Origin: Adineta vaga | Taxonomy: Eukaryota; Animalia; Rotifera | DNA length: 64,000 nucleotides | Assembly: GCA_021613535.1 (NCBI GenBank) | Contig: CP075494.1 | Location: 16,430,001 to 16,494,000, forward strand | Reading direction: 5' to 3' | In this document: positions 1 through 64,000 of the stretch, in pieces | How positions within the stretch are numbered: the first letter of the stretch is position 1 | Layout: each line of letters starts with the position of its first letter | Notes under the pieces: generated by a model | Told to the model about the DNA's origin: nothing | Database searches by the model: none | What the model saw: only the letters and a program-made list of their open reading frames with translations | Made by a program: the position numbers and the translations under genes

Positions 1-489
1 TTATCAGACTGCAACGTATGAAATACCATTTTTGGGTAGATCTAGAGAAAGGGTATATCAAAAGGTTTATGATAGTGATGAACGGAAAAAACGTATATCA
101 AAGGGTTCATCAGTTTGACAAATCCTTTTCGAAGGTTTATTAATCTGCACTCATTTTTATCAGTGTATGATAACACGAAAAGGTATGAGAAGATGGAAAT
201 GAAAAGAATAAATGTTGAAGTGCTCTCTAACAGTATCATATCTTGTCAGTCACCAAATTTGAAAATTTTTCTGTCGCTGCACACGACTGATATCGTACAA
301 CTCACTTTTCTTATCATTCATTTCACTCGTAAACTATTGCATGAAGGTAAAGTTAGCACCATATTCGAGAATTTTTTTGCCTAGATGCGCTTGTAAACTT
401 GTGTTGGTCGACGAAAAGATTATGTTAGCTGAAGAATTGAATTCTCTATCGAATAATGTTATTTTCTAGGGAGATCATCTAGAGAAAAA

Positions 490-519
490 CACCGCACACC
501 CACGCCCATATCCTCCAAT
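490..519. repeat. Telomere-repeat palindrome family, degenerate right half
   Basis: CACCGCACACCCACGCCCATATCCTCCAAT; its end resembles the end of the copy at 58312-58362. Confidence 0.4.
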
Positions 520-721
520 TTTTACATTGATTCTTCCTTCGATTTAGCATCACACTACCTATTTTCTAAAGCATTTTGAATCTCTTTCGACAAGTTGATA
601 ACTGGTCTATTCAAACGTTTCTTCTATTTAAAAGAAAAAGCAAGACGAGCAAATTTTCACTGTGTTATTCATCATTTCAATCAAAAACAAGTTCATTTCA
701 CTCGATAAACAAAGTAATAAA

Positions 722-3700
722 ATGGCACAAAGAAAATGGTAGAGTTGTTTCACAATTTGATTACTCCAACATATATCGTTTTTACTTTTGTAGGGGAAGA
801 AACTTTCAGAGTTCGGGAGGAAATATTCACTGTTCGTTCGAAAACGTGCTCACAAGAGACGCTGCTATGACTATTGGGAACAATATCCAAAGAATATTGG
901 GTATTAGGTATTTCAATACTGAAGAAATGGCTTCAGAAGTACCATCACCATATAAGTTCAATTGCAGCCGTCGGGATGCAAACAGAATGCGCGATGAACT
1001 TTGGAAAATTACTACAGATATATATGCATTTGTTTGGTTTTCAATACAGGACAATTCATTGGATTCTATTTATGATTCAGCTTCACAACGAGTCGAAAAT
1101 TCGAATAAGGTCAAAGAGTATTCCATGTTCTGCTATTTTGGTTCCATGTACTCATACGACACTTTTGTTACTCATAGCGAACGTTACCCAACTGCGCAAG
1201 ATCTTTACATTATCAAGTTGAAAAAAGAACCTGACACGATACGTATTGTATCGAGAAATAAATCCAAACAAATGTTTATTCCAATAAAATGGTTAAAAAA
1301 TGAAATATTGGTCAAAACAAAAAAACAACCATGTGTCGTTTTAATGCTAAAACATTCTGTGATAATAAAAAGAGCAATTTCAACTAGCGGGCCATATTCC
1401 TATGAAAGGTAATATATCAAGATTTTTCAATAGATGAAGAGAGAATCGATGAGAAAATAGTCAAATAAGCATAGAAAGTTATCTAAAAGCAACAGTAAGT
1501 GATAAAGAAAAATAGACATGCGCTAAACCCAAACTATTTGGGAGTTTCAGTTTGGATTATTCATTGACATCAAAATTATGTGAGATTAAAATCCTTTCCA
1601 CTTTTTTAGTTTTATGTGAGTGCAAAGTATGATTTCCATTCGAGCATTGAAGTTTGAATCAGAGATCGGAGATTTTGGTATCTGAGTTACATGAAAATGT
1701 AAAACCAAAACGTATATAACCAAACTTAATACCAAATCTAAACGCAATCGTTTGGATTTAGTGCATACTTAAAGAGAAACTTTTAGATCACAGTAGAATT
1801 GATCTGGTTGAAACAAATTTACTTCAGAAAACTCTAGTGCGATATTTAAAGGTATTTCTTTTAGAAAAATTGACAATTCTATCTTGTAGAGTCTTCATTT
1901 TTAGTTTTTAGATTTCGAGTTAATAAGTACGATGGATTCGATAGTTCGTAGAAAAGACTCAAACGATCTTCTTTGCTCATCTTTTTATTTTGTTTTTCTA
2001 GAAAATCTGGATCTGTCGATATCTTCATCAAGATTTTCTCTGTCTGAAAAATACAGTAATTAAGAATTGATCAGTATAGTCAAATATATTTTACACTTTT
2101 ACGGTTTTATCTTCAGAGCAAAAAGATCTTATAGCCAAAATTCTTAAACGTCGCGCTTTTTCCAGATGATATGTTATAACAGATTTTTTTATCATCAGAT
2201 ATTAATCATCGGAGGATAGAATATGTTTGAGGAAAATGTCATCTGTTGTTATTCGATAATTAATAATAAATGATCTATGAAGCAATATAGATTAAGTTTG
2301 TAATAGATCTTTGTAATTGGTACTCAAATCAAGTGATATGCAAATATATATATATATATATATTTATTTTATTTTACTTTTTGTTTTAGGTCATGTGAGA
2401 CGATTGATAGTGAATTCGAAAGAATAGTATCAAAAAGTTCTGATATTCTTCTTTCATTTTTTGATGTTCAACATACATGGGCATTTCTTGAAGAGCTCAC
2501 ACGCAGTAGTAATGGAAGACGTAATAAATTCAACATAAAGTTCGTTACACTCCAGCAAGAATTTGCAGAAAATGATGAAAAATTATTCGACTTGCCTTCA
2601 TCAACATCAACCAAAAAGCAATATGCTTTTCATATTCTCGATTCCATGGGTTATGTATTTCAAGATAAATATTCGAAAGAACTTCATGAGCGATTTATTG
2701 CATCGGATGACGAATCATTCAATCAGATGTGCTATTTTTTCAAGGATAGACTTGAAGAAAATCATTGTTATGATATGCATTGTGACTTAAAGAATTATAT
2801 AAAGAGAAACTGTGAAGAAAAACAGTCTTCTGAAACGAAAGTTTATTCAGTTGGCTCTGTTGTAGTGACACCATTGCGACTCCTCTTTCAAAAACGAGAA
2901 ACAACAGCTGGAAATCGAGCATTGCGAATATTGCAAACTAATGATGAGGATATGTTTTTATTGGTCCGAATCCGTGAAGAAGATGGTGAAGAGTTAAAAA
3001 ATTTTGATTCTTCTGTCCGATGTCGAATTAAATCAAAAATGTTACATGGACTTAAAGTTCTAGGAAGAACTTATCGTTTCGTTGGAGCATCAAACAGTCA
3101 GTTACGAGAAATGTCATTTTGGTTTATAGCTACTTATCATCAATCAGTTGAAGACATATGGAAGATCTTTGGAAATTTTTCAACTATACAAAATGTTGCA
3201 ACTTATATCGCCCGAATTGGTTTATATTTTACAAAATCGATTGAAACACAAGTAAATAGATTTGTTTGCTTGTTTGTTGGAAATATTTTACCTGATCATA
3301 TTTTCATAGATGATTTTTCGATTCGAAAAAGATTTCTCATCAGATATGAGTTATGTTGTAACAATGATCGATGATATCGAAACGGATGACAAAAAGTATT
3401 GTTTTACTGATGGAATCGGAAAAATGTCCTGGGGTGTAGCCGGTTTAGTTGCAATAAAATTAAATCTGAAACTAAACTATAAAGATGATATTCCAGCAGC
3501 TTACCAAGTTCGCATTGCTGGTTGTAAAGGAATGTTAGCCATTGATCCTGAATCAACATTGGATGAATATTATATTAAAATTAGACCATCAATGAAAAAA
3601 TTTGATTCCGATAATTGGCAGTTAGAAATATGTGAATATAGTCAACCACGTAAGTTTTGATTATTTCGATATGTCACATATTGTTGAATAAGCTGATCTT

Positions 3701-6491
3701 TCTGTTTAAAGTTGCATTAAAATTAAATAATCAAGTGATCATGCTCTTATCTGATTTGGGTAATTCCAATTCAGTTTTCCAATCTTATCAGTATGCTGCT
3801 TTATCATCTTATTCGTCTACGAGAAATGAAAACGAAGACAGACGAAAATTGCAATATGCAAAAAATGAAAAGGATTTATTAAAAAATAAAATTCCATTGC
3901 CATCACACGAAGCAAGAAATATGTTTGGTGTCGTCGATGAAACGGGAACATTGGAATATGGTGAAGTTTTTATTCAGTATAAAAGTCTTGATTCACTGAT
4001 TGATAATGTGTATATTATTGTTACAGGTTAGAATAGTTCTACTTCATATATATATATATATTCATGAAACATCATTTGACTTATATTTGCTTAATAGGTG
4101 AAGTACTAGTAGCGAAAATGCCATGTTTATATCCAGGTGATTTTCGAAAACTTACTGCTGTTAATGTACCCAAATTACAATCGTGTATGCGCGATTGTAT
4201 TGTATTTCCAAGCAAAGGATTCCGATCACATCCTAGTGAAATGTCTGGATCGGATTTAGATGGCGATAAATACTGGGTAAGTGTTTTTCGAATTACTTTT
4301 TAGTAATAACTCACATTGAACCACAAAATCGACGGTATAGTTACTAAGGTTTGAAAATTTGATTGGAACTTTTAGTAGATAACTAAATTTAACATGAATA
4401 AAATGAATGTATCAGTTTGAACTAGCCGTACTCATGCGTGTAACTCACAATACGATCATTTTCTACTGTATTATGTAACTGAAAATAAACTCAATATTTT
4501 TACACATTATCGTAGATATAGATGATTTTGTAAGAACAAGAACTTCCCAGAAAATGAAATATTTAGATAGATAAATAGCCGTTTACTTTCTTTTTGGTTT
4601 TTTTAGGTTTATTGGGGCAAGGAATTAAAAATCCATAAGATGGACGAACCTTTATCATATGAACCAGCAGAAAAGAAAATAGTCGAGGAGATTACAAATG
4701 AAATTGTTGTTGATCATATAGTTCAATCATTTGGTACGGGAGCTCAAGGTATTATTTGTGATGTACATTTAGCTATTGCCACTAAGCTTCCAGAACATAC
4801 TCGTTCATTGGAGTGCAAACGTTTAGCTGAATTATTTGCACGTGCTGTCGATGCTCCTAAAACAGGCGAAAATATTGTTTTGGATGAAGTATATGAATTG
4901 AAAACAAGATATTGCCAACAATATCCATTATTTATGATGAAATATGACCAAGAATCATGTGATTCGAACAGTATTCTGAATGATTTGTTTGAAAAGGCTT
5001 TGAAGCATTTAAATGCACCACACGAAAATCTTCCGAGAAGACCAATCAATGCTAATTCTCAAATTCAATTGAAACGAAGAAGTGAAAAGGATGAAAACTT
5101 TAAAAAATGGCTTGCAGAGCATGATTATCATCAAAAAGACACATCAGGTACATAAAAGAACGAAAAATTTTTAACAGTTTTTCTACTTAGTCTTCGAAAA
5201 ATTTCAAAATGTCTATTTGAAATTTTGATCATATTTTTGAAGCAAAAGTACTATGTACATGATAGCATTTGAAATAGTTGTAGTTTTCGAAAAGATCCAT
5301 GCTTTTAAAATAGCAATTTTAGCTGTATTTTATATTGGAAAAAATATCTCAGTTTACCAGTAACTCTATTTTCAACTCTGAATAGGATAGAGAACAGAGG
5401 CGAATAGTTTAATACAGACGTGATTTTCGATAATTCAATAAGGTATGATTTAAAGAAACTGATCTATTTGCATTTGTGTATAGATAGAAGTATTTTTTCG
5501 AAGTCTAACGTCTATTTTAAAGAATTATTCTTTTAGTAAATATTTTCATTTGTAAGGATCATCAGCTGACAGTGGACCTAATTTACCACCAGGTGTGGGA
5601 GAAACCGTTGCTGGAGGTTGTGGAGAAGGAGATCGTCTGAATCAATTGATTAATCCAGAAGGTATCCTTATCGATGATGATGATGAAACTATGTTTATTT
5701 CTGATACACATAATGCTCGTATTCTCTCATGGAAAATAGGTGAACCGAACGGAAAAATCGTGGCTGGTGGCAATGGAAGAGGATCAAAATTAAATCAATT
5801 AGGTAATCCTACTAGTGTAGTAATTGACAAAAAAACAAATAATCTTATTATCGCTGATTGGGGAAACAAACGAGTAGTACAATGGTCTCTCCTTGATGAT
5901 ACCCAAGAAGGAGAAATTCTTCTCGACAACATTCAGTGTAGTGCATTAACAATGGATGATCAAAGAAATCTTTATATTTCTGACACAACGAAGAAACACG
6001 TCATACGATATGAAATAGACAACAATAAGAGTAATGTTGTGGCTGGTTCTACCAGTGAAGGTGGTGGTCTTGATCAATTTAAGTGGCCAACATTCCTAGT
6101 TATTGATGAACAGCAGTCTATCTATGTAACAGATAGCACTAATAGTCGTGTTGTCAAATGGAATAAAGGTGCATTCCAAGGAGAAACTGTCGCAGGTGGT
6201 AATGGTAAAGGAAAAGCATTAAATCAATTGTCATATCCTCAAGGAATTGTTGTTGATAAATCGAATGGTGTTTATGTTGCAGATCGATATAATAATCGAA
6301 TTATGTTTTGGGCCAAAGGTGCGTCTGAAGGAATCCGCATTGCTGGTGATGACCGATATGGAAGAGCAGCAAATCAGCTTAATCAGCCTAGAGGTTTAGC
6401 CTTAGATCGAAATGGTTATCTTTATGTTGTCGATTCGGGCAATCAACGTGTTCAAAGATTTTTTGTAGATCAAGAGAACTCAATGACATGA
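722..6491 (+). CDS. Multi-exon cellular RNA-dependent RNA polymerase (RDR/QDE-1 type), probably spliced to a C-terminal NHL beta-propeller
   Basis: ATG at 722; intron 739-793 joins MAQRKW to GRNFQ. RdRP motifs occur in order across ORFs 2592-5155: GASNSQLRE, FTDGIG, YQVRIAGCKG, IRPSMKKF, LNNQVIMLL, FGVVDETGTL, PCLYPGD, DCIVFP, catalytic SGSDLDGD, DAPKTG. A phase-1 donor at 5148 and acceptor at 5556 put the NHL exon (5557-6491) in frame. Exon boundaries at 2000-2390 are approximate. Confidence 0.85.
1518..1766. mobile_element. Putative ~250 bp MITE in an RdRP intron
   Basis: ATGCGCTAAACCCAAAC (1518-1534) and GTTTGGATTTAGTGCAT (1750-1766) form a 15/17 inverted repeat; non-coding interior. Confidence 0.4.
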
Positions 6492-7482
6492 ATAATATGA
6501 TAGACAAAACAGAAAAATTATTTTTTGACAAATGTAGTGAAAGTTATTTATCCATCTTTTTCCTCAACTCTATTTTGAAAAAATAAAATATCTCTGATTT
6601 TCAGCTTTTTATACGCTTAATTCGTTTTCAATCATTTCAAATTTATATGTTTTTATTTTACCCTTTCTTCAAATATCATGATTAATTTAACTTAATCAAT
6701 TTTTATTGGATAAAAATATGCTTAAAAATGCGGAACATAATTTCTCTTATTTGATTTATCAATTGATACTATGATTATAATTCAACAATCAATACTTTGC
6801 GAACTTTTATATGATCATTCAAACTTGCTTCGGAATTATAATAATCTGTTTGATAAAAGCCATTTTTAATACATCTAGAGATAGAGAGTGAAGCTATTAT
6901 GATCGCGGTTTCGTCCTTTCTTAAAACACTTATCAAATGAGTTCATTAACTTTCGTCATCCACAGGACGCCATTGTAATCATATCAGGTTTTCTCTCTCA
7001 TTCACACTCTTGCTGTGAATATACAAAGACATAAATGATTTCTAATTAGTTTATTTCGAAAAAAGAAAAAAAGAAATTTAAGAAATGCATTATATAACAA
7101 AGATCTAGTTATAAGGGAAAAAAGTCTGTGTTTTCACATCTGGACTTCAATTTAATATCTTTTGAAAATAGAAGTACAGAACAATAGTTTATCGCAAATT
7201 TATACATTAAATATTAAGCAAAAACAAACTCACCTCATAGAATATCACTTAACATCTACACTTATATTGCTTCTTCTTAGCGTCGCACTCGTATTTGCTT
7301 CAGTAGCGACACCCTTTACAGCAGTTGTCGACAATGTTGTTCATTACGTTATAGATAACAAATCTGTCTCTGTCTCTGACATAGTTGTCTTTCGCTGGAT
7401 TGAAGTAGATATTGGCAAGATCTGTGCACTTAATCGTATAGCTAGAGGATTTTGCTGGCGCCGATCAAGATCAGGTAGATCA

Positions 7483-7537
7483 CTTGAGGGTGTGGGTGTG
7501 GATATTGCATCTATCTAACACCTACACCCACCCTTAA
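7483..7537. repeat. Telomere-repeat palindrome, spacer class A
   Basis: CTTGAGGGTGTGGGTGTGGAT-ATTGCATCTATCTAA-CACCTACACCCACCCTTAA. Confidence 0.9.
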
Positions 7538-7615
7538 TTCAACTAAGACTCTCTATGTTTGCATTTATAAAGGTAAACTTTGAATATATCTTTATTACTG
7601 ATGAATATTTCAGCC

Positions 7616-7665
7616 GAGTGTGAGTGGGTGTGGCTAAAGCAGAAAGACATCCACACCCATACCCT
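7616..7665. repeat. Telomere-repeat palindrome, B-like spacer
   Basis: GAGTGTGAGTGGGTGTGG-CTAAAGCAGAAAGACAT-CCACACCCATACCCT. Confidence 0.75.
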
Positions 7666-7789
7666 ATTATACTATGAAATATTTCAGTCTTCATTGTTGA
7701 AGCAGGCTCATCCGCTTGAGTTCTATAGTTTTATTTATATTAATACATAAAAATTTACAGAAGACATATACGAAACAAGATGTATGTTT

Positions 7790-8737
7790 TTATGTTATTG
7801 CGGGCACTTGTGTATTGGGCTGTTGTTTAATTCTTTTCAGAATAGCAAATTTAATTGGATCTGTATATTTAAACAGGGTAACCATTAAACATGTTGGAGA
7901 AACTGAAAGAAAACTAGCGACGACACGATGATAATATTTTGGTGGAGGTGTAAAAAATGAAACAAATACAAGAACCACATATGGAGTACCAAAGATTAAT
8001 AGAATATGGACAAGAATTATTGTACGACGAACCATCTCTAAATCTCTTTGATTACGTAATAAAATATTTGCAGGTGTTGTTCGAGTATTCATTCGTTTGA
8101 CATACCGAATTAGTTTTAAATAAATCATCATTAGTATTGATAAAGGAACCAAATAAAGCGAAAACGTCATATAGATAATTGAAAATGAAAATCCAAATGG
8201 CATAAGACATGCTTGATTGTCAACAAGATAAACAATCTCATTACGAAGATAATATACTAATGGAGTTATAAAACTCACAATCCATATAGAAAAAATTAGA
8301 ATCAACTGAAATTTCCATGATTGATAAAATAAACGAAATGGATAAACGACACAGACATAACGATGCAATGCTTGCAAAAGAAAACTAAAATTCATTGCAC
8401 TACATAGTGAATAAGCGAAATAAGTACGTGTAATACAAAATGAATCTGCATAAGTGATCTGTTTCAGATCATTATACAATGATAATGCAGCACTTGCACA
8501 CATATTCAATGCAAATATAAAGACAGATACACATAAATTCCCAACTAATAACATTGGAACTGAATGACATGTTTTGTCTTTGATTATAATGAATAAATAA
8601 ATTGATGATAATATCATTGCTAATGTAAGTGATATGATAAGAATAATATTGATTGGAATATACCATGATTCAACAATGAATGTTGAAGACTTTGAAATAG
8701 TTGACATGAGAAGAGTAATATTATTTGCAAATAACAA
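7790..8737 (-). CDS. Rhodopsin-like (class A) orphan GPCR
   Basis: Seven hydrophobic segments, TM3 Cys, ALHRY (DRY-equivalent), FGTPY in TM6, TDP in TM7; intronless; the real ATG is probably a few codons downstream of the ORF start. Confidence 0.85.
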   Translation of the reverse strand: MLFANNITLLMSTISKSSTFIVESWYIPINIILIISLTLAMILSSIYLFIIIKDKTCHSVPMLLVGNLCVSVFIFALNMCASAALSLYNDLKQITYADSFCITRTYFAYSLCSAMNFSFLLQALHRYVCVVYPFRLFYQSWKFQLILIFSIWIVSFITPLVYYLRNEIVYLVDNQACLMPFGFSFSIIYMTFSLYLVPLSILMMIYLKLIRYVKRMNTRTTPANILLRNQRDLEMVRRTIILVHILLIFGTPYVVLVFVSFFTPPPKYYHRVVASFLSVSPTCLMVTLFKYTDPIKFAILKRIKQQPNTQVPAIT

Positions 8738-9518
8738 GCAGAAGAAATGTTCTTGATGAAAAGTTCAGAAAATTATTTTTTTAGAAAATAATATACCAGA
8801 TTTATATTCTTCAGTTTCATCAGAGAAAAAGGAAATTAATACTTGTATTGAGTTATTTTTCAAAGTCAAGAGACTGAGATTATTCTCTTAAGTAACAGTG
8901 TGAACATCTTTTTAGAAAAGATTTTTTACATAATTTTATTCTTTACAAAGATTCCTATTCCAGGTTGATGTTTTTCCTAATTATACAAAAAAGCTGTTAG
9001 CATAATTTCTGTGAGAGATAAAAAAAGTGTGAAACATGATAAAATTATATAACTTGTAAATACGATATAAATAGCTCCAAAATGAATGACTATCACTATT
9101 TTGAAACTCTTTTGTTTTTCATGACGTGTAGAAAGTGAATTCAGGAATGAGAACTTGAGCTTGCACTAGAGGTGTTACTTTAACTTTACTTTAAAAAGTA
9201 CTTAACGTTTAAACTTCCACTCCTGATCGGAAACATTTAATAATGAAAGATATTATGCCTCAAAATATCACATTGGAAACGATAACATATACTATTCAAT
9301 CAAATGAATTTTCGATTCTTCATATATACTAATAACACCTACTTTTGAATTAGCTAATTTTGCTGGTTGATCAATTGCAGCAACAGTTCTTTGTTGATTT
9401 AAAATTAATTGAAACTGATTGTGAAAATAGTATTCGACAACATACTGAAATCTTATCACTACTTTTCTATCAAAGCATTGAATTATGAAGAAATTCAATT
9501 GAATAAGCATGCTCCACT

Positions 9519-9590
9519 AGGGTGTGGGTGTGCGTATCTCTTCTTCTTTCACACCCACACCCACCCACTCACACCCACACCTTCAAGATG
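9519..9590. repeat. Telomere-repeat palindrome, class B spacer in reverse orientation
   Basis: AGGGTGTGGGTGTG-CGTATCTCTTCTTCTTTC-ACACCCACACCCACCCACTCACACCCACACCTTCAAGATG. Confidence 0.9.
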
Positions 9591-10711
9591 AAAATTGTGG
9601 AAAATTTTCTCAGCCTGCGTTTTCTACTTTTTCTATATTATTATTGCGGGAAAACAGCTGTATACTAATCCATACGACCAGAGGTATCTTCCTTGTTCTT
9701 TTTACGATGTTGCACTCACATGAAAGATCACGCATTAGTGGGTGTTTAGTAGGTAATCAAAAACATTACACTGTTATAACTAACCGAATGAAAAAATCTA
9801 AATCATAATTCTGACATTCTTGTTCTCAGGAATTTGCGAAGATCCTTATATAAATTTGAAATAGACAATTAAGCATATTGTTCGCTTAAACATTTTGATA
9901 ATTACAAATTCGGTTGAATGTCTTCTATCTTTGAGAATGTTGCTGAGGATGTGTGGGGCCCTTTCATAATCCCTCTTGGAAATCATCCTACGATGGAATA
10001 TGAAAAAACAAGAAAAATCAAAAAGGGGTTTGAAACTGATGAAACATATTTTATTACGTCAAGTATGATCGAAATAGTATAGAAAGATAGAATTGCTTTT
10101 TCTCTGTGAGATTATGTAGAAAGGGAAATTTCTTAAACATGTGTTATTTGCGAATAAAGTATCACTATCATTACTTTTAGTATTTTCTAAGTATAAAACA
10201 TTTTAAAAATATTTCAGAATATATTGAATTTATTGAGTTTTTAATTTGTCGATTTTTGAATCATAGCGAATTTCTATATCACCTGATGATTGGTTTCTTC
10301 AACAAAAACCGAAATCCAGATTGTTATAGCTAGTTCATATGAAATACATCCTCACCCTCACACTTATAAGATTACAATGAGTAAAACAACAATCTAAATT
10401 CAATTATTCTTTTCATAATATTTATCTTTCTTCCTACATTATCATGCGCGTGCCACACGTACTTTTGTGACTTGCTATTTCTACATGTTACATCGATGTC
10501 ACAAGGGTGCGTATCTGTACCGTCAAACTTTCGAACTACAAGGACTATTAAAGGTGACAAGCACTATTCAGTTCGTTCTTTTTCTTACTTATTTTGGTAC
10601 GATATAAAGTCTACTAGATTTATTGTATTTTTGTAATACTTTAATGACAAATTTGACAATATAAAATGCATTTATTCAACAATAACTATTTTTTCAATTG
10701 AAAATTGTTGA

Positions 10712-11341
10712 ATGGATACTAACCCTATAAATAATTCTACTACCTATTCACCTGTTATTGTCAATTCGATAATTGTCGAGCAAGCAGAAGAAGATCCACG
10801 TTGGTTTAAAAAACTTTCTCATTCGAAATATTTCAAATATTTCAAAAATTTTTTATTTATAATATTAATACTTAATCTAATAGGATGGGGTAATATGTTA
10901 TTTTTCATATCAATTGGTGCAGCAAATAAAACAATACCTGATGAACATACACGAAAGATCTGGATGGAAATTGCTTTTCAAGTTGTTAATACACTCGTTT
11001 TTATAATGATTGCTGGTTATACTCCTTGGCGAATACGTGATCTTTATCAATTTTATAGAGAAAAACATCAATCTAAAGTTCTTCAACGTTATAAATATGT
11101 AAATAATCTCATATTACTTCAGATGATTCTTTGGAGTTTAATTATAAATTCAATAGTTCAATTTGCTTTAGTTATTTGTATATGGTCAATGGATATGAAC
11201 AAAAGACCTATGTGGTTAGTAAACATTTTTGGTGGACTTGGTTTAGTTTCAGGTGTATTTGCTGGCTTAGCACAATTCATATTAGAAAAAAGAGCAAAAA
11301 AGAAACAAAAACTGGAACAACAGTTCGTTAGAACTTTCTAA
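10712..11341 (+). CDS. DUF2985-like multi-pass membrane protein
   Basis: RKIWMEIAFQVVNTL...PWRIRDLY resembles the DUF2985 core (W.EI..Q.LNAL...PWR.RDL); four hydrophobic helices; intronless. Confidence 0.7.
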   Translation: MDTNPINNSTTYSPVIVNSIIVEQAEEDPRWFKKLSHSKYFKYFKNFLFIILILNLIGWGNMLFFISIGAANKTIPDEHTRKIWMEIAFQVVNTLVFIMIAGYTPWRIRDLYQFYREKHQSKVLQRYKYVNNLILLQMILWSLIINSIVQFALVICIWSMDMNKRPMWLVNIFGGLGLVSGVFAGLAQFILEKRAKKKQKLEQQFVRTF

Positions 11342-14300
11342 ATTTTGATTTTATCCATCTTGTATATTTTCGTACTGAATCATAATCAAAATAAATGCAA
11401 AAACTTCAAATCTTATCCGAAATTTATATGTACTGTTAAAAGTGCATATGAGAGAAAGATGTTTGATGAGTCATTTTTGAGCAAATTTGTATTGATAAAA
11501 AACTATATGAGAGCATGTCCACGTAAAGTGATACTTCGCTGATTAAGTCTTAAAACATTTTTTGTCAATAACAACACTTCTAAACGGTATTCTATATGCA
11601 GATTTTAGTGCTGATTACGAATCTGACATTCGTTTTATGAAAAACTGAGGTTTTTCTTTATGGAAGTAGATTTTTAACTTTTTTAAATCGTATTTTTGGT
11701 GCGCTTAGCAGAAATTTTCTTCAAAGTGTGTCGTTTTATATATCTTTCGATGCAGAATTTCATTCTCTACAAAAGATTCATTTATTATATTTGATTTGAA
11801 TGGTATCTTTTGAAAAAATTGATGAACAAATGGATGCACTACAAGTTTAGGGTCCTTTTATGTCATGGTGTTACGCGACATTAAAATGGTTGCAGAGATA
11901 CGAAAGTTGTTTCATTTAGATCTACAACTAAATTCATACAGAAATCTTCAAAACATGATCTTCGTTGAGTTTTACATTAGATTTGAAATGCTGTTTTTTA
12001 ACCATTGAATGATTTTTAAAAGTTTATCATTATACTACCCATGCCGTGACCTTTTTGACGATACTGGCGGTACAACGTGGCTTTCCGCCGATACTTTCCG
12101 TGATTCCCGGTTCTAGCAATGAACCCCACTAAAGTATGCTCTTATGTTCAGAATATCTCTGAAAAACTGGTTTCGAAACTTATTCGCCAAAAAAAGATTT
12201 TTTGCAGCGCCATCTATATTGAAATGCTGAAAAAATCATAATTCTCTTTGTGAATCGTTTCACAGGCTTTGAGATCGATTTAGCCGGTTTGATATTTTTC
12301 GTTTTAGGAGAGTTTTGAAATCACGGTTTTATTTTCATTCGAACTTCTTTTATCTTTTGTTATTAACAAACCATGTCAGATTTTGCACTACATTCGTATT
12401 ATATACTCATTCTATACATGCAAAAGGTTTTACTAAAGAACATGAGAGAAATTTAATATTATGCGGATATGATACAAAAGAACGACTGAAAAAGAAAAGA
12501 TTCGTGACATTAATTTTATTGATTTGACTGTATTATTTACATCCTTCATTTAACAAGAATTCTGGACAGAAGTGATGTTCACTCATTTGTTCGTCACCTT
12601 CCCATATCAGAAGTTGAAATAAATATCAAAATCTCCATAATACCTGATTTATTTACTCTTTCGTCAAATGAATTGTTAACACAACAGCTCAGTCTTGGAT
12701 TTCATTTTTAATAAAATCCAAGACCATGGTATCAAATTACAACATGTGTGCTACGAATTCAATATAAGACATAGGTGCAATATTCTCAAACATATTCTTT
12801 TCTCTCACGTGGGCATATTTCCTTTTGAAACTATATTTACCAGTTCGTCATTACGTGTTTGTATCGATGCTTCCAAAGGTTTCAACTCCAAATTCAAACA
12901 TAAATATTTACATTTCTAACAACATAGAAATTAACAATCTTCATCTACTTCATATTTCGCTTTATTAAAAACTGTTTTCACAATTCTAATACCTACTTGC
13001 AGCCTGAAGCAACAAACATTCATGGCTCAGAAAAAGTACATCTGATGACAAGTTATAGGCATATACCATCCGTTATGAATCTTTATCGTCTTTTTATCAT
13101 TATTACGATTGAATGAGAAAATTACAGAATCAGAATTATTGTTAATTATACTGTTCCATACCTACCATACCGAATTGAGACAACAGCTCTTCTCGACCAA
13201 TAATAAAATCTTACTAAACGATGACGCATATGTTATTGCTTAAATTTACCAGTTCTACAACACAAAGGACTGCACAAAAGAGCATGAAGGAAACTTACTA
13301 TTAAGCTTTAGATACGATGCAACTATGAGACATCTGAACGACAAACGATTATTTCAATTCTCACCGCTAACTGTACAGTATTTATGAAAATGATAACAGT
13401 TTATTATTTGTTCAAGTACCATCCTTCATATAAAGCAGTACGCCTAGAATGATTGTATCTCAATGCAATGAAGATATTTCAGCATATTAGAAGTTTTTAT
13501 CGTGTTTACTAAAGATAAAGCGACTGCTTCATTATGTTACGATTACGCATGCACATTAAAACTTTTTATTAACCAACATCCTGGTGTAAAATTCGAAGTC
13601 TATGTATTTTAATGAAATTTCTCACATCATTAACCATGGCAATCGATCGATTTCACCTTAAAAACCATAAGTTAAAAATTTACCAAGCAGTCATGAAGCA
13701 TAATTATGCAAATCAGAATAACATTATGCTTTTCTATTAATACAGAAGTGGCTATGGACGAGGGGATTCTTATGCGTCTAAAATCCAAAGTTTGCGCCAT
13801 GAATACAGCTTTTTAAAGGACTAATAAAATATTTTTGAGTGTACTTTTTTATCTTACAAACCATGGTTTTTTTACGATTTTCTTTGTTTATTTCGTAATA
13901 AAAGTATTATAGTGGGAAAAAATAACTTTCATAAATATTGTCTTCGAAATTTTGTCCTACCCGATGATTATGTGATTATGAAACAAGTACTGATTTATAT
14001 TATTTACTTGAATAATGTTTATCACCACTAGAAGATGCTATTATTTCTGATAAAAGATTTATGGCTGGTCGAAATAATTTTTTAAGTAATAGTCTCATTG
14101 CTCATAAAACAGAAATTAAATCTATAATAATTAGTAATGATAATAAAAAAATCATTTAATGTTCAATAGATAATTGCATTAAAGTATTTGATATACAATC
14201 AATTGTTTTATCAATGAGTGAATATGAAAAATCTACAAACAAATTTTATTTTAGAAAATAGTTCACAAATTAATAGTTGTTGTCTTTATAATGAATCAAC

Positions 14301-14414
14301 AGTCATTCGTTCAACTTGGGATACAGTACTTCTCCCTAATAACGACAATAAAGTGATTTTTCGTTCTGATAACAGCGTCCATCTAATTTGTGTCCTTAAT
14401 AACAACACATCCCT

Positions 14415-15261
14415 ATTAAAAGTCTTTGGGATGATTTTGGAATAAAAGAATGTTACGATAGACAACGGGAATATCAATTAATCGATGCAGCTAAATAGTA
14501 GAAAAGAATCTTACTAATGAAAAATGAAGAAATTATTTTTTGTTTTTGTTAAGTTTTTTGGATAATATCGATCGAATTAGTGCACCTAGTTATATATTAA
14601 CTGAAGAAGACATTTTATGTGTTCAAATTCTTACTACTGAAATTGTTGAATATCCAATTAATCTCGACAATATTATTTTTCGGTAAAGAATTAATATTAT
14701 TTTGAATAGAGAATACGGTTGTTTTTTCTTTTATTAAAACTAGGCTCATTGACACTGGTAGAAAATGTTCAGAACATCGAAAATGGATTCATTATTTTGA
14801 GAATGTTACTTCAACCATATTTCTTTTCGCATTCGATGAATATGATCAAATTCTTGTTGAATTTGATAATAAAGTAAAAAAAATATTGAATTTTATTGTT
14901 TGTTTTTAAATATTAAAAAAAAACGTTCAAAATTAGACTAGAATGGAAGAGAGTACAGAATTATTTCATAAAATGATAACTTATCCATGGTTTAAGAATT
15001 CATCTGTAATTCTTTTTTTAAATAAAAAAGATTCATTGGAAGAAAAAATGATGCATTCACATTTAATTGATTATTTTCCAGAATTTGATGGTAAAATTTA
15101 TTAAATTATAGAAAAAAAACCTCAATTTTAAATCTTAGGTCCTAAACGTGCTGCACAATCTGCACGTGAATTTATTCTTAAAATGTATGTTGATCTCAAT
15201 CCATATGATAATAAGATTATCTATTCACATTTTACTTGTGCAACTAATATGAACATAGAAT
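14415..15261 (+). pseudogene. GNAQ: Degenerate, truncated heterotrimeric G-protein alpha-q copy with introns
   Basis: Exons translate to [22 protein letters not shown] / FLDNIDRI..EYPINLDNIIFR / [22 protein letters not shown] / [23 protein letters not shown] / [27 protein letters not shown] is changed to DTGRK and RVRVPTTG to CVQILTTE. The P-loop exon was not found and the C-terminal helix is missing. Confidence 0.85.
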
Positions 15262-15347
15262 ATCTTGAGGGTGGGTGTGGGTGGGTGTGGGTGTGGGTGT
15301 GGGTAAAGGTACGTATCTTTCTCTTATGTATACACACTCACACTCTT
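15262..15347. repeat. Telomere-repeat palindrome with the longest G arm
   Basis: ATCTTGAGGGTGGGTGTGGGTGGGTGTGGGTGTGGGTGTGGGT...TACACACTCACACTCTT. Confidence 0.9.
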
Positions 15348-15874
15348 ATTTCACAGATTTTAAGAATCATTGTTAAGCATCTGAACCCACTTGGAAGCTT
15401 TCAGACGGCTAGAAAATCATTTTCTAGAGTCAGCGAAAGTGCATCTTTTTTAGGGTGCATTTATAGGACGTTTTTCTTTTCGCGTCGGTTAAAGTTCGAA
15501 AATAAAACATACCTGGTGACTTTTCTGTCTATTTTAACATCAAATAAGACCTTTTCAGCTGAATAAATGCGCTGTAAAAGATAAGAATTTTTGCAAAAGG
15601 ATTCTTTGCTCTGCGCTTATTTTCATTATTTGCTGATAGATACAATTGATGCGAAGATAACATCAATTTCGACATGATTAAATGTCCTCTCTCATATATA
15701 AATTGAAAGCATTCTGTTATGCGACTATCAAGTTGAGTATCAAGATCTCAGTTCGATGGTTTCGTAAATAGTATTGACGAAATGGTCATCTTCCATTGAC
15801 TTATATTCATATTTGTAGATAACTACTCAACATACTTTACATTTATTTTTTCAAATAAAAAACCTAGTTGAAGT

Positions 15875-18800
15875 ATGATATGTGATTATGAACAAGTTGG
15901 TACAAATAACATTATTCAGCAGAGTGAATTGTTAACAGAAGAAGCGACATCAGTCTACAATGAGCTATCATCTAAAAAACAACAGCAAAAACATGTATTA
16001 CACAAGTATGATTAAATCTATTACATGAATATATTCTATACAGTTCTAATGTATCAATTTGTTTAGTCTATATCTATATTCAATTTATAAGATAGCAAAA
16101 AATAAATGGTCCTATGCTATCTTGTTATTGGTACTTGTAATAGGTACAAGTGCTGCTGTATTTATTAGTCATCAAACAAAACAAGATCAAAACGAAATCA
16201 TCGTGAAAAGTCAAAGTATAGTTGTTTTTTTTTAATAATTAATAATAAATTAAGTAATATCGAACAAACCGTTTTGATAAAATAATCATTTGGTTGGATG
16301 TAGAGTGGAACTCTAAATGATCAGATTGCTTGAATAGATCGAATCTGTTTACATGTGTATAACATTAAACGTTTCCATTCACAACTTCTAGAGCAATGAT
16401 TAATAAAAAAGTAGAATATATAACCTAGAGACAAACGCTTTGAAATCGACGGAGAACCCATGGTCAGGCGCCATGAACTTTTGACAGGATTTTAGCAAAC
16501 GATCCTCGCCCGTATTAGAATCTAACCATAACGAGACGATGTAACAGCTATTCAAAGCTAGTAAACCACAAAAGATAATCTATACTGTAACATAGCGCAA
16601 CCCTAAACACAACTTCCATCGGTTACGGGCCGCATGGGACGACCTGAGTATTATCTTATCTTATTCACAAAGCAATTCATATAGTATCGGAAAAAAGGAA
16701 TATTTTGTTTTATTACAGAAACATCCTCAAATGAAGAATGGTACGATAATTATCAATCAGACGAAGAAGATTCGCGTGAATATTATTCAAAAAATTCTCG
16801 ATCTTCTTCTGTATGTATTTTTCTAATAATTATATAATTACTATTTTACTTTTAAGAAAGTTAAATCACCTAAAGATATTGGATATTTTAATGTTTATAT
16901 TCGTGAAAATTTACATGAAAATAGTCGACGAGCATTTCAGCGATATCAATTTCCAGCTGCTCGTTATAATCGTCATGAATTTCGTACGAATTTCTTTTCT
17001 GTTATTATTCAATTTAAATAGTATTTAATTTAGCTATAAAGGGTCCATTTCTGAATTTTCAATTGACATTGTCGATATTTGTACATCCACGTACACGTCA
17101 AACAATTATTTATTCATCAAAAAATGAAGGTCACTATATGATTATTTTCAAAATAACATTCACTGAAAAAGAAAATATTTTTTTATTTTTTTAGTTTATC
17201 TTTTACCTGCATTATATAATAAACATGAAGAAATCTTTTCAATTGGTGAACTTATTGCTTCTGGATATGCTACATTTACACCAGATGATATTAAAATGAA
17301 AACATCTTATGATATAACAAATCTATTTCATGAAAAACGATGTAAGTCTATTCTTTCGCTTTAATGAAGTTTTTCAAATAGTTCGATCTTTCTTTCGAAT
17401 AGTGATGCAATCTGGTTTACCAAAGATAAATCCATTCACAGGTGCTTTTACCGATGGAATTTATACAAAACTTCGATCCTCTTTCGTATCAAAACATTCA
17501 GAAAAGAGAACATACAATAGAATTTCTAATGACGAAGATTATAATCGTCAAGATTCATCATATTCACGTAATCCATATTATTCTAAACCACGATCACGAT
17601 CGCGCTATGACGGTAATATACAAATGATAAATATATCATCTTATAATACAAAGAAGTATTTTGTTCGTGAAATTAAAGCTGTATATTACTAATTTCAACT
17701 TGAATTAGATATTTTCTTAATAATAGGAGAAATTTGAGAACAAATCCAATCAAAACTGAGGTTGCAGAATTCTCAATGATTGTGATAAATAAAACCTATT
17801 GATTCGAATCAACTATGAATTTCTACTAGATTTGTTATAGAATTCGATTAAATCTGTTTATAGGAGGTATTTTCAAATGAGAATGTCTTTTATTTTATAG
17901 ATGTTTCGACAAAAAAAACAACACGAACTACAACAACATCAAACGATATACCAATTGAACTCAAATTCGTTGAAGAAATTAAAATGTCTGATGTAATGAA
18001 GCATCTTAAGAAGTTGCAAAGCATCGCATCTAGTAACAATAATATTCGAGCAGCATTCACAAATGGTTTTGACGAAACAATGAATTATATATACGAATAT
18101 CTTTCAAAAAACACAAATTTTAAACTAACAAGAAGATCATTTCAGACAAGAAAGTTCTTACTTGGCGCAAATCCAAAATTAACAACATCAATTGATGGTG
18201 TCATAAAAGATCGTAATTATTCATTAGTTTTGAGTGAATCAGAATTTTTTTTCATGGACTATTCGAGAGCAATCGATATGGATGAATTTATTCCAATCAA
18301 TATTATTCCAAATTTAGGGTGTAATGAAGAAGATTGGATTGCTGCAAATCCTTCTCCATCTAGTCAAGTAGCATTGGTTAAACGAGGTGAATGTAATTTT
18401 ATTCAAAAAACTGATTTGGCATTGAAATATGGTGCTCGTGCTATTTTGATATACAACGACGGTGTAACTGCTGATCGTACTCTAGTTATTGGTACTCTAA
18501 CCGCTAGTACTAATGAGATGCCAGCATTATTCTTGTCATATTATCTCGGTCAAGAACTGGTTACAGCTGCTCAAAAATCATCAAGTAGTGTTATGGTTCG
18601 TCTTTCTATCTACATTAGAGATGACTCGATTGGTACTACTGAAAATATTTGTGCTGATACATTGACAGGCGATCCATCTCAAACAATTATTATCGGTGGT
18701 AGTAGTGATAGTACAAGTTTCGGACCAGGACTTAATGACAATGGTAATTAATCGACTTGAATTCGTTTCTTTATGTCTTTTTTATTTCAGGTAGTGGTAT

Positions 18801-19539
18801 TTCAGGTATACTCGCTTTAGCTAAAACTCTTTTTCGGCTTTTGAAAACTTCCACGTATACTGAATACAAATATCGAGTCCGATTTTGCTGGTGGACTGCA
18901 GCTAACGAGGGTGTGGGTTCAACGGCTTATATAAACGAAGCAAAAAATTCTATTAGTGTTGGTGAACGTCTTAATGATCATTTACTCTATCTTAATTACG
19001 ATGCGATTGGTTCACCAAATTTCAAGTTTGGAATTAGAGATGGTGAGTCGCTTGTTGATAGCTTTCCAGACGAAGTCTTTTCAGGTATTCAAAAAATCAC
19101 GAATCTTTATAAAGATTGGTTCATTAAAAATAATTTGCCATGGGATCTTACTGATATTGATGACAATACTGGTGATACACCATTTTATTCAGAAAATATT
19201 GTTGTTGGAGGTTTATTCAGTGGTGAGACTGATATTAAAACACAAGAACAACGTGATCGATATGAAGAAATGCTTGGAAACGGTCGTGGTGGAATAGCAA
19301 ATACCCCTTTTGATCCATGTCAGGGTTTACCATGTGATACGATACAAAATGTTAATGTCTTTGCTCTTGAAAAGATGATCAAAGCAGCTGCTTATGCCTT
19401 GGAGTATTTGGGTAGACAAGATGATTTGAAAGCTTGGCTTTCTTCATCTTTTCCAACTCAACGATTAGCTAAAGCATCAGTTAAAAAAGAAAAGCACATG
19501 TCACACAAAGGGTGCTCTAATGGAAGATGTCGTACATAA
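15875..19539 (+). CDS. PA-domain M28 (aminopeptidase S/Y-like) homolog, probably membrane-anchored and catalytically dead
   Basis: PA domain (ALVKRGECNF..K...A...GA.AILIYN) and M28 landmarks (NICADT..GDP, GPGLNDNGSG, VRFCWW, YLNYD, DPC) in ORFs 17984-19539 joined by a short intron. Upstream exons (ATG 15875, hydrophobic WSYAILLLVLVIGTSAAVFI) are inferred to belong to the same gene. Confidence 0.75.
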
Positions 19540-20123
19540 GAATATTTTCTAATCAACATATTATGTTTTATTCAAGAATAAGTATTTAAAAAAATTGCGA
19601 TTGATTGATTTTTTAATAAATTTTACTTTTCATTTGATAATGAATCAAGTTATTTTTGTTATTTGAAACCAGCATCAATGTAGGATTTATGAGGAGAGAG
19701 ATGAGCCACGCTGGAATGTCTGTGCATCAAAATTATCGTGAAAAATCTTTTCGATGACTTGTTTTTCAATGAATTAATGTGTTTGTCTCTATCAGGACTA
19801 CAGTCGTAAGCAACTTTATAAATATATAAGAGGTATATGATACATACAAACATTAGTATTTGCATAATAGATCAACGATATTAATAACTATAGAGATTGG
19901 GTTTTTACTATTTGATAGTCCTCTTGACTAGGTACAAAGCCAGAAATTTGCGAAATCACAAAACTACTGACCATTTCAGAATGGAGTTTGTGCGTATGTT
20001 GAGGCTTGTTTCAGACAAAGTTTTGATAGAAAACTACGGTCTAGATTCAAACTGATATCAGATTTAAAACCAGCGTTAAGAACTAAATCAATCCATTAGG
20101 GTCCGACGGGATTATCCCGATCC

Positions 20124-20190
20124 CATCTTGAGGGTGCGGGTGTGGGTACTACATTTATCTAACACCTATACACCGCACCCACCCTCAAAT
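20124..20190. repeat. Telomere-repeat palindrome, spacer class A
   Basis: CATCTTGAGGGTGCGGGTGTGGGT-ACTACATTTATCTAA-CACCTATACACCGCACCCACCCTCAAAT. Confidence 0.9.
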
Positions 20191-20358
20191 AGTCTTGTTT
20201 TGACAGTCGACTGCAACAGATCTTTTTCCTTTTTTCGTTCTTCATGTGCTTATCGATGAATCACGATGACAACTTCATTATCGTTATGTCAATAAACACG
20301 TGTATCGTATGACAAAAATAAAGAACGCTTTTACTTTGTTAAGAAATTGTTTTTTAAG

Positions 20359-22185
20359 ATGGAAAGCACAAAACGTATTAAGTGTGAAAAAACGTCGTTT
20401 AATTGTTTACCAAATGAAATTCTTTTGATGATATTTGAGTATCTATCTGCAAATGATATTATTTATACATTCTTTTTTCTAACTGAACGATTAAATAATT
20501 TCTTATTACACAATCAACGTTATTTCAACTATTTGGAATTACCAACAGCAGATTTAGATATATGGGAAATCATTTTATCAATAATTGGTTCAAAAATCAA
20601 ATGTTTAAATATAACAACAACTCATTTATTCTTTCCGTTAAAATATTTTCCAAATCTAAAATCATTAATGATTTCTTCATTATACGGTTTATCAGAAGAG
20701 AAATTGACATATATCATTGAAAATGATCTATTTAAAAATTTATCTTCATTAAAAATCAAACAAGAAAAGATATTTCCCAATCCATATCTTCCAGATAATG
20801 TTATTTGTGGAGATAAGATTTTGAAAAACGTTTTTAATGAAAATAATTCATTAGAAATATTTGAATATTCATTAATGATAAGACCATCTGTCATTTATTC
20901 AAATACAAATAAACTTCAAATTAATTTTAATTTTAATTTACATTCATTAACATTAGCATTAAGTTGTTTTGAACACATATTTGCTGTGATTCAATTTACA
21001 CCAAATTTAAAATATTTCAATGTTAAAACACAAATACCTTTTGCGAATGAACAACCACCAATTGAGAAAACTAATGTTAAATTAAACGAATTACATTTAA
21101 CATTGAATAAACCTCCTAATAACGATGGTAATATTCATGTAGTAATTGATGAAATAAAACAATTTTCATCGTCATTAGTTTGTTTATCACTCGATTTAGT
21201 TGATTATTCTGTTCGAGGTATAAATGAATTTCCATTTGATAGTTTACAACTTCCACAATTATTGAAATCAATGAAAGAACTGAAAGCATTTCATCTCTAC
21301 ACTAAACAATCTTCTTTTCAATATCATAATAATATTGATTTATCACAATTTAAAGATCAATATTGGTTTAAACAGAATCCATCATTTGGAATGCATGATG
21401 ATTATATTTATACATTACCATTTCATTTCAATAATATTTATGATTGTTTTCAAGATTTTAGTGAAATTAAATCAAATGATTGTAAGATTTTAGAGAGCAA
21501 TTCTCGAATATGGTCTAAAGTTAAATCTATTCAATTGCCTAGAAGATACGGATATGATAGAAATTTTGTAAAAGAACTCAAAATGAAAATGCCAAAGTTA
21601 AATTTAATTAAATTTAATGCTTATGGGACTTCATCTAAAATTCAAACAGATGATTCATCATCTGAAAATATAGATGTTACATTAGATAATGTAAAGACTA
21701 TTCAATTTATTCGAGGATCGATTGAAAATGAAAAGGATTGGATTATTTCTTCATTACCAAATTTAAAACATTTGGTTTTATCTTATACAGAAATACCTTC
21801 AAAAGATAGTCAATTAACTCGAATATTAAATGAAAATATTCAACGATTAGACATAGATGCATATTGTCAAATTGAACAATTAATGGAAATGAATTCTGTT
21901 TGCTTTTCAAATGTTGAAAATATTAATTTTTATTTAAATGATAGTTCAAAAAGTCCAGAATGGTATGCAGAGATTGTTTTGAAAATATTAAAAAAATTTC
22001 AAAATTTAAAGATAATGATGATTTGTATTGCTCATCGGTGTCACGGATATGGAGAATTATCTTTTCCTGAAAAAAATTTGACCAAAATTATTGAATATTT
22101 CAATATGAATGAAATGCATAAAAACTATCAAGTGGAATATTTGAAAGGGTACACTTTATTTTTAAACATGTCTTTTCAAAATTAA
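20359..22185 (+). CDS. F-box protein with LRR-like repeats
   Basis: N-terminal FNCLPNEILLMIFEYL F-box; repeated FPNLKSL/TPNLKYF/LPNLKHL motifs; YTLPF motif; single exon. Confidence 0.85.
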   Translation: MESTKRIKCEKTSFNCLPNEILLMIFEYLSANDIIYTFFFLTERLNNFLLHNQRYFNYLELPTADLDIWEIILSIIGSKIKCLNITTTHLFFPLKYFPNLKSLMISSLYGLSEEKLTYIIENDLFKNLSSLKIKQEKIFPNPYLPDNVICGDKILKNVFNENNSLEIFEYSLMIRPSVIYSNTNKLQINFNFNLHSLTLALSCFEHIFAVIQFTPNLKYFNVKTQIPFANEQPPIEKTNVKLNELHLTLNKPPNNDGNIHVVIDEIKQFSSSLVCLSLDLVDYSVRGINEFPFDSLQLPQLLKSMKELKAFHLYTKQSSFQYHNNIDLSQFKDQYWFKQNPSFGMHDDYIYTLPFHFNNIYDCFQDFSEIKSNDCKILESNSRIWSKVKSIQLPRRYGYDRNFVKELKMKMPKLNLIKFNAYGTSSKIQTDDSSSENIDVTLDNVKTIQFIRGSIENEKDWIISSLPNLKHLVLSYTEIPSKDSQLTRILNENIQRLDIDAYCQIEQLMEMNSVCFSNVENINFYLNDSSKSPEWYAEIVLKILKKFQNLKIMMICIAHRCHGYGELSFPEKNLTKIIEYFNMNEMHKNYQVEYLKGYTLFLNMSFQN

Positions 22186-22878
22186 ACTTTATATTTTATC
22201 AAAATATTTTTAATCAAGACGATTTATTGACGCTAGGACAATTTGTCATACTAATATAATTCGATTAACTTAGAAATATATGAATACGATAACTATTAAG
22301 TTTATAGAATATGTTCTATAGAACTAAGATTTATTGATGCAACTTAATTGTTCGAATAGATTATTTATTAGTTAAAGATTTAGTAATATATCAAGACTTT
22401 TGCCCACCATCACGCTTTATCGTCTCCTTATCATCGCTGATCTCTTGGATTACGTACGGAAAAATATTTAAGTAGATACCGCCGCTAGACTGAGTAGAAG
22501 AAAAACACAGTTAACCGCAGTCTGTATATTATCTCGAATAATATCATTATTTGAATCAATTTATTTTTAAAACATGACTGAAATTTCTAAGGTTATTTTT
22601 CTAATAAGATTATATCACTAAAACTTATTATTTAAAAGTTATCGATTGAAACTAAATTTACCATCATCTTACAACATGAAAAGTTAGAAAAAATAACAGT
22701 TTGACGATTCGCAACGTCTAATAAACCTTTTTTTTGTTTCTTGAAGTGCTTCATAAATCCATTAAGGATTTATATCTTCGTTAAGTGTAATCAAAATGAA
22801 ATTCTTTATACTTTGGAACTTCATAAATCTTTTTCTACGTTTATGAGACCATCATAAACGCTTTTATCGTTGGTTATT

Positions 22879-22947
22879 ATTGAGGGTGTGGGTGTGGGTG
22901 TGGGTGTGCGCGATGAAAGAGAAGACACGCGCAAACATCCACACCCG
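22879..22947. repeat. Telomere-repeat palindrome, spacer class B
   Basis: ATTGAGGG(TGTGGG)3TGTGCGCG-ATGAAAGAGAAGACA-CGCGCAAACATCCACACCCG. Confidence 0.9.
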
Positions 22948-22964
22948 AATTATATAATTTACCG

Positions 22965-23376
22965 AAATCAATTGGTTCTTCTATTGAAGATCGTATTTGT
23001 AGCGAAGATCTTTTACATGATTTTCGTCTATCATCAGGTTTTCTTTATCAAGTTGAATTTCTAACAAAAGATGTTCATATTGATACTTGGATTTGTAATG
23101 GAACAGAAATTTCACCACATTCTATGATACTCTATTGACAAAAATTGTTGTTCATGGTCAAAATCGAAAAGAAGCAATTGAAAAAATGTGTTACGCTCTT
23201 CAACAAACAAATCATTTTGGAATTCAAACAAATTTAGATTTTCTTTGTCAATTAATTTTTTTTTGGAATATCGGTATTTCACCATTTGGCCCAATGGATG
23301 CGATTATGCATTTCGAATTACAAATCATTTAGTTGGAAATTATGAAAATACAGCTGGAATTGAATGTAACTTTGGA
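22965..23376 (+). pseudogene. Urea carboxylase fragment (end of biotin carboxylase domain plus start of carboxyltransferase domain), frameshifted and internally deleted
   Basis: SIEDRICSEDLLHDFRLSSG..IDTWICNGTEISP / YDTLLTKIVVHGQNRKEAI..GIQTNLDFL / WNIGISPFGPMD / YAFRITNHLVGNYENTAGIEC matches the urea carboxylase pattern (YAEDP..F.PS.G; YDPMLAK.IV.G; GI.TNLDYL; W..GVPPSGPMD..FR.AN..VGN...A.LEC). Confidence 0.85.
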
Positions 23377-23382
23377 TGAAGA

Positions 23383-23431
23383 ATCTTGAGGGTGTGGGTC
23401 TAGCTATACTCTTAACCCACACCCACACCCT
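23383..23431. repeat. Telomere-repeat palindrome, spacer class C
   Basis: ATCTTGAGGGTGTGGGT-CTAGCTATACTCTTA-ACCCACACCCACACCCT. Confidence 0.9.
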
Positions 23432-23671
23432 ATATTCTTAATCTTGAAGTAATGAAAATGAAATTAATCATTCATTCTTCTATTCTTTGTCAGATCCGAC
23501 AACTTGTTTCTGTAAATGATGTTCTGTTCAAAATTCGATCAACGTAATATTTTTTTCATTTTTAATTTATGAATATAAAAAACAATACGAAACAATTTAG
23601 CTTTTTATCATACGAACCATGGAGAAAAAAGTCATTATGTGCTCCAGATTTGAAATTGATCTAGAGCGATT

Positions 23672-24696
23672 TCATCGATATTTTTGAGTTTTTGGTCCAT
23701 ATCTCGGTTTGAATTGGTTGAATTTCGATCGTTTCGGTGATCGAATGAAAAGTCTCGATTGTGTTTGCTTCCACGACACTTGTTGACCTTTGGAGTTCGT
23801 TTCTAACAATGTTGTATCATGTGTAGTATCTTCTAATAGATCAGAAGTATCGGAATCAGTAGATGAGGTAAATCCAAGGAGTTCCCTAATTATATCTGAT
23901 TTTCCCATACGTGGAGGTCCAAAAATAAGAATATTTATATGCCGTAACTGGTCTTCGTTGTTATTTTTTTTTGTATGAACAATACACGTGAACTTTTCCG
24001 ATGAAAAATACTTTGAAAATTTATCGAAAGACGCATGAAATCATCTTTGAAAATTTGCGAACCTATGTGTTTATTCAGTTCAATTATTTGTAATAATTGA
24101 TTCGGAGAATTTTTGAAAAATAAAGGAAAAACGTATTCGTCTAAAATTGTATATGTATGATATAGAAATCGTGAACTAAATGAATTTCCATACGAGAAAA
24201 TTGCCGAGATTAATGAGAAAGTCGATTGAATTGTTTGATAATCATTTAAATCATATTCATGTTTAGTAAGAGCGAGAATAAATGCTGCAGTTGTATTATG
24301 AACATCATAATTATTATTTGTTTGACGATATGAAATTCGTTGTTCTTTTATTTTATTCGTCAAAGGATTTAATAAACGTATATTCGATGAACTTAGAAGA
24401 GGTGATGGAAATAAATTTATACAAAGATAATCGAATAATTCAAGTACATTTAATATATTCTCATGTTTTGATAATTTCTTAAATAAATCATATGGTTTTC
24501 CAGTTTTAATTGAATGTAAAATTGGCATAAACCAATTGTAACATATTGGATAATGTAAGAGATATTCATTTTGATGTCTTACAAGTGCAAATAAATATGG
24601 AATACGAATAAGTTCTTGTTTAGTTAGATGAACAACTTTATCAGATATTTCAAAACGAAATTTGAAGATAATTTGTTTATCCAGGTCCATCAGCAT
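23672..24696 (-). CDS. Hypothetical protein with BTB/POZ-like N-terminus; C-terminus possibly frameshifted into ORF 23672-23908
   Basis: 253-aa ORF with ..LTKQELIRIPYL..VLELFDYLCI pattern; the adjacent same-strand ORF ends in a basic tail. Confidence 0.45.
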
Positions 24697-25002
24697 TCAA
24701 TATTGTCCTTTTAAGAATAACTTTTTTAAATAACGATTTGTTGAAAAACGTTAAAAATGTAAATGTAAAGAAAAAGACATGTTTTTCATCTTATCTTCAC
24801 TTTTCAAACAACGTCCGACCGAGCTGTTTTCTCTTTTTTTATTCTTATCTTTGTTATCACATGATAAAAACAAGGAAAAAAACCTTTTCCAAAGCAAAAG
24901 CTTAAGTCATCGACGAACTTTCATCTTAAAGAAAAAATAGATGTTATTGAACTATAAGGCGTAAGCGAGTTCGACATTAGCAGAGCATAACTGAATAAAA
25001 GA

Positions 25003-25064
25003 TGGGTGTGGGTATTGGTGAAAGAAGACAGGAGCACTCACACCCACACCCACACTCTCACCCA
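25003..25064. repeat. Telomere-repeat palindrome, spacer class B
   Basis: TGGGTGTGGGTATTGG-TGAAAGAAGACAGGAGCACTCA-CACCCACACCCACACTCTCACCCA. Confidence 0.85.
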
Positions 25065-25258
25065 AATTCGTTCGCTCGGCTTTTATCTTTATTTGTAGAT
25101 CATCGAGTTGACTTCGTCTGTTCTATACACTCAAAAGATAAGAGAAAGAAAGAAAGAAAATCAAAGAAAATAGAGAGAAGTAACATGTGCACACGATCAT
25201 TTCGTTTAGTATTACATACTAATACATCATAACGTTTGTTATTTAACGCAATCATACA

Positions 25259-26933
25259 ATGTTCGTTTTTCTATTGATTTTTTTCGTCATTCTATGGCTG
25301 ATATACATAAAACTGAAATATTTTACACTTCGTGGTCCAGTGCCTGGTCAATCACCAAATTTATTTTTTGGAAATCTAATTCAATCAGGTGCATTATTTG
25401 GTTCCAAGTCACTTCCTGAAATATATATATCTTTCAGAGAACGTTTTGGTGATATTCATCTCTATTGGATGGCTTTTACTCGATTTACTGCCGTGCATAA
25501 TCTTGATGATATTCAATATATTTTTAGTCACCGAAATATATATGATCAAGGAGCAGTATTTTTGGAAAAATTCGGCATTCTACTTCCTGATAGTATTATT
25601 TGTAACATAGGTGACGTCTTTATTCTCATTCTAGTTCTATTAAAGACTAATTCATTATGTTATTTAGGAGCCAAATTCAAACGACATGGTGCAATCACTA
25701 TGCCGTTATTCCGCCGTACTAAAATTCTATCGAATATAAATATAATGCTTGACACTACTGACAAACTATTAGATAGATGGCGTACTCTATCATCTGAACA
25801 CGTGCATATGGATATTGTTGAACAATGTCAACATCTTCTACTTGGAATGTTTGGAATGATCGCTTTTGATTACGATTTGGAAACACTTAATGAGAATCAT
25901 TCAACCAAGCAGAATGAACTTACTGAAGCTCTAAAACACATCATGAGTATGTTTCGAATGATTATTTATACACCTAGTATCATCTCGACTACTTATTTAA
26001 AATGGAGTCCTCGATATCAACGAGCACGTGCTACCATCGAACGATATCTAAATAACATGGTCGAACAAGAATTAACAGAAACTTCAGACTCAAGAGCAGA
26101 GCGAAAAAAAATTTCATTGATCGCTTCACTAGTTAGTTCATTGCAAAACGATGAAAAAGCAGAAGCAGCAAAAAAAGACGAAGAAAGAAAAGGTAAACTT
26201 GATTGCTCATACTGACAGACTGTTATCAAGAAAGACACCAAAAATGTGAAGAAATGACAATGTAAATTTGGTCTTGAACTTGTAATATTTTTTGTTGTTG
26301 TTGATAGGTATATCCCGAAAAGAACTTTTTGATGAAATGCTTATGTTTTTAATTGCTGGATATGAAACAACGTCTACTGCTCTTGCTTGGTGTATTTATC
26401 AGCTAAGTAAACATTCTCGAGTTCAAGAAAAGATTAAGAAAGAACTGATCGATGATAATACAGGACAATATTTGTCATGGGATTGTCTCGATTCACTTAT
26501 TTATTTGGATTGTTTTATTAATGAAGTCCTTCGTTATTCTCCAACAATTGATGGGACCAGTCGTACAGTGCTTGTCGATGATTGTCTTCCAAAAAGTGCT
26601 ACTCGAGTCTACAAAGGTGACCAAATACTTATTCCCACATCTGCTATTAGTCGAGACAGTCGCTACTGGAAAATCGATCCTAATCTATTCTATCCCGAAA
26701 GATTTCTTAATGAAGATAAAAATCATCATCCATATGCATTTCTACCATTTGGAAGTGGTCATCGTCAATGTATTGGACAAGATTTAGCTCGATTGGAACT
26801 TAAAATAATTCTCGCTCGTATGCTACAACAAGTGACATTCGGTGATGGTGGTCCTGAACTTAATAAAGGCGGGTGCATTCAAAAACTAACTATTGTACCA
26901 AAACATGTTGCCGTTACTATTCAATTCAACTGA
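25259..26933 (+). CDS. Cytochrome P450 (3 exons)
   Basis: N-terminal anchor and PGP-like hinge, I-helix AGYETT, EVLR, PERF, heme motif FGSGHRQCIG; introns 25611-25667 and 26193-26307. Confidence 0.93.
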
Positions 26934-27496
26934 TACATTAAAAAATGAGTTTTTTTTCTATCACTCATTTTTGTACTTCTCAATTATTTGAAGAACATAA
27001 AAATCTTCAATTCAATAATGCGCTGCTCAATAGCGAGAGATTATCCTTATCTCTGTGTAAAAAAGAATAGTTGGTTGTGTTTAAGACAAGATTTTACTCG
27101 ATTTTTATGATTCTTGTCAGGAATCTCAAGTGTCAAATGAACACAGTCAGAAAAATAAAGTGTGAAAACACATTGTCTACAACATAAAAAATATTTTCAT
27201 TATCTACACGATCAACATAAATAATCGCAATCCCAATTATGTTGACCTAGGTGTGAAATCGATCGATTTTATTATATGTCTAAACTTTCAACGTTTCTGC
27301 TACAAAAGTATACTTCGTTCCCTGCTTATTGATCTGTTTATGACAGTTTATTAGAATCTCATTAGTTTCTTATCAAAAACAAAATTATCTTGGTTTTTTC
27401 ATCTCTGATTAACAAACCGGTGTTTCGCGCTTGTTTGACATCAAAAACTGAAGAAAGTGCGTTTCGTTACCTATACCTCAAACATACAGTATTATC

Positions 27497-28483
27497 ATGT
27501 CTTCGTCCATTGACATACTCGCCACAATGCAACTAGTACAAAAGTATTTATATGAATTTGGTAGTCCAGTATTGATATTTATCGGTACCATCGGTTGTAT
27601 ATTAAATTTATTTGTATTTAATCAAAAGAATCTAAGAAAAAGTCCATGCTCAGTCTATTTTGTTGCCCATCATTTTGCTAATTTTGTGTTCATTTATTCT
27701 TCATTATTACCTACAACACTGAATCTAGGATATGGTATTGATTTTAGTACACGTCATATAATTATATGCCGAGTTCGACTTTACATTACCATTTTGTCCA
27801 ATGTTTTAAGCCCACTTTATTTAGTTTTCGCTTCTATTGATCGAGTTTTAATAACTTCACCAAATGCACTTACACGACGACGAAGTACTCGTCGTTTTGC
27901 TTACATTTGTATTATTATTGGAACATTGTTTTGGACATTTTTATATGCACCTATATTAGTTTTTGCAAATATTATACAAATTGGTCCGAATATATTTATT
28001 TGTTATTTCCAATCGAGTGTTTACTTTTCTCTCATAAGTTACTCCTCACTTTTCAAAGCAATAGCTGCACTTTCGTTAATGATCATATTTGGAATATGGT
28101 CTATCAAGAATATTCGACGTCTTGAACAAGTTAGACCTGTTGCTAGTCTATCTGCAACTACAGTGGTAGTAGACACTGTTCGACATTCTCATTCATCAAA
28201 AGATCGTCAACTTTGTTTTATATTACTGATTGATATCATCATCTATGCATTATTTAGTTTCTTGTTTACATTCTATCTTATCTATCAACAAATAACACAA
28301 AATTACGTTAAGAATGCTGAGCGAACGCAGCTAGAAACCATTATTAGTAATATATGTCTGTTTAGTGGTACTATTCCATTTTGTATTAGTTGTTATGCAA
28401 ATTTCATCATATCGAAAACGTTTCGAAACGAAAGCAAGAAAATACTTTCATGTCAACATTGTTTTTGTATTCAGAGAATTTGA
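27497..28483 (+). CDS. Rhodopsin-like orphan GPCR
   Basis: Seven TM segments, IGCILN in TM1, SIDR in TM3, SKTFRNE helix 8; single exon. Confidence 0.88.
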   Translation: MSSSIDILATMQLVQKYLYEFGSPVLIFIGTIGCILNLFVFNQKNLRKSPCSVYFVAHHFANFVFIYSSLLPTTLNLGYGIDFSTRHIIICRVRLYITILSNVLSPLYLVFASIDRVLITSPNALTRRRSTRRFAYICIIIGTLFWTFLYAPILVFANIIQIGPNIFICYFQSSVYFSLISYSSLFKAIAALSLMIIFGIWSIKNIRRLEQVRPVASLSATTVVVDTVRHSHSSKDRQLCFILLIDIIIYALFSFLFTFYLIYQQITQNYVKNAERTQLETIISNICLFSGTIPFCISCYANFIISKTFRNESKKILSCQHCFCIQRI

Positions 28484-29021
28484 ATTATTTATATCCTACT
28501 AATAGCTGCATTGTTGTCGTGTCGTATGTTGTTTGTTTAAATAAAAAAAGAAAATGAAAAAAAAATTTTAACTAATCTAATTCTATTCCAATGCTTCTAT
28601 ATTGAAGAGAAGTACTTTCTTCTAGAATTTTGTCTGTTTCCAAACTAATATAATTCTCTCTTCATCTAAAATCATATCGTCTAGATAGAGAGACTTTAGA
28701 TGTGATTGAAATAGTTGTTCTTATATATTCTAAGTTAAAACAATTAAAATTCTCCATTTGCTTAGATAGATTAACCTGAATAAAAATTGAAAAGAATAGA
28801 TTTTTAGTATATGTTCTAACATATCCATACAAAGAATATAGTACATATCATATATTTTCCCCAATTGAACGATTTCTTTTTTCATATAAAATGTTCTTCG
28901 AAGTGTCACAGAATAACTGTTACTTCTTCTCCTCATTGATAAAAACTGTTCTGTTTATGACATTTTGTATCTATCTACTTGTTTCATATTGAAAAGAATG
29001 GAAAAATATTCACGCAACACA

Positions 29022-29290
29022 TGACAGTTTATTATAATTTCGTTAGTTTCTTATCAAAAACAAGATTATCGTTGTTTTTTCATTTACCGAATACTCGCTA
29101 CAATGCAATTAGTACTAAAATATTTACATCAATTTGGTGATCCCATATTGATGCTTATCGATAATATCGATTTTATGTTGATTCTAATTGTATACAAACT
29201 TGCTAATTCTGCATAAATTTATTCTTCATTATTATCTATAACACTGAGTCTATAGGATATAGCATTAATTCAAGTACACAGAATCTAATA
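29022..29290 (+). pseudogene. Decayed tandem duplicate of the upstream region and N-terminus of the 27497 GPCR
   Basis: 29022-29085 resembles 27341-27404; then ILATMQLVLKYLHQFGDPILM versus ILATMQLVQKYLYEFGSPVLI; deletions and stops follow. Confidence 0.8.
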
Positions 29291-29351
29291 GATATGGATT
29301 TGCGTGATATCCACGTCTCTCATATCTACAATCAGATCCACCCACACCCTA
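29291..29351. repeat. Telomere-repeat palindrome family, degenerate
   Basis: Right arm ATCCACCCACACCCTA is retained; left arm is decayed (GATATGGATTTGCGTG). Confidence 0.45.
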
Positions 29352-30240
29352 AAAAAAAACTTTATCGTTTAAAATGCTCTGATGATTTCCACACATTGTA
29401 GCAGAGTGAAGGTGAAGCTGAGACTGGTGTTCAAATGTACTACCTTCATCCGAAGCTCCACACACAGACGATCTCTATCTATGTCACAAATTTCAGACGT
29501 ATTCCAAGTTTATAAGCAAATATTAGCAGAAAATACTCGAATCCACTGTCTTTTACTGACGTAAGAAGAGATTAGTGTAATGACGTCTATATGCAATGCT
29601 TTCTCTCCTTCTGTTAAGCTTTTGATGAGATATTTTCAGAATGTTGAGATGATAATTTTACCCAATCAGACTAAGACACCATTTTGAATCAGTATGTTCC
29701 CTATAATAATTTATTATATCACTATATTTTGCTATTATCTGAAATTTTCCCACCAATTATTCATTTTTTGAAATTCAGAAATTCTTTGTACAGAAAAGTG
29801 CGTGAGCATAGTTTTGTTTCTATAATTTTTTTCTCTCAATCAATAATGATATGAACTTAAATTGTGCGCATATGACTTTTATCAATGTGGATAAACATTT
29901 TTTTCTACTGGATTTAATTCTTAAATACATAATAAATATATTTTTTATTTATGCGACATATGATATTATTTTTCATTAAAATTTTTACTTTTTGTCTAAG
30001 AGAATATGAAGTAACACAAATTTTGATTTCCATCAAAACATTCTCCGAAACTTCGATTGAAAATGAGTGATTCTAGTCGTATCTGTGTGAAAAACACGTT
30101 CTGATTACTATTGAGTTTTAAAATATCTGGTGAGAACATTCCTTTCATTTACCGTTTTCTATTTTATTAATGATAATAAAATCAATTTTGTTTTTATAAA
30201 AAGTACAACAACTTGTGATCACCATTACTTGTGAAATACA

Positions 30241-31939
30241 ATGATTTCAATTGAGAATTTCAAATTATGTTTAATTCTCTCTGTGATTCGACTATTGTCA
30301 GGTAAATAAAAAATCTGATACTTTACTTCTTGTTTATAATACGATAAATAATCTTGAAAATTTCATGAAGGTTTATCATTTAATCAACCAAAATTTTGCG
30401 CATCAGCAAGTTGGAACAGGCCTGGAATAAAGTTTGCAAAAATGCCTGACTTAATTCCATATTCTATATTTATTACAACTAATAACTCAATTTATATTGG
30501 TGGAGATGAATTATCTGGTATTTATGTTTCATTCAATTACTTGATTAAACTCACGAAAATTATGTCACCCACTCCAATCAACACAAAGTCAATTTTTGTT
30601 CTAAATGATAATGAAATTTATGTTCAAACACTCTTTCCCGAACCTAAAATTATCAGATGGATATTGAATATAAATATTCAGATTCCTGTTACGGATATTC
30701 CTTATTTCTTTTATGCTCTTTTTATTGATATTAACAACTATCTATAATATTCATTAAATGTTTTTAATAAAGTTATGAAAAAATACATTCCCAAAAGATG
30801 GAAAACTATGCACGCCACAGATTTAGGATCATCCTTATTCTTCAACGATATTTTTTATTGGGACGATTTTTTCCAGAGACAATGATTATGTCGGTCAATA
30901 CTTTCGTTTAAATCGAGTAGAAAGCATGATAAGCAGACACAAGTCGCTTCTCCTGAAGTGGTTGCGCTTTGTTGAGTCACAAAAGAGGAATAATACACTC
31001 TCCTCCTTCGATTTTTCTCCCTTTTCTTATGCTTCTTCGTCTGTTCTATTCCTACTTGTTTCTCCCTTTTCAAGATTTTATACTTTTTCTTTTCTTTTTT
31101 TCTTCCTTCTGTTCTTTTCTTAAACCCTTCTATCTCCAAAGTGTACAATAACACATGTTAACTGATACAGTGCCAGACTAGAATACGCGTTGCATTCATG
31201 TAGCTTCGAACTTAATACTTTACTCAATTTTATACTCCTACCTGTATACTCTTCTGTAAGCACTTCCGAGTGTAACAGTTAAAGCACAATAAAAAAAATG
31301 GAACGACATATTTTAATCTTTCATGATACATGGATTTCTAATCGACGAGGTCGTTCTCTTTTTCAGTATTTACCTTTATTAATTCTTCTAGGATATATTT
31401 TTATAGTCTATATAATTGTTACTTTCTTTTTACCTTGTGAAAATGTTTATATGTACACTGTACTTGTATGTGGAGCTTCACCATGTTATCAATCTTATGG
31501 AATTTATGGTTTGCGGGAATTTATTGGAAGTAGTCGTTTACCAATTCTTTTAGAAGGAATTTTTAGTGTGACTCTTGTGATACGTATTTATCAACAAAAA
31601 CAACGTCTTCGTCAATCGAATCGATGGTCGAAACAAAGACGAATGATTATTCAATTAAATTTAGTATCAGGATTCGATGTTATTTTAAATACACCGAATT
31701 TTTTCATTCCACTTCTTCGTCGATTTGGATTTTCACCTTCTTTTGGTATTGAACCAGAACTTTATTTCTTTTATTTAGGCCATTTCGTTGTATTTCTCTT
31801 TCCATTTGCTTCGTTATGTCAACATCTAGATTTACGGAAAATAATCAAACAAAAACTATTCATTATATATCAACATTCGCATCGAACAGCTGTTGTTGTA
31901 CCTGCAATAACAGTCTTACCAGGAAAAATACATGAATAA
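30241..31939 (+). pseudogene. Disrupted NHL-like/7TM receptor gene
   Basis: Signal-peptide-like exon, then LSFNQPKFCASASWN and an NHL-like blade with an in-frame TAA at 30745; unrelated sequence follows, then only the TM3-TM7 half of a GPCR (ERHILIFH...). Confidence 0.6.
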
Positions 31940-32105
31940 ATTCATTAAAGTTTCACTCAATGCAAAACAAAAATATTTATATAGATAAAATACATCTTAA
32001 ATAATCCTTGGCGAAATATTTTATCATCAAATGAAATTATAGAAGACCAAATATACAAAAAATAACATTGTATAGTTAATTGATGATTGTATTTACTTAG
32101 AATTA

Positions 32106-32159
32106 ATTTGAGGATGTAGGTACTCTTATCTGCTGTCACCCACACCCACACCATCATAT
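32106..32159. repeat. Telomere-repeat palindrome
   Basis: ATTTGAGGATGTAGGT-ACTCTTATCTGCTGTC-ACCCACACCCACACCATCATAT. Confidence 0.75.
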
Positions 32160-32479
32160 CTATACCTTTGAAAAGTTTCTACGTTAAAATGTAAGAGAAA
32201 ATTGAGATGAAAATTTATGAAATGTATTCAGATTAAATAAAATGACATATATGATTCTTTGTTGATTCAAATAAAACGTAGTTTTATCGTTCGATCAGTG
32301 GCAAGAACACGCAAAATCATACAAAGAAAAATTAAACTGATTACGATATTTTTTGTTTCTCATCAACTGAGATTAAATTAATATTATAAACATTTTTATT
32401 TCAATATAAATTACTTTTGCCATCATCAGATATTTAATGCTGTTTGTTACATATCTCATTTCAACATCTCTAATTCTAT

Positions 32480-35114
32480 TCAATGAATACTGAATAGTTG
32501 AACACGATGATTGTTTTTATCAGTGACATACATATTACCACTATTATCAAACGATAAACCCTTGGGTTCATTAAGTTGGTAAGCATTTTCTCCTTGTCCA
32601 TGTCCTCCTGCAATAAGCTCACCTTCATGTGCTCCTTTACGCCATCGTATCACTCGATGATTTTGAGAATCTGCAACATAGATGGTACCTTCTTTGTCGA
32701 CAATTATTCCACTAGGGTACCATAGATGTGCTAAATCCTCTCCAGCATGTTGACCTCCTGCTACAAGAGTTCCTTCTTTGGCATCTTTTGTCCATTTCAT
32801 AACTCGATGATTTTCATGATCTGATATGTAAATTGCTTGTTCAGAATCAACGAAAATATAGAGAGGAGTGTTAAACTGATCGTTAAGTTTACCTTGTCCG
32901 TTTCCACCTGCTATAATCATTCCTGATGTCATCTTTTCTCCTCTTTTATAATATCGTACTGCATGTTTCTCAATATCAGTAATATAGAGAGATCCTTCAT
33001 CATCTATTGTTAATCCCCAGCAAAGAATGTTGTCCACTATTGTTTCTGCAGAGTTGATCATATTGTTACAAGAAAGTCGAATTACTCGTCGTTTTCCATT
33101 ATCACTAATAATAAAACAATTCTGTTCTTTGTCGATAACTAAATCGCTTGGTTTAAATAATCCTTCCAATTCATTTCTATTTTCACCAATCACTATACGA
33201 CCTTGTACCTCATTCTGTTTCCATTCCATAATACGATCATTGCACCAATCAGCAATATATACTACTCCATCATCATTAACGATAAGTCCTTCTGGAAGAT
33301 ATAATTGATTCAATGCTTTACCTAGCCCATGCTTACCAGCAAAAGTAATTCCATTTCTAGCCCATCGAGCATCTGGATGAATCGTTGGAATTCCTATTAA
33401 AAAAGAAAATATACATACTAAACATGAAGTACATTTCAAATTATTTTATTTTATTATTAATAACATTATCCGAAAAATGCTTTAATCTATTGTTCTTTAC
33501 GTTCAGATATCCTCCTCTATCCTAGATGACTCTATGTCGAATATAAAGTAAGCTGAACATATCATAATAAGAACAGTAATAAAAATACTTTTCTATTTAT
33601 AGGCATTACATTATACGTACTTGATTTGATACTATAGGATGGTGTATTTGTTTGTTGAAACTCAAGTTCTTTTAGTTTCCATTGCACACTAGCATTATAA
33701 GCACAATTTTGACTTTCAATTATGGCAATATCTTCAAAAATCTTTAATCGTAATGCATTATTAGATTGAACTTCATCCAGAAAACGTAAATAGTATTTCT
33801 TAGCTAGATCATAATATCCCATCTGCCATAATAATTTTCCCAAGGTTTACAAAATTGTTACACCTTTTCCATTCTGTTTTTTCATATATTCAAGTACTTT
33901 TTGTACATCTAGATCATAATCATCACATAAACTCAATTCTATTATCCATTTAGATTCGACATCTAGATATACTTTAATCACACGAAAAATAGAACCAAAC
34001 ATAAATAATATTTCTTCTTCATCTGGATGTTTACTACGCTTACTAATATTAGCAAATGGTTTTGTATCTACCATGAAAGGATCAGCCTCAATCTCAAATA
34101 ATACAGAAACTGTATCATTAGATATTCCCAGAGCATTAGCAAGACCATTAGCCGTTAAACGATCCAAACTTGTTGACCAAAATGAATTGAGAGAAACGAG
34201 CTTGCCAATTCTATTTTTGAGAGCTTCTAATTCATTCTTTGATATACTTTGACCTCGATAAACTTTTACTGGATATTGCGATTGTAATTCATGTAACTGA
34301 TGATATATATCGAAAAGAAATGAACGCCATAGAAACATCATATGAATATCTCGTTGTCGTAATGCAGTATTTATAGTTTCATATACGAATGGTTCAGCAG
34401 TGTACCACTTTATTATTTTATCAGGTGAATAAGTATCATGAAAAGTGCGAAGACGCTTGATCATTATGGTGTTATTTTCGTACTTCTTTTCCAAGTAAGA
34501 CATTAACTCATATATATCTTTTTTATTTGGTTTCATCCGTTGAAGACAATCGATAAGTGTTTGAAGAAAAACAAATTCACCTGCAACTTCTAAAGTTGAA
34601 TCACCTGCACTTACAGTAAATAAATTCTTCGGTGATGAATCTTCTTCTTGTTTGTGAATTCTAATGTTGAGACAAATTATTGAAATAAAATAATTAATTT
34701 TAGTAGTCGATATTTTAACCTAAATTGAAAAAGTAATTATGAAAAAATATCTGTTTATTATTTTACTTTGCCACATTGATCAAACGAGTGTTCATTAGCT
34801 TTGCTATTTGTATTATAAATCCAAATGAATGAAACTTGTTGAAGATTAACAATCAGGGGTATCAATTCGTTGCCTAGATGAATATTAATCAACACTGCTA
34901 TTCGATTATCTGCTGATAAATTTTCAATGTATTGTTGACATGATGTTGTATCTTGAAATTTAGTGAATTGTGTGATAGTATTACGTAATTTATCTTCTAT
35001 TTTCTGATTATTTTCTGATTTATCATCATCAAGCCAGATCAGATGAAATGATTTAAGATATTTTGCATCTATATTTGAATTAGATTTATTTGTTGATAGG
35101 GAAGACGTAGCCAT
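32480..35114 (-). CDS. R-S-E class mono-ADP-ribosyltransferase + TPR + NHL-repeat protein with one in-frame TAA (33847-33849)
   Basis: WYT..F.Y..IN.ALR, VYRGQ, FWSTS, DEEEILF; TPR-like LGKLLWQMGYYDLAKKYY; NHL repeats in 32480-33439; receiver-like LIWLD N-terminal exon. Confidence 0.85.
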
Positions 35115-36289
35115 GTTATTAGATGATCTGAAATATTAATACATTAGATACAGTAAATGAGTTAACTGATCGAATTAGACATCTTCAAATTATTAAATAA
35201 ACACTCGATTATCGTTTAATTTTTTATTTACATCAAGTCTGTCAGATTATCCGCACTTTTTTGAAAATTTTTTGAATTTTGAAGATTTCTTTGATTGTTT
35301 TCCGAAAATGTTTGAATTCTTGAGCATTTTTAAATCTCTTGTCATTTGAATTATTGTCATGTCGAAGTTACAACTTCAACAAAAGATCTAATTTCTGCGC
35401 GATATATATGAAGATTCTCTTTGATGAAATAGATTTCGCTGAAAAGGTATATCTCCGTCACCCTCATCTATCTTCAAGATACGATACTTGTGATAAAAAG
35501 AAGAAAAAAAACGTTTTTCTGTTACTTAGTTTTTGAAGGGTAAAAGAGATCCTTACGAAGTTGAGAAGAAATTAGTCACATAAATAGAGATCACATATTC
35601 TCAGTATGAACATAGTGTGACTGAAACTGCTGGGTGTGAATTATAAAAGTTTTCCACTCAAATAGTTTGGATAAAATATGATCTCTATAATTTTTGTCCT
35701 TATATTAATCTGTTATATGATTCAAGATCACTGTATGTTCATTCTCTTGATATTTTAAGACATTTCCAATTGATGATTAAAAGAAAAATTCACATTAGTC
35801 CTGATTACTAAGCTTAAAAAAAAAGAAAATTCCAACATTACCACGTGATTCAATGTTGTAAGATAGTAATATTTATTTGCGTCCCATAAAATATTCTCTT
35901 TGGTTTTATTTAATACAAGATAAAGTTCTTTCTCTGAAAGAATGAAAGAGGATAGGTACGTTTTAATAATAACAGGTAGTTGTTGTAAATAGCGCAGTAT
36001 TTTTCAAAAAAGAAAGAATGAAAATGTCAACAAATATTTTGAGTTAAGTTGGAAAAAAAAGCTTTATATAATAGTTCTTATTAATCACTTTATTGATCAT
36101 ACCAATATCAAATAAGATTGTTAATAATGTGCTGTTTACTCTAATTCACCTTTTTCAGTCCAACACTTCATCTACTTCATGCACTCATGGTAAAAAGTTC
36201 TCTATATTTCAACTTTTGTGTTCATATTTTAACTTTAGGTATTTTTTAAATAGATTAGAAAATTCTTTCTAGATCATTAAAAAGACTAA

Positions 36290-39200
36290 ATGAACAGTTT
36301 AACAAGAGAACTAAGGACAGTCGTTACGAGACGAGCTGGAGAGCAAAATTCATCTCTCGAAGCACAACAGTTGATCGATGCAGGAGCTGATATAACAGTT
36401 CAAACAAAAGATGGATCGATGATTCATATTGTAATGAATGAAGAACGACAATTACGTCAGATACCAACTTTGTCGTGGAAAGCTGACAACTGTTTACTTT
36501 TAATTGGAGTTTTACAGAAACAAGCTTCTCGTTTACTTGCTGCACGAGTTCTTTCATCGAATGGTAATAATATCAATGAAATACGTCGATTAATTGAATT
36601 AGGAGCAAATACTTATCAATCAGATACATTTGGAGCTTTAGGTTTATTAGGTGATCTTCTTAAACAAGAACGAATACCAATCCTACTTGAAGTTATACAA
36701 ATATTGATCACAGGTGATCAACGTACATATGCTGGTTTAACTACTGAAAATGATTCTGGAGAAACATGTATATCAATTGCAAAAAGTAATCAAAAATGTA
36801 GTAAAGAAGTGATTGATTATTTACAATTCGAGTTCGATAAAATTCTTAATAAAGTACCTTCCTCTCAATCACCAATTAATATCAACGATGTAATGAATTG
36901 GATTCGACGAGGTGCAAATACAGAAATGACAGATGAGAAGGGTAATACAGTGCTTTCCAATGCTGTACTTACTAACAATCTGGATTTGGTTCGTATGTTG
37001 GTTTCTTGTGGTTGTAGTATATCTCATGTAAATGCTGAAAGACTTACACCATTAGATATAGCAGAAAAAGCGATACCTAAAAATCAATTACTTATCGCTG
37101 CTTTACAAATACAAAGTGTCAACATAGAATTACGAAAACTTATTGAAACGAAGAAATCACATCTGACTATTGCCAAGGTCAGTACACTGTTAAGCAATGG
37201 TGCTAATATCAATGCTTCGATAACCAACCATGGTTCTTTACTACATTTATTGATTGCCAACGAAGGTACACCAGAAATAATAACTGCTTTTGTGAATGAA
37301 TTCGATGCTGATATTAATATTATGGACACGAGAGGATATCGCCCTATTGAAATATGTGTTCTCATTGGAGAAAAACCGTTTGTTGTATTGAATACATTTC
37401 TCAAATTGTCGAAAGTAACGACTTCAATGTTTTTTAATTCAAAATTAAATAGAACATTACTACAGTTCGCAAATGAACATAAACGTACAGATGCAGCTAA
37501 TTTAATTCAAGAAATATTGAATGAACGCCTATGGATATATGTAATTGACAATGGTATGAAAGATATACTCAATGAAAATGTCATCATTGAAATCAAACAA
37601 CTTATAAATTATGGTGCACAAATTAATCATAAACATACAGATGAGAATTATCAAGAATGGACTGTTTTACATTGGGCTTGTCAAAAAACAAATAAAACTT
37701 TTGTTCAATTTCTTATTGAACAAATCAAAGCTAATTATTTGATACAAAATGGAAATGGTAATTATCCCATTGCTATTTCTAGTGAATATGGCAATTTGTC
37801 AATTGTTCAATATCTACGAGAATTACCTGAATCAAATTTGAATGTAACAAATAAAGATAATGAAACACCACTTCATTTAGCAACTAAAAATCATCATCTA
37901 TTAGTTGTTCGTTTTCTGATCCGATGGGGTGCTGATCCACAAGCTCAAGATTTAAGAAAAAGAACTGCACTCGATATTGCAAAGATCAATGTAACCAACA
38001 ATAAATTAGATGAATTAAATGCGAAGAAATTGTTAAGTTTTCTTGAACAACTTATTTGTCCTTCAATAAACAATTCAAAAACTAAATCAGAAACATCATC
38101 AAAAAAAGCCAATATTGATCAAGATACATGTGAATTAGTAAAGGCTATTCCGATAAAATCAATTCAAATTGGAGATACTGATCCAGAAAAAAGAGGTTCG
38201 AAAAGTTTAGGAATTCTTATGGGTACACCAAATGATAATCTACATGACGCTGTAAAAAGAGGTTCCGCACCTGAAGCGAACCAAGCTATTGGTCAAGGTG
38301 CAGATATTTGTTATCGAAAAAATGGTTTTACACCGTATCAAGTCGCATTACAAACAGCACATGAATGTTACACTAAACTACAATCATCAAATGTTACACT
38401 TATTGATCGTCAAAAGATTCAGGAAAAAATGCAATGGTGTCAACAAATAGCCAATACTATTTCGCAGATTGCTCTTACTAAAATGATTAAAGCAATTGAA
38501 CAATCTAATACTGGTCATGTAGTCGCATATCATATAGGTGGATCACCACTTACCCGTGAGTTACTTTATTGTACATGTTCATCATCTGACAATGTCGAAA
38601 TTGTTCATTATCTCACTGAACATAGTAAAGATGTTTTTCAATCACTTTACGATTATAATCGACCAGAATCTCCATATAAAACAGCAAAGAAAAACAAATT
38701 TTATCATGTAGCATCATATATCAAATATTTACTCTCTATTGCATGTACAAAAGCAATAAAAGAAAATAATTTATCATATGTAAAACAGCTTGTTCTTAGT
38801 GGAGCTAGTGTTGATACACAAGATACAAATAATCTTCAAGTTGCTTTGAAACATGAAAATATCAAATTAATTAGTTTTCTTTGTGATTATGGTGTTAAAA
38901 TGCCAAAAGAATGGTTAGAAACTCCAAATATTACTTTACCAATTGATATTACTCCAACAATGTCATCTGATATTATTGTTTGTATAAATCGATGTTTAAT
39001 TAATCGTCGACTTCGTTTTGCAGCAGCCGATGGAAATTTAATTGATGTTATTCGATGTCAACGTCTTGGATCAAATATTAATTCAATGAATTGTTATGGA
39101 TCAACAGCTGTACTGTGTTCTATTCAACATGGAAATTATTTTCCTATTATTTATTCATTAATTTCATGTGGAGCTTCAATGTTACATTATAATGAAGACG

Positions 39201-42200
39201 AACCAATGTCATTAATTGATATAGCTAAAAAGAAACAATATGATATGATTGCAGATTATTTAATGAGAGAATTAAATACTCAGTTTATCATATCAATTAT
39301 AAATGATGATCGAAAAAGTGCGGAAAAATTTCAAGAATTTGGCGTAGATTTTAATTATCAAGATGAACAAAAACGAACAGCATTACATTATGCTGTAAAA
39401 TATCATGGTATTGATCTTGTAAAATGGTTATGTGATCGAAGAAGTTTACCTATATCAGCTGATGTCAATGGGGATTATCCAATTATTTTAGCAACACAAA
39501 AAGGTTCGTTTTTTTTTATTTATTTGAAGTTTTCAATTAATGATCCTTGTTTTATTTCTAAAGGTGATTATCCTGTTGTAGAATTCTTCATTCTCAAATA
39601 TCCGGCTACAAGAACGCAAACTAATCAAGCTGGTCTTACAGCTTTACAAATAGCACAACAACATAGGTATGGACGAATTGTACAACTTATCGAAACTGGT
39701 AAACCGGTGATTTCATCTGATGATGATAAAAAACCACAAGGTCCAAAATATACACTTTCACGACTTCGACAAGCTGTTCGAACAAGTCAAATTGATATTA
39801 TTCGAGAATTTCGTGAAGAAACTTATGACTCATTAGATGAAAAACGACGAATATGTTATGAAATTGTACAATTAGCTGAAAATTGTAAACAATTTCAAAT
39901 TTTAGATATTCTTAAACCATATTTTGAGAATGATCTTAAACAAAATCTCTCATCAAATGTTGCTATTGGTGATGTAGTTACATTAAATAAAACATATAAA
40001 CCAATTCTTTTAGGATTTTTAACTGGATTAGGTAATGTTATTACTGATTGTCATATTTCACTTGATCCAAATGATCCAAAAACTTATGAAAATCTTTTCT
40101 CTAGTCTTGGATCAAAATTAGTTGCACGATTGAAACAATTAAAAAAAGTTGAAAATGAACAAGATATAAAGAAAGTTTATCAACAAGATTCAAAGCATAT
40201 GAAAGAAAAATTAAATAAAATAAGAGAAGAACTTGAAAAATTAGAAGAAACAAAAAAAGAAACAATATTTCGTATATAAGAACATAATGATCAAATTTCA
40301 AAAGAAAAAGATTTATCTGCATTACAAAGAAAATCTTTATTTGAAAAAAAAGAAGAATTTGAAAAACAATTAATTGCATATGAATGTTCAATTTCTCTTT
40401 ATCAACGTGAGCAAGAATCGATCTTAAATCGACAAAATAAACTTGAATTTATGAAAAATGATTTTAGTTCATATTTATTTTATCAAACTATTGAAAATCG
40501 TTTAGAATCTTTATTTCAGAATGTTCTTGCTGCACAATCAGGTCAATCACAAATAACCAAGAATTCAACAACAACAACAACAACAACAGCATCTATTAAA
40601 ACAGTATCATCATCATCAGCACTTCTAGCATTTTGTAAGTACAATGTTTATTATCTTTAAATATAGAATTTAATATTTTGTGAAACACGATCTGAAAGAG
40701 AGTGTTGAAGTGTTTATGGGCAGAAATTTGCACTCATCCCCCTCCCCCACAGACCTGACCGACAAAATTTGTCAAAACCAATGCATTTACCCATCACAGA
40801 CGTAACCGACAGAGGGATTTCGGCATCACAGACGTGACAGACAGGGGGAAACTAATACCACAGACGTGACCGCTGAACTGACTGCCCCGTCAATACCTCA
40901 TAGTGAAACTAACGAAGACCATATTTGTCTATTATATTCAGACTGACGATCACGAATGTATTGAAATATTCTTTATTAATAAAAGATGAGGTGAGTTAAA
41001 AAGAAAAGTGTTGAATCTGGAAATATTTCTGTGTGAGAGAAAACGTTCATTAGAGCTCACTATTATTGAAATTGCAAATGATAATGTGAGAGAGCTTCAT
41101 CGTGTTTCACATTTTTAATCTCGTAAGGGATTACGCTGAAAGCTTTTTCCATTGGAATGAATTTAATTGAGAAAATAAAAGAGTTATTTACTATATTGAT
41201 AAGATTAATTATAGTTCTACGATAGAATTGTGTATAACTAATATGTTTCTTTATATATCTAGCTGATGTGATTTTAAGTGCAGTGAAAGAAACATTTAAT
41301 AAAATATTATCAAAATTAAATCAAAAAGAACAAAAACAAGAATATGATAATATTTCTACGATTGGAACTATTGCAGAAATTAATCGAATCGCATCAGATA
41401 CAGCTGGACTTATGACATTATATTATAAAGAACAAATACAATCTATTGATACAAGTTGTAAAATAACCGGAACTAATCCTTATAATGATCAATTTAATTG
41501 GATAAAAGATATTTTTATAAATATTCCAGATGAAACAACAGAAGATATTCCTATTGTTTTTATTGCTGATTATATAACAGCATGGATTATTCATGTTCTC
41601 AAAGCTAATAGAAAAGAAATCAAATTAGACAAACCATTAGCACAACAACTGTGGTATTTAATTGCCAAAACTAATCCTATTGAACAAGAAACGTTAAATA
41701 AAATATCTGACGTCGTCAGTATAAAAGCAGGACAACAAATAATTCCTTTAAAAAGGAAAAAGAAGAATATAAACAATGAAGAAAATACAATGTATGTGCA
41801 ATTACAATATCTCATTGGTTGTGTATCAATTGTAGGTCTTAAAGGAGAAATCTATCAATATTCAATCTCTCCTGAACAATTAACTAAAGAAGATTTTAAT
41901 GATATTGATATTTTTGGTTATGTTTATATTTCATTATTTTCTTCCGATGAAAATATACTTCAATCTATTGTTTCAGAAAGAAAAATGAAATTAGCCATGA
42001 GAAATGATCAAAACGATATTGTTACAAAACTTAATGAAATGAAACAACTTGCAACAGTATTCAATCTCGAGGAAATGGAACAAGCAAGTCAATCCTATAT
42101 TACAAAAGATACAATTAAACAGATAGCAGAAGTTTTGCGTGATCAAAAGACATTTGTCAATGCATCAGATGTAAAAGATGAATTAGTTAAAGCTCGAAAA

Positions 42201-43079
42201 GTAATTAGTTTTAATGTTGATGCTTTAAAAGAAGATATTGAAAAGAAAGTTGAATTCTATCAAACATCAATTAATGCTGCACACGAACAAATTCAACAAG
42301 AATCGATGAAAAATCGAAAAACTATGGAAAAAGATAATGAAGAACGATATAATCAATCAATAAACAAATTATATCAACAATTGAAAGAAATAAAAATCAA
42401 TTTGGATGAAATGATTAATCAACGTATGAATACCATTGAAGCCGAAATGCGAACTAGAACAGAAGAAATATTAACTATTTCAAAAGCAGCCAAAGAGCAT
42501 TCTAATGACGCACTTATTCAAGCCAAACAAGCTGCTCGAGATAGTGAAAAATCTGCAAAATCAAGCGAAGAAAATACGAAATATTCTCAGCAACTGGTAC
42601 AGTCGACAGAACAACGTCGGCAAGAATTGCAATCAGTTAGTAATCACTGTGAACAAAGAATCGAAAGAACAACTGCAGAACTGAAGCATTCATTTGAACA
42701 AAATGTCTTAGAAATTCGTGCTCGATTTGAAAAAGAACTTGATCATGCTAAACGAGTAACGATGGAAATGGCTACAAATGCTAAAGAATCCTCAAAAGCT
42801 GCTCAAGAGACAATGTCAAGTGCTCGAGATCTTACGAAAAGAACGAACGAGCAACTTCAAATTCAGAAAGCAGAATCAAAGAAAATGTTGTCAGAAGCGC
42901 ACGAGGCACAGCGATACAGTGAACGATCAGCAGACTTTTCTAAAGAGGCTGAAAAACATACGAGACGAGCAGTAGAAACAAACACAACAGAACTCAACAA
43001 ATTAACTGAAATGTTTAAAAAAATGCAGGAAACAATACAAAGACTAGAGAAATTGGAGAAAAAACTCGAATCTAAATAA
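36290..43079 (+). CDS. Large ankyrin-repeat protein with coiled-coil C-terminus; one in-frame TAA at 40277-40279
   Basis: Many ankyrin repeats (GNTVL, ETPLHLA, RTALHYA, GA.IN). Introns 39504-39563 and 40635-41262 keep the frame. ORFs 36290 and 40451 share a frame and are separated by a single stop. Confidence 0.85.
40748..40875. repeat. Four direct repeats of ~17 bp (CACAGACGTGACCGACA) with dissimilar spacers, intronic
   Basis: Copies start at 40748, 40795, 40827 and 40859 (spacing 47, 32, 32). Confidence 0.75.
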
Positions 43080-43195
43080 TAAAAACGTTTTATCATTGAA
43101 AGACAGATCGATCTATTTTTTGTCTTGAAGAAAACACTGTTCAAATTGATTTATCTATCGATTGATTTTTTGTTGAAACATAAATTAATAATAAA

Positions 43196-43250
43196 ATCTT
43201 AAGGGTGCGGGTGTAGGTTAGGGAATATAGTCTAACCCACACCCTTTAAT
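43196..43250. repeat. Telomere-repeat palindrome, class C spacer in reverse orientation
   Basis: ATCTTAAGGGTGCGGGTGTAGGT-TAGGGAATATAGTCTA-ACCCACACCCTTTAAT. Confidence 0.85.
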
Positions 43251-43333
43251 CGCCGACCTTTCGACTCTATGATGGATATCAAAGTAATACTTGACATAAA
43301 TTTTCTTTTCGTAAAGAATACACCATTCAATTA

Positions 43334-44930
43334 CAGTGGTGGCAAAAAGTTTCGTGACACTTGTAAATTACCTCCTAAAATTTTATATTGAATTGAATTG
43401 GAACTCTATTCATATGTCTGGTATAATTACTAGTAGACCTTTCATAATTTATTCAGAAATCAAAAAACAAATCATTTCATCATAAAAAAAAATCAACAGG
43501 AAATACCTTCAGCGGCAAAAAGTTTCGTGACAAAAACTATTAATGTATAAAAACAAATCAAAATGATTTTCGAAATCTTATAATTCAATAATCTATGCAT
43601 TTGCCACGTGCTTTGATACAATTATGTATCCGCTGTGGCATTGAAAATACAAGTTTTTCACACAACTCTGGTGTTATATTCAACCATTCGGCAGATAAAC
43701 CATTGATTAATTCTTTAATCGAAGACATTCGTCTGGATTTTAATTTATTATCGATAATCGACCATAATTGTTCGATGGGGTTAAGGTCAGGTGATTTCGC
43801 TGGCCATTGAAGTACTTTAACATTTAATTCTTGTAATTTTTCTTGAGTTTTATTTGAAGTATGATAACGGGCATTATCATGTTGGAACATAAAATCATTT
43901 TCGAAACCATACATTTGGACAGTTGGAACTAAATAATTGTCTAGGATGTTGCAATAGACGTCACTATTCGTATTTTCAGAATAAATCCTGAAACAACCTG
44001 CTCCTTTCCATGTAATAACACCCCAAAAGCCAGCACGACCTCCACCACCAGTAGCAGCAACAGCCATACAACCTTCTCGCCATTTTTCATCTTTTGTACG
44101 CCATATTTTTGTTTCACTTTTACGTTTAATAACATAAAAAGTCGACTCGTCACTGAATAAAACCTTCTTCCAATCATCAACAGTCCAATTCGAATGTTCT
44201 AAACACCATTGTAATCGAGCATTTCGATGTTGTTTATTGAGATATGGTTTTTCAACTTTAACTTTAAATTCATATCCGAATTTTTGTAAATAATTTATAA
44301 CTGTTCTTCTACAGACTGGTTTTTCTAATGATTCATTCAATTTAAGCATCAATTCCCTTGATGAACTTCGATTAGCATCATCTTGAACCAAATGTTTTAA
44401 CATACGAATATCACGATCATTGAGTTTTTTCGGTCTACCCGACCGAGAACGATCTTGAAAACCGCCTGTTTCATCAAATCGTTCCAAAGAACGTTGTACT
44501 GAAGCCCGAGAAACACCAATATCTATAGCAATGGCGCGATATGACATACCAGCATTTCTCAACGCAATGCATTGAGCCCGTTGATATTCACGAATATGTG
44601 ACTGTGTCATATTATTTTGTCAAAGAAAAATTCCCACTTAATTATTGGTACATAGTCTTTTTCTATCGATTGGTAGATGTCGCACTTCAGTTGGATTGGT
44701 TATTGACCAATAGTCTTATAAATAATGATAGTGTCACGAAACTTTTTGCCGCTGAAGGTATTTCCTGTTGATTTTTTTTTATGATGAAATCATTTGTTTT
44801 TTGATTTCTGAATAAATTATGAAAGGTCTACTAGTAATTATACCAGACATATGAATAGAGTTCCAATTCAATTCAATATAAAATTTTAGGAGGTAATTTA
44901 CAAGTGTCACGAAACTTTTTGCCACCACTG
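43334..44930 (-). mobile_element. Full-length Tc1-family DNA transposon, IR/DR type
   Basis: 199-bp TIRs (43334-43532 and 44732-44930, one mismatch seen) start CAGTGG and each contains GGCAAAAAGTTTCGTGACA twice; TA on both flanks. Confidence 0.97.
43585..44610 (-). CDS. Tc1 transposase (DD34E)
   Basis: HTH and GRPKK, FSDES, FQHDNARYH, WPAKSPDLNPIE; 34 residues between the second D and E; uninterrupted 341 aa. Confidence 0.96.
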   Translation of the reverse strand: MTQSHIREYQRAQCIALRNAGMSYRAIAIDIGVSRASVQRSLERFDETGGFQDRSRSGRPKKLNDRDIRMLKHLVQDDANRSSSRELMLKLNESLEKPVCRRTVINYLQKFGYEFKVKVEKPYLNKQHRNARLQWCLEHSNWTVDDWKKVLFSDESTFYVIKRKSETKIWRTKDEKWREGCMAVAATGGGGRAGFWGVITWKGAGCFRIYSENTNSDVYCNILDNYLVPTVQMYGFENDFMFQHDNARYHTSNKTQEKLQELNVKVLQWPAKSPDLNPIEQLWSIIDNKLKSRRMSSIKELINGLSAEWLNITPELCEKLVFSMPQRIHNCIKARGKCIDY

Positions 44931-46330
44931 TAGATATTTGAAATAAAAGGAAGAACTTTTGCTTTTATTGCATCAGTTTTTTTGTGATGCGTCGTGAAAA
45001 ACAAGGTAAGATATGTTTATAATTATATTATCGAAAATGATGTCATACGTGAATTGTACTATTGATGAAAAATTACACTATACACATTGAAAGCATATAT
45101 AAGAAAGATATAAAGATGATTTTTTAGTGTACTGAAAAAACATGAGTAAACTATTATAATCGGTCAGTGTGTCCGTCTCTCCCTTTACACGACAACTCTT
45201 CACCACTACGTTCAATTGAACTGAAACTCTGTGCACATAATTGTCATTATAAGCCAGACCATCCCTAGCGATAGGAAGATGCAGAGATTTTTTTATCAAA
45301 ATTATTTATAATATATACGAATCGACTCACTTTTTAACGTTGATTTAATGATGTGTTCTACATCATGTTCAGTATTTTGAGCAGATGCACCAACATAATT
45401 ATTAGGGTCATTCCATGATGATGTATTACCATAGTAGCCATCGAATCAGACGATGTAGACTGAGTGATTGATGATGAGGAACGTCGAGTATTTGTTGGTT
45501 AGGATAAACCAGTTGGATCAAAACGAAGATTAACTAATAAACCATCACTGAAATAAGCCAAAAACTGGTTATTACTTCTTAATTAATAATAATCTTTTTG
45601 TATTTATCTAATAACCTCAAGTGCTGCTCGATTTGTCATTCGTTCCATCATATGTGGGTAAGCAATAAGCATTTGTTCATATACTTCTGGATTAATTGAA
45701 ACACATAATATTGTAGCATTCGAGATATCAAATCGGGTGAACTGCCAGAGGTATCAGTCGGAATTATTGAAACTGCTTGCTGTGTTCTCGTGATTAAGTA
45801 TTTGTTAAAGCAGTAGAATATTGTTGTATTTTCTATGTAAAAAAACAGGAGAAAACTTTTGTTACTGATAAATATATTGGTTCTCGTACATTTTTTCATC
45901 TAAATTTCAAATCAAATTATTATTCATTTTCTGAAAAATATCTTCATCATATTGACGATTGTCATTTAACATTTTTCCTTGACTTTTTAAAATTTGCTCG
46001 GCATGAAGAAAACAGTATCACGGTAAAAACTAGTTCTTACCAATGCAAATTCTAATTCACGTATTTTTTCCAGCTATAGTGCTGCTTCGATTTTTGCTTT
46101 ATCAACTACTCATTGAATCATGTCCGTCTGATTGTATATTTCGCGTATACAAGTGGTAAAAATAGTTTATTCTAAATAGGTATGTTTATCATACATCTAA
46201 TTTAGTCGCATGAATACCTTTATATATACTTTTGCTTTTTATTCTATAGTTAAAGGTAGAGAAAGAAAGTAAAGCATAGCAACAGTAAGTAGTTAAAATG
46301 AATCGGTCATTTTTCTTTTCTTTTCGTTTA

Positions 46331-46397
46331 ATTTGAGGGTGGGTGTGGGTATGGGTAAGAGTGAGGGAATGGCAGATATCAATATCCACACTCTCAA
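46331..46397. repeat. Telomere-repeat palindrome
   Basis: ATTTGAGGGTGGGTGTGGGTATGGGT...ATCCACACTCTCAA. Confidence 0.85.
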
Positions 46398-46790
46398 CTA
46401 TTTCATAGAACTAAAGGTGAGAGAATTGATGGTATACCGAAGAGTGCTTTTGATGATCGTTAATTATTATGCTGTTGGCATGTATGGTAAGAATTTTTAT
46501 GCATTAAAATTCGATATTTTTTTCGTTTCTGCAGACCGTGGTGATTACTTTGCCGATAATCCACTGAAAGCTTGTGGTTTTACGAGTTCAGATCCAAAAA
46601 ACAGAAATGCACATGTTATGTTCTATAGTACAGTCATTATAGGAAGATCTTATATATTAACAGCAGAAAAGAAAGATTTAATGGCAACACCAGAAGCCTT
46701 CTATTCAGTCATTGGAAAACATTCACACAAACAGAATATATCGTTTATCGTTATGGACATGCTGTTCCATATTTAAAAATAATCTACCAA
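46398..46790 (+). pseudogene. PARP (H-Y-E, tankyrase-like) catalytic-domain fragment
   Basis: LFHRTKGERIDGIPKSAFDDR (compare LFHGT..GFD), then GMY-intron-DRGDYFADNPLK, VMFYSTVIIG, YSVIG, and TEYIVYRYGHAVPYLKIIY; frameshifts; no 5' part. Confidence 0.8.
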
Positions 46791-47040
46791 GGTGGATAGT
46801 CGTTCCATTTGATTTATATCAAATAAACATAAAATTGCTTTTGGTGTATGTTTTTCGTAAGAAAAAAAATAAAACAAAAAATAGGAATTTCAACTGATTA
46901 GAATAAATAAAAAAGAGAGAAAAATCAATGGTTTTTTATTGCCTTGTGAATGTATATGTTACATAAGTGTAATATTCGAAAATTGAACTTAAATATTGTA
47001 TATGATGCGTTATAGCAAATTTCAGAAAATTCATTTCAGT

Positions 47041-47139
47041 GTTCTTCAAAGAAGAATACCCAGACAGGCATGACCTCTAAAGATACGCGTATTTCACTGT
47101 TTTTTTCGAGTTTTGTCTGTCTGGGTATAATGGAAGAAC
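47041..47139. repeat. Short inverted repeat (hairpin or MITE remnant)
   Basis: GTTCTTC..ATACCCAGACAGGCA versus TGTCTGTCTGGGTAT..GAAGAAC. Confidence 0.5.
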
Positions 47140-47653
47140 TATGCCTGATGTTATTTATATACATGTGACAGCAATTGAATTTCGTAATTCTAATGGATCT
47201 GAAGAATATTAAATATTTTTATGAATTGAGTTTTTCTATTTAATATTTGATTTAAGATATGTTATCAAGGCACATAATGTACAAATGATAATTTATGAGT
47301 ATCTGCATCAACTGCATTGAAAGATACTTTAACTGTAACAATGACTGCCCCAAGTTCATGTGTATCAAAAACAATTTATGACGTAAAACTCCTTATGAAT
47401 TCAAACAAGCAGTTAGTTATTTATAGTTCCACAGATGAATGTCTTCCATCACCTCCATATCTTAAAGTATTTTAATTTTTTATAATTTTAAAATAAAAAA
47501 CAGTTGAATACATCACTCAATTTTTATATAATTTCACTTTATATTTCTATCATATTATTATTTATTCATCTAAAAAACGTCAAAATAATTTAATGAAATC
47601 TTTAAACATGACATAGTATATTGTATCTATTTCCATATGCATCAATGAATTTA

Positions 47654-47737
47654 ATTGAGGGTGTGGGTGTGGGTGTGGACATGAATACTGTACTCTAATC
47701 CGCTCTCACTTTTACACCCACACCAACTCTCGAGATG
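47654..47737. repeat. Telomere-repeat palindrome
   Basis: ATTGAGGGTGTGGGTGTGGGTGTGG...ACACCCACACCAACTCTCGAGATG. Confidence 0.88.
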
Positions 47738-48150
47738 CGATAAATACGTGACCTGTGGAAAATTTCTCGGGAAGTAAAATATGCACAGTAAGTTGGTAAA
47801 AATCAATCTAGAAAGAGAACGATAAGAAAGAAAATTGTTTTTTTTGCTGTTTGCATTTTCAGAAGAAATCATAAAAATCGTCGACAGCACATTTTTCAGA
47901 ATATTAACCACAGGGTGCACTTGAAAATGAAAAGAATTTGTTTAAAAATACAGATAAAAGCGCTCGGAAGTAGCAAAGAATAATTGGAATTTTCCAACAT
48001 ACTAAAACGTTATATAATAGAAACTGAGCTAGAACAGAATTATACACACAAAGAAATTCTGTATGTACACAAATACTCTTTTTGATAGACGTTCTAGCAA
48101 CAATGATATTACTATTGATTTTAATGTAGTGTAGCGAAATAATATATCCA

Positions 48151-50184
48151 ATGGTTGATCTAATAAACGTCATTATTATAGGAGAAAGTGGATCTGGTGG
48201 GTTTTCTTTTTTAATATGCTTATTGATATAAACTATTGTTATTTTCACAGGAAAAAGTACGTTAATAAACTATTTGACCAATTTCTTTCTGAATGGAACT
48301 GTAGGAAAACCTAAAATTGCAATTCCAAACAGATATTTTAAGAAAGCAACCGAACACTTCGACTTCAACGAAAAATCATTATCTGATAATAGTATAAATA
48401 AGACGGTTATTTGTCAAGAATACAGGTTCCAACAGGATGATAATACGTATCGTTTTATCGATACGCCAGGCATCAGTCATACAAATGGATTAGAACAAGA
48501 CAAAAAGAATATGCGAAACATTATTGAAATGATAGTAAAAGTAAAACAATTAAGCGCTATCATCTTGGTTATAAATGGAACACAATCACGCATTACAACA
48601 AGTGTTCAAAACGTTCTTCAAAGTTTTCGACAGCAGTTATCGAATAATCTATTAAATAATTTAATTGTGATTTTGACAAACTGCCGTGGCTTTTCTGCGA
48701 ACTTTGACCCAAAACAAAATGGTCTTTCTGCAAACTGCGAAATTTTTCATATGCAAAACTCAGCATTCTCAAGTGATCCAAAAGAACGAACCTCAAAACA
48801 AAAGGAGACAGTTCAAGAGGATTGGGCGATCTCTTTCGAGACGGTACAAGAGATTTTATCATTCATCAAGTCACGTGTAATTGTTCAGACGAATACAATT
48901 GCTGCAATGCAGAATACTCGAGATGGAATTTTCAGTTTTTTCCATGAGACGCGAATCATTATAATGCAGCTGCGAGATGTAGAGCTGGCTCTAGATGAAA
49001 TAGAAACGCGACATATTTCGCCATTCGATACAAGAAACCAGACAGAGCAGAAGGAAGTTTCTACTTTGGACGTTCAGTCTGTTCATCACATAAATTTAAT
49101 ATGTCGACGATGCAATGAAGTATGTCACGAACGCTGTAACATACAGGAGCAAAAGGAATGTGGACAACGAGGTTTGTTAGCTTGCCATTCTCTAAAAGGT
49201 GGCAAATGTCATAAGTGTCATTGTTCATATGAAGATCATTACCACGATCGTAAGAGCTTTAAAAAATGTCATCGGAAGGTGACTGAGATCGTAGTTAATT
49301 TACAGAATCTTAATAGTCGAGTGAATACTCCTTGTCAAAGCTTAAAGCAAATCTATCAGCTACTGGACGAATCTCTAAACAGAATATATGAGAAAATCGA
49401 AAACTATTGTCGAGATTTGCAGCATGCATGTAGTAATATTAATATAGTAAATGAACTTTTTCATTTCATCGAGTTTTTAAAAAAAGATTGCGATTATGCA
49501 AAGTTAGTTTCTTTCAGACGAAAAATCGAGCAGTTCATCAAACGTATAAAGCACTTATGCGAAGAATTAAGTGAGAATATAAATCAGATCGTACCCGGCG
49601 CAAAGAATAATCAATGGCCAACAAACAACAATAGGCCTAGATCTTCACATCATATTTCACGTTCGAAAAATAAGATACCTGAGAACGATGATCAGATGGA
49701 AGAATACGAGCATTATCCTGTCGGAGAGAGTGAAGAATTATCAAGTATTTGTAAGCAAACGTCAACGAAGATTTCATCTAATAAAACAGAAAATAATAAT
49801 AATCAAGAAAGTAGCAATGCAAAGGATAACATCGAAACCATTGAGGAATACTCCACTGTTCAATTATTGAACAAATACAATGCGAGTTTGGAAAAAAATG
49901 ATACTAATGGATTAGATTGTTTACTTCGAGAATTGAAAAAGAGATGCAAAGGTGAATCTATCGGATATCTTTCGAAGAAACAGCAGATTCAGTTGTGTAA
50001 GTTTTATAAAAATGGTAGTGATATGACTCAAGAGGTACGGAATGCTATGGCATTTAAGTTAACAAAATATATAGATAAGGTTATAGATTTCGACGTATGT
50101 AAAATTGAAATTATACCTGAAGATACATTACTTCAGCTAGCAAGTATACATCTTTTAGCCGAAGATGTCGATAGATTTGAATAG
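48151..50184 (+). CDS. AIG1/septin-like P-loop GTPase with Cys/His-rich insert (paralog 1)
   Basis: Exon 1 MVDLINVIIIGESGSG, intron 48197-48250, then KSTLINY; FIDTPG; CxxC..CH..C..C..CxxC.C..H.H cluster; coiled coil. Confidence 0.85.
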
Positions 50185-50649
50185 AATATATTCTGTATCG
50201 ATTCGTATCAAAGATTTATTTATCTTCTTTGATTTTGTTTCTTTTTTATCTCATTATGATGTATTATACAATCATCCGTCTATCCTTCGTTTCATTTTGG
50301 TTCCTCTGATTTTTTCTATATTGAATGTTATGAGGAGCAGATGGATGAAGTATTTAAATGAACTACATAAAAGTTTTTGTAATATTTCAAACATAGGATT
50401 CTACTAGTACCCACATTTTGTGTCTCTTTCTTTTGAAAACGTTTACTTTATATCTTATTCTAAATTCTGTTGTATTGCTGAGAGTGAACGATATTCTTCT
50501 TGTTTTGAAATGTATTCTTTTTCAGTGTTTGTTTTCTTGTCTCAAGCTTGAATAGCTAAAATATTACTCGATTTACTTCAAATCAAGAAACTGATTCTTT
50601 CAATCTATTTTGTAGATAATACATCAGTTGGTATATTTAGTTTCTAATT

Positions 50650-53600
50650 ATGGGTAATGAACATAGCAAATCATCAGTGTACGACAAAAAAACCACAACT
50701 GCGATTGCTAAAAATGATAAACCGACCGCTCCAACATATCCTGACAGTATCGTTAAAATTTTGGTTATAGGAGAAACAGGAGCAGGTAATGATTTATTGA
50801 AAATAAACTTTTATAGACATATCAAATAAGGGGACATTGTCAAAAATTCAGCACCTTTCGAGTCATAAATTTAGCCTGCTATACAGAATTGAGTCAATAA
50901 TATCTTTCATAAAAATTGTCTATCTATAGAGTGTTTCTAAGAAAGATCGCATGTTTTTTCTATTGTCTCTATGAGAGTTATCCTAACAATACTTAAAGAT
51001 ATAACAAATCTCGGCTTAGCTTTGGATTTAGGACCAAGACATTGGGTTGTGAATTTTGGGTTGGTTTTCAGACATACGCGATTTAGATTTGGGAACTGGT
51101 TTCTAGATTTTTTATGATTTTAGTAAGACCACATGAAAATAGCAATGCTATACTTAACCTTGAGAGTCATTGAGCCCAGAAATATTGACGGATTTGTAGC
51201 CACAATCTTGAATTTTAGATTTAGATTTAGATTTGTTATCAGATAAAAATAGATTGCGATTGAACAATTACAATTAAAGCTGTAATCTTTTCATAGCGGT
51301 TTAGTTTAGGGAACAGATGCAAAACTCAAATCCAAGCTAGTGTGTCACAAATCCTAGGCTTCGTATTTGCTGCATCCCTGGATAATTGACAATTTACAGA
51401 TAGTTCTTATCAAAAAAACTGTTCGAACAACTCTATCATCAAGAGCTAAGTTTTTTTAATAGCTATTCTGATAAGGATTGGTGAGACTAAACATTTCTTT
51501 TGAGAACGTGTCAAGGACGGAACGAGCTGAGTTCTTATATGCATATAGCTATCTTCTGATAGATGATAATATGAATGTTTGAACTTAAATTGAGTAGTTC
51601 TCAATAATATTATTGAAACTGCTCTTGAGAATTACAAAGACTAAACAAACCTGTAGCTTGTCACACTCAAAATTTAGTCTGAGAGTACGAATGACTAAAG
51701 AATACATGATCAAACATCTATTATCACAACTTAATGTTATATTCGACTGCGACGTAAAGTATGCATGAGGTAAGTTATATACTACTCATTACGTATTCTG
51801 GCTTCTTATATAGTCAGTCGATACGACAAAAAAAGTGAAGAGACATCAGAACTTGTGTCTTACGACACAATGTTTCTTCGGCTATATTCTAACTCCAAAT
51901 ATAACTGTCTCATATACAATACGAGCTCATATACGAAAAGAACGAAAAAGAAGAGAAAGAATAAGAGGGAGAATACAGTTAGAATAAAACGGAAGGTTAC
52001 ATCGCCCAATAGTAGTATTGGATAAGAACGATAAGTTACAAGGTTGACCTCTTATAATTACAGCATTTAATAATATAATACACAAAGATACAAGAATTTT
52101 ACATTTATGTGTCTTTTGGCACATCAACCACCTTCAGATAATCAATATTCGCATATTTTTCTAATTATTTTACTAGGCAAGTCAACGTTCATAAATTACG
52201 TCGCAAACTATTTTCGGAAAGGCACACTGACCGATCTGAAAGTTGCAATACCAACAAAACATCGTCCTATTCCAACGGAAGCATTTGTATATTGTGAAAA
52301 CAACGTCAGCGATGTTGCACAATCCAAGACTGATAGTTGCAACCATTATCTATTTATTGATTCAAGAACTAACAAAGAATATTTGTTTTTGGATACTCCA
52401 GGTATGAGCGATACAAGAGGTGTTCAACAAGACGAAATAAACATGGAGCGTATTTTAAACGCAGTAGAATTACTAGGCGGTCTTACAGTGATAATTATTG
52501 TTATAAATGGAACGACAGGACGAATGACTTCAACGATTAAGAACGTAATTGTAAAGCTTCGTAGTAATTTACCAAATGCCATTCTAGATACAGTTATCGT
52601 TGCATTCACGAATGGTAAACAACATGAAGTTAATTTCGACCTTAACTGTTTAGACTTACAAGCAGGAAAAATACATCCTTTTTATTTTCAAAATTCAGCA
52701 TTCTCATCAGATCCATCCAGGTGGAATGAACGAGCGTTAAAACATCTTCAAGTAGATTGGGAGGATTCAATGGATGAATTCACTCGAATGATACAGCTCA
52801 TCAATGAATGTTCGCCAAAGGCGATAACAGCGTTTACAGACATGAAGAATATTCGCAATACGATTAGATCTCTCTTCCATAAAGCTCGTCTAGAAGTTAC
52901 CAAAATCCAGAAAATGCAAGACGAAATAGCTGCACTGCAACAAGGTGTCTCCGATTTCGATTCAGTTCGACAGTTAAATAAGAACTATGTTCAGAAAAAA
53001 ACCGTCGACAATGTAGAACAGATTCCCTGCTCTCACTATAATACTGTTTGTACGGTTTGCACTGAAGTATGCCATAATGAATGCAGTCTGACAGAGACCA
53101 CCACAGTCGGAGATCAGATTTTTGAAAGATGTTCTGCAATGGAAAATGGCACTTGTACAGTATGTAAAAACAAATGCAGTTATGAAAAACATTATCATGC
53201 TCGAGTGACCTTTCGTCACGTGAAAAAAAGCATTGAAGATGTTTTGCATGACATTAAAGCGAAATACGACCAAGCTGGTGCTAAAAAATCGGCTGCTCAA
53301 CAAGAAATCATGACTATTGCCGATGCTAAGAAGGTTTTAGAAACTGCACTTAACAAAATGAATGGCGAGATTAAACAATTATGTCTAAATTTAAAGGGAA
53401 TTTGTAGTGGGTTTAATCTTGTTGATGAGCTCTACGCTATGATCAATCAACTACAAATAGAAGCACAGTCGTTAACAAGTATTGATGCACGAAAAAATGC
53501 TGAGGACTTCATTCGTAGCTTGATAGGATTCTGTGAACAGATGGAAACAGATCCTCGGTTTCAAGCACGATCTGGGCAAGCTAAAGTGACTATCGTCGAC

Positions 53601-55169
53601 TATCATCCACCGTCAAACATATCGCATAACCGTTTCTTGACAAAAACAGCACACACAAAACCATCACAATCATCCGTATCTACGCAACAATATACTGACC
53701 AAGAGGGAAATAGCTTTGATTTGATTAGTATCGAGACTATGTTGCGTAAGTTGCTCATGCCGATTCTGACTGATCAAAGCCAAAGCAAATATAAAACCGC
53801 TTGTGACAATAGTGATGATTACCATGATCAGAGACCTCGGCCACGGCAACATCGTACGCGCAATCGAAATCCGACGATCTATTCCGATAATAAGAAAAAA
53901 CATTGTCAAGAACGATCGCAAAAGCACCAAAATCGAACGCCATCAGTTTCGTCTGATGAAACAAGTAGTGACAAAAGCTTTAGATCAGGTTCTGAAGAAT
54001 ATAGTCTCGATGATCGCCATCCCCGACATCGATTTACACAACTGACTACGAAATCTACTAATAAAATACAGAGACATCGTAAACAACACCGCCAGGATAC
54101 AGTTACATACAACGATTTTTCTCATCAATCTTCACCGTCTGTACAGCACCAATCTTTTCAGGCGATGAACTCTTTCACACGCGACAACTTGCGTCAAATA
54201 TACACAGACAATCTAATTGGTATGCAGCATCAAGCACAATTACAACAGAATGGGCAGAATTTCACGTTAGTTTCTGATGAATTAGATAAGCGGATGCAGG
54301 GCAAAACAACTGGTCCGCTAACAGAAGAAGATCAAGATTTATATTTTATTTACATTCGAAAATACGAACGTAAAGATCAAGCAACTTTAGCCAAAGATTA
54401 CAGAGCGTTGCAACAACAAATTCACGCAATTTTCGAATCTAATATCACTCCCATCCCGCACTATTTACTCTTACAATGTGCAGCAATCTATAAATTACAA
54501 AAGGAATCTACTCAAATAGCTGAACGACAAAACAGTTTTGTGGTTGATCTTGCGCCGTGCCGTGATATCCAGTCTCCAGAACAAGTGCGCAAACAGAGTG
54601 ATAGCAAATCTTACATTGTTTCTTCTTCGATGATGTCGCCTCAGTCGAAATCAGCTACTTGTGAAACTAGAGCTGTAAAAGATAATACATTTGCCGATAT
54701 TGATGTTAATTCAATGCAAACTACTTGTCTTAATAGATTAACTGCTTTGTATTTCCATGTTATTACTACTCAAAATGAAATATTATGCGGAACTGTCAAA
54801 GCGGAACTTGAAAAGTTTGGTAGAGAGACGAACAAAAAAGCGATCACAATTATTAACAATTTATTCGAGAAAACAATTGAGATTCTGTCATCTCAAAGTG
54901 TAGAGGAACTACAAACTTTATTTGATAATCAGAAAGAAACAATCGTTAACCAAGTTTCAACTCATATGGCTGATTCAATGACTCACGAAGACTCCATAAT
55001 ACATGCAGCATGTATATATTATTTAATCGAGAATCAACCACCACTAGTTATAAAACCGTATGTTTTGTTAAATATTAATTACATAATTATATCTTTTATT
55101 AATTTTATCTGTAGGAACGTAGTCAATTTATATAATGACGACAATATATACGGCACTGTAAGATTTTAG
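50650..55169 (+). CDS. AIG1/septin-like P-loop GTPase with Cys/His-rich insert (paralog 2), possibly N-myristoylated
   Basis: Exon 1 MGNEHS...ILVIGETGAG, intron 50786-52176, then KSTFINY; FLDTPG; FQNSAFSSDP resembles MQNSAFSSDP in paralog 1; 3' end may have another short intron. Confidence 0.85.
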
Positions 55170-56479
55170 TGGCACATTTTTAAAATGCCTCATAATCAAA
55201 CTTTCAGGTCGCACTTTATAAATCTTGCGATCTGAATGTATTTCTATTAAATTTCGAAACGTTTTATACAATAAAATTCAAACAATTCATGTTGATTTAT
55301 AAGCTTAGTGATCATATTCCTAAATAATGAAGGATCCATTTTGTAGTTACGAGTGATTTAGAATCTTTTTGTGATCATCTAATTATAACTAAAGAAAATT
55401 GTTTGATCACAAGAATCAGATATCAGTAAATTGCATTGATATCGTAAAAATTAATTTACAAACTTTGAAAAACTAAAAACATAAATGAAGACATTTTAGA
55501 TGGTAGATAGAGATTCATTTATTGTATAGAAATAATGTATGCTTACAATTGTCCGTCTGTTGACTAAGAAAAATATCATGTTCAACTGAAATCTCTATGA
55601 AAAATAGCTTATTGGGATACTCGATTAGCATGATTTCGAAATCTATTCCAATCAAAATTCTTGGTATTTACATTTGTTATTTTTACAAATTAAAATTTTG
55701 TCTTCGAAAGAAAAGCACTAAAAATATAATTGGCAAGGCATAAATTATGCTTTGACTAACTTATTGTTAGTTATATTTTTGATTGGTATTTAGAAATGTT
55801 AAATATCATTGTTAGTAACGTGCTTGTGAAAATCGTGATCAAAACTTTGACGATACATATGCAACCAATTGTTAGAAATCTATTCCGAAAAAAACCAGTT
55901 GATCATTTTTTTGTAACTAGTTACCTTAGACATGTGTAATAAACTGCACGCGAATCAGTTTTTTCGTAACCATAATAAATATTTCCAAATAGAATTGGAA
56001 CAATTGATATGATTGAACATATAGGTGGACATTCATTATTAATAATTTTAAGACATCAAGAATTTTCACAAAAACTATTACAAACTGAATGTAATTCATC
56101 TGGTACCAGAAGAACACATTTGAATGCTGACCAGCAATCATTTGATGTATATTGATCATGAATAGAAAATATTATTCTAAATAATTTCTTATGATAATTC
56201 GCGACATTTTGCATCTTTAGTTGAAAGACTTGGGAAAATTGGTTTAATAGTATCATATTCTATGGTATAAGTTTATAGATTGAATTGTTTATTTCAACTT
56301 GTGAACAATGTTCTTCAACATTGTATTGAAACAGAACATGTTAAACTATTCAAAAAATTTTTTGTGTTTTGATAAAAAGATTACATAGAGTCTATAATGT
56401 CCATCATATATTCTACATCTTTCATTTCATAATAATACATAGAACCAAATCTTTCTTTTGCACAATTATAGAATATTTC

Positions 56480-56560
56480 CATCTTGAGGGTGGGTGTGGG
56501 TGCGAGTGTGAGTGTTGCTGAAAGAAGACAGGAGTACTCACGCCCACACCACACCCGCAA
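56480..56560. repeat. Telomere-repeat palindrome, spacer class B
   Basis: CATCTTGAGGGTGGGTGTGGGTGCGAGTGTGAGTGTTGC-TGAAAGAAGACAGGAGTACTCA-CGCCCACACCACACCCGCAA. Confidence 0.9.
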
Positions 56561-56567
56561 AGTTCAA

Positions 56568-58250
56568 TCAACTACTCATTTTTAATTGCGCATATTTCGC
56601 ATTCAGTATTTTGGTTATCTCTAAACACAAGAATTTCGACTTTTCATCCATTTCAGCTGGTTGCGAATCTGGATGATAATGTGAAAGCGCCTTTTGGGTA
56701 GTTTTCTGCAATTTCGAAGCATCAATTGCACCCAACGTAGCGCCTTGTTTAGCTGGTGGATGAACTTTGTATATGTGAGATAAAAACGCTGCAATACCGT
56801 CTTCGGCATGTTTTTCAAGCGCGGCTAATTCGGCCGCCATTTCGACTCATAATTGTTTCGTAGCAGCTTGATTAGCCAATTCTTCCTCTTGAACTTTCTG
56901 CGCTCGATACTTTTGCACAAAAGTAGTACTTGCCACATACCAATTAATGCTGGTCAGATTGCGTGGCATCATTGTTTGCGCCAATGTGACACAGCGTAAA
57001 TGGTATGTGTATGCTACGTCAGTCATTTTGAGGATGTTTTGATAAATTTTGGCTGAAAGATGCCAGGCTTCTGCTTCGCCTAGAAAACAAAATAATAAAA
57101 AATTTCCTCTGAATAAATGAAACGTTTTTTTGAGAAATAGTCAATGAACTGATGCAAAACTATGTCAACTGGAAAAAAATTTCCTTCATATTTTCTATCG
57201 TAATAGAGTATGATTATGTTCAATAAGAATTAGCGATAATTTATTATCACTGTCTGATCAAATTGTGTACACAATTGTAGTATGAATCATTTATAGGTAT
57301 AGCATAAGTTCGTAGAACTGGAAAAAATAGCTTTGTTCGTGTGATGATCCCTTCGAAAGTTATGATTAGTCTATCGCAAATTTTCTTTTAGCATAAGAGC
57401 TGCAGAAAATGAACGATGAAATATTAAACTGGACTCCAACAAACAATAGATTTTGTCATTTTAAACCAGCTCTAATGAAGCTGTTAAAACTTGTTTTATA
57501 AACAAAAGTCAATCTAATATTTCATCATGCTTCTTCTCCATGAACGATATGGCAAAGACAAATATCTAAGAACAATTATGACACATGTAGTATAGAGTAT
57601 AGAAATGAAAGTTTCATACGTCTAGTAATCTTTCGGACTTATACCTAGATAAAGCATCAGTTGTAATAATGATTTTGTGCTTAGATAGTTTGTATGAAAA
57701 GTTGTGATAGTAGAATTCTTTTCTGATTCACTTTACCTTCAATATCATGTTCACGAGCAAGCAAAATAGCTTCTCGATATTTGTCGATGACCATCCAAAT
57801 GATATCCATATTCATACACTCATCGCCCTTAAGATGTGCTTCTAGCATACGGTTACCAGCGCGCCGAGCATTTGAACTTTCATATATGCACTGATGGAGG
57901 TAGATACTACGGCGCAGTTCAGCCACTTCGTCTGATTGAAATTTGTTGGATGACTTTGCCCAATAAACAGCTCGATCAAGATTAGGCTGACATTCATAGA
58001 TGATTCGCGGTAGTTCTTGAGGATTCATAATTGCTTTTTTGAATAAAAGTTTAGCAAGGGTGTAGTACACGGCAGCTATTGTATCATGTTTTTCGAGAGC
58101 AGTAAGTTCAAAGTAACGTGCAAGCGTATCCAAAGCATTGAAACTCTCTTCCATATCGAGGATTACTGCAGCAGCGTGACGATCGTATACAAACTCATCA
58201 ATTTGACGATGCAGAACACTCAACCGCTCTTGTGACGTACATAGTTTTCC
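56568..58250 (-). pseudogene. 5'-truncated TPR-like + C-terminal J-domain gene with an in-frame TGA
   Basis: KALSHYHPD J-domain motif; helical TPR-like exon 57737-58250 (YREAILLAREHDIE spliced to GEAEA); TGA at 56847-56849; upstream exons not identifiable. Confidence 0.7.
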
Positions 58251-58311
58251 TAGTAAATGACGATAAGAGATTCATAGAACCTTCTTAGCTAGTTCCATTC
58301 AAAACCAGATA

Positions 58312-58362
58312 TAGGGAGGTGAATGGGGATGTGGAGGAAGAGAATACCCATATCCTCAATAT
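58312..58362. repeat. Telomere-repeat palindrome family, degenerate
   Basis: TAGGGAGGTGAATGGGGATGTGG-AGGAAGAGAAT-ACCCATATCCTCAATAT. Confidence 0.55.
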
Positions 58363-59523
58363 ATGTATGATATTGAATTTTTGAAGTATTCTTTTGCAAC
58401 ATACTGTTCATTATTTTCCCTTTTCTGCTCTTACACTACTCAATTTTCTTTTCTTCGTATGCTTACCTGTTGTTTTTTACCTATCGGCCGTTGTTATTGT
58501 TTCACCTATAGTATTTGTTTGCTTGTTTTCCTTTCTGTGTTTCTCATATTGTAATCTACGCAGTTTTCCACTATCGTATCCTTTTTTTGATTTATACAGA
58601 TAAGAAATAATAATCAGTTTTTTCATACAAAATCAAAAAAAAAAGGAAAAACTATGAAACTGCGCTCACAGCATCTGATCGGGGATCACATTAACTGTAT
58701 GAATATTATAGTGGTTGTGCAACAGTACTATGAAGAGCTCGTAAATATCGATACAAAGGCTTGTAATAAGCATGAAAACCAGAGTGGTCGTAAAAATTGT
58801 AATATCTATTTACATTCTCAATCGATGCGTAGTTATAAGAATAAGGCTTTAAAATTATTATTGAAACATTTTTTTACCGTATTCGTATGCATGCCCAAAT
58901 GAAGTAATACATTCCTTCTGAGCATATTGAATGTCCTTTTCAGTTGCTGAATTCTTGATTTGATTGTTGATCTGATAAGAGTGTAGAACCGCCAGATTTT
59001 TAAAGGCTGATGCACGTTCGTCATTGGTAGTACTTGTAGCTAATGCTTGATTATAAGATTTAAAAGCATCGTCAAGACGACCTCGACGAACTACCGGCGC
59101 AGCATGTCCTTCTTGTTTCGCCCTAGCGAAAAGGCGTTTCCCTTCTGGCGGTGCTGCTCTGAAACAGTGGAAACCATCTTTATGTTATTGTTTGCAATTA
59201 CAATAGTATGCACGGAAAAAGAGAGACGTCAATGGTACGTTGAGTTATCAAAGAATGAAATCTTGCTCTGTTCTGTCCACACATATACCTGATGTCATAC
59301 ATCCATAAGAAAAATCGTTTTTTTTCCTTTTTATTTCTTATCGTTATTTGTTTTGTTCTCGAATAAACTTCTACTGCATTTTAACGAGTCTATTTCTTTC
59401 TATTACTGCTTGGATTTCATGCAGTAACTTGCAGCTTTAAGTTGTATATTTCTAGTTATTGTGAGCACTTTTGAACGAGGTAGCAACAAATCGCAAGGAG
59501 GAAAATCTCATTCGTTCACTACT

Positions 59524-59592
59524 CATTTTGAGGGTGGGTGTGGGTGTGGGTATTGCATCTATCTAACACCCACACCCACACCCCTCAAGATG
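59524..59592. repeat. Telomere-repeat palindrome, spacer class A (best-preserved copy)
   Basis: CATTTTGAGGGTGGGTGTGGGTGTGGGT-ATTGCATCTATCTAA-CACCCACACCCACACCCCTCAAGATG. Confidence 0.93.
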
Positions 59593-59708
59593 GTACTAAT
59601 AAGGATGAAAAAAGAATATACTATATATTTAAACAAGAATGAAAATTTAATTTTAATTCTAATGATAATTTTTTTATTTAATAAATTTCGAGTACAGTGG
59701 ATGTGAAT

Positions 59709-62700
59709 TCATTGAAAAACAAACCGAACATGGGGTTTGGGTGTGAATAAAGAGAAGCCATTCACACACACACGCACCCGACTAATAAAGATTTGTTTGA
59801 ATATTTTCATATATAATCGAGAAGGTAAAACGAATATGAAAAAAAAAAGAATTGATGGAATATATGTAGTCAAATAACCAATAAGAAAGAGCCATGGATC
59901 TCGATCTGATTTAATACAAGTTGAAATGAGTGAAAAAATCAAACGAGGTGTTTTAAGTAAAATAAGTATAATAGGTGAAATGAAAATATGTTTGTGACGA
60001 GCAAATTCTTTGTGAATATGTTGATAAAATGAATATTGAGTTTGAATATGAAATCGCGTACGAATTCGTATAATAATAATAATTAAAACGGAAATAATAT
60101 TCAAAAGAAATGGAAGAAAAAAATGCAAACTTTGTGAAATAATATTATATTTCTGAATGAATAATGAATATCTTGTAATACACCAAGTTCGTTTTTCGAT
60201 ATCATCATCAATTAAATCATGATAAAATATTTCTTGGATATTTGAAATACTCGATAAAACAAAAAGACTTATTGTTGTATATTTAGCTCGTTTTTTATTT
60301 CTATTTTCATGAAATTTCAAACCTTGAATAACACGTAATGCTCGATCAATTGTGACAAATAAATCTAACCAATCACTCCAATTAAGACAAACTCGAAGTA
60401 TATAATCTAAAGATTTACATTGATAATAATTCAAAGCTGAATTTTGAATTATTTTCGTTTGTATAAGAAGAAGAAAAAGAAATTTTAAAGAGAACGTAAT
60501 TAATATAAAAATCGATAAAATACATGTTGAAATTAAATAAATTCCACAACTAACTTTATAAATTTTTCCTTGAATAAATATTGTAAGAGAAATAATACTA
60601 TTGAAAATACCAATAATAAACATAAGAGCAATTGTAATAGTAGTAAATTTAATTGAATTTAATTGAGATTTTAAAATTGCTCTTGGATTAATTTGATAAC
60701 CTAGAATAGCATCGAGTGATATTGAAAAACTTTTTGTATTAAATTGACATGTTGAACCATAAAAACATTCTCGACAAAGACAAGCTGATATTGTTGGACA
60801 ATTAAGTTTGTCTTGAAAACAATATCCATCATTTTCACATTTATTATGATCATTTGAACAAACATATGTTCGATTCTGTTTGAATAATATACAATGAGTA
60901 GTACGATTCTTATTACAAATACAAATCTGAATTTCATCATAAAAACAAGACAAATCATTATGTTTTCTACATAATAATTGATATAATTTTATACGACGAA
61001 GAAGATGTTCTTTTATAAAACTCGAATTGAATAAATCTTTTGATGATACACATCGATTTATTTTCAAAATTGGCATTGTTGTATGTTGATCATTTGTTTT
61101 CATTGGATGTATCAAATAATAATTTGATTCTAATTGACCAACAACAAAATCATATTTATTTACAATTGTGTGAATATTAATTTGTGTTTCGTATGGATGA
61201 ATAATTTTAAATATTGTTGTAGGTGTTCCATCATTTGTGTCCTGTGTACCAAGAAAATGTAAAAAAATCATTGAAGGTATTGAAAGTTTTCTATCGAATG
61301 TAACTAATAAATTTGTTTTTAATGGTTGACATTGTTTACCACCAAAACCTTCTGGACATAAACACCGACCATCGGTAAATATACTTTTATCGTCAAGTAC
61401 TACACATTGACCACCATTGAAACAACCTCCAAAATCATTACAATGATAAATTTTAATATAGCATCGAGGACCAATACGACCTAGAGGACAAATACAGATC
61501 ACTTTTGGATAAACACTAATACATAATGAACCAGGAGCACAATTACAAACAAATAACTTTTGTTGTTTATTTTCACAGTGAATCCCCCACCAACCAGGTT
61601 GACAAAGACATATAAAAATATTTTGATCATTTCTTGTTTTTGCCATTGTACAAAATCCATTTCCATTACAATTTAATGGACACAAATTCTGAATATCAAA
61701 TGTTAACGGTGTTGGATTTGAAAGTTTAAGAGCAAGACGATGAACGGGTAAGAAAGGAAAATGAATTGGATAATACCAAGTTGATCGATATTTTACTTGA
61801 AATAGTTGTAAGATATAAGCATCAATACGAATATTATATTTCTTTGTAAAATTCTTTGGTCGAGAATTATAAAGTAAATAAATATACCATTTAGTATTAC
61901 ATATTAATTTTGGACTATGATATCGATAATCATGAGAAATAATTTCATTTTCATCTGTTATTAACATAAATACAAACATATACATATATCGCCAATCATA
62001 GACACTACGAATTTCAACAATTAATGTAACACGTTGATTTTGATATTGACAATTATTTCCATATGTACTTGGTGGACACATACATTTCCATGTTAAACCA
62101 TTTTTCCATACAGTTCTTATCATTATTCCACGATGACATAAATTATTAGAATTAGAATTTAATAATAAAGATTGTTTTTCTATTCCTAAATGACCAATAA
62201 GAAAAACACCAGCTGTTTTAATATATGTTAATCGTTCAAGATGATTTTCAATCATCAGTATATTTTTATTAGAAGAATTTTGACGTCCCGATGATAAAAT
62301 CAATTGAAGTTTATCGTCTATATAAGAATCACAGTGTCGAATTGTCTCTATATTAGTACATTCATCAGAATTCCAACATCGATAACGATTCCGTTTCTCT
62401 AATGAATATTTTAATCGACAAAATTCTTGTTCATCAGTTGCTCCTATACAATCGATTATATTATTATTTATATATTCAATAGATAGACAAAATAATTCAT
62501 GCGTTAATGGTGATATACACGAATGATGATTTAATGGACATTTAAATAAAAGATTATTACAATCTAATTCATCTTCTCCTTTTGGACAATTCCATACAAA
62601 ATTACAACGAGTATAATGATTATTACATGGCCATTCTTCACAATTAGTTTCATCACTTTGATTATGACCATCGATTAAAATTGGTATCATATCTTCAATA

Positions 62701-64000
62701 CCATCACAAAGAACTTTAAATACGAGATGATTTTGTAAATAATATTGAGTGGAATGTAATTCATCTGAACTATCTGAACAATCACTTATTTTATCATTAA
62801 TCAGAAATTTATTTATACATTTATTTTCATTTAAACACTTGAAACGACAAGTTTTAATATCATTAAGTAAACAACTATTATCATACATTTCATCGTCACG
62901 AAGTGGACAATCTATTCTACCATCTAATAGACGACTTATTGATATACATTTAGAAAAAAATAAACATTGATATAATAATAAATCATGTGAACAATTCATT
63001 AATGATAATGGACAACGAATTGAAAAATATTTACGAATTATTTCATATGTTTTATTCCAAGTTTGAGAAATAGATGACACATGACGAAATTCTTTGTTAA
63101 AATCTACACATGTACGTCCTAGAATTACAATGATTGTGGCATTCATAAATGGACATAATTTTGAATTAAAACATATATATAATGGTGGATGAAATAATGC
63201 TTCGGAATTCATACGACTTATTTGATAGAGAAAATAGATATGATTAAATAGAACAGGTGTTAAAGGGAACACAAATAAATATTTTGGACAATCAATTTCT
63301 GCTGAATTAATCCATGAAAAGAATTCAAAATCACTTTCACATATGATTGAATCTTCTTGTTCGATAGAATGTTGTAAACCTGTTAGACAAAACATTGATT
63401 CTTGACAAAATCTTGGTAATGGTTCTCCATATTTAGGATATTGAATATATTTATAACGATTATTTTGACATTTATGAAATGCATCAACACATTGTCCATC
63501 TCCACATGAAAATAATTGTAATTGATCTCGTCGTGGATAACATGTTGTTTCTTCACATCGAAATGCTAAATCTATTGAACATTCAGTTGATGTAGTTTTT
63601 GTTCCCAATTCATCAGTTCCATCGATACAATCTGGATTTAATGGATCATCATAAAAAAATTCGATCGGTATACATTGACCATTGTAACAACGATATTCGT
63701 TCATATTGCATTGATTTGCTTCTAGTTGCCAACATTCTTCTTCATCTTCACCTTGAAGACAATCTTGTTTTCCATCACATATTTCACGCCAATCAAGACA
63801 AAGATTTTGTGATCCAAGATTACATTCTAAATAAATAAAACATGCAGGAGGAGAAGAAGCTCCAGTAAAGTAAGGAGGTCTATTTATTGTTTCGATATAA
63901 TCAATCAATGAAAAATTTTGAGCTTTTATCATCATTAATTGATCAGACAATGATATTAATCCAAATGAATATTGACAATAATATCCAAACCAAGGTGGTG
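59709..64000 (-). CDS. LDLa-repeat/EGF-repeat/7TM receptor, 5' end outside the window
   Basis: LDLa repeats (CLDWREICDG..DC..GEDE, C.NGQCIP..DC.DGTDE), EGF repeats (C.C.PG..G..C), 7TM with TIDR; frame is open to the window edge. Confidence 0.9.
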   Translation of the reverse strand, partial: PPWFGYYCQYSFGLISLSDQLMMIKAQNFSLIDYIETINRPPYFTGASSPPACFIYLECNLGSQNLCLDWREICDGKQDCLQGEDEEECWQLEANQCNMNEYRCYNGQCIPIEFFYDDPLNPDCIDGTDELGTKTTSTECSIDLAFRCEETTCYPRRDQLQLFSCGDGQCVDAFHKCQNNRYKYIQYPKYGEPLPRFCQESMFCLTGLQHSIEQEDSIICESDFEFFSWINSAEIDCPKYLFVFPLTPVLFNHIYFLYQISRMNSEALFHPPLYICFNSKLCPFMNATIIVILGRTCVDFNKEFRHVSSISQTWNKTYEIIRKYFSIRCPLSLMNCSHDLLLYQCLFFSKCISISRLLDGRIDCPLRDDEMYDNSCLLNDIKTCRFKCLNENKCINKFLINDKISDCSDSSDELHSTQYYLQNHLVFKVLCDGIEDMIPILIDGHNQSDETNCEEWPCNNHYTRCNFVWNCPKGEDELDCNNLLFKCPLNHHSCISPLTHELFCLSIEYINNNIIDCIGATDEQEFCRLKYSLEKRNRYRCWNSDECTNIETIRHCDSYIDDKLQLILSSGRQNSSNKNILMIENHLERLTYIKTAGVFLIGHLGIEKQSLLLNSNSNNLCHRGIMIRTVWKNGLTWKCMCPPSTYGNNCQYQNQRVTLIVEIRSVYDWRYMYMFVFMLITDENEIISHDYRYHSPKLICNTKWYIYLLYNSRPKNFTKKYNIRIDAYILQLFQVKYRSTWYYPIHFPFLPVHRLALKLSNPTPLTFDIQNLCPLNCNGNGFCTMAKTRNDQNIFICLCQPGWWGIHCENKQQKLFVCNCAPGSLCISVYPKVICICPLGRIGPRCYIKIYHCNDFGGCFNGGQCVVLDDKSIFTDGRCLCPEGFGGKQCQPLKTNLLVTFDRKLSIPSMIFLHFLGTQDTNDGTPTTIFKIIHPYETQINIHTIVNKYDFVVGQLESNYYLIHPMKTNDQHTTMPILKINRCVSSKDLFNSSFIKEHLLRRIKLYQLLCRKHNDLSCFYDEIQICICNKNRTTHCILFKQNRTYVCSNDHNKCENDGYCFQDKLNCPTISACLCRECFYGSTCQFNTKSFSISLDAILGYQINPRAILKSQLNSIKFTTITIALMFIIGIFNSIISLTIFIQGKIYKVSCGIYLISTCILSIFILITFSLKFLFLLLIQTKIIQNSALNYYQCKSLDYILRVCLNWSDWLDLFVTIDRALRVIQGLKFHENRNKKRAKYTTISLFVLSSISNIQEIFYHDLIDDDIEKRTWCITRYSLFIQKYNIISQSLHFFLPFLLNIISVLIIIIIRIRTRFHIQTQYSFYQHIHKEFARHKHIFISPIILILLKTPRLIFSLISTCIKSDRDPWLFLIGYLTTYIPSILFFFIFVLPSRLYMKIFKQIFISRVRVCVNGFSLFTPKPHVRFVFQ
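59730..59781. repeat. Telomere-repeat palindrome, B-like spacer, overlapping the end of a CDS
   Basis: ATGGGGTTTGGGTGTGAAT-AAAGAGAAGCC-ATTCACACACACACGCACCCGA. Confidence 0.65.

What the first reader, a model, noticed from the sequence alone, without database searches (positions are those of the whole stretch)
490..59781. Telomere-repeat palindromes divide the window into gene-sized modules: candidate eukaryotic cassette/junction system
Seen: about 16 recognisable copies (starts 7483, 7616, 9519, 15262, 20124, 22879, 23383, 25003, 32106, 43196, 46331, 47654, 56480, 58312, 59524, 59730) and about 3 very degenerate ones (490, 29291, ~35420-35480). Each is a 50-90 bp imperfect palindrome: (C)ATCTTGAGGG(TGTGGG)n - spacer - (CCCACA)nCCCTCAAGAT(G). 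The intervals between them hold 0-3 mostly unrelated genes or fragments. None lies in the ~4 kb of larger introns I could define. Known: TGTGGG and TGAGGG are the telomeric hexamers reported for Adineta vaga and Philodina roseola, and G-strand followed by C-strand is the geometry of an end-to-end telomere fusion. Short variable-spacer palindromes between unrelated genes also recall integron attC sites. Inference: these could be (a) recombination sites that shuffle gene modules, (b) scars where broken DNA ends received telomeric repeats and were rejoined, or (c) paired sites for a telomere-repeat-binding protein acting as boundaries. The conserved non-telomeric outer ATCT/AGAT and the recurrent spacers argue against pure telomerase addition.
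Basis: partly seen in the sequence, partly recalled or inferred. Interest (0 to 1): 0.93.

Follow-up and report, generated by a model that had tools for sequence, protein, structure and literature searches.

The report
Head-to-head telomere-repeat junctions between DNA fragments
In the gene-poor-to-mixed chromosome-end region of this bdelloid rotifer genome, short inverted telomere-repeat blocks mark the exact points where unrelated pieces of DNA, including broken pieces of genes, were capped with telomere sequence and joined tip to tip, so they read as scars of how these chromosome ends were assembled rather than as a mobile element or a gene-cassette switch.

Summary
The window (chromosome piece C5, 436-500 kb from its right end; the genome fits Adineta vaga) holds about 16 clear and 2-3 doubtful elements. 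Each reads G-arm (TGTGGG-type), spacer, C-arm. Genome-wide the G-then-C order gives 708 exact hits against 5 for the opposite order. The full cap ATCTTGAGGGTGKGGG occurs 480 times against 0 for a control, mostly in chromosome-end regions.

The arms are polar. The repeat next to the flank is TGAGGG, preceded by a fading ATCTT.

Homology to paralogs elsewhere in the genome stops at element edges: 7 of 65 block ends lie within 5 nt of an edge (0.4 expected), and no block spans an element. Four flanking pieces are truncated copies whose intact relatives run on elsewhere, including a biotin-carboxylase piece capped on both sides and a PARP piece.

I found no target-site duplication, no empty site and no arm covariation.

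Best reading (about 0.6): broken DNA ends were capped by telomerase and joined head to head, and later recombination used the arms. The recurrent 12-20 nt spacers remain unexplained.

A wild relative in moss metagenomes shows the same architecture. The scan's first readers noted the same elements in many other windows of this genome. I found no paper that describes them.

The parts
7483..7535 (.). Element E2: G-arm, family-A spacer (ATTGCATCTATCTA), C-arm
7616..7668 (.). Element E3: B-type spacer, 80 bp from E2
9519..9589 (.). Element E4: B-type spacer (reverse), long C-arm ending CTTCAAGATG. Paralog homology starts at 9587/9591.
15262..15341 (.). Element E5: 55-nt G-arm with full cap ATCTTGAGGG, decayed C-arm. 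A 93% identical copy on C6 starts at 15337.
15337..19688 (+). Module with a PA-domain gene. It is 93% identical to C6:13507251-13511619 and is bounded by E5 and by a decayed G-arm remnant at about 19688.
19694..20096 (.). Dispersed repeat R1 (76-90% copies on five chromosomes). It is present here between the remnant G-arm and E6 and absent from the C6 copy.
20124..20186 (.). Element E6: cap CATCTTGAGGG, family-A spacer variant ACTACATTTATCTA shared with the C6 copy (L023), C-arm ending CCCTC
20187..22450 (+). F-box gene module, 95% identical to C3:19412691-19414960. Homology begins at the first base after E6. The C3 copy has no element there.
22456..22878 (.). Dispersed repeat R2 (about 20 copies, 76-80%), cut off exactly where the G-arm of E7 starts. 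Other copies run on through that point.
22880..22946 (.). Element E7: four TGTGGG repeats, B-type spacer, short C-arm. An 86% copy lies at C1:17091032-17091104 next to a copy of the right flank.
22947..23368 (+). Internal fragment of a biotin-carboxylase (urea-carboxylase-like) gene, capped by E7 on the left and E8 on the right. The intact relative lies on C6 in a 915-aa open frame.
23383..23433 (.). Element E8: full cap ATCTTGAGGG, family-C spacer (reverse)
25001..25065 (.). Element E9: B-type spacer sub-variant GAAAGAAGACAGGAGCACTCAC, shared with E16 although both flanks differ
29291..29353 (.). Element E10: decayed. Only the C-arm at 29336-29353 is clear.
32106..32156 (.). Element E11: decayed G-arm (TTTGAGGATGTAGG), clear C-arm
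43196..43245 (.). Element E13: cap ATCTTAAGGG, C-like spacer. It lies 87 bp from an unrelated Tc1/mariner copy.
46331..46401 (.). Element E14: clear G-arm, decayed C-arm
46396..46924 (+). Truncated PARP catalytic-domain piece that starts at the right edge of E14. In the relative on C3 the domain starts 139 bp before the homology start, in a 464-aa open frame.
47654..47741 (.). Element E15: long unique spacer, right cap CTCGAGATG
56480..56562 (.). Element E16: cap CATCTTGAGGG. The paralog block 55952-56479 ends one base before it. Spacer as in E9.
58312..58365 (.). Element E17: very degenerate. Its spacer/C-arm type AGAATACCCATATCCTCAAT is also seen at U1611.
59524..59592 (.). Element E18: best-preserved copy, caps on both sides (CATTTTGAGGG ... 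CCCCTCAAGATGG), family-A spacer
59730..59780 (.). Element E19: decayed, B-type spacer, 140 bp from E18. It abuts the 3' end of the LDLa/EGF open frame, whose paralog homology starts at 59804-59821.

Best explanation
The elements are head-to-head interstitial telomere junctions. A DNA end, either a chromosome break or the end of a free fragment, is extended by telomerase. The added tract begins with a templated start, (A)(T)(C)TT-GAGGG, and continues as (TGTGGG)n. Two ends capped in this way are then joined tip to tip. This produces: fragment, cap, G-arm, short spacer, C-arm, cap, fragment. Repeating this, mainly near chromosome ends, builds subtelomeric DNA out of pieces with separate histories: whole genes, several genes, gene fragments and transposon scraps. 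Once in place, the thousands of similar arms serve as homology for later duplicative exchanges (break-induced replication or ectopic recombination) that switch partner inside an arm. That spreads spacer types to new flanks. After that the elements decay neutrally.

Shown here:
- the exclusive G-then-C order;
- the polarity of the arms and the fading cap;
- the breaks in paralog homology exactly at element edges;
- the truncation of four flanking pieces whose intact relatives run on elsewhere;
- one fragment capped on both ends;
- the concentration in subtelomeric regions;
- the decay series;
- the absence of transposon hallmarks;
- the same architecture in a wild relative.

Inferred, not shown:
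- that telomerase is the enzyme and that its RNA templates the ATCTTGAG start;
- that the joining is tip to tip rather than some other route;
- that spacer families spread by descent.
For: Geometry:
- The G-then-C order gives 708 hits against 5 genome-wide, 43 against 2 in 264 kb, and 7 against 0 in the window with 0 in shuffles.

Polarity of the arms:
- The outermost GGG run is preceded by TGA in 31 of 86 arms. Inner runs are preceded by TGA in only 6 of 107.
- Conservation before GAGGG fades outward: 90, 68, 44, 56, 54%, then none.
- Arm length varies from 12 to 55 nt.
- The only true chromosome end in hand (C4 left end) also has TGAG-type repeats at the inner end of its array.

Junction nature:
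- 7 of 65 paralog block ends lie within 5 nt of an element edge (0.40 expected, Poisson 2e-7).
- 0 of 18 elements lie inside a block (5.3 expected).

Truncation with an intact relative elsewhere:
- The F-box module starts at the first base after E6, while its 95% copy on C3 continues into other DNA without an element.
- Repeat R2 is cut at the start of E7, while four other copies run on.
- The biotin-carboxylase piece 22947-23368 lies between E7 and E8. Its relative has a full domain inside a 915-aa frame on C6.
- The PARP piece starts at the edge of E14. In its relative on C3 the domain begins 139 bp earlier, in a 464-aa frame.
- At the R2 junction the window has ATTGAGGG after the last shared bases, so part of the cap was added rather than inherited.

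Later exchange inside arms:
- E6 and the C6 copy share the left flank, the G-arm and the spacer, and diverge inside the C-arm.
- E7 and a C1 copy share the spacer and the right flank.

Location:
- On C1, full caps number 12 in 0-2.5 Mb, 4 in 2.5-10.9 Mb and 80 in 10.9-18.1 Mb.

Relative species:
- Contig L057 (73-78% identical to this genome) has an element whose right-flank homology starts 2 nt after its edge. Its left flank maps to another chromosome.

Literature:
- Short telomeric stretches are reported in bdelloid subtelomeres (PMC2861651), and telomeric repeats at deletion breakpoints in A. vaga lines (PMC13564844).
Against: - Plain fusion of two telomere tips predicts spacers of any length, including zero, and of random sequence. 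Here spacers are never near zero, are typically 12-20 nt between clean arms, and more than half fall into a few recurrent families. E9 and E16 share a spacer sub-variant with no shared flank.
- B-like spacers also occur in wild relatives. That could mean the spacer is templated or functional rather than inherited.
- Only 9 of 86 edges abut long open frames, against 37% at random positions. Breaks are therefore either not random with respect to genes, or most truncated genes have decayed or been lost.
- The telomerase RNA of this animal is unknown, so the templated-cap idea is untested.
Confidence: 0.6

Rival explanations
1. A family of very small hairpin-type mobile elements (MITE or foldback-like, or a retro-copied hairpin RNA). 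Their terminal inverted repeats happen to be telomere-like. They are preferentially captured at double-strand breaks as filler, so they end up between unrelated DNA ends.
For: - Spacers fall into discrete families and sub-families that are shared by copies with unrelated flanks on both sides.
- Spacer size is roughly constant.
- The whole element (arms plus spacer) is sometimes the only unit of homology between two places.
- Both outer ends carry the same inverted motif, as terminal inverted repeats would.
Against: - No target-site duplication is visible at well-defined ends.
- None of the 33 paralog blocks shows an empty site or spans an element.
- The outermost bases are the least conserved, the opposite of transposon termini.
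- Arm length varies four-fold.
- A 420-bp gene fragment capped on both sides would need two insertions plus loss of both outer flanks.
- No matching transposase is present. The only one in the window has unrelated ends.
Confidence: 0.13
2. A site-specific recombination system, with sites analogous to integron attC sites. A dedicated recombinase recognises the palindromes and moves or swaps the modules between them.
For: - Units of duplication are bounded by the elements.
- The palindromes are imperfect, with a conserved outer core and a variable centre.
- Exchanges switch inside the arms.
Against: - Modules are not gene cassettes. They include a 420-bp internal gene fragment, a truncated PARP domain, transposon scraps and 80-140-bp pieces.
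- Paralogs of a module often lack an element at the same boundary.
- The arms show no covariation that would preserve a folded site.
- Many copies are decayed.
- No tyrosine or serine recombinase was seen among the 20 largest open frames.
Confidence: 0.1
3. Functional chromatin or transcription boundaries. The elements would be paired sites for a telomere-repeat-binding protein (as Rap1 sites act in yeast promoters and barriers), or G-quadruplex/hairpin blocks that stop read-through between tightly packed genes.
For: - The elements lie in non-coding DNA far more often than chance: 9 of 86 edges abut long frames, against 37%.
- RNA-derived contigs cover the F-box gene but not E7 or E9.
- The same architecture, including the cap, is present in a relative with about 75% DNA identity.
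Against: - The elements are nearly confined to subtelomeric regions, while genes everywhere need boundaries.
- There is a continuous series of decay to unrecognisable halves.
- They bracket dead gene fragments.
- They have no fixed position relative to starts or stops of open frames.
- The RNA evidence comes from low-depth contigs only.
Confidence: 0.08

Closest known systems
Interstitial telomeric sequences left by telomere healing and end-to-end fusion (for example the head-to-head array at the human chromosome 2 fusion site, PMC9413910, and neotelomeres and telomere-spanning fusions in cancer genomes, PMC10705422)
   Same: - The species' own telomeric repeat lies inside a chromosome.
- The orientation is G-strand then C-strand.
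- The flanks are unrelated on the two sides.
- Truncated sequence abuts the repeats.
   Different: - There are thousands of very short junctions (arms 12-55 nt), about one per 5-6 kb of subtelomere, rather than a rare event.
- The first repeat is stereotyped, with a cap (ATCTTGAGGG).
- A 12-20 nt spacer of recurrent sequence sits between the tips.
Short telomeric-repeat stretches and Athena/Terminon additions described in bdelloid subtelomeres (as summarised in PMC2861651 and PMC3846280; the primary papers by Gladyshev and Arkhipova, 2007 and 2008, could not be read here)
   Same: - Same organism group and same subtelomeric compartment, rich in transposons and foreign genes.
- Same TGTGGG repeats.
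- Same idea that ends are healed and extended.
   Different: - Athena-type addition puts the repeats in one orientation on both sides of the retroelement, not head to head.
- The papers I could read mention short stretches of repeats. They do not mention palindromes, caps, spacers or coincidence with paralogy breaks.
De novo telomere addition at programmed or accidental breaks (ciliates, nematodes, yeast; cited in PMC13564844)
   Same: - Non-telomeric ends receive repeats.
- The junction shows short matches to the template and a characteristic first repeat.
   Different: - Here the capped ends do not stay ends. They are found joined to another capped end.
- The enzyme and its template are inferred only.
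Integron attC sites and bacterial REP-type palindromes
   Same: - Imperfect palindromes lie between unrelated genes.
- The outer part is conserved and the centre is variable.
   Different: - There is no structural covariation, no linked integrase and no one-gene cassettes.
- The elements bracket gene fragments.
- The arms are telomeric repeats of variable number.
Telomere-bearing transposons of ciliates (TBE1, Tel-1; from my own knowledge, not read here)
   Same: Telomere repeats are associated with inverted ends inside chromosomes.
   Different: - In the ciliate elements the telomere repeats sit at the extreme tips of a transposase-encoding element with a target duplication.
- Here the repeats face each other across a 12-20 nt spacer, and the non-telomeric cap lies outside them.

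Membership tests
Head-to-head interstitial telomeric junction (healing/fusion scar) | Built from the species' own telomeric repeat | tested here: met
   The arms are TGTGGG/TGGG/TGAGGG units. The same units form the terminal array at the C4 left end. TGTGGG is given as the A. vaga repeat in PMC8494291 and PMC7943196.
Head-to-head interstitial telomeric junction (healing/fusion scar) | G-strand tract followed by C-strand tract (tips facing), not the reverse | tested here: met
   708 against 5 genome-wide. 43 against 2 in 264 kb.
Head-to-head interstitial telomeric junction (healing/fusion scar) | The two flanks have separate origins, and homology to relatives ends at the repeat | tested here: met
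   7 of 65 block ends lie within 5 nt of an edge (0.4 expected). No block spans an element. The same holds in the relative's contig L057.
Head-to-head interstitial telomeric junction (healing/fusion scar) | The flank is a truncated copy of a sequence that continues elsewhere | tested here: met
   Four cases: the F-box module, repeat R2, the biotin-carboxylase piece and the PARP piece.
Head-to-head interstitial telomeric junction (healing/fusion scar) | Repeats added by telomerase from its RNA template | not testable with these tools
   Only indirect evidence: the fading cap and TGAGGG as first repeat. The telomerase RNA is unknown.
MITE / foldback transposon | Target-site duplication flanking the element | tested here: not met
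   No direct repeat is seen outside well-defined ends such as E18, E6, E16 and E4. By contrast, the mariner copy in the window shows its TA duplication.
MITE / foldback transposon | Empty sites: relatives with the two flanks contiguous | tested here: not met
   None among the 33 paralog blocks of the window. Allelic comparison was inconclusive, because the DNA contigs break at the elements.
MITE / foldback transposon | Terminal bases of the inverted repeats best conserved, with repeat length fixed | tested here: not met
   Conservation fades towards the outside. Arms are 12-55 nt long.
Integron-like attC recombination site | Folded structure maintained (paired positions co-vary) | tested here: not met
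   An element's own arms match each other no better than arms of other elements: score 0.259 against 0.244, median rank 0.43.
Integron-like attC recombination site | Cassettes are single intact genes, each with one site | tested here: not met
   Modules range from 80 bp to 9 kb. They hold 0-3 genes, or gene fragments.
Integron-like attC recombination site | Linked site-specific recombinase | tested here: inconclusive
   None among the 20 largest open frames of the window. The rest of the genome was not searched.
Athena / Terminon terminal retroelement addition | Repeats in the same orientation on both sides of a reverse-transcriptase element | tested here: not met
   The orientation here is inverted, and no reverse-transcriptase frame lies between the arms. 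A Penelope-type hammerhead-like motif does follow a long G array at the C4 end, but that is a different structure.
Known structured RNA family | Match to an Rfam model | tested here: not met
   No match at gathering thresholds. No tRNA found.

The most novel reading that the evidence does not exclude
Bdelloid subtelomeres are assembled by a dedicated pathway. Any linear DNA fragment, whether a shattered piece of chromosome or foreign DNA, is capped at both 3' ends by telomerase. A reverse transcriptase then bridges it onto another capped end. It would do so by copying a short RNA that carries a (CCCACA)n tail and then jumping to the second end, which would leave the constant 12-20 nt spacer families. 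If so, the palindromes would be a readable, datable log of every capture event. They would also be the physical mechanism behind the exceptional load of horizontally acquired genes near bdelloid chromosome ends.
Probability: 0.2. Interest if true: 0.92.

Novelty: new variant of a known kind. Interest (0 to 1): 0.78.

Why it matters
Bdelloid rotifers are the textbook case of animals that survive chromosome shattering. They also carry the highest known share of foreign genes, concentrated near chromosome ends. How DNA pieces get fixed there is an open question.

These junctions give a concrete, sequence-level answer that can be tested. Each one marks a place where a DNA end was capped and joined, with a recognisable start signature. 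They can therefore be counted, dated by their decay, and compared with the positions of foreign genes and with fresh breaks in irradiated lines.

There is also a practical point. The elements break short-read assemblies and inflate simple TGTGGG-density statistics used in earlier papers. The fading ATCTTGAG cap predicts part of the still unknown rotifer telomerase RNA.

Tried and rejected
- **Start codon in the cap.** I asked whether the ATG in CTCAAGATG opens genes. It does not: the median open frame is 10.5 codons, with none of 60 or more, the same as background.
- **Hairpin covariation.** None was found.
- **Rfam and tRNA scans.** Nothing was found.
- **Self-comparison of the 264 kb.** It was dominated by tandem repeats inside genes and gave no test of breakpoints: 4 of 368 ends near edges, as expected by chance.
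- **Reads (one 6,000-letter stretch).** All runs are contigs. The DNA contigs break or mis-join at the elements, so no clean presence/absence allele could be read. The RNA-like contigs are shallow. The 'joints' between elements are assembly-graph artefacts of the shared arms, not evidence of recombination.
- **True chromosome ends.** Of seven ends fetched, only the C4 left end carries a terminal array, so the cap could be compared with a real telomere junction only once.
- **More flanks of paralogs.** I did not try to read those letters by another route, so what lies at the paralog boundaries of E4, E5, E14 and E16 is unknown.
- **The look-up of encoding contigs for a window gene.** Nothing is on record.
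- **F-box loci of Adineta steineri, A. ricciae and Rotaria (about 90 kb).** They hold no element. These loci are not shown to be subtelomeric, so this says little.
- **Open frames abutting element edges.** Pfam scans of them gave only an LRR hit.
- **Literature.** Seven full-text searches and eight papers read gave no description of these palindromes. Two key papers (PMC1890498, PMC5850863) are not held.
- **Window position 490.** I rejected it as a bona fide element.

Full report
**Where the window is**

The window is G000:C5:16430001-16494000 in a 100.8-Mb assembly of six contigs. C5 is 16,930,519 bases long, so the window lies 436-500 kb from its right end. G+C is about 30%. The proteins have their nearest named relatives in the bdelloid rotifers Adineta and Rotaria. 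Size, six chromosomes and the TGTGGG repeat fit the published Adineta vaga chromosome assembly (PMC8494291). The open frames are a typical subtelomeric mix: RdRP, NHL, GPCR, P450, F-box, ankyrin, ADP-ribosyltransferase, GTPase, LDLa/EGF and a Tc1/mariner transposase.

Every listed coordinate carries a G-rich arm, a spacer and a C-rich arm.

- GGGTGTGG-N6-36-CCACACCC occurs 7 times in the window and never in 100 shuffles. The opposite order never occurs.
- In the window plus the 200 kb before it, a loose detector finds 43 G-then-C pairs against 2 C-then-G pairs. It also finds many half-decayed copies.
- Genome-wide, the strict pattern gives 708 matches against 5. The full cap ATCTTGAGGGTGKGGG gives 480 against 0 for the backwards control.
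- In the 264 kb, only 9 of the 43 recognisable elements meet the strict pattern. The genome therefore probably holds on the order of two thousand (my extrapolation).
- On C1 the caps number 12 in the first 2.5 Mb, 4 in the next 8.4 Mb and 80 in the last 7.2 Mb. The elements belong to the chromosome-end compartments.
- Position 490 is doubtful, because it is the end of a 170-bp dispersed repeat that is also found in chromosome cores.

First readers of this scan noted the same elements in many other windows of this genome.

**Anatomy**

- The arms are 12-55 nt long.
- The arms are polar. The GGG run nearest the flank is preceded by TGA in 31 of 86 arms, but inner runs in only 6 of 107, where TGT and GGT dominate.
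- Before GAGGG, the bases T, T, C, T, A are conserved at 90, 68, 44, 56 and 54%, and nothing is conserved further out. In the copies with the longest match the motif runs on as ACCATCTTGAGGG.
- Spacers between clean arms are typically 12-20 nt and never close to zero. More than half fall into recurrent types: A (ATTGCATCTATCTAACA), B (AAG-rich, GAAAGAAGA...), C (TTAAGAGTATAGTCTGAC) and D (TTAATTGTATAACTTGAC).
- The two arms of one element are no more complementary to each other than to arms of other elements. No hairpin is being maintained.
- There is no Rfam or tRNA match.
- The ATG in the cap does not open reading frames.

**The elements are junctions**

I searched the whole window against its own genome. 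That gave 33 distinct paralog blocks of 75% identity or more.

- Seven of their 65 ends lie within 5 nt of an element's outer edge (0.40 expected, Poisson 2e-7), and nine lie within 20 nt.
- No element lies inside a block, although 5.3 would be expected.

Sequence-level inspection shows what happens at these edges.

- *F-box module.* The module 20187-22450 is 95% identical to C3:19412691-19414960. Identity begins at the first base after the CCCTC of E6, and the C3 copy continues into unrelated AT-rich DNA with no element.
- *Repeat R2.* This repeat has about 20 copies. In the window it is cut exactly where the G-arm of E7 begins, while four other copies run on through that point. The window has ATTGAGGG after the last shared bases, so part of the cap was added there.
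- *Biotin-carboxylase piece.* The 420 bp between E7 and E8 hold positions 52-91 of a biotin-carboxylase C-terminal domain. The DNA relative on C6 has the whole domain inside a 915-residue open frame. This is an internal gene fragment with a cap on both ends.
- *PARP piece.* The open frame that begins in E14 carries a weak partial PARP match. DNA homology to C3 starts at the element edge. In C3 the PARP domain starts 139 bp earlier, in a 464-residue frame.

Two of these leads came from first-reader notes on this window. I tested both.

**Later exchanges switch inside the arms**

- The PA-gene module 15337-19688 has a 93% copy on C6. There it is followed directly by an element with the same spacer variant as E6. 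The two diverge inside the C-arm, and the window has an extra 440-bp repeat inserted next to a decayed G-arm remnant.
- E7 and a copy on C1 share the spacer and the right flank.
- E9 and E16 share a spacer sub-variant but neither flank.

**What it is not**

*Not an ordinary MITE.*

- There is no target-site duplication and no empty site.
- The outermost bases are the least conserved.
- Arm length varies four-fold.
- By contrast, the Tc1/mariner copy at 43332-44937 shows 200-bp inverted ends, a TA duplication and a 100% identical copy on C1.

*Not an integron-like cassette array.*

- Modules include dead fragments and scraps of 80-140 bp.
- Paralogs of a module may lack the element.
- There is no structural covariation.
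- No recombinase is seen among the 20 largest open frames.

A boundary or binding function is not excluded. The elements avoid long open frames: 9 of 86 edges abut one, against 37% of random positions. RNA-like contigs cover the F-box gene but not E7 or E9. However, the restriction to chromosome-end regions, the continuous decay series and the bracketing of gene fragments argue against a general role.

**Other genomes**

An exact-pattern scan of metagenome contigs returned about 19 low-G+C contigs, mostly from a few moss-type samples. They show the same architecture, including ATCTTGAGGG caps and B-like spacers. The high-G+C hits are unrelated bacterial hairpins.

Contig L057 is 73-78% identical to this genome in its coding parts. 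Homology of its right flank to three subtelomeric places starts 2 nt after the element edge, while its left flank maps to the core of another chromosome.

About 90 kb around F-box genes of A. steineri, A. ricciae and Rotaria hold no element. Those loci are not known to be subtelomeric.

**Mechanism**

The simplest account has four steps.

1. A DNA end is extended by telomerase. When the end is not telomeric, it pairs with the RNA a few bases 3' of the usual alignment site. The added tract therefore begins with some or all of ATCTT, then GAGGG, then TGTGGG repeats. This explains both the fading cap and TGAGGG as the first repeat.
2. A fragment treated like this on both 3' ends reads C-arm, fragment, G-arm.
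3. Joining capped ends tip to tip gives only G-then-C junctions.
4. The many arms then act as homology for duplicative exchanges.

The only true telomere I could inspect, at the C4 left end, also has TGAG-type repeats at the inner end of its array. Published work reports short telomeric stretches in bdelloid subtelomeres (PMC2861651) and telomeric repeats at deletion breakpoints in A. vaga lines (PMC13564844).

Three steps are inferences: that the enzyme is telomerase, that its RNA supplies the template, and how the ends are joined.

**What remains unexplained**

The spacer is unexplained. Its near-constant size and recurrent sequences do not follow from simple fusion. I see two untested ideas:

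- a few founder junctions were spread by recombination that starts in an arm;
- a short RNA with a telomere-complementary tail was copied by a reverse transcriptase, which then jumped to the second end.

**Limits**

- Reads were laid once, on 6,000 letters.
- No annotation or raw RNA reads were available, so intron placement and transcript ends are untested.
- I found no paper describing these palindromes in seven searches. Two key papers on bdelloid telomeres are not held.

**Verdict**

This is a new variant of a known kind: interstitial telomere scars, here made systematic, stereotyped and delimiting the building blocks of subtelomeres. Interest is 0.78.

Noticed in passing
window 43332-44937: Intact-looking Tc1/mariner transposon. 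It has 200-bp inverted ends starting CAGTGGTGGC, TA on both sides, and a 341-aa DDE_3/HTH transposase frame at 43585-44610 on the minus strand. A 100% identical copy lies at C1:5864355-5865962 in a chromosome core, which suggests very recent movement.
   Followed up: partly
L036 (G000:C4) 2549-2760 and 2915-2950: 2.4 kb from the C4 left telomere, a 170-bp TGTGGG array is followed by a sequence whose reverse complement reads like a hammerhead ribozyme core (CTGATGAG ... CGAAAC). This is as reported for Penelope-like/Athena elements. The motif recurs 220 bp further on.
   Followed up: no
window 345-510: A dispersed repeat of about 170 bp (77-85% identical) with copies in both chromosome cores and ends (C4:7.50 Mb, C6:3.95, 9.88 and 11.3 Mb, C2:2.73 Mb, C1:2.05 Mb). 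Its C-rich end was mistaken for a degenerate palindrome.
   Followed up: partly
window 45096-45345: Another short dispersed repeat in two parts (45096-45245 and 45289-45345). It has at least 15 copies at 81-88% identity on all chromosomes and is not adjacent to a telomere palindrome.
   Followed up: no
window 33847-34536 (minus strand): A 229-aa open frame with ADP-ribosyltransferase matches (Pfam ART and ADPrib_exo_Tox). It sits next to an NHL-repeat frame and is possibly a horizontally acquired gene.
   Followed up: no
window 2592-5155: Exons of an RNA-dependent RNA polymerase gene (Pfam RdRP, E 1e-25). A 69% DNA relative lies at C3:14880595-14882824.
   Followed up: no
G000:C3:18060372-18060414 and three other places: The five rare C-then-G hits are two caps back to back, with only 0-25 nt between them (for example CCCACACTCTCAAGATGGTTGTGGG). 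These look like fragments of almost zero length.
   Followed up: no
window 20001-26000, run X1: Short-read DNA contigs end or mis-join at the elements (loose ends at 20123/20166, 23390/23426 and 25039). The palindromes are therefore a systematic cause of assembly breaks in this species.
   Followed up: partly
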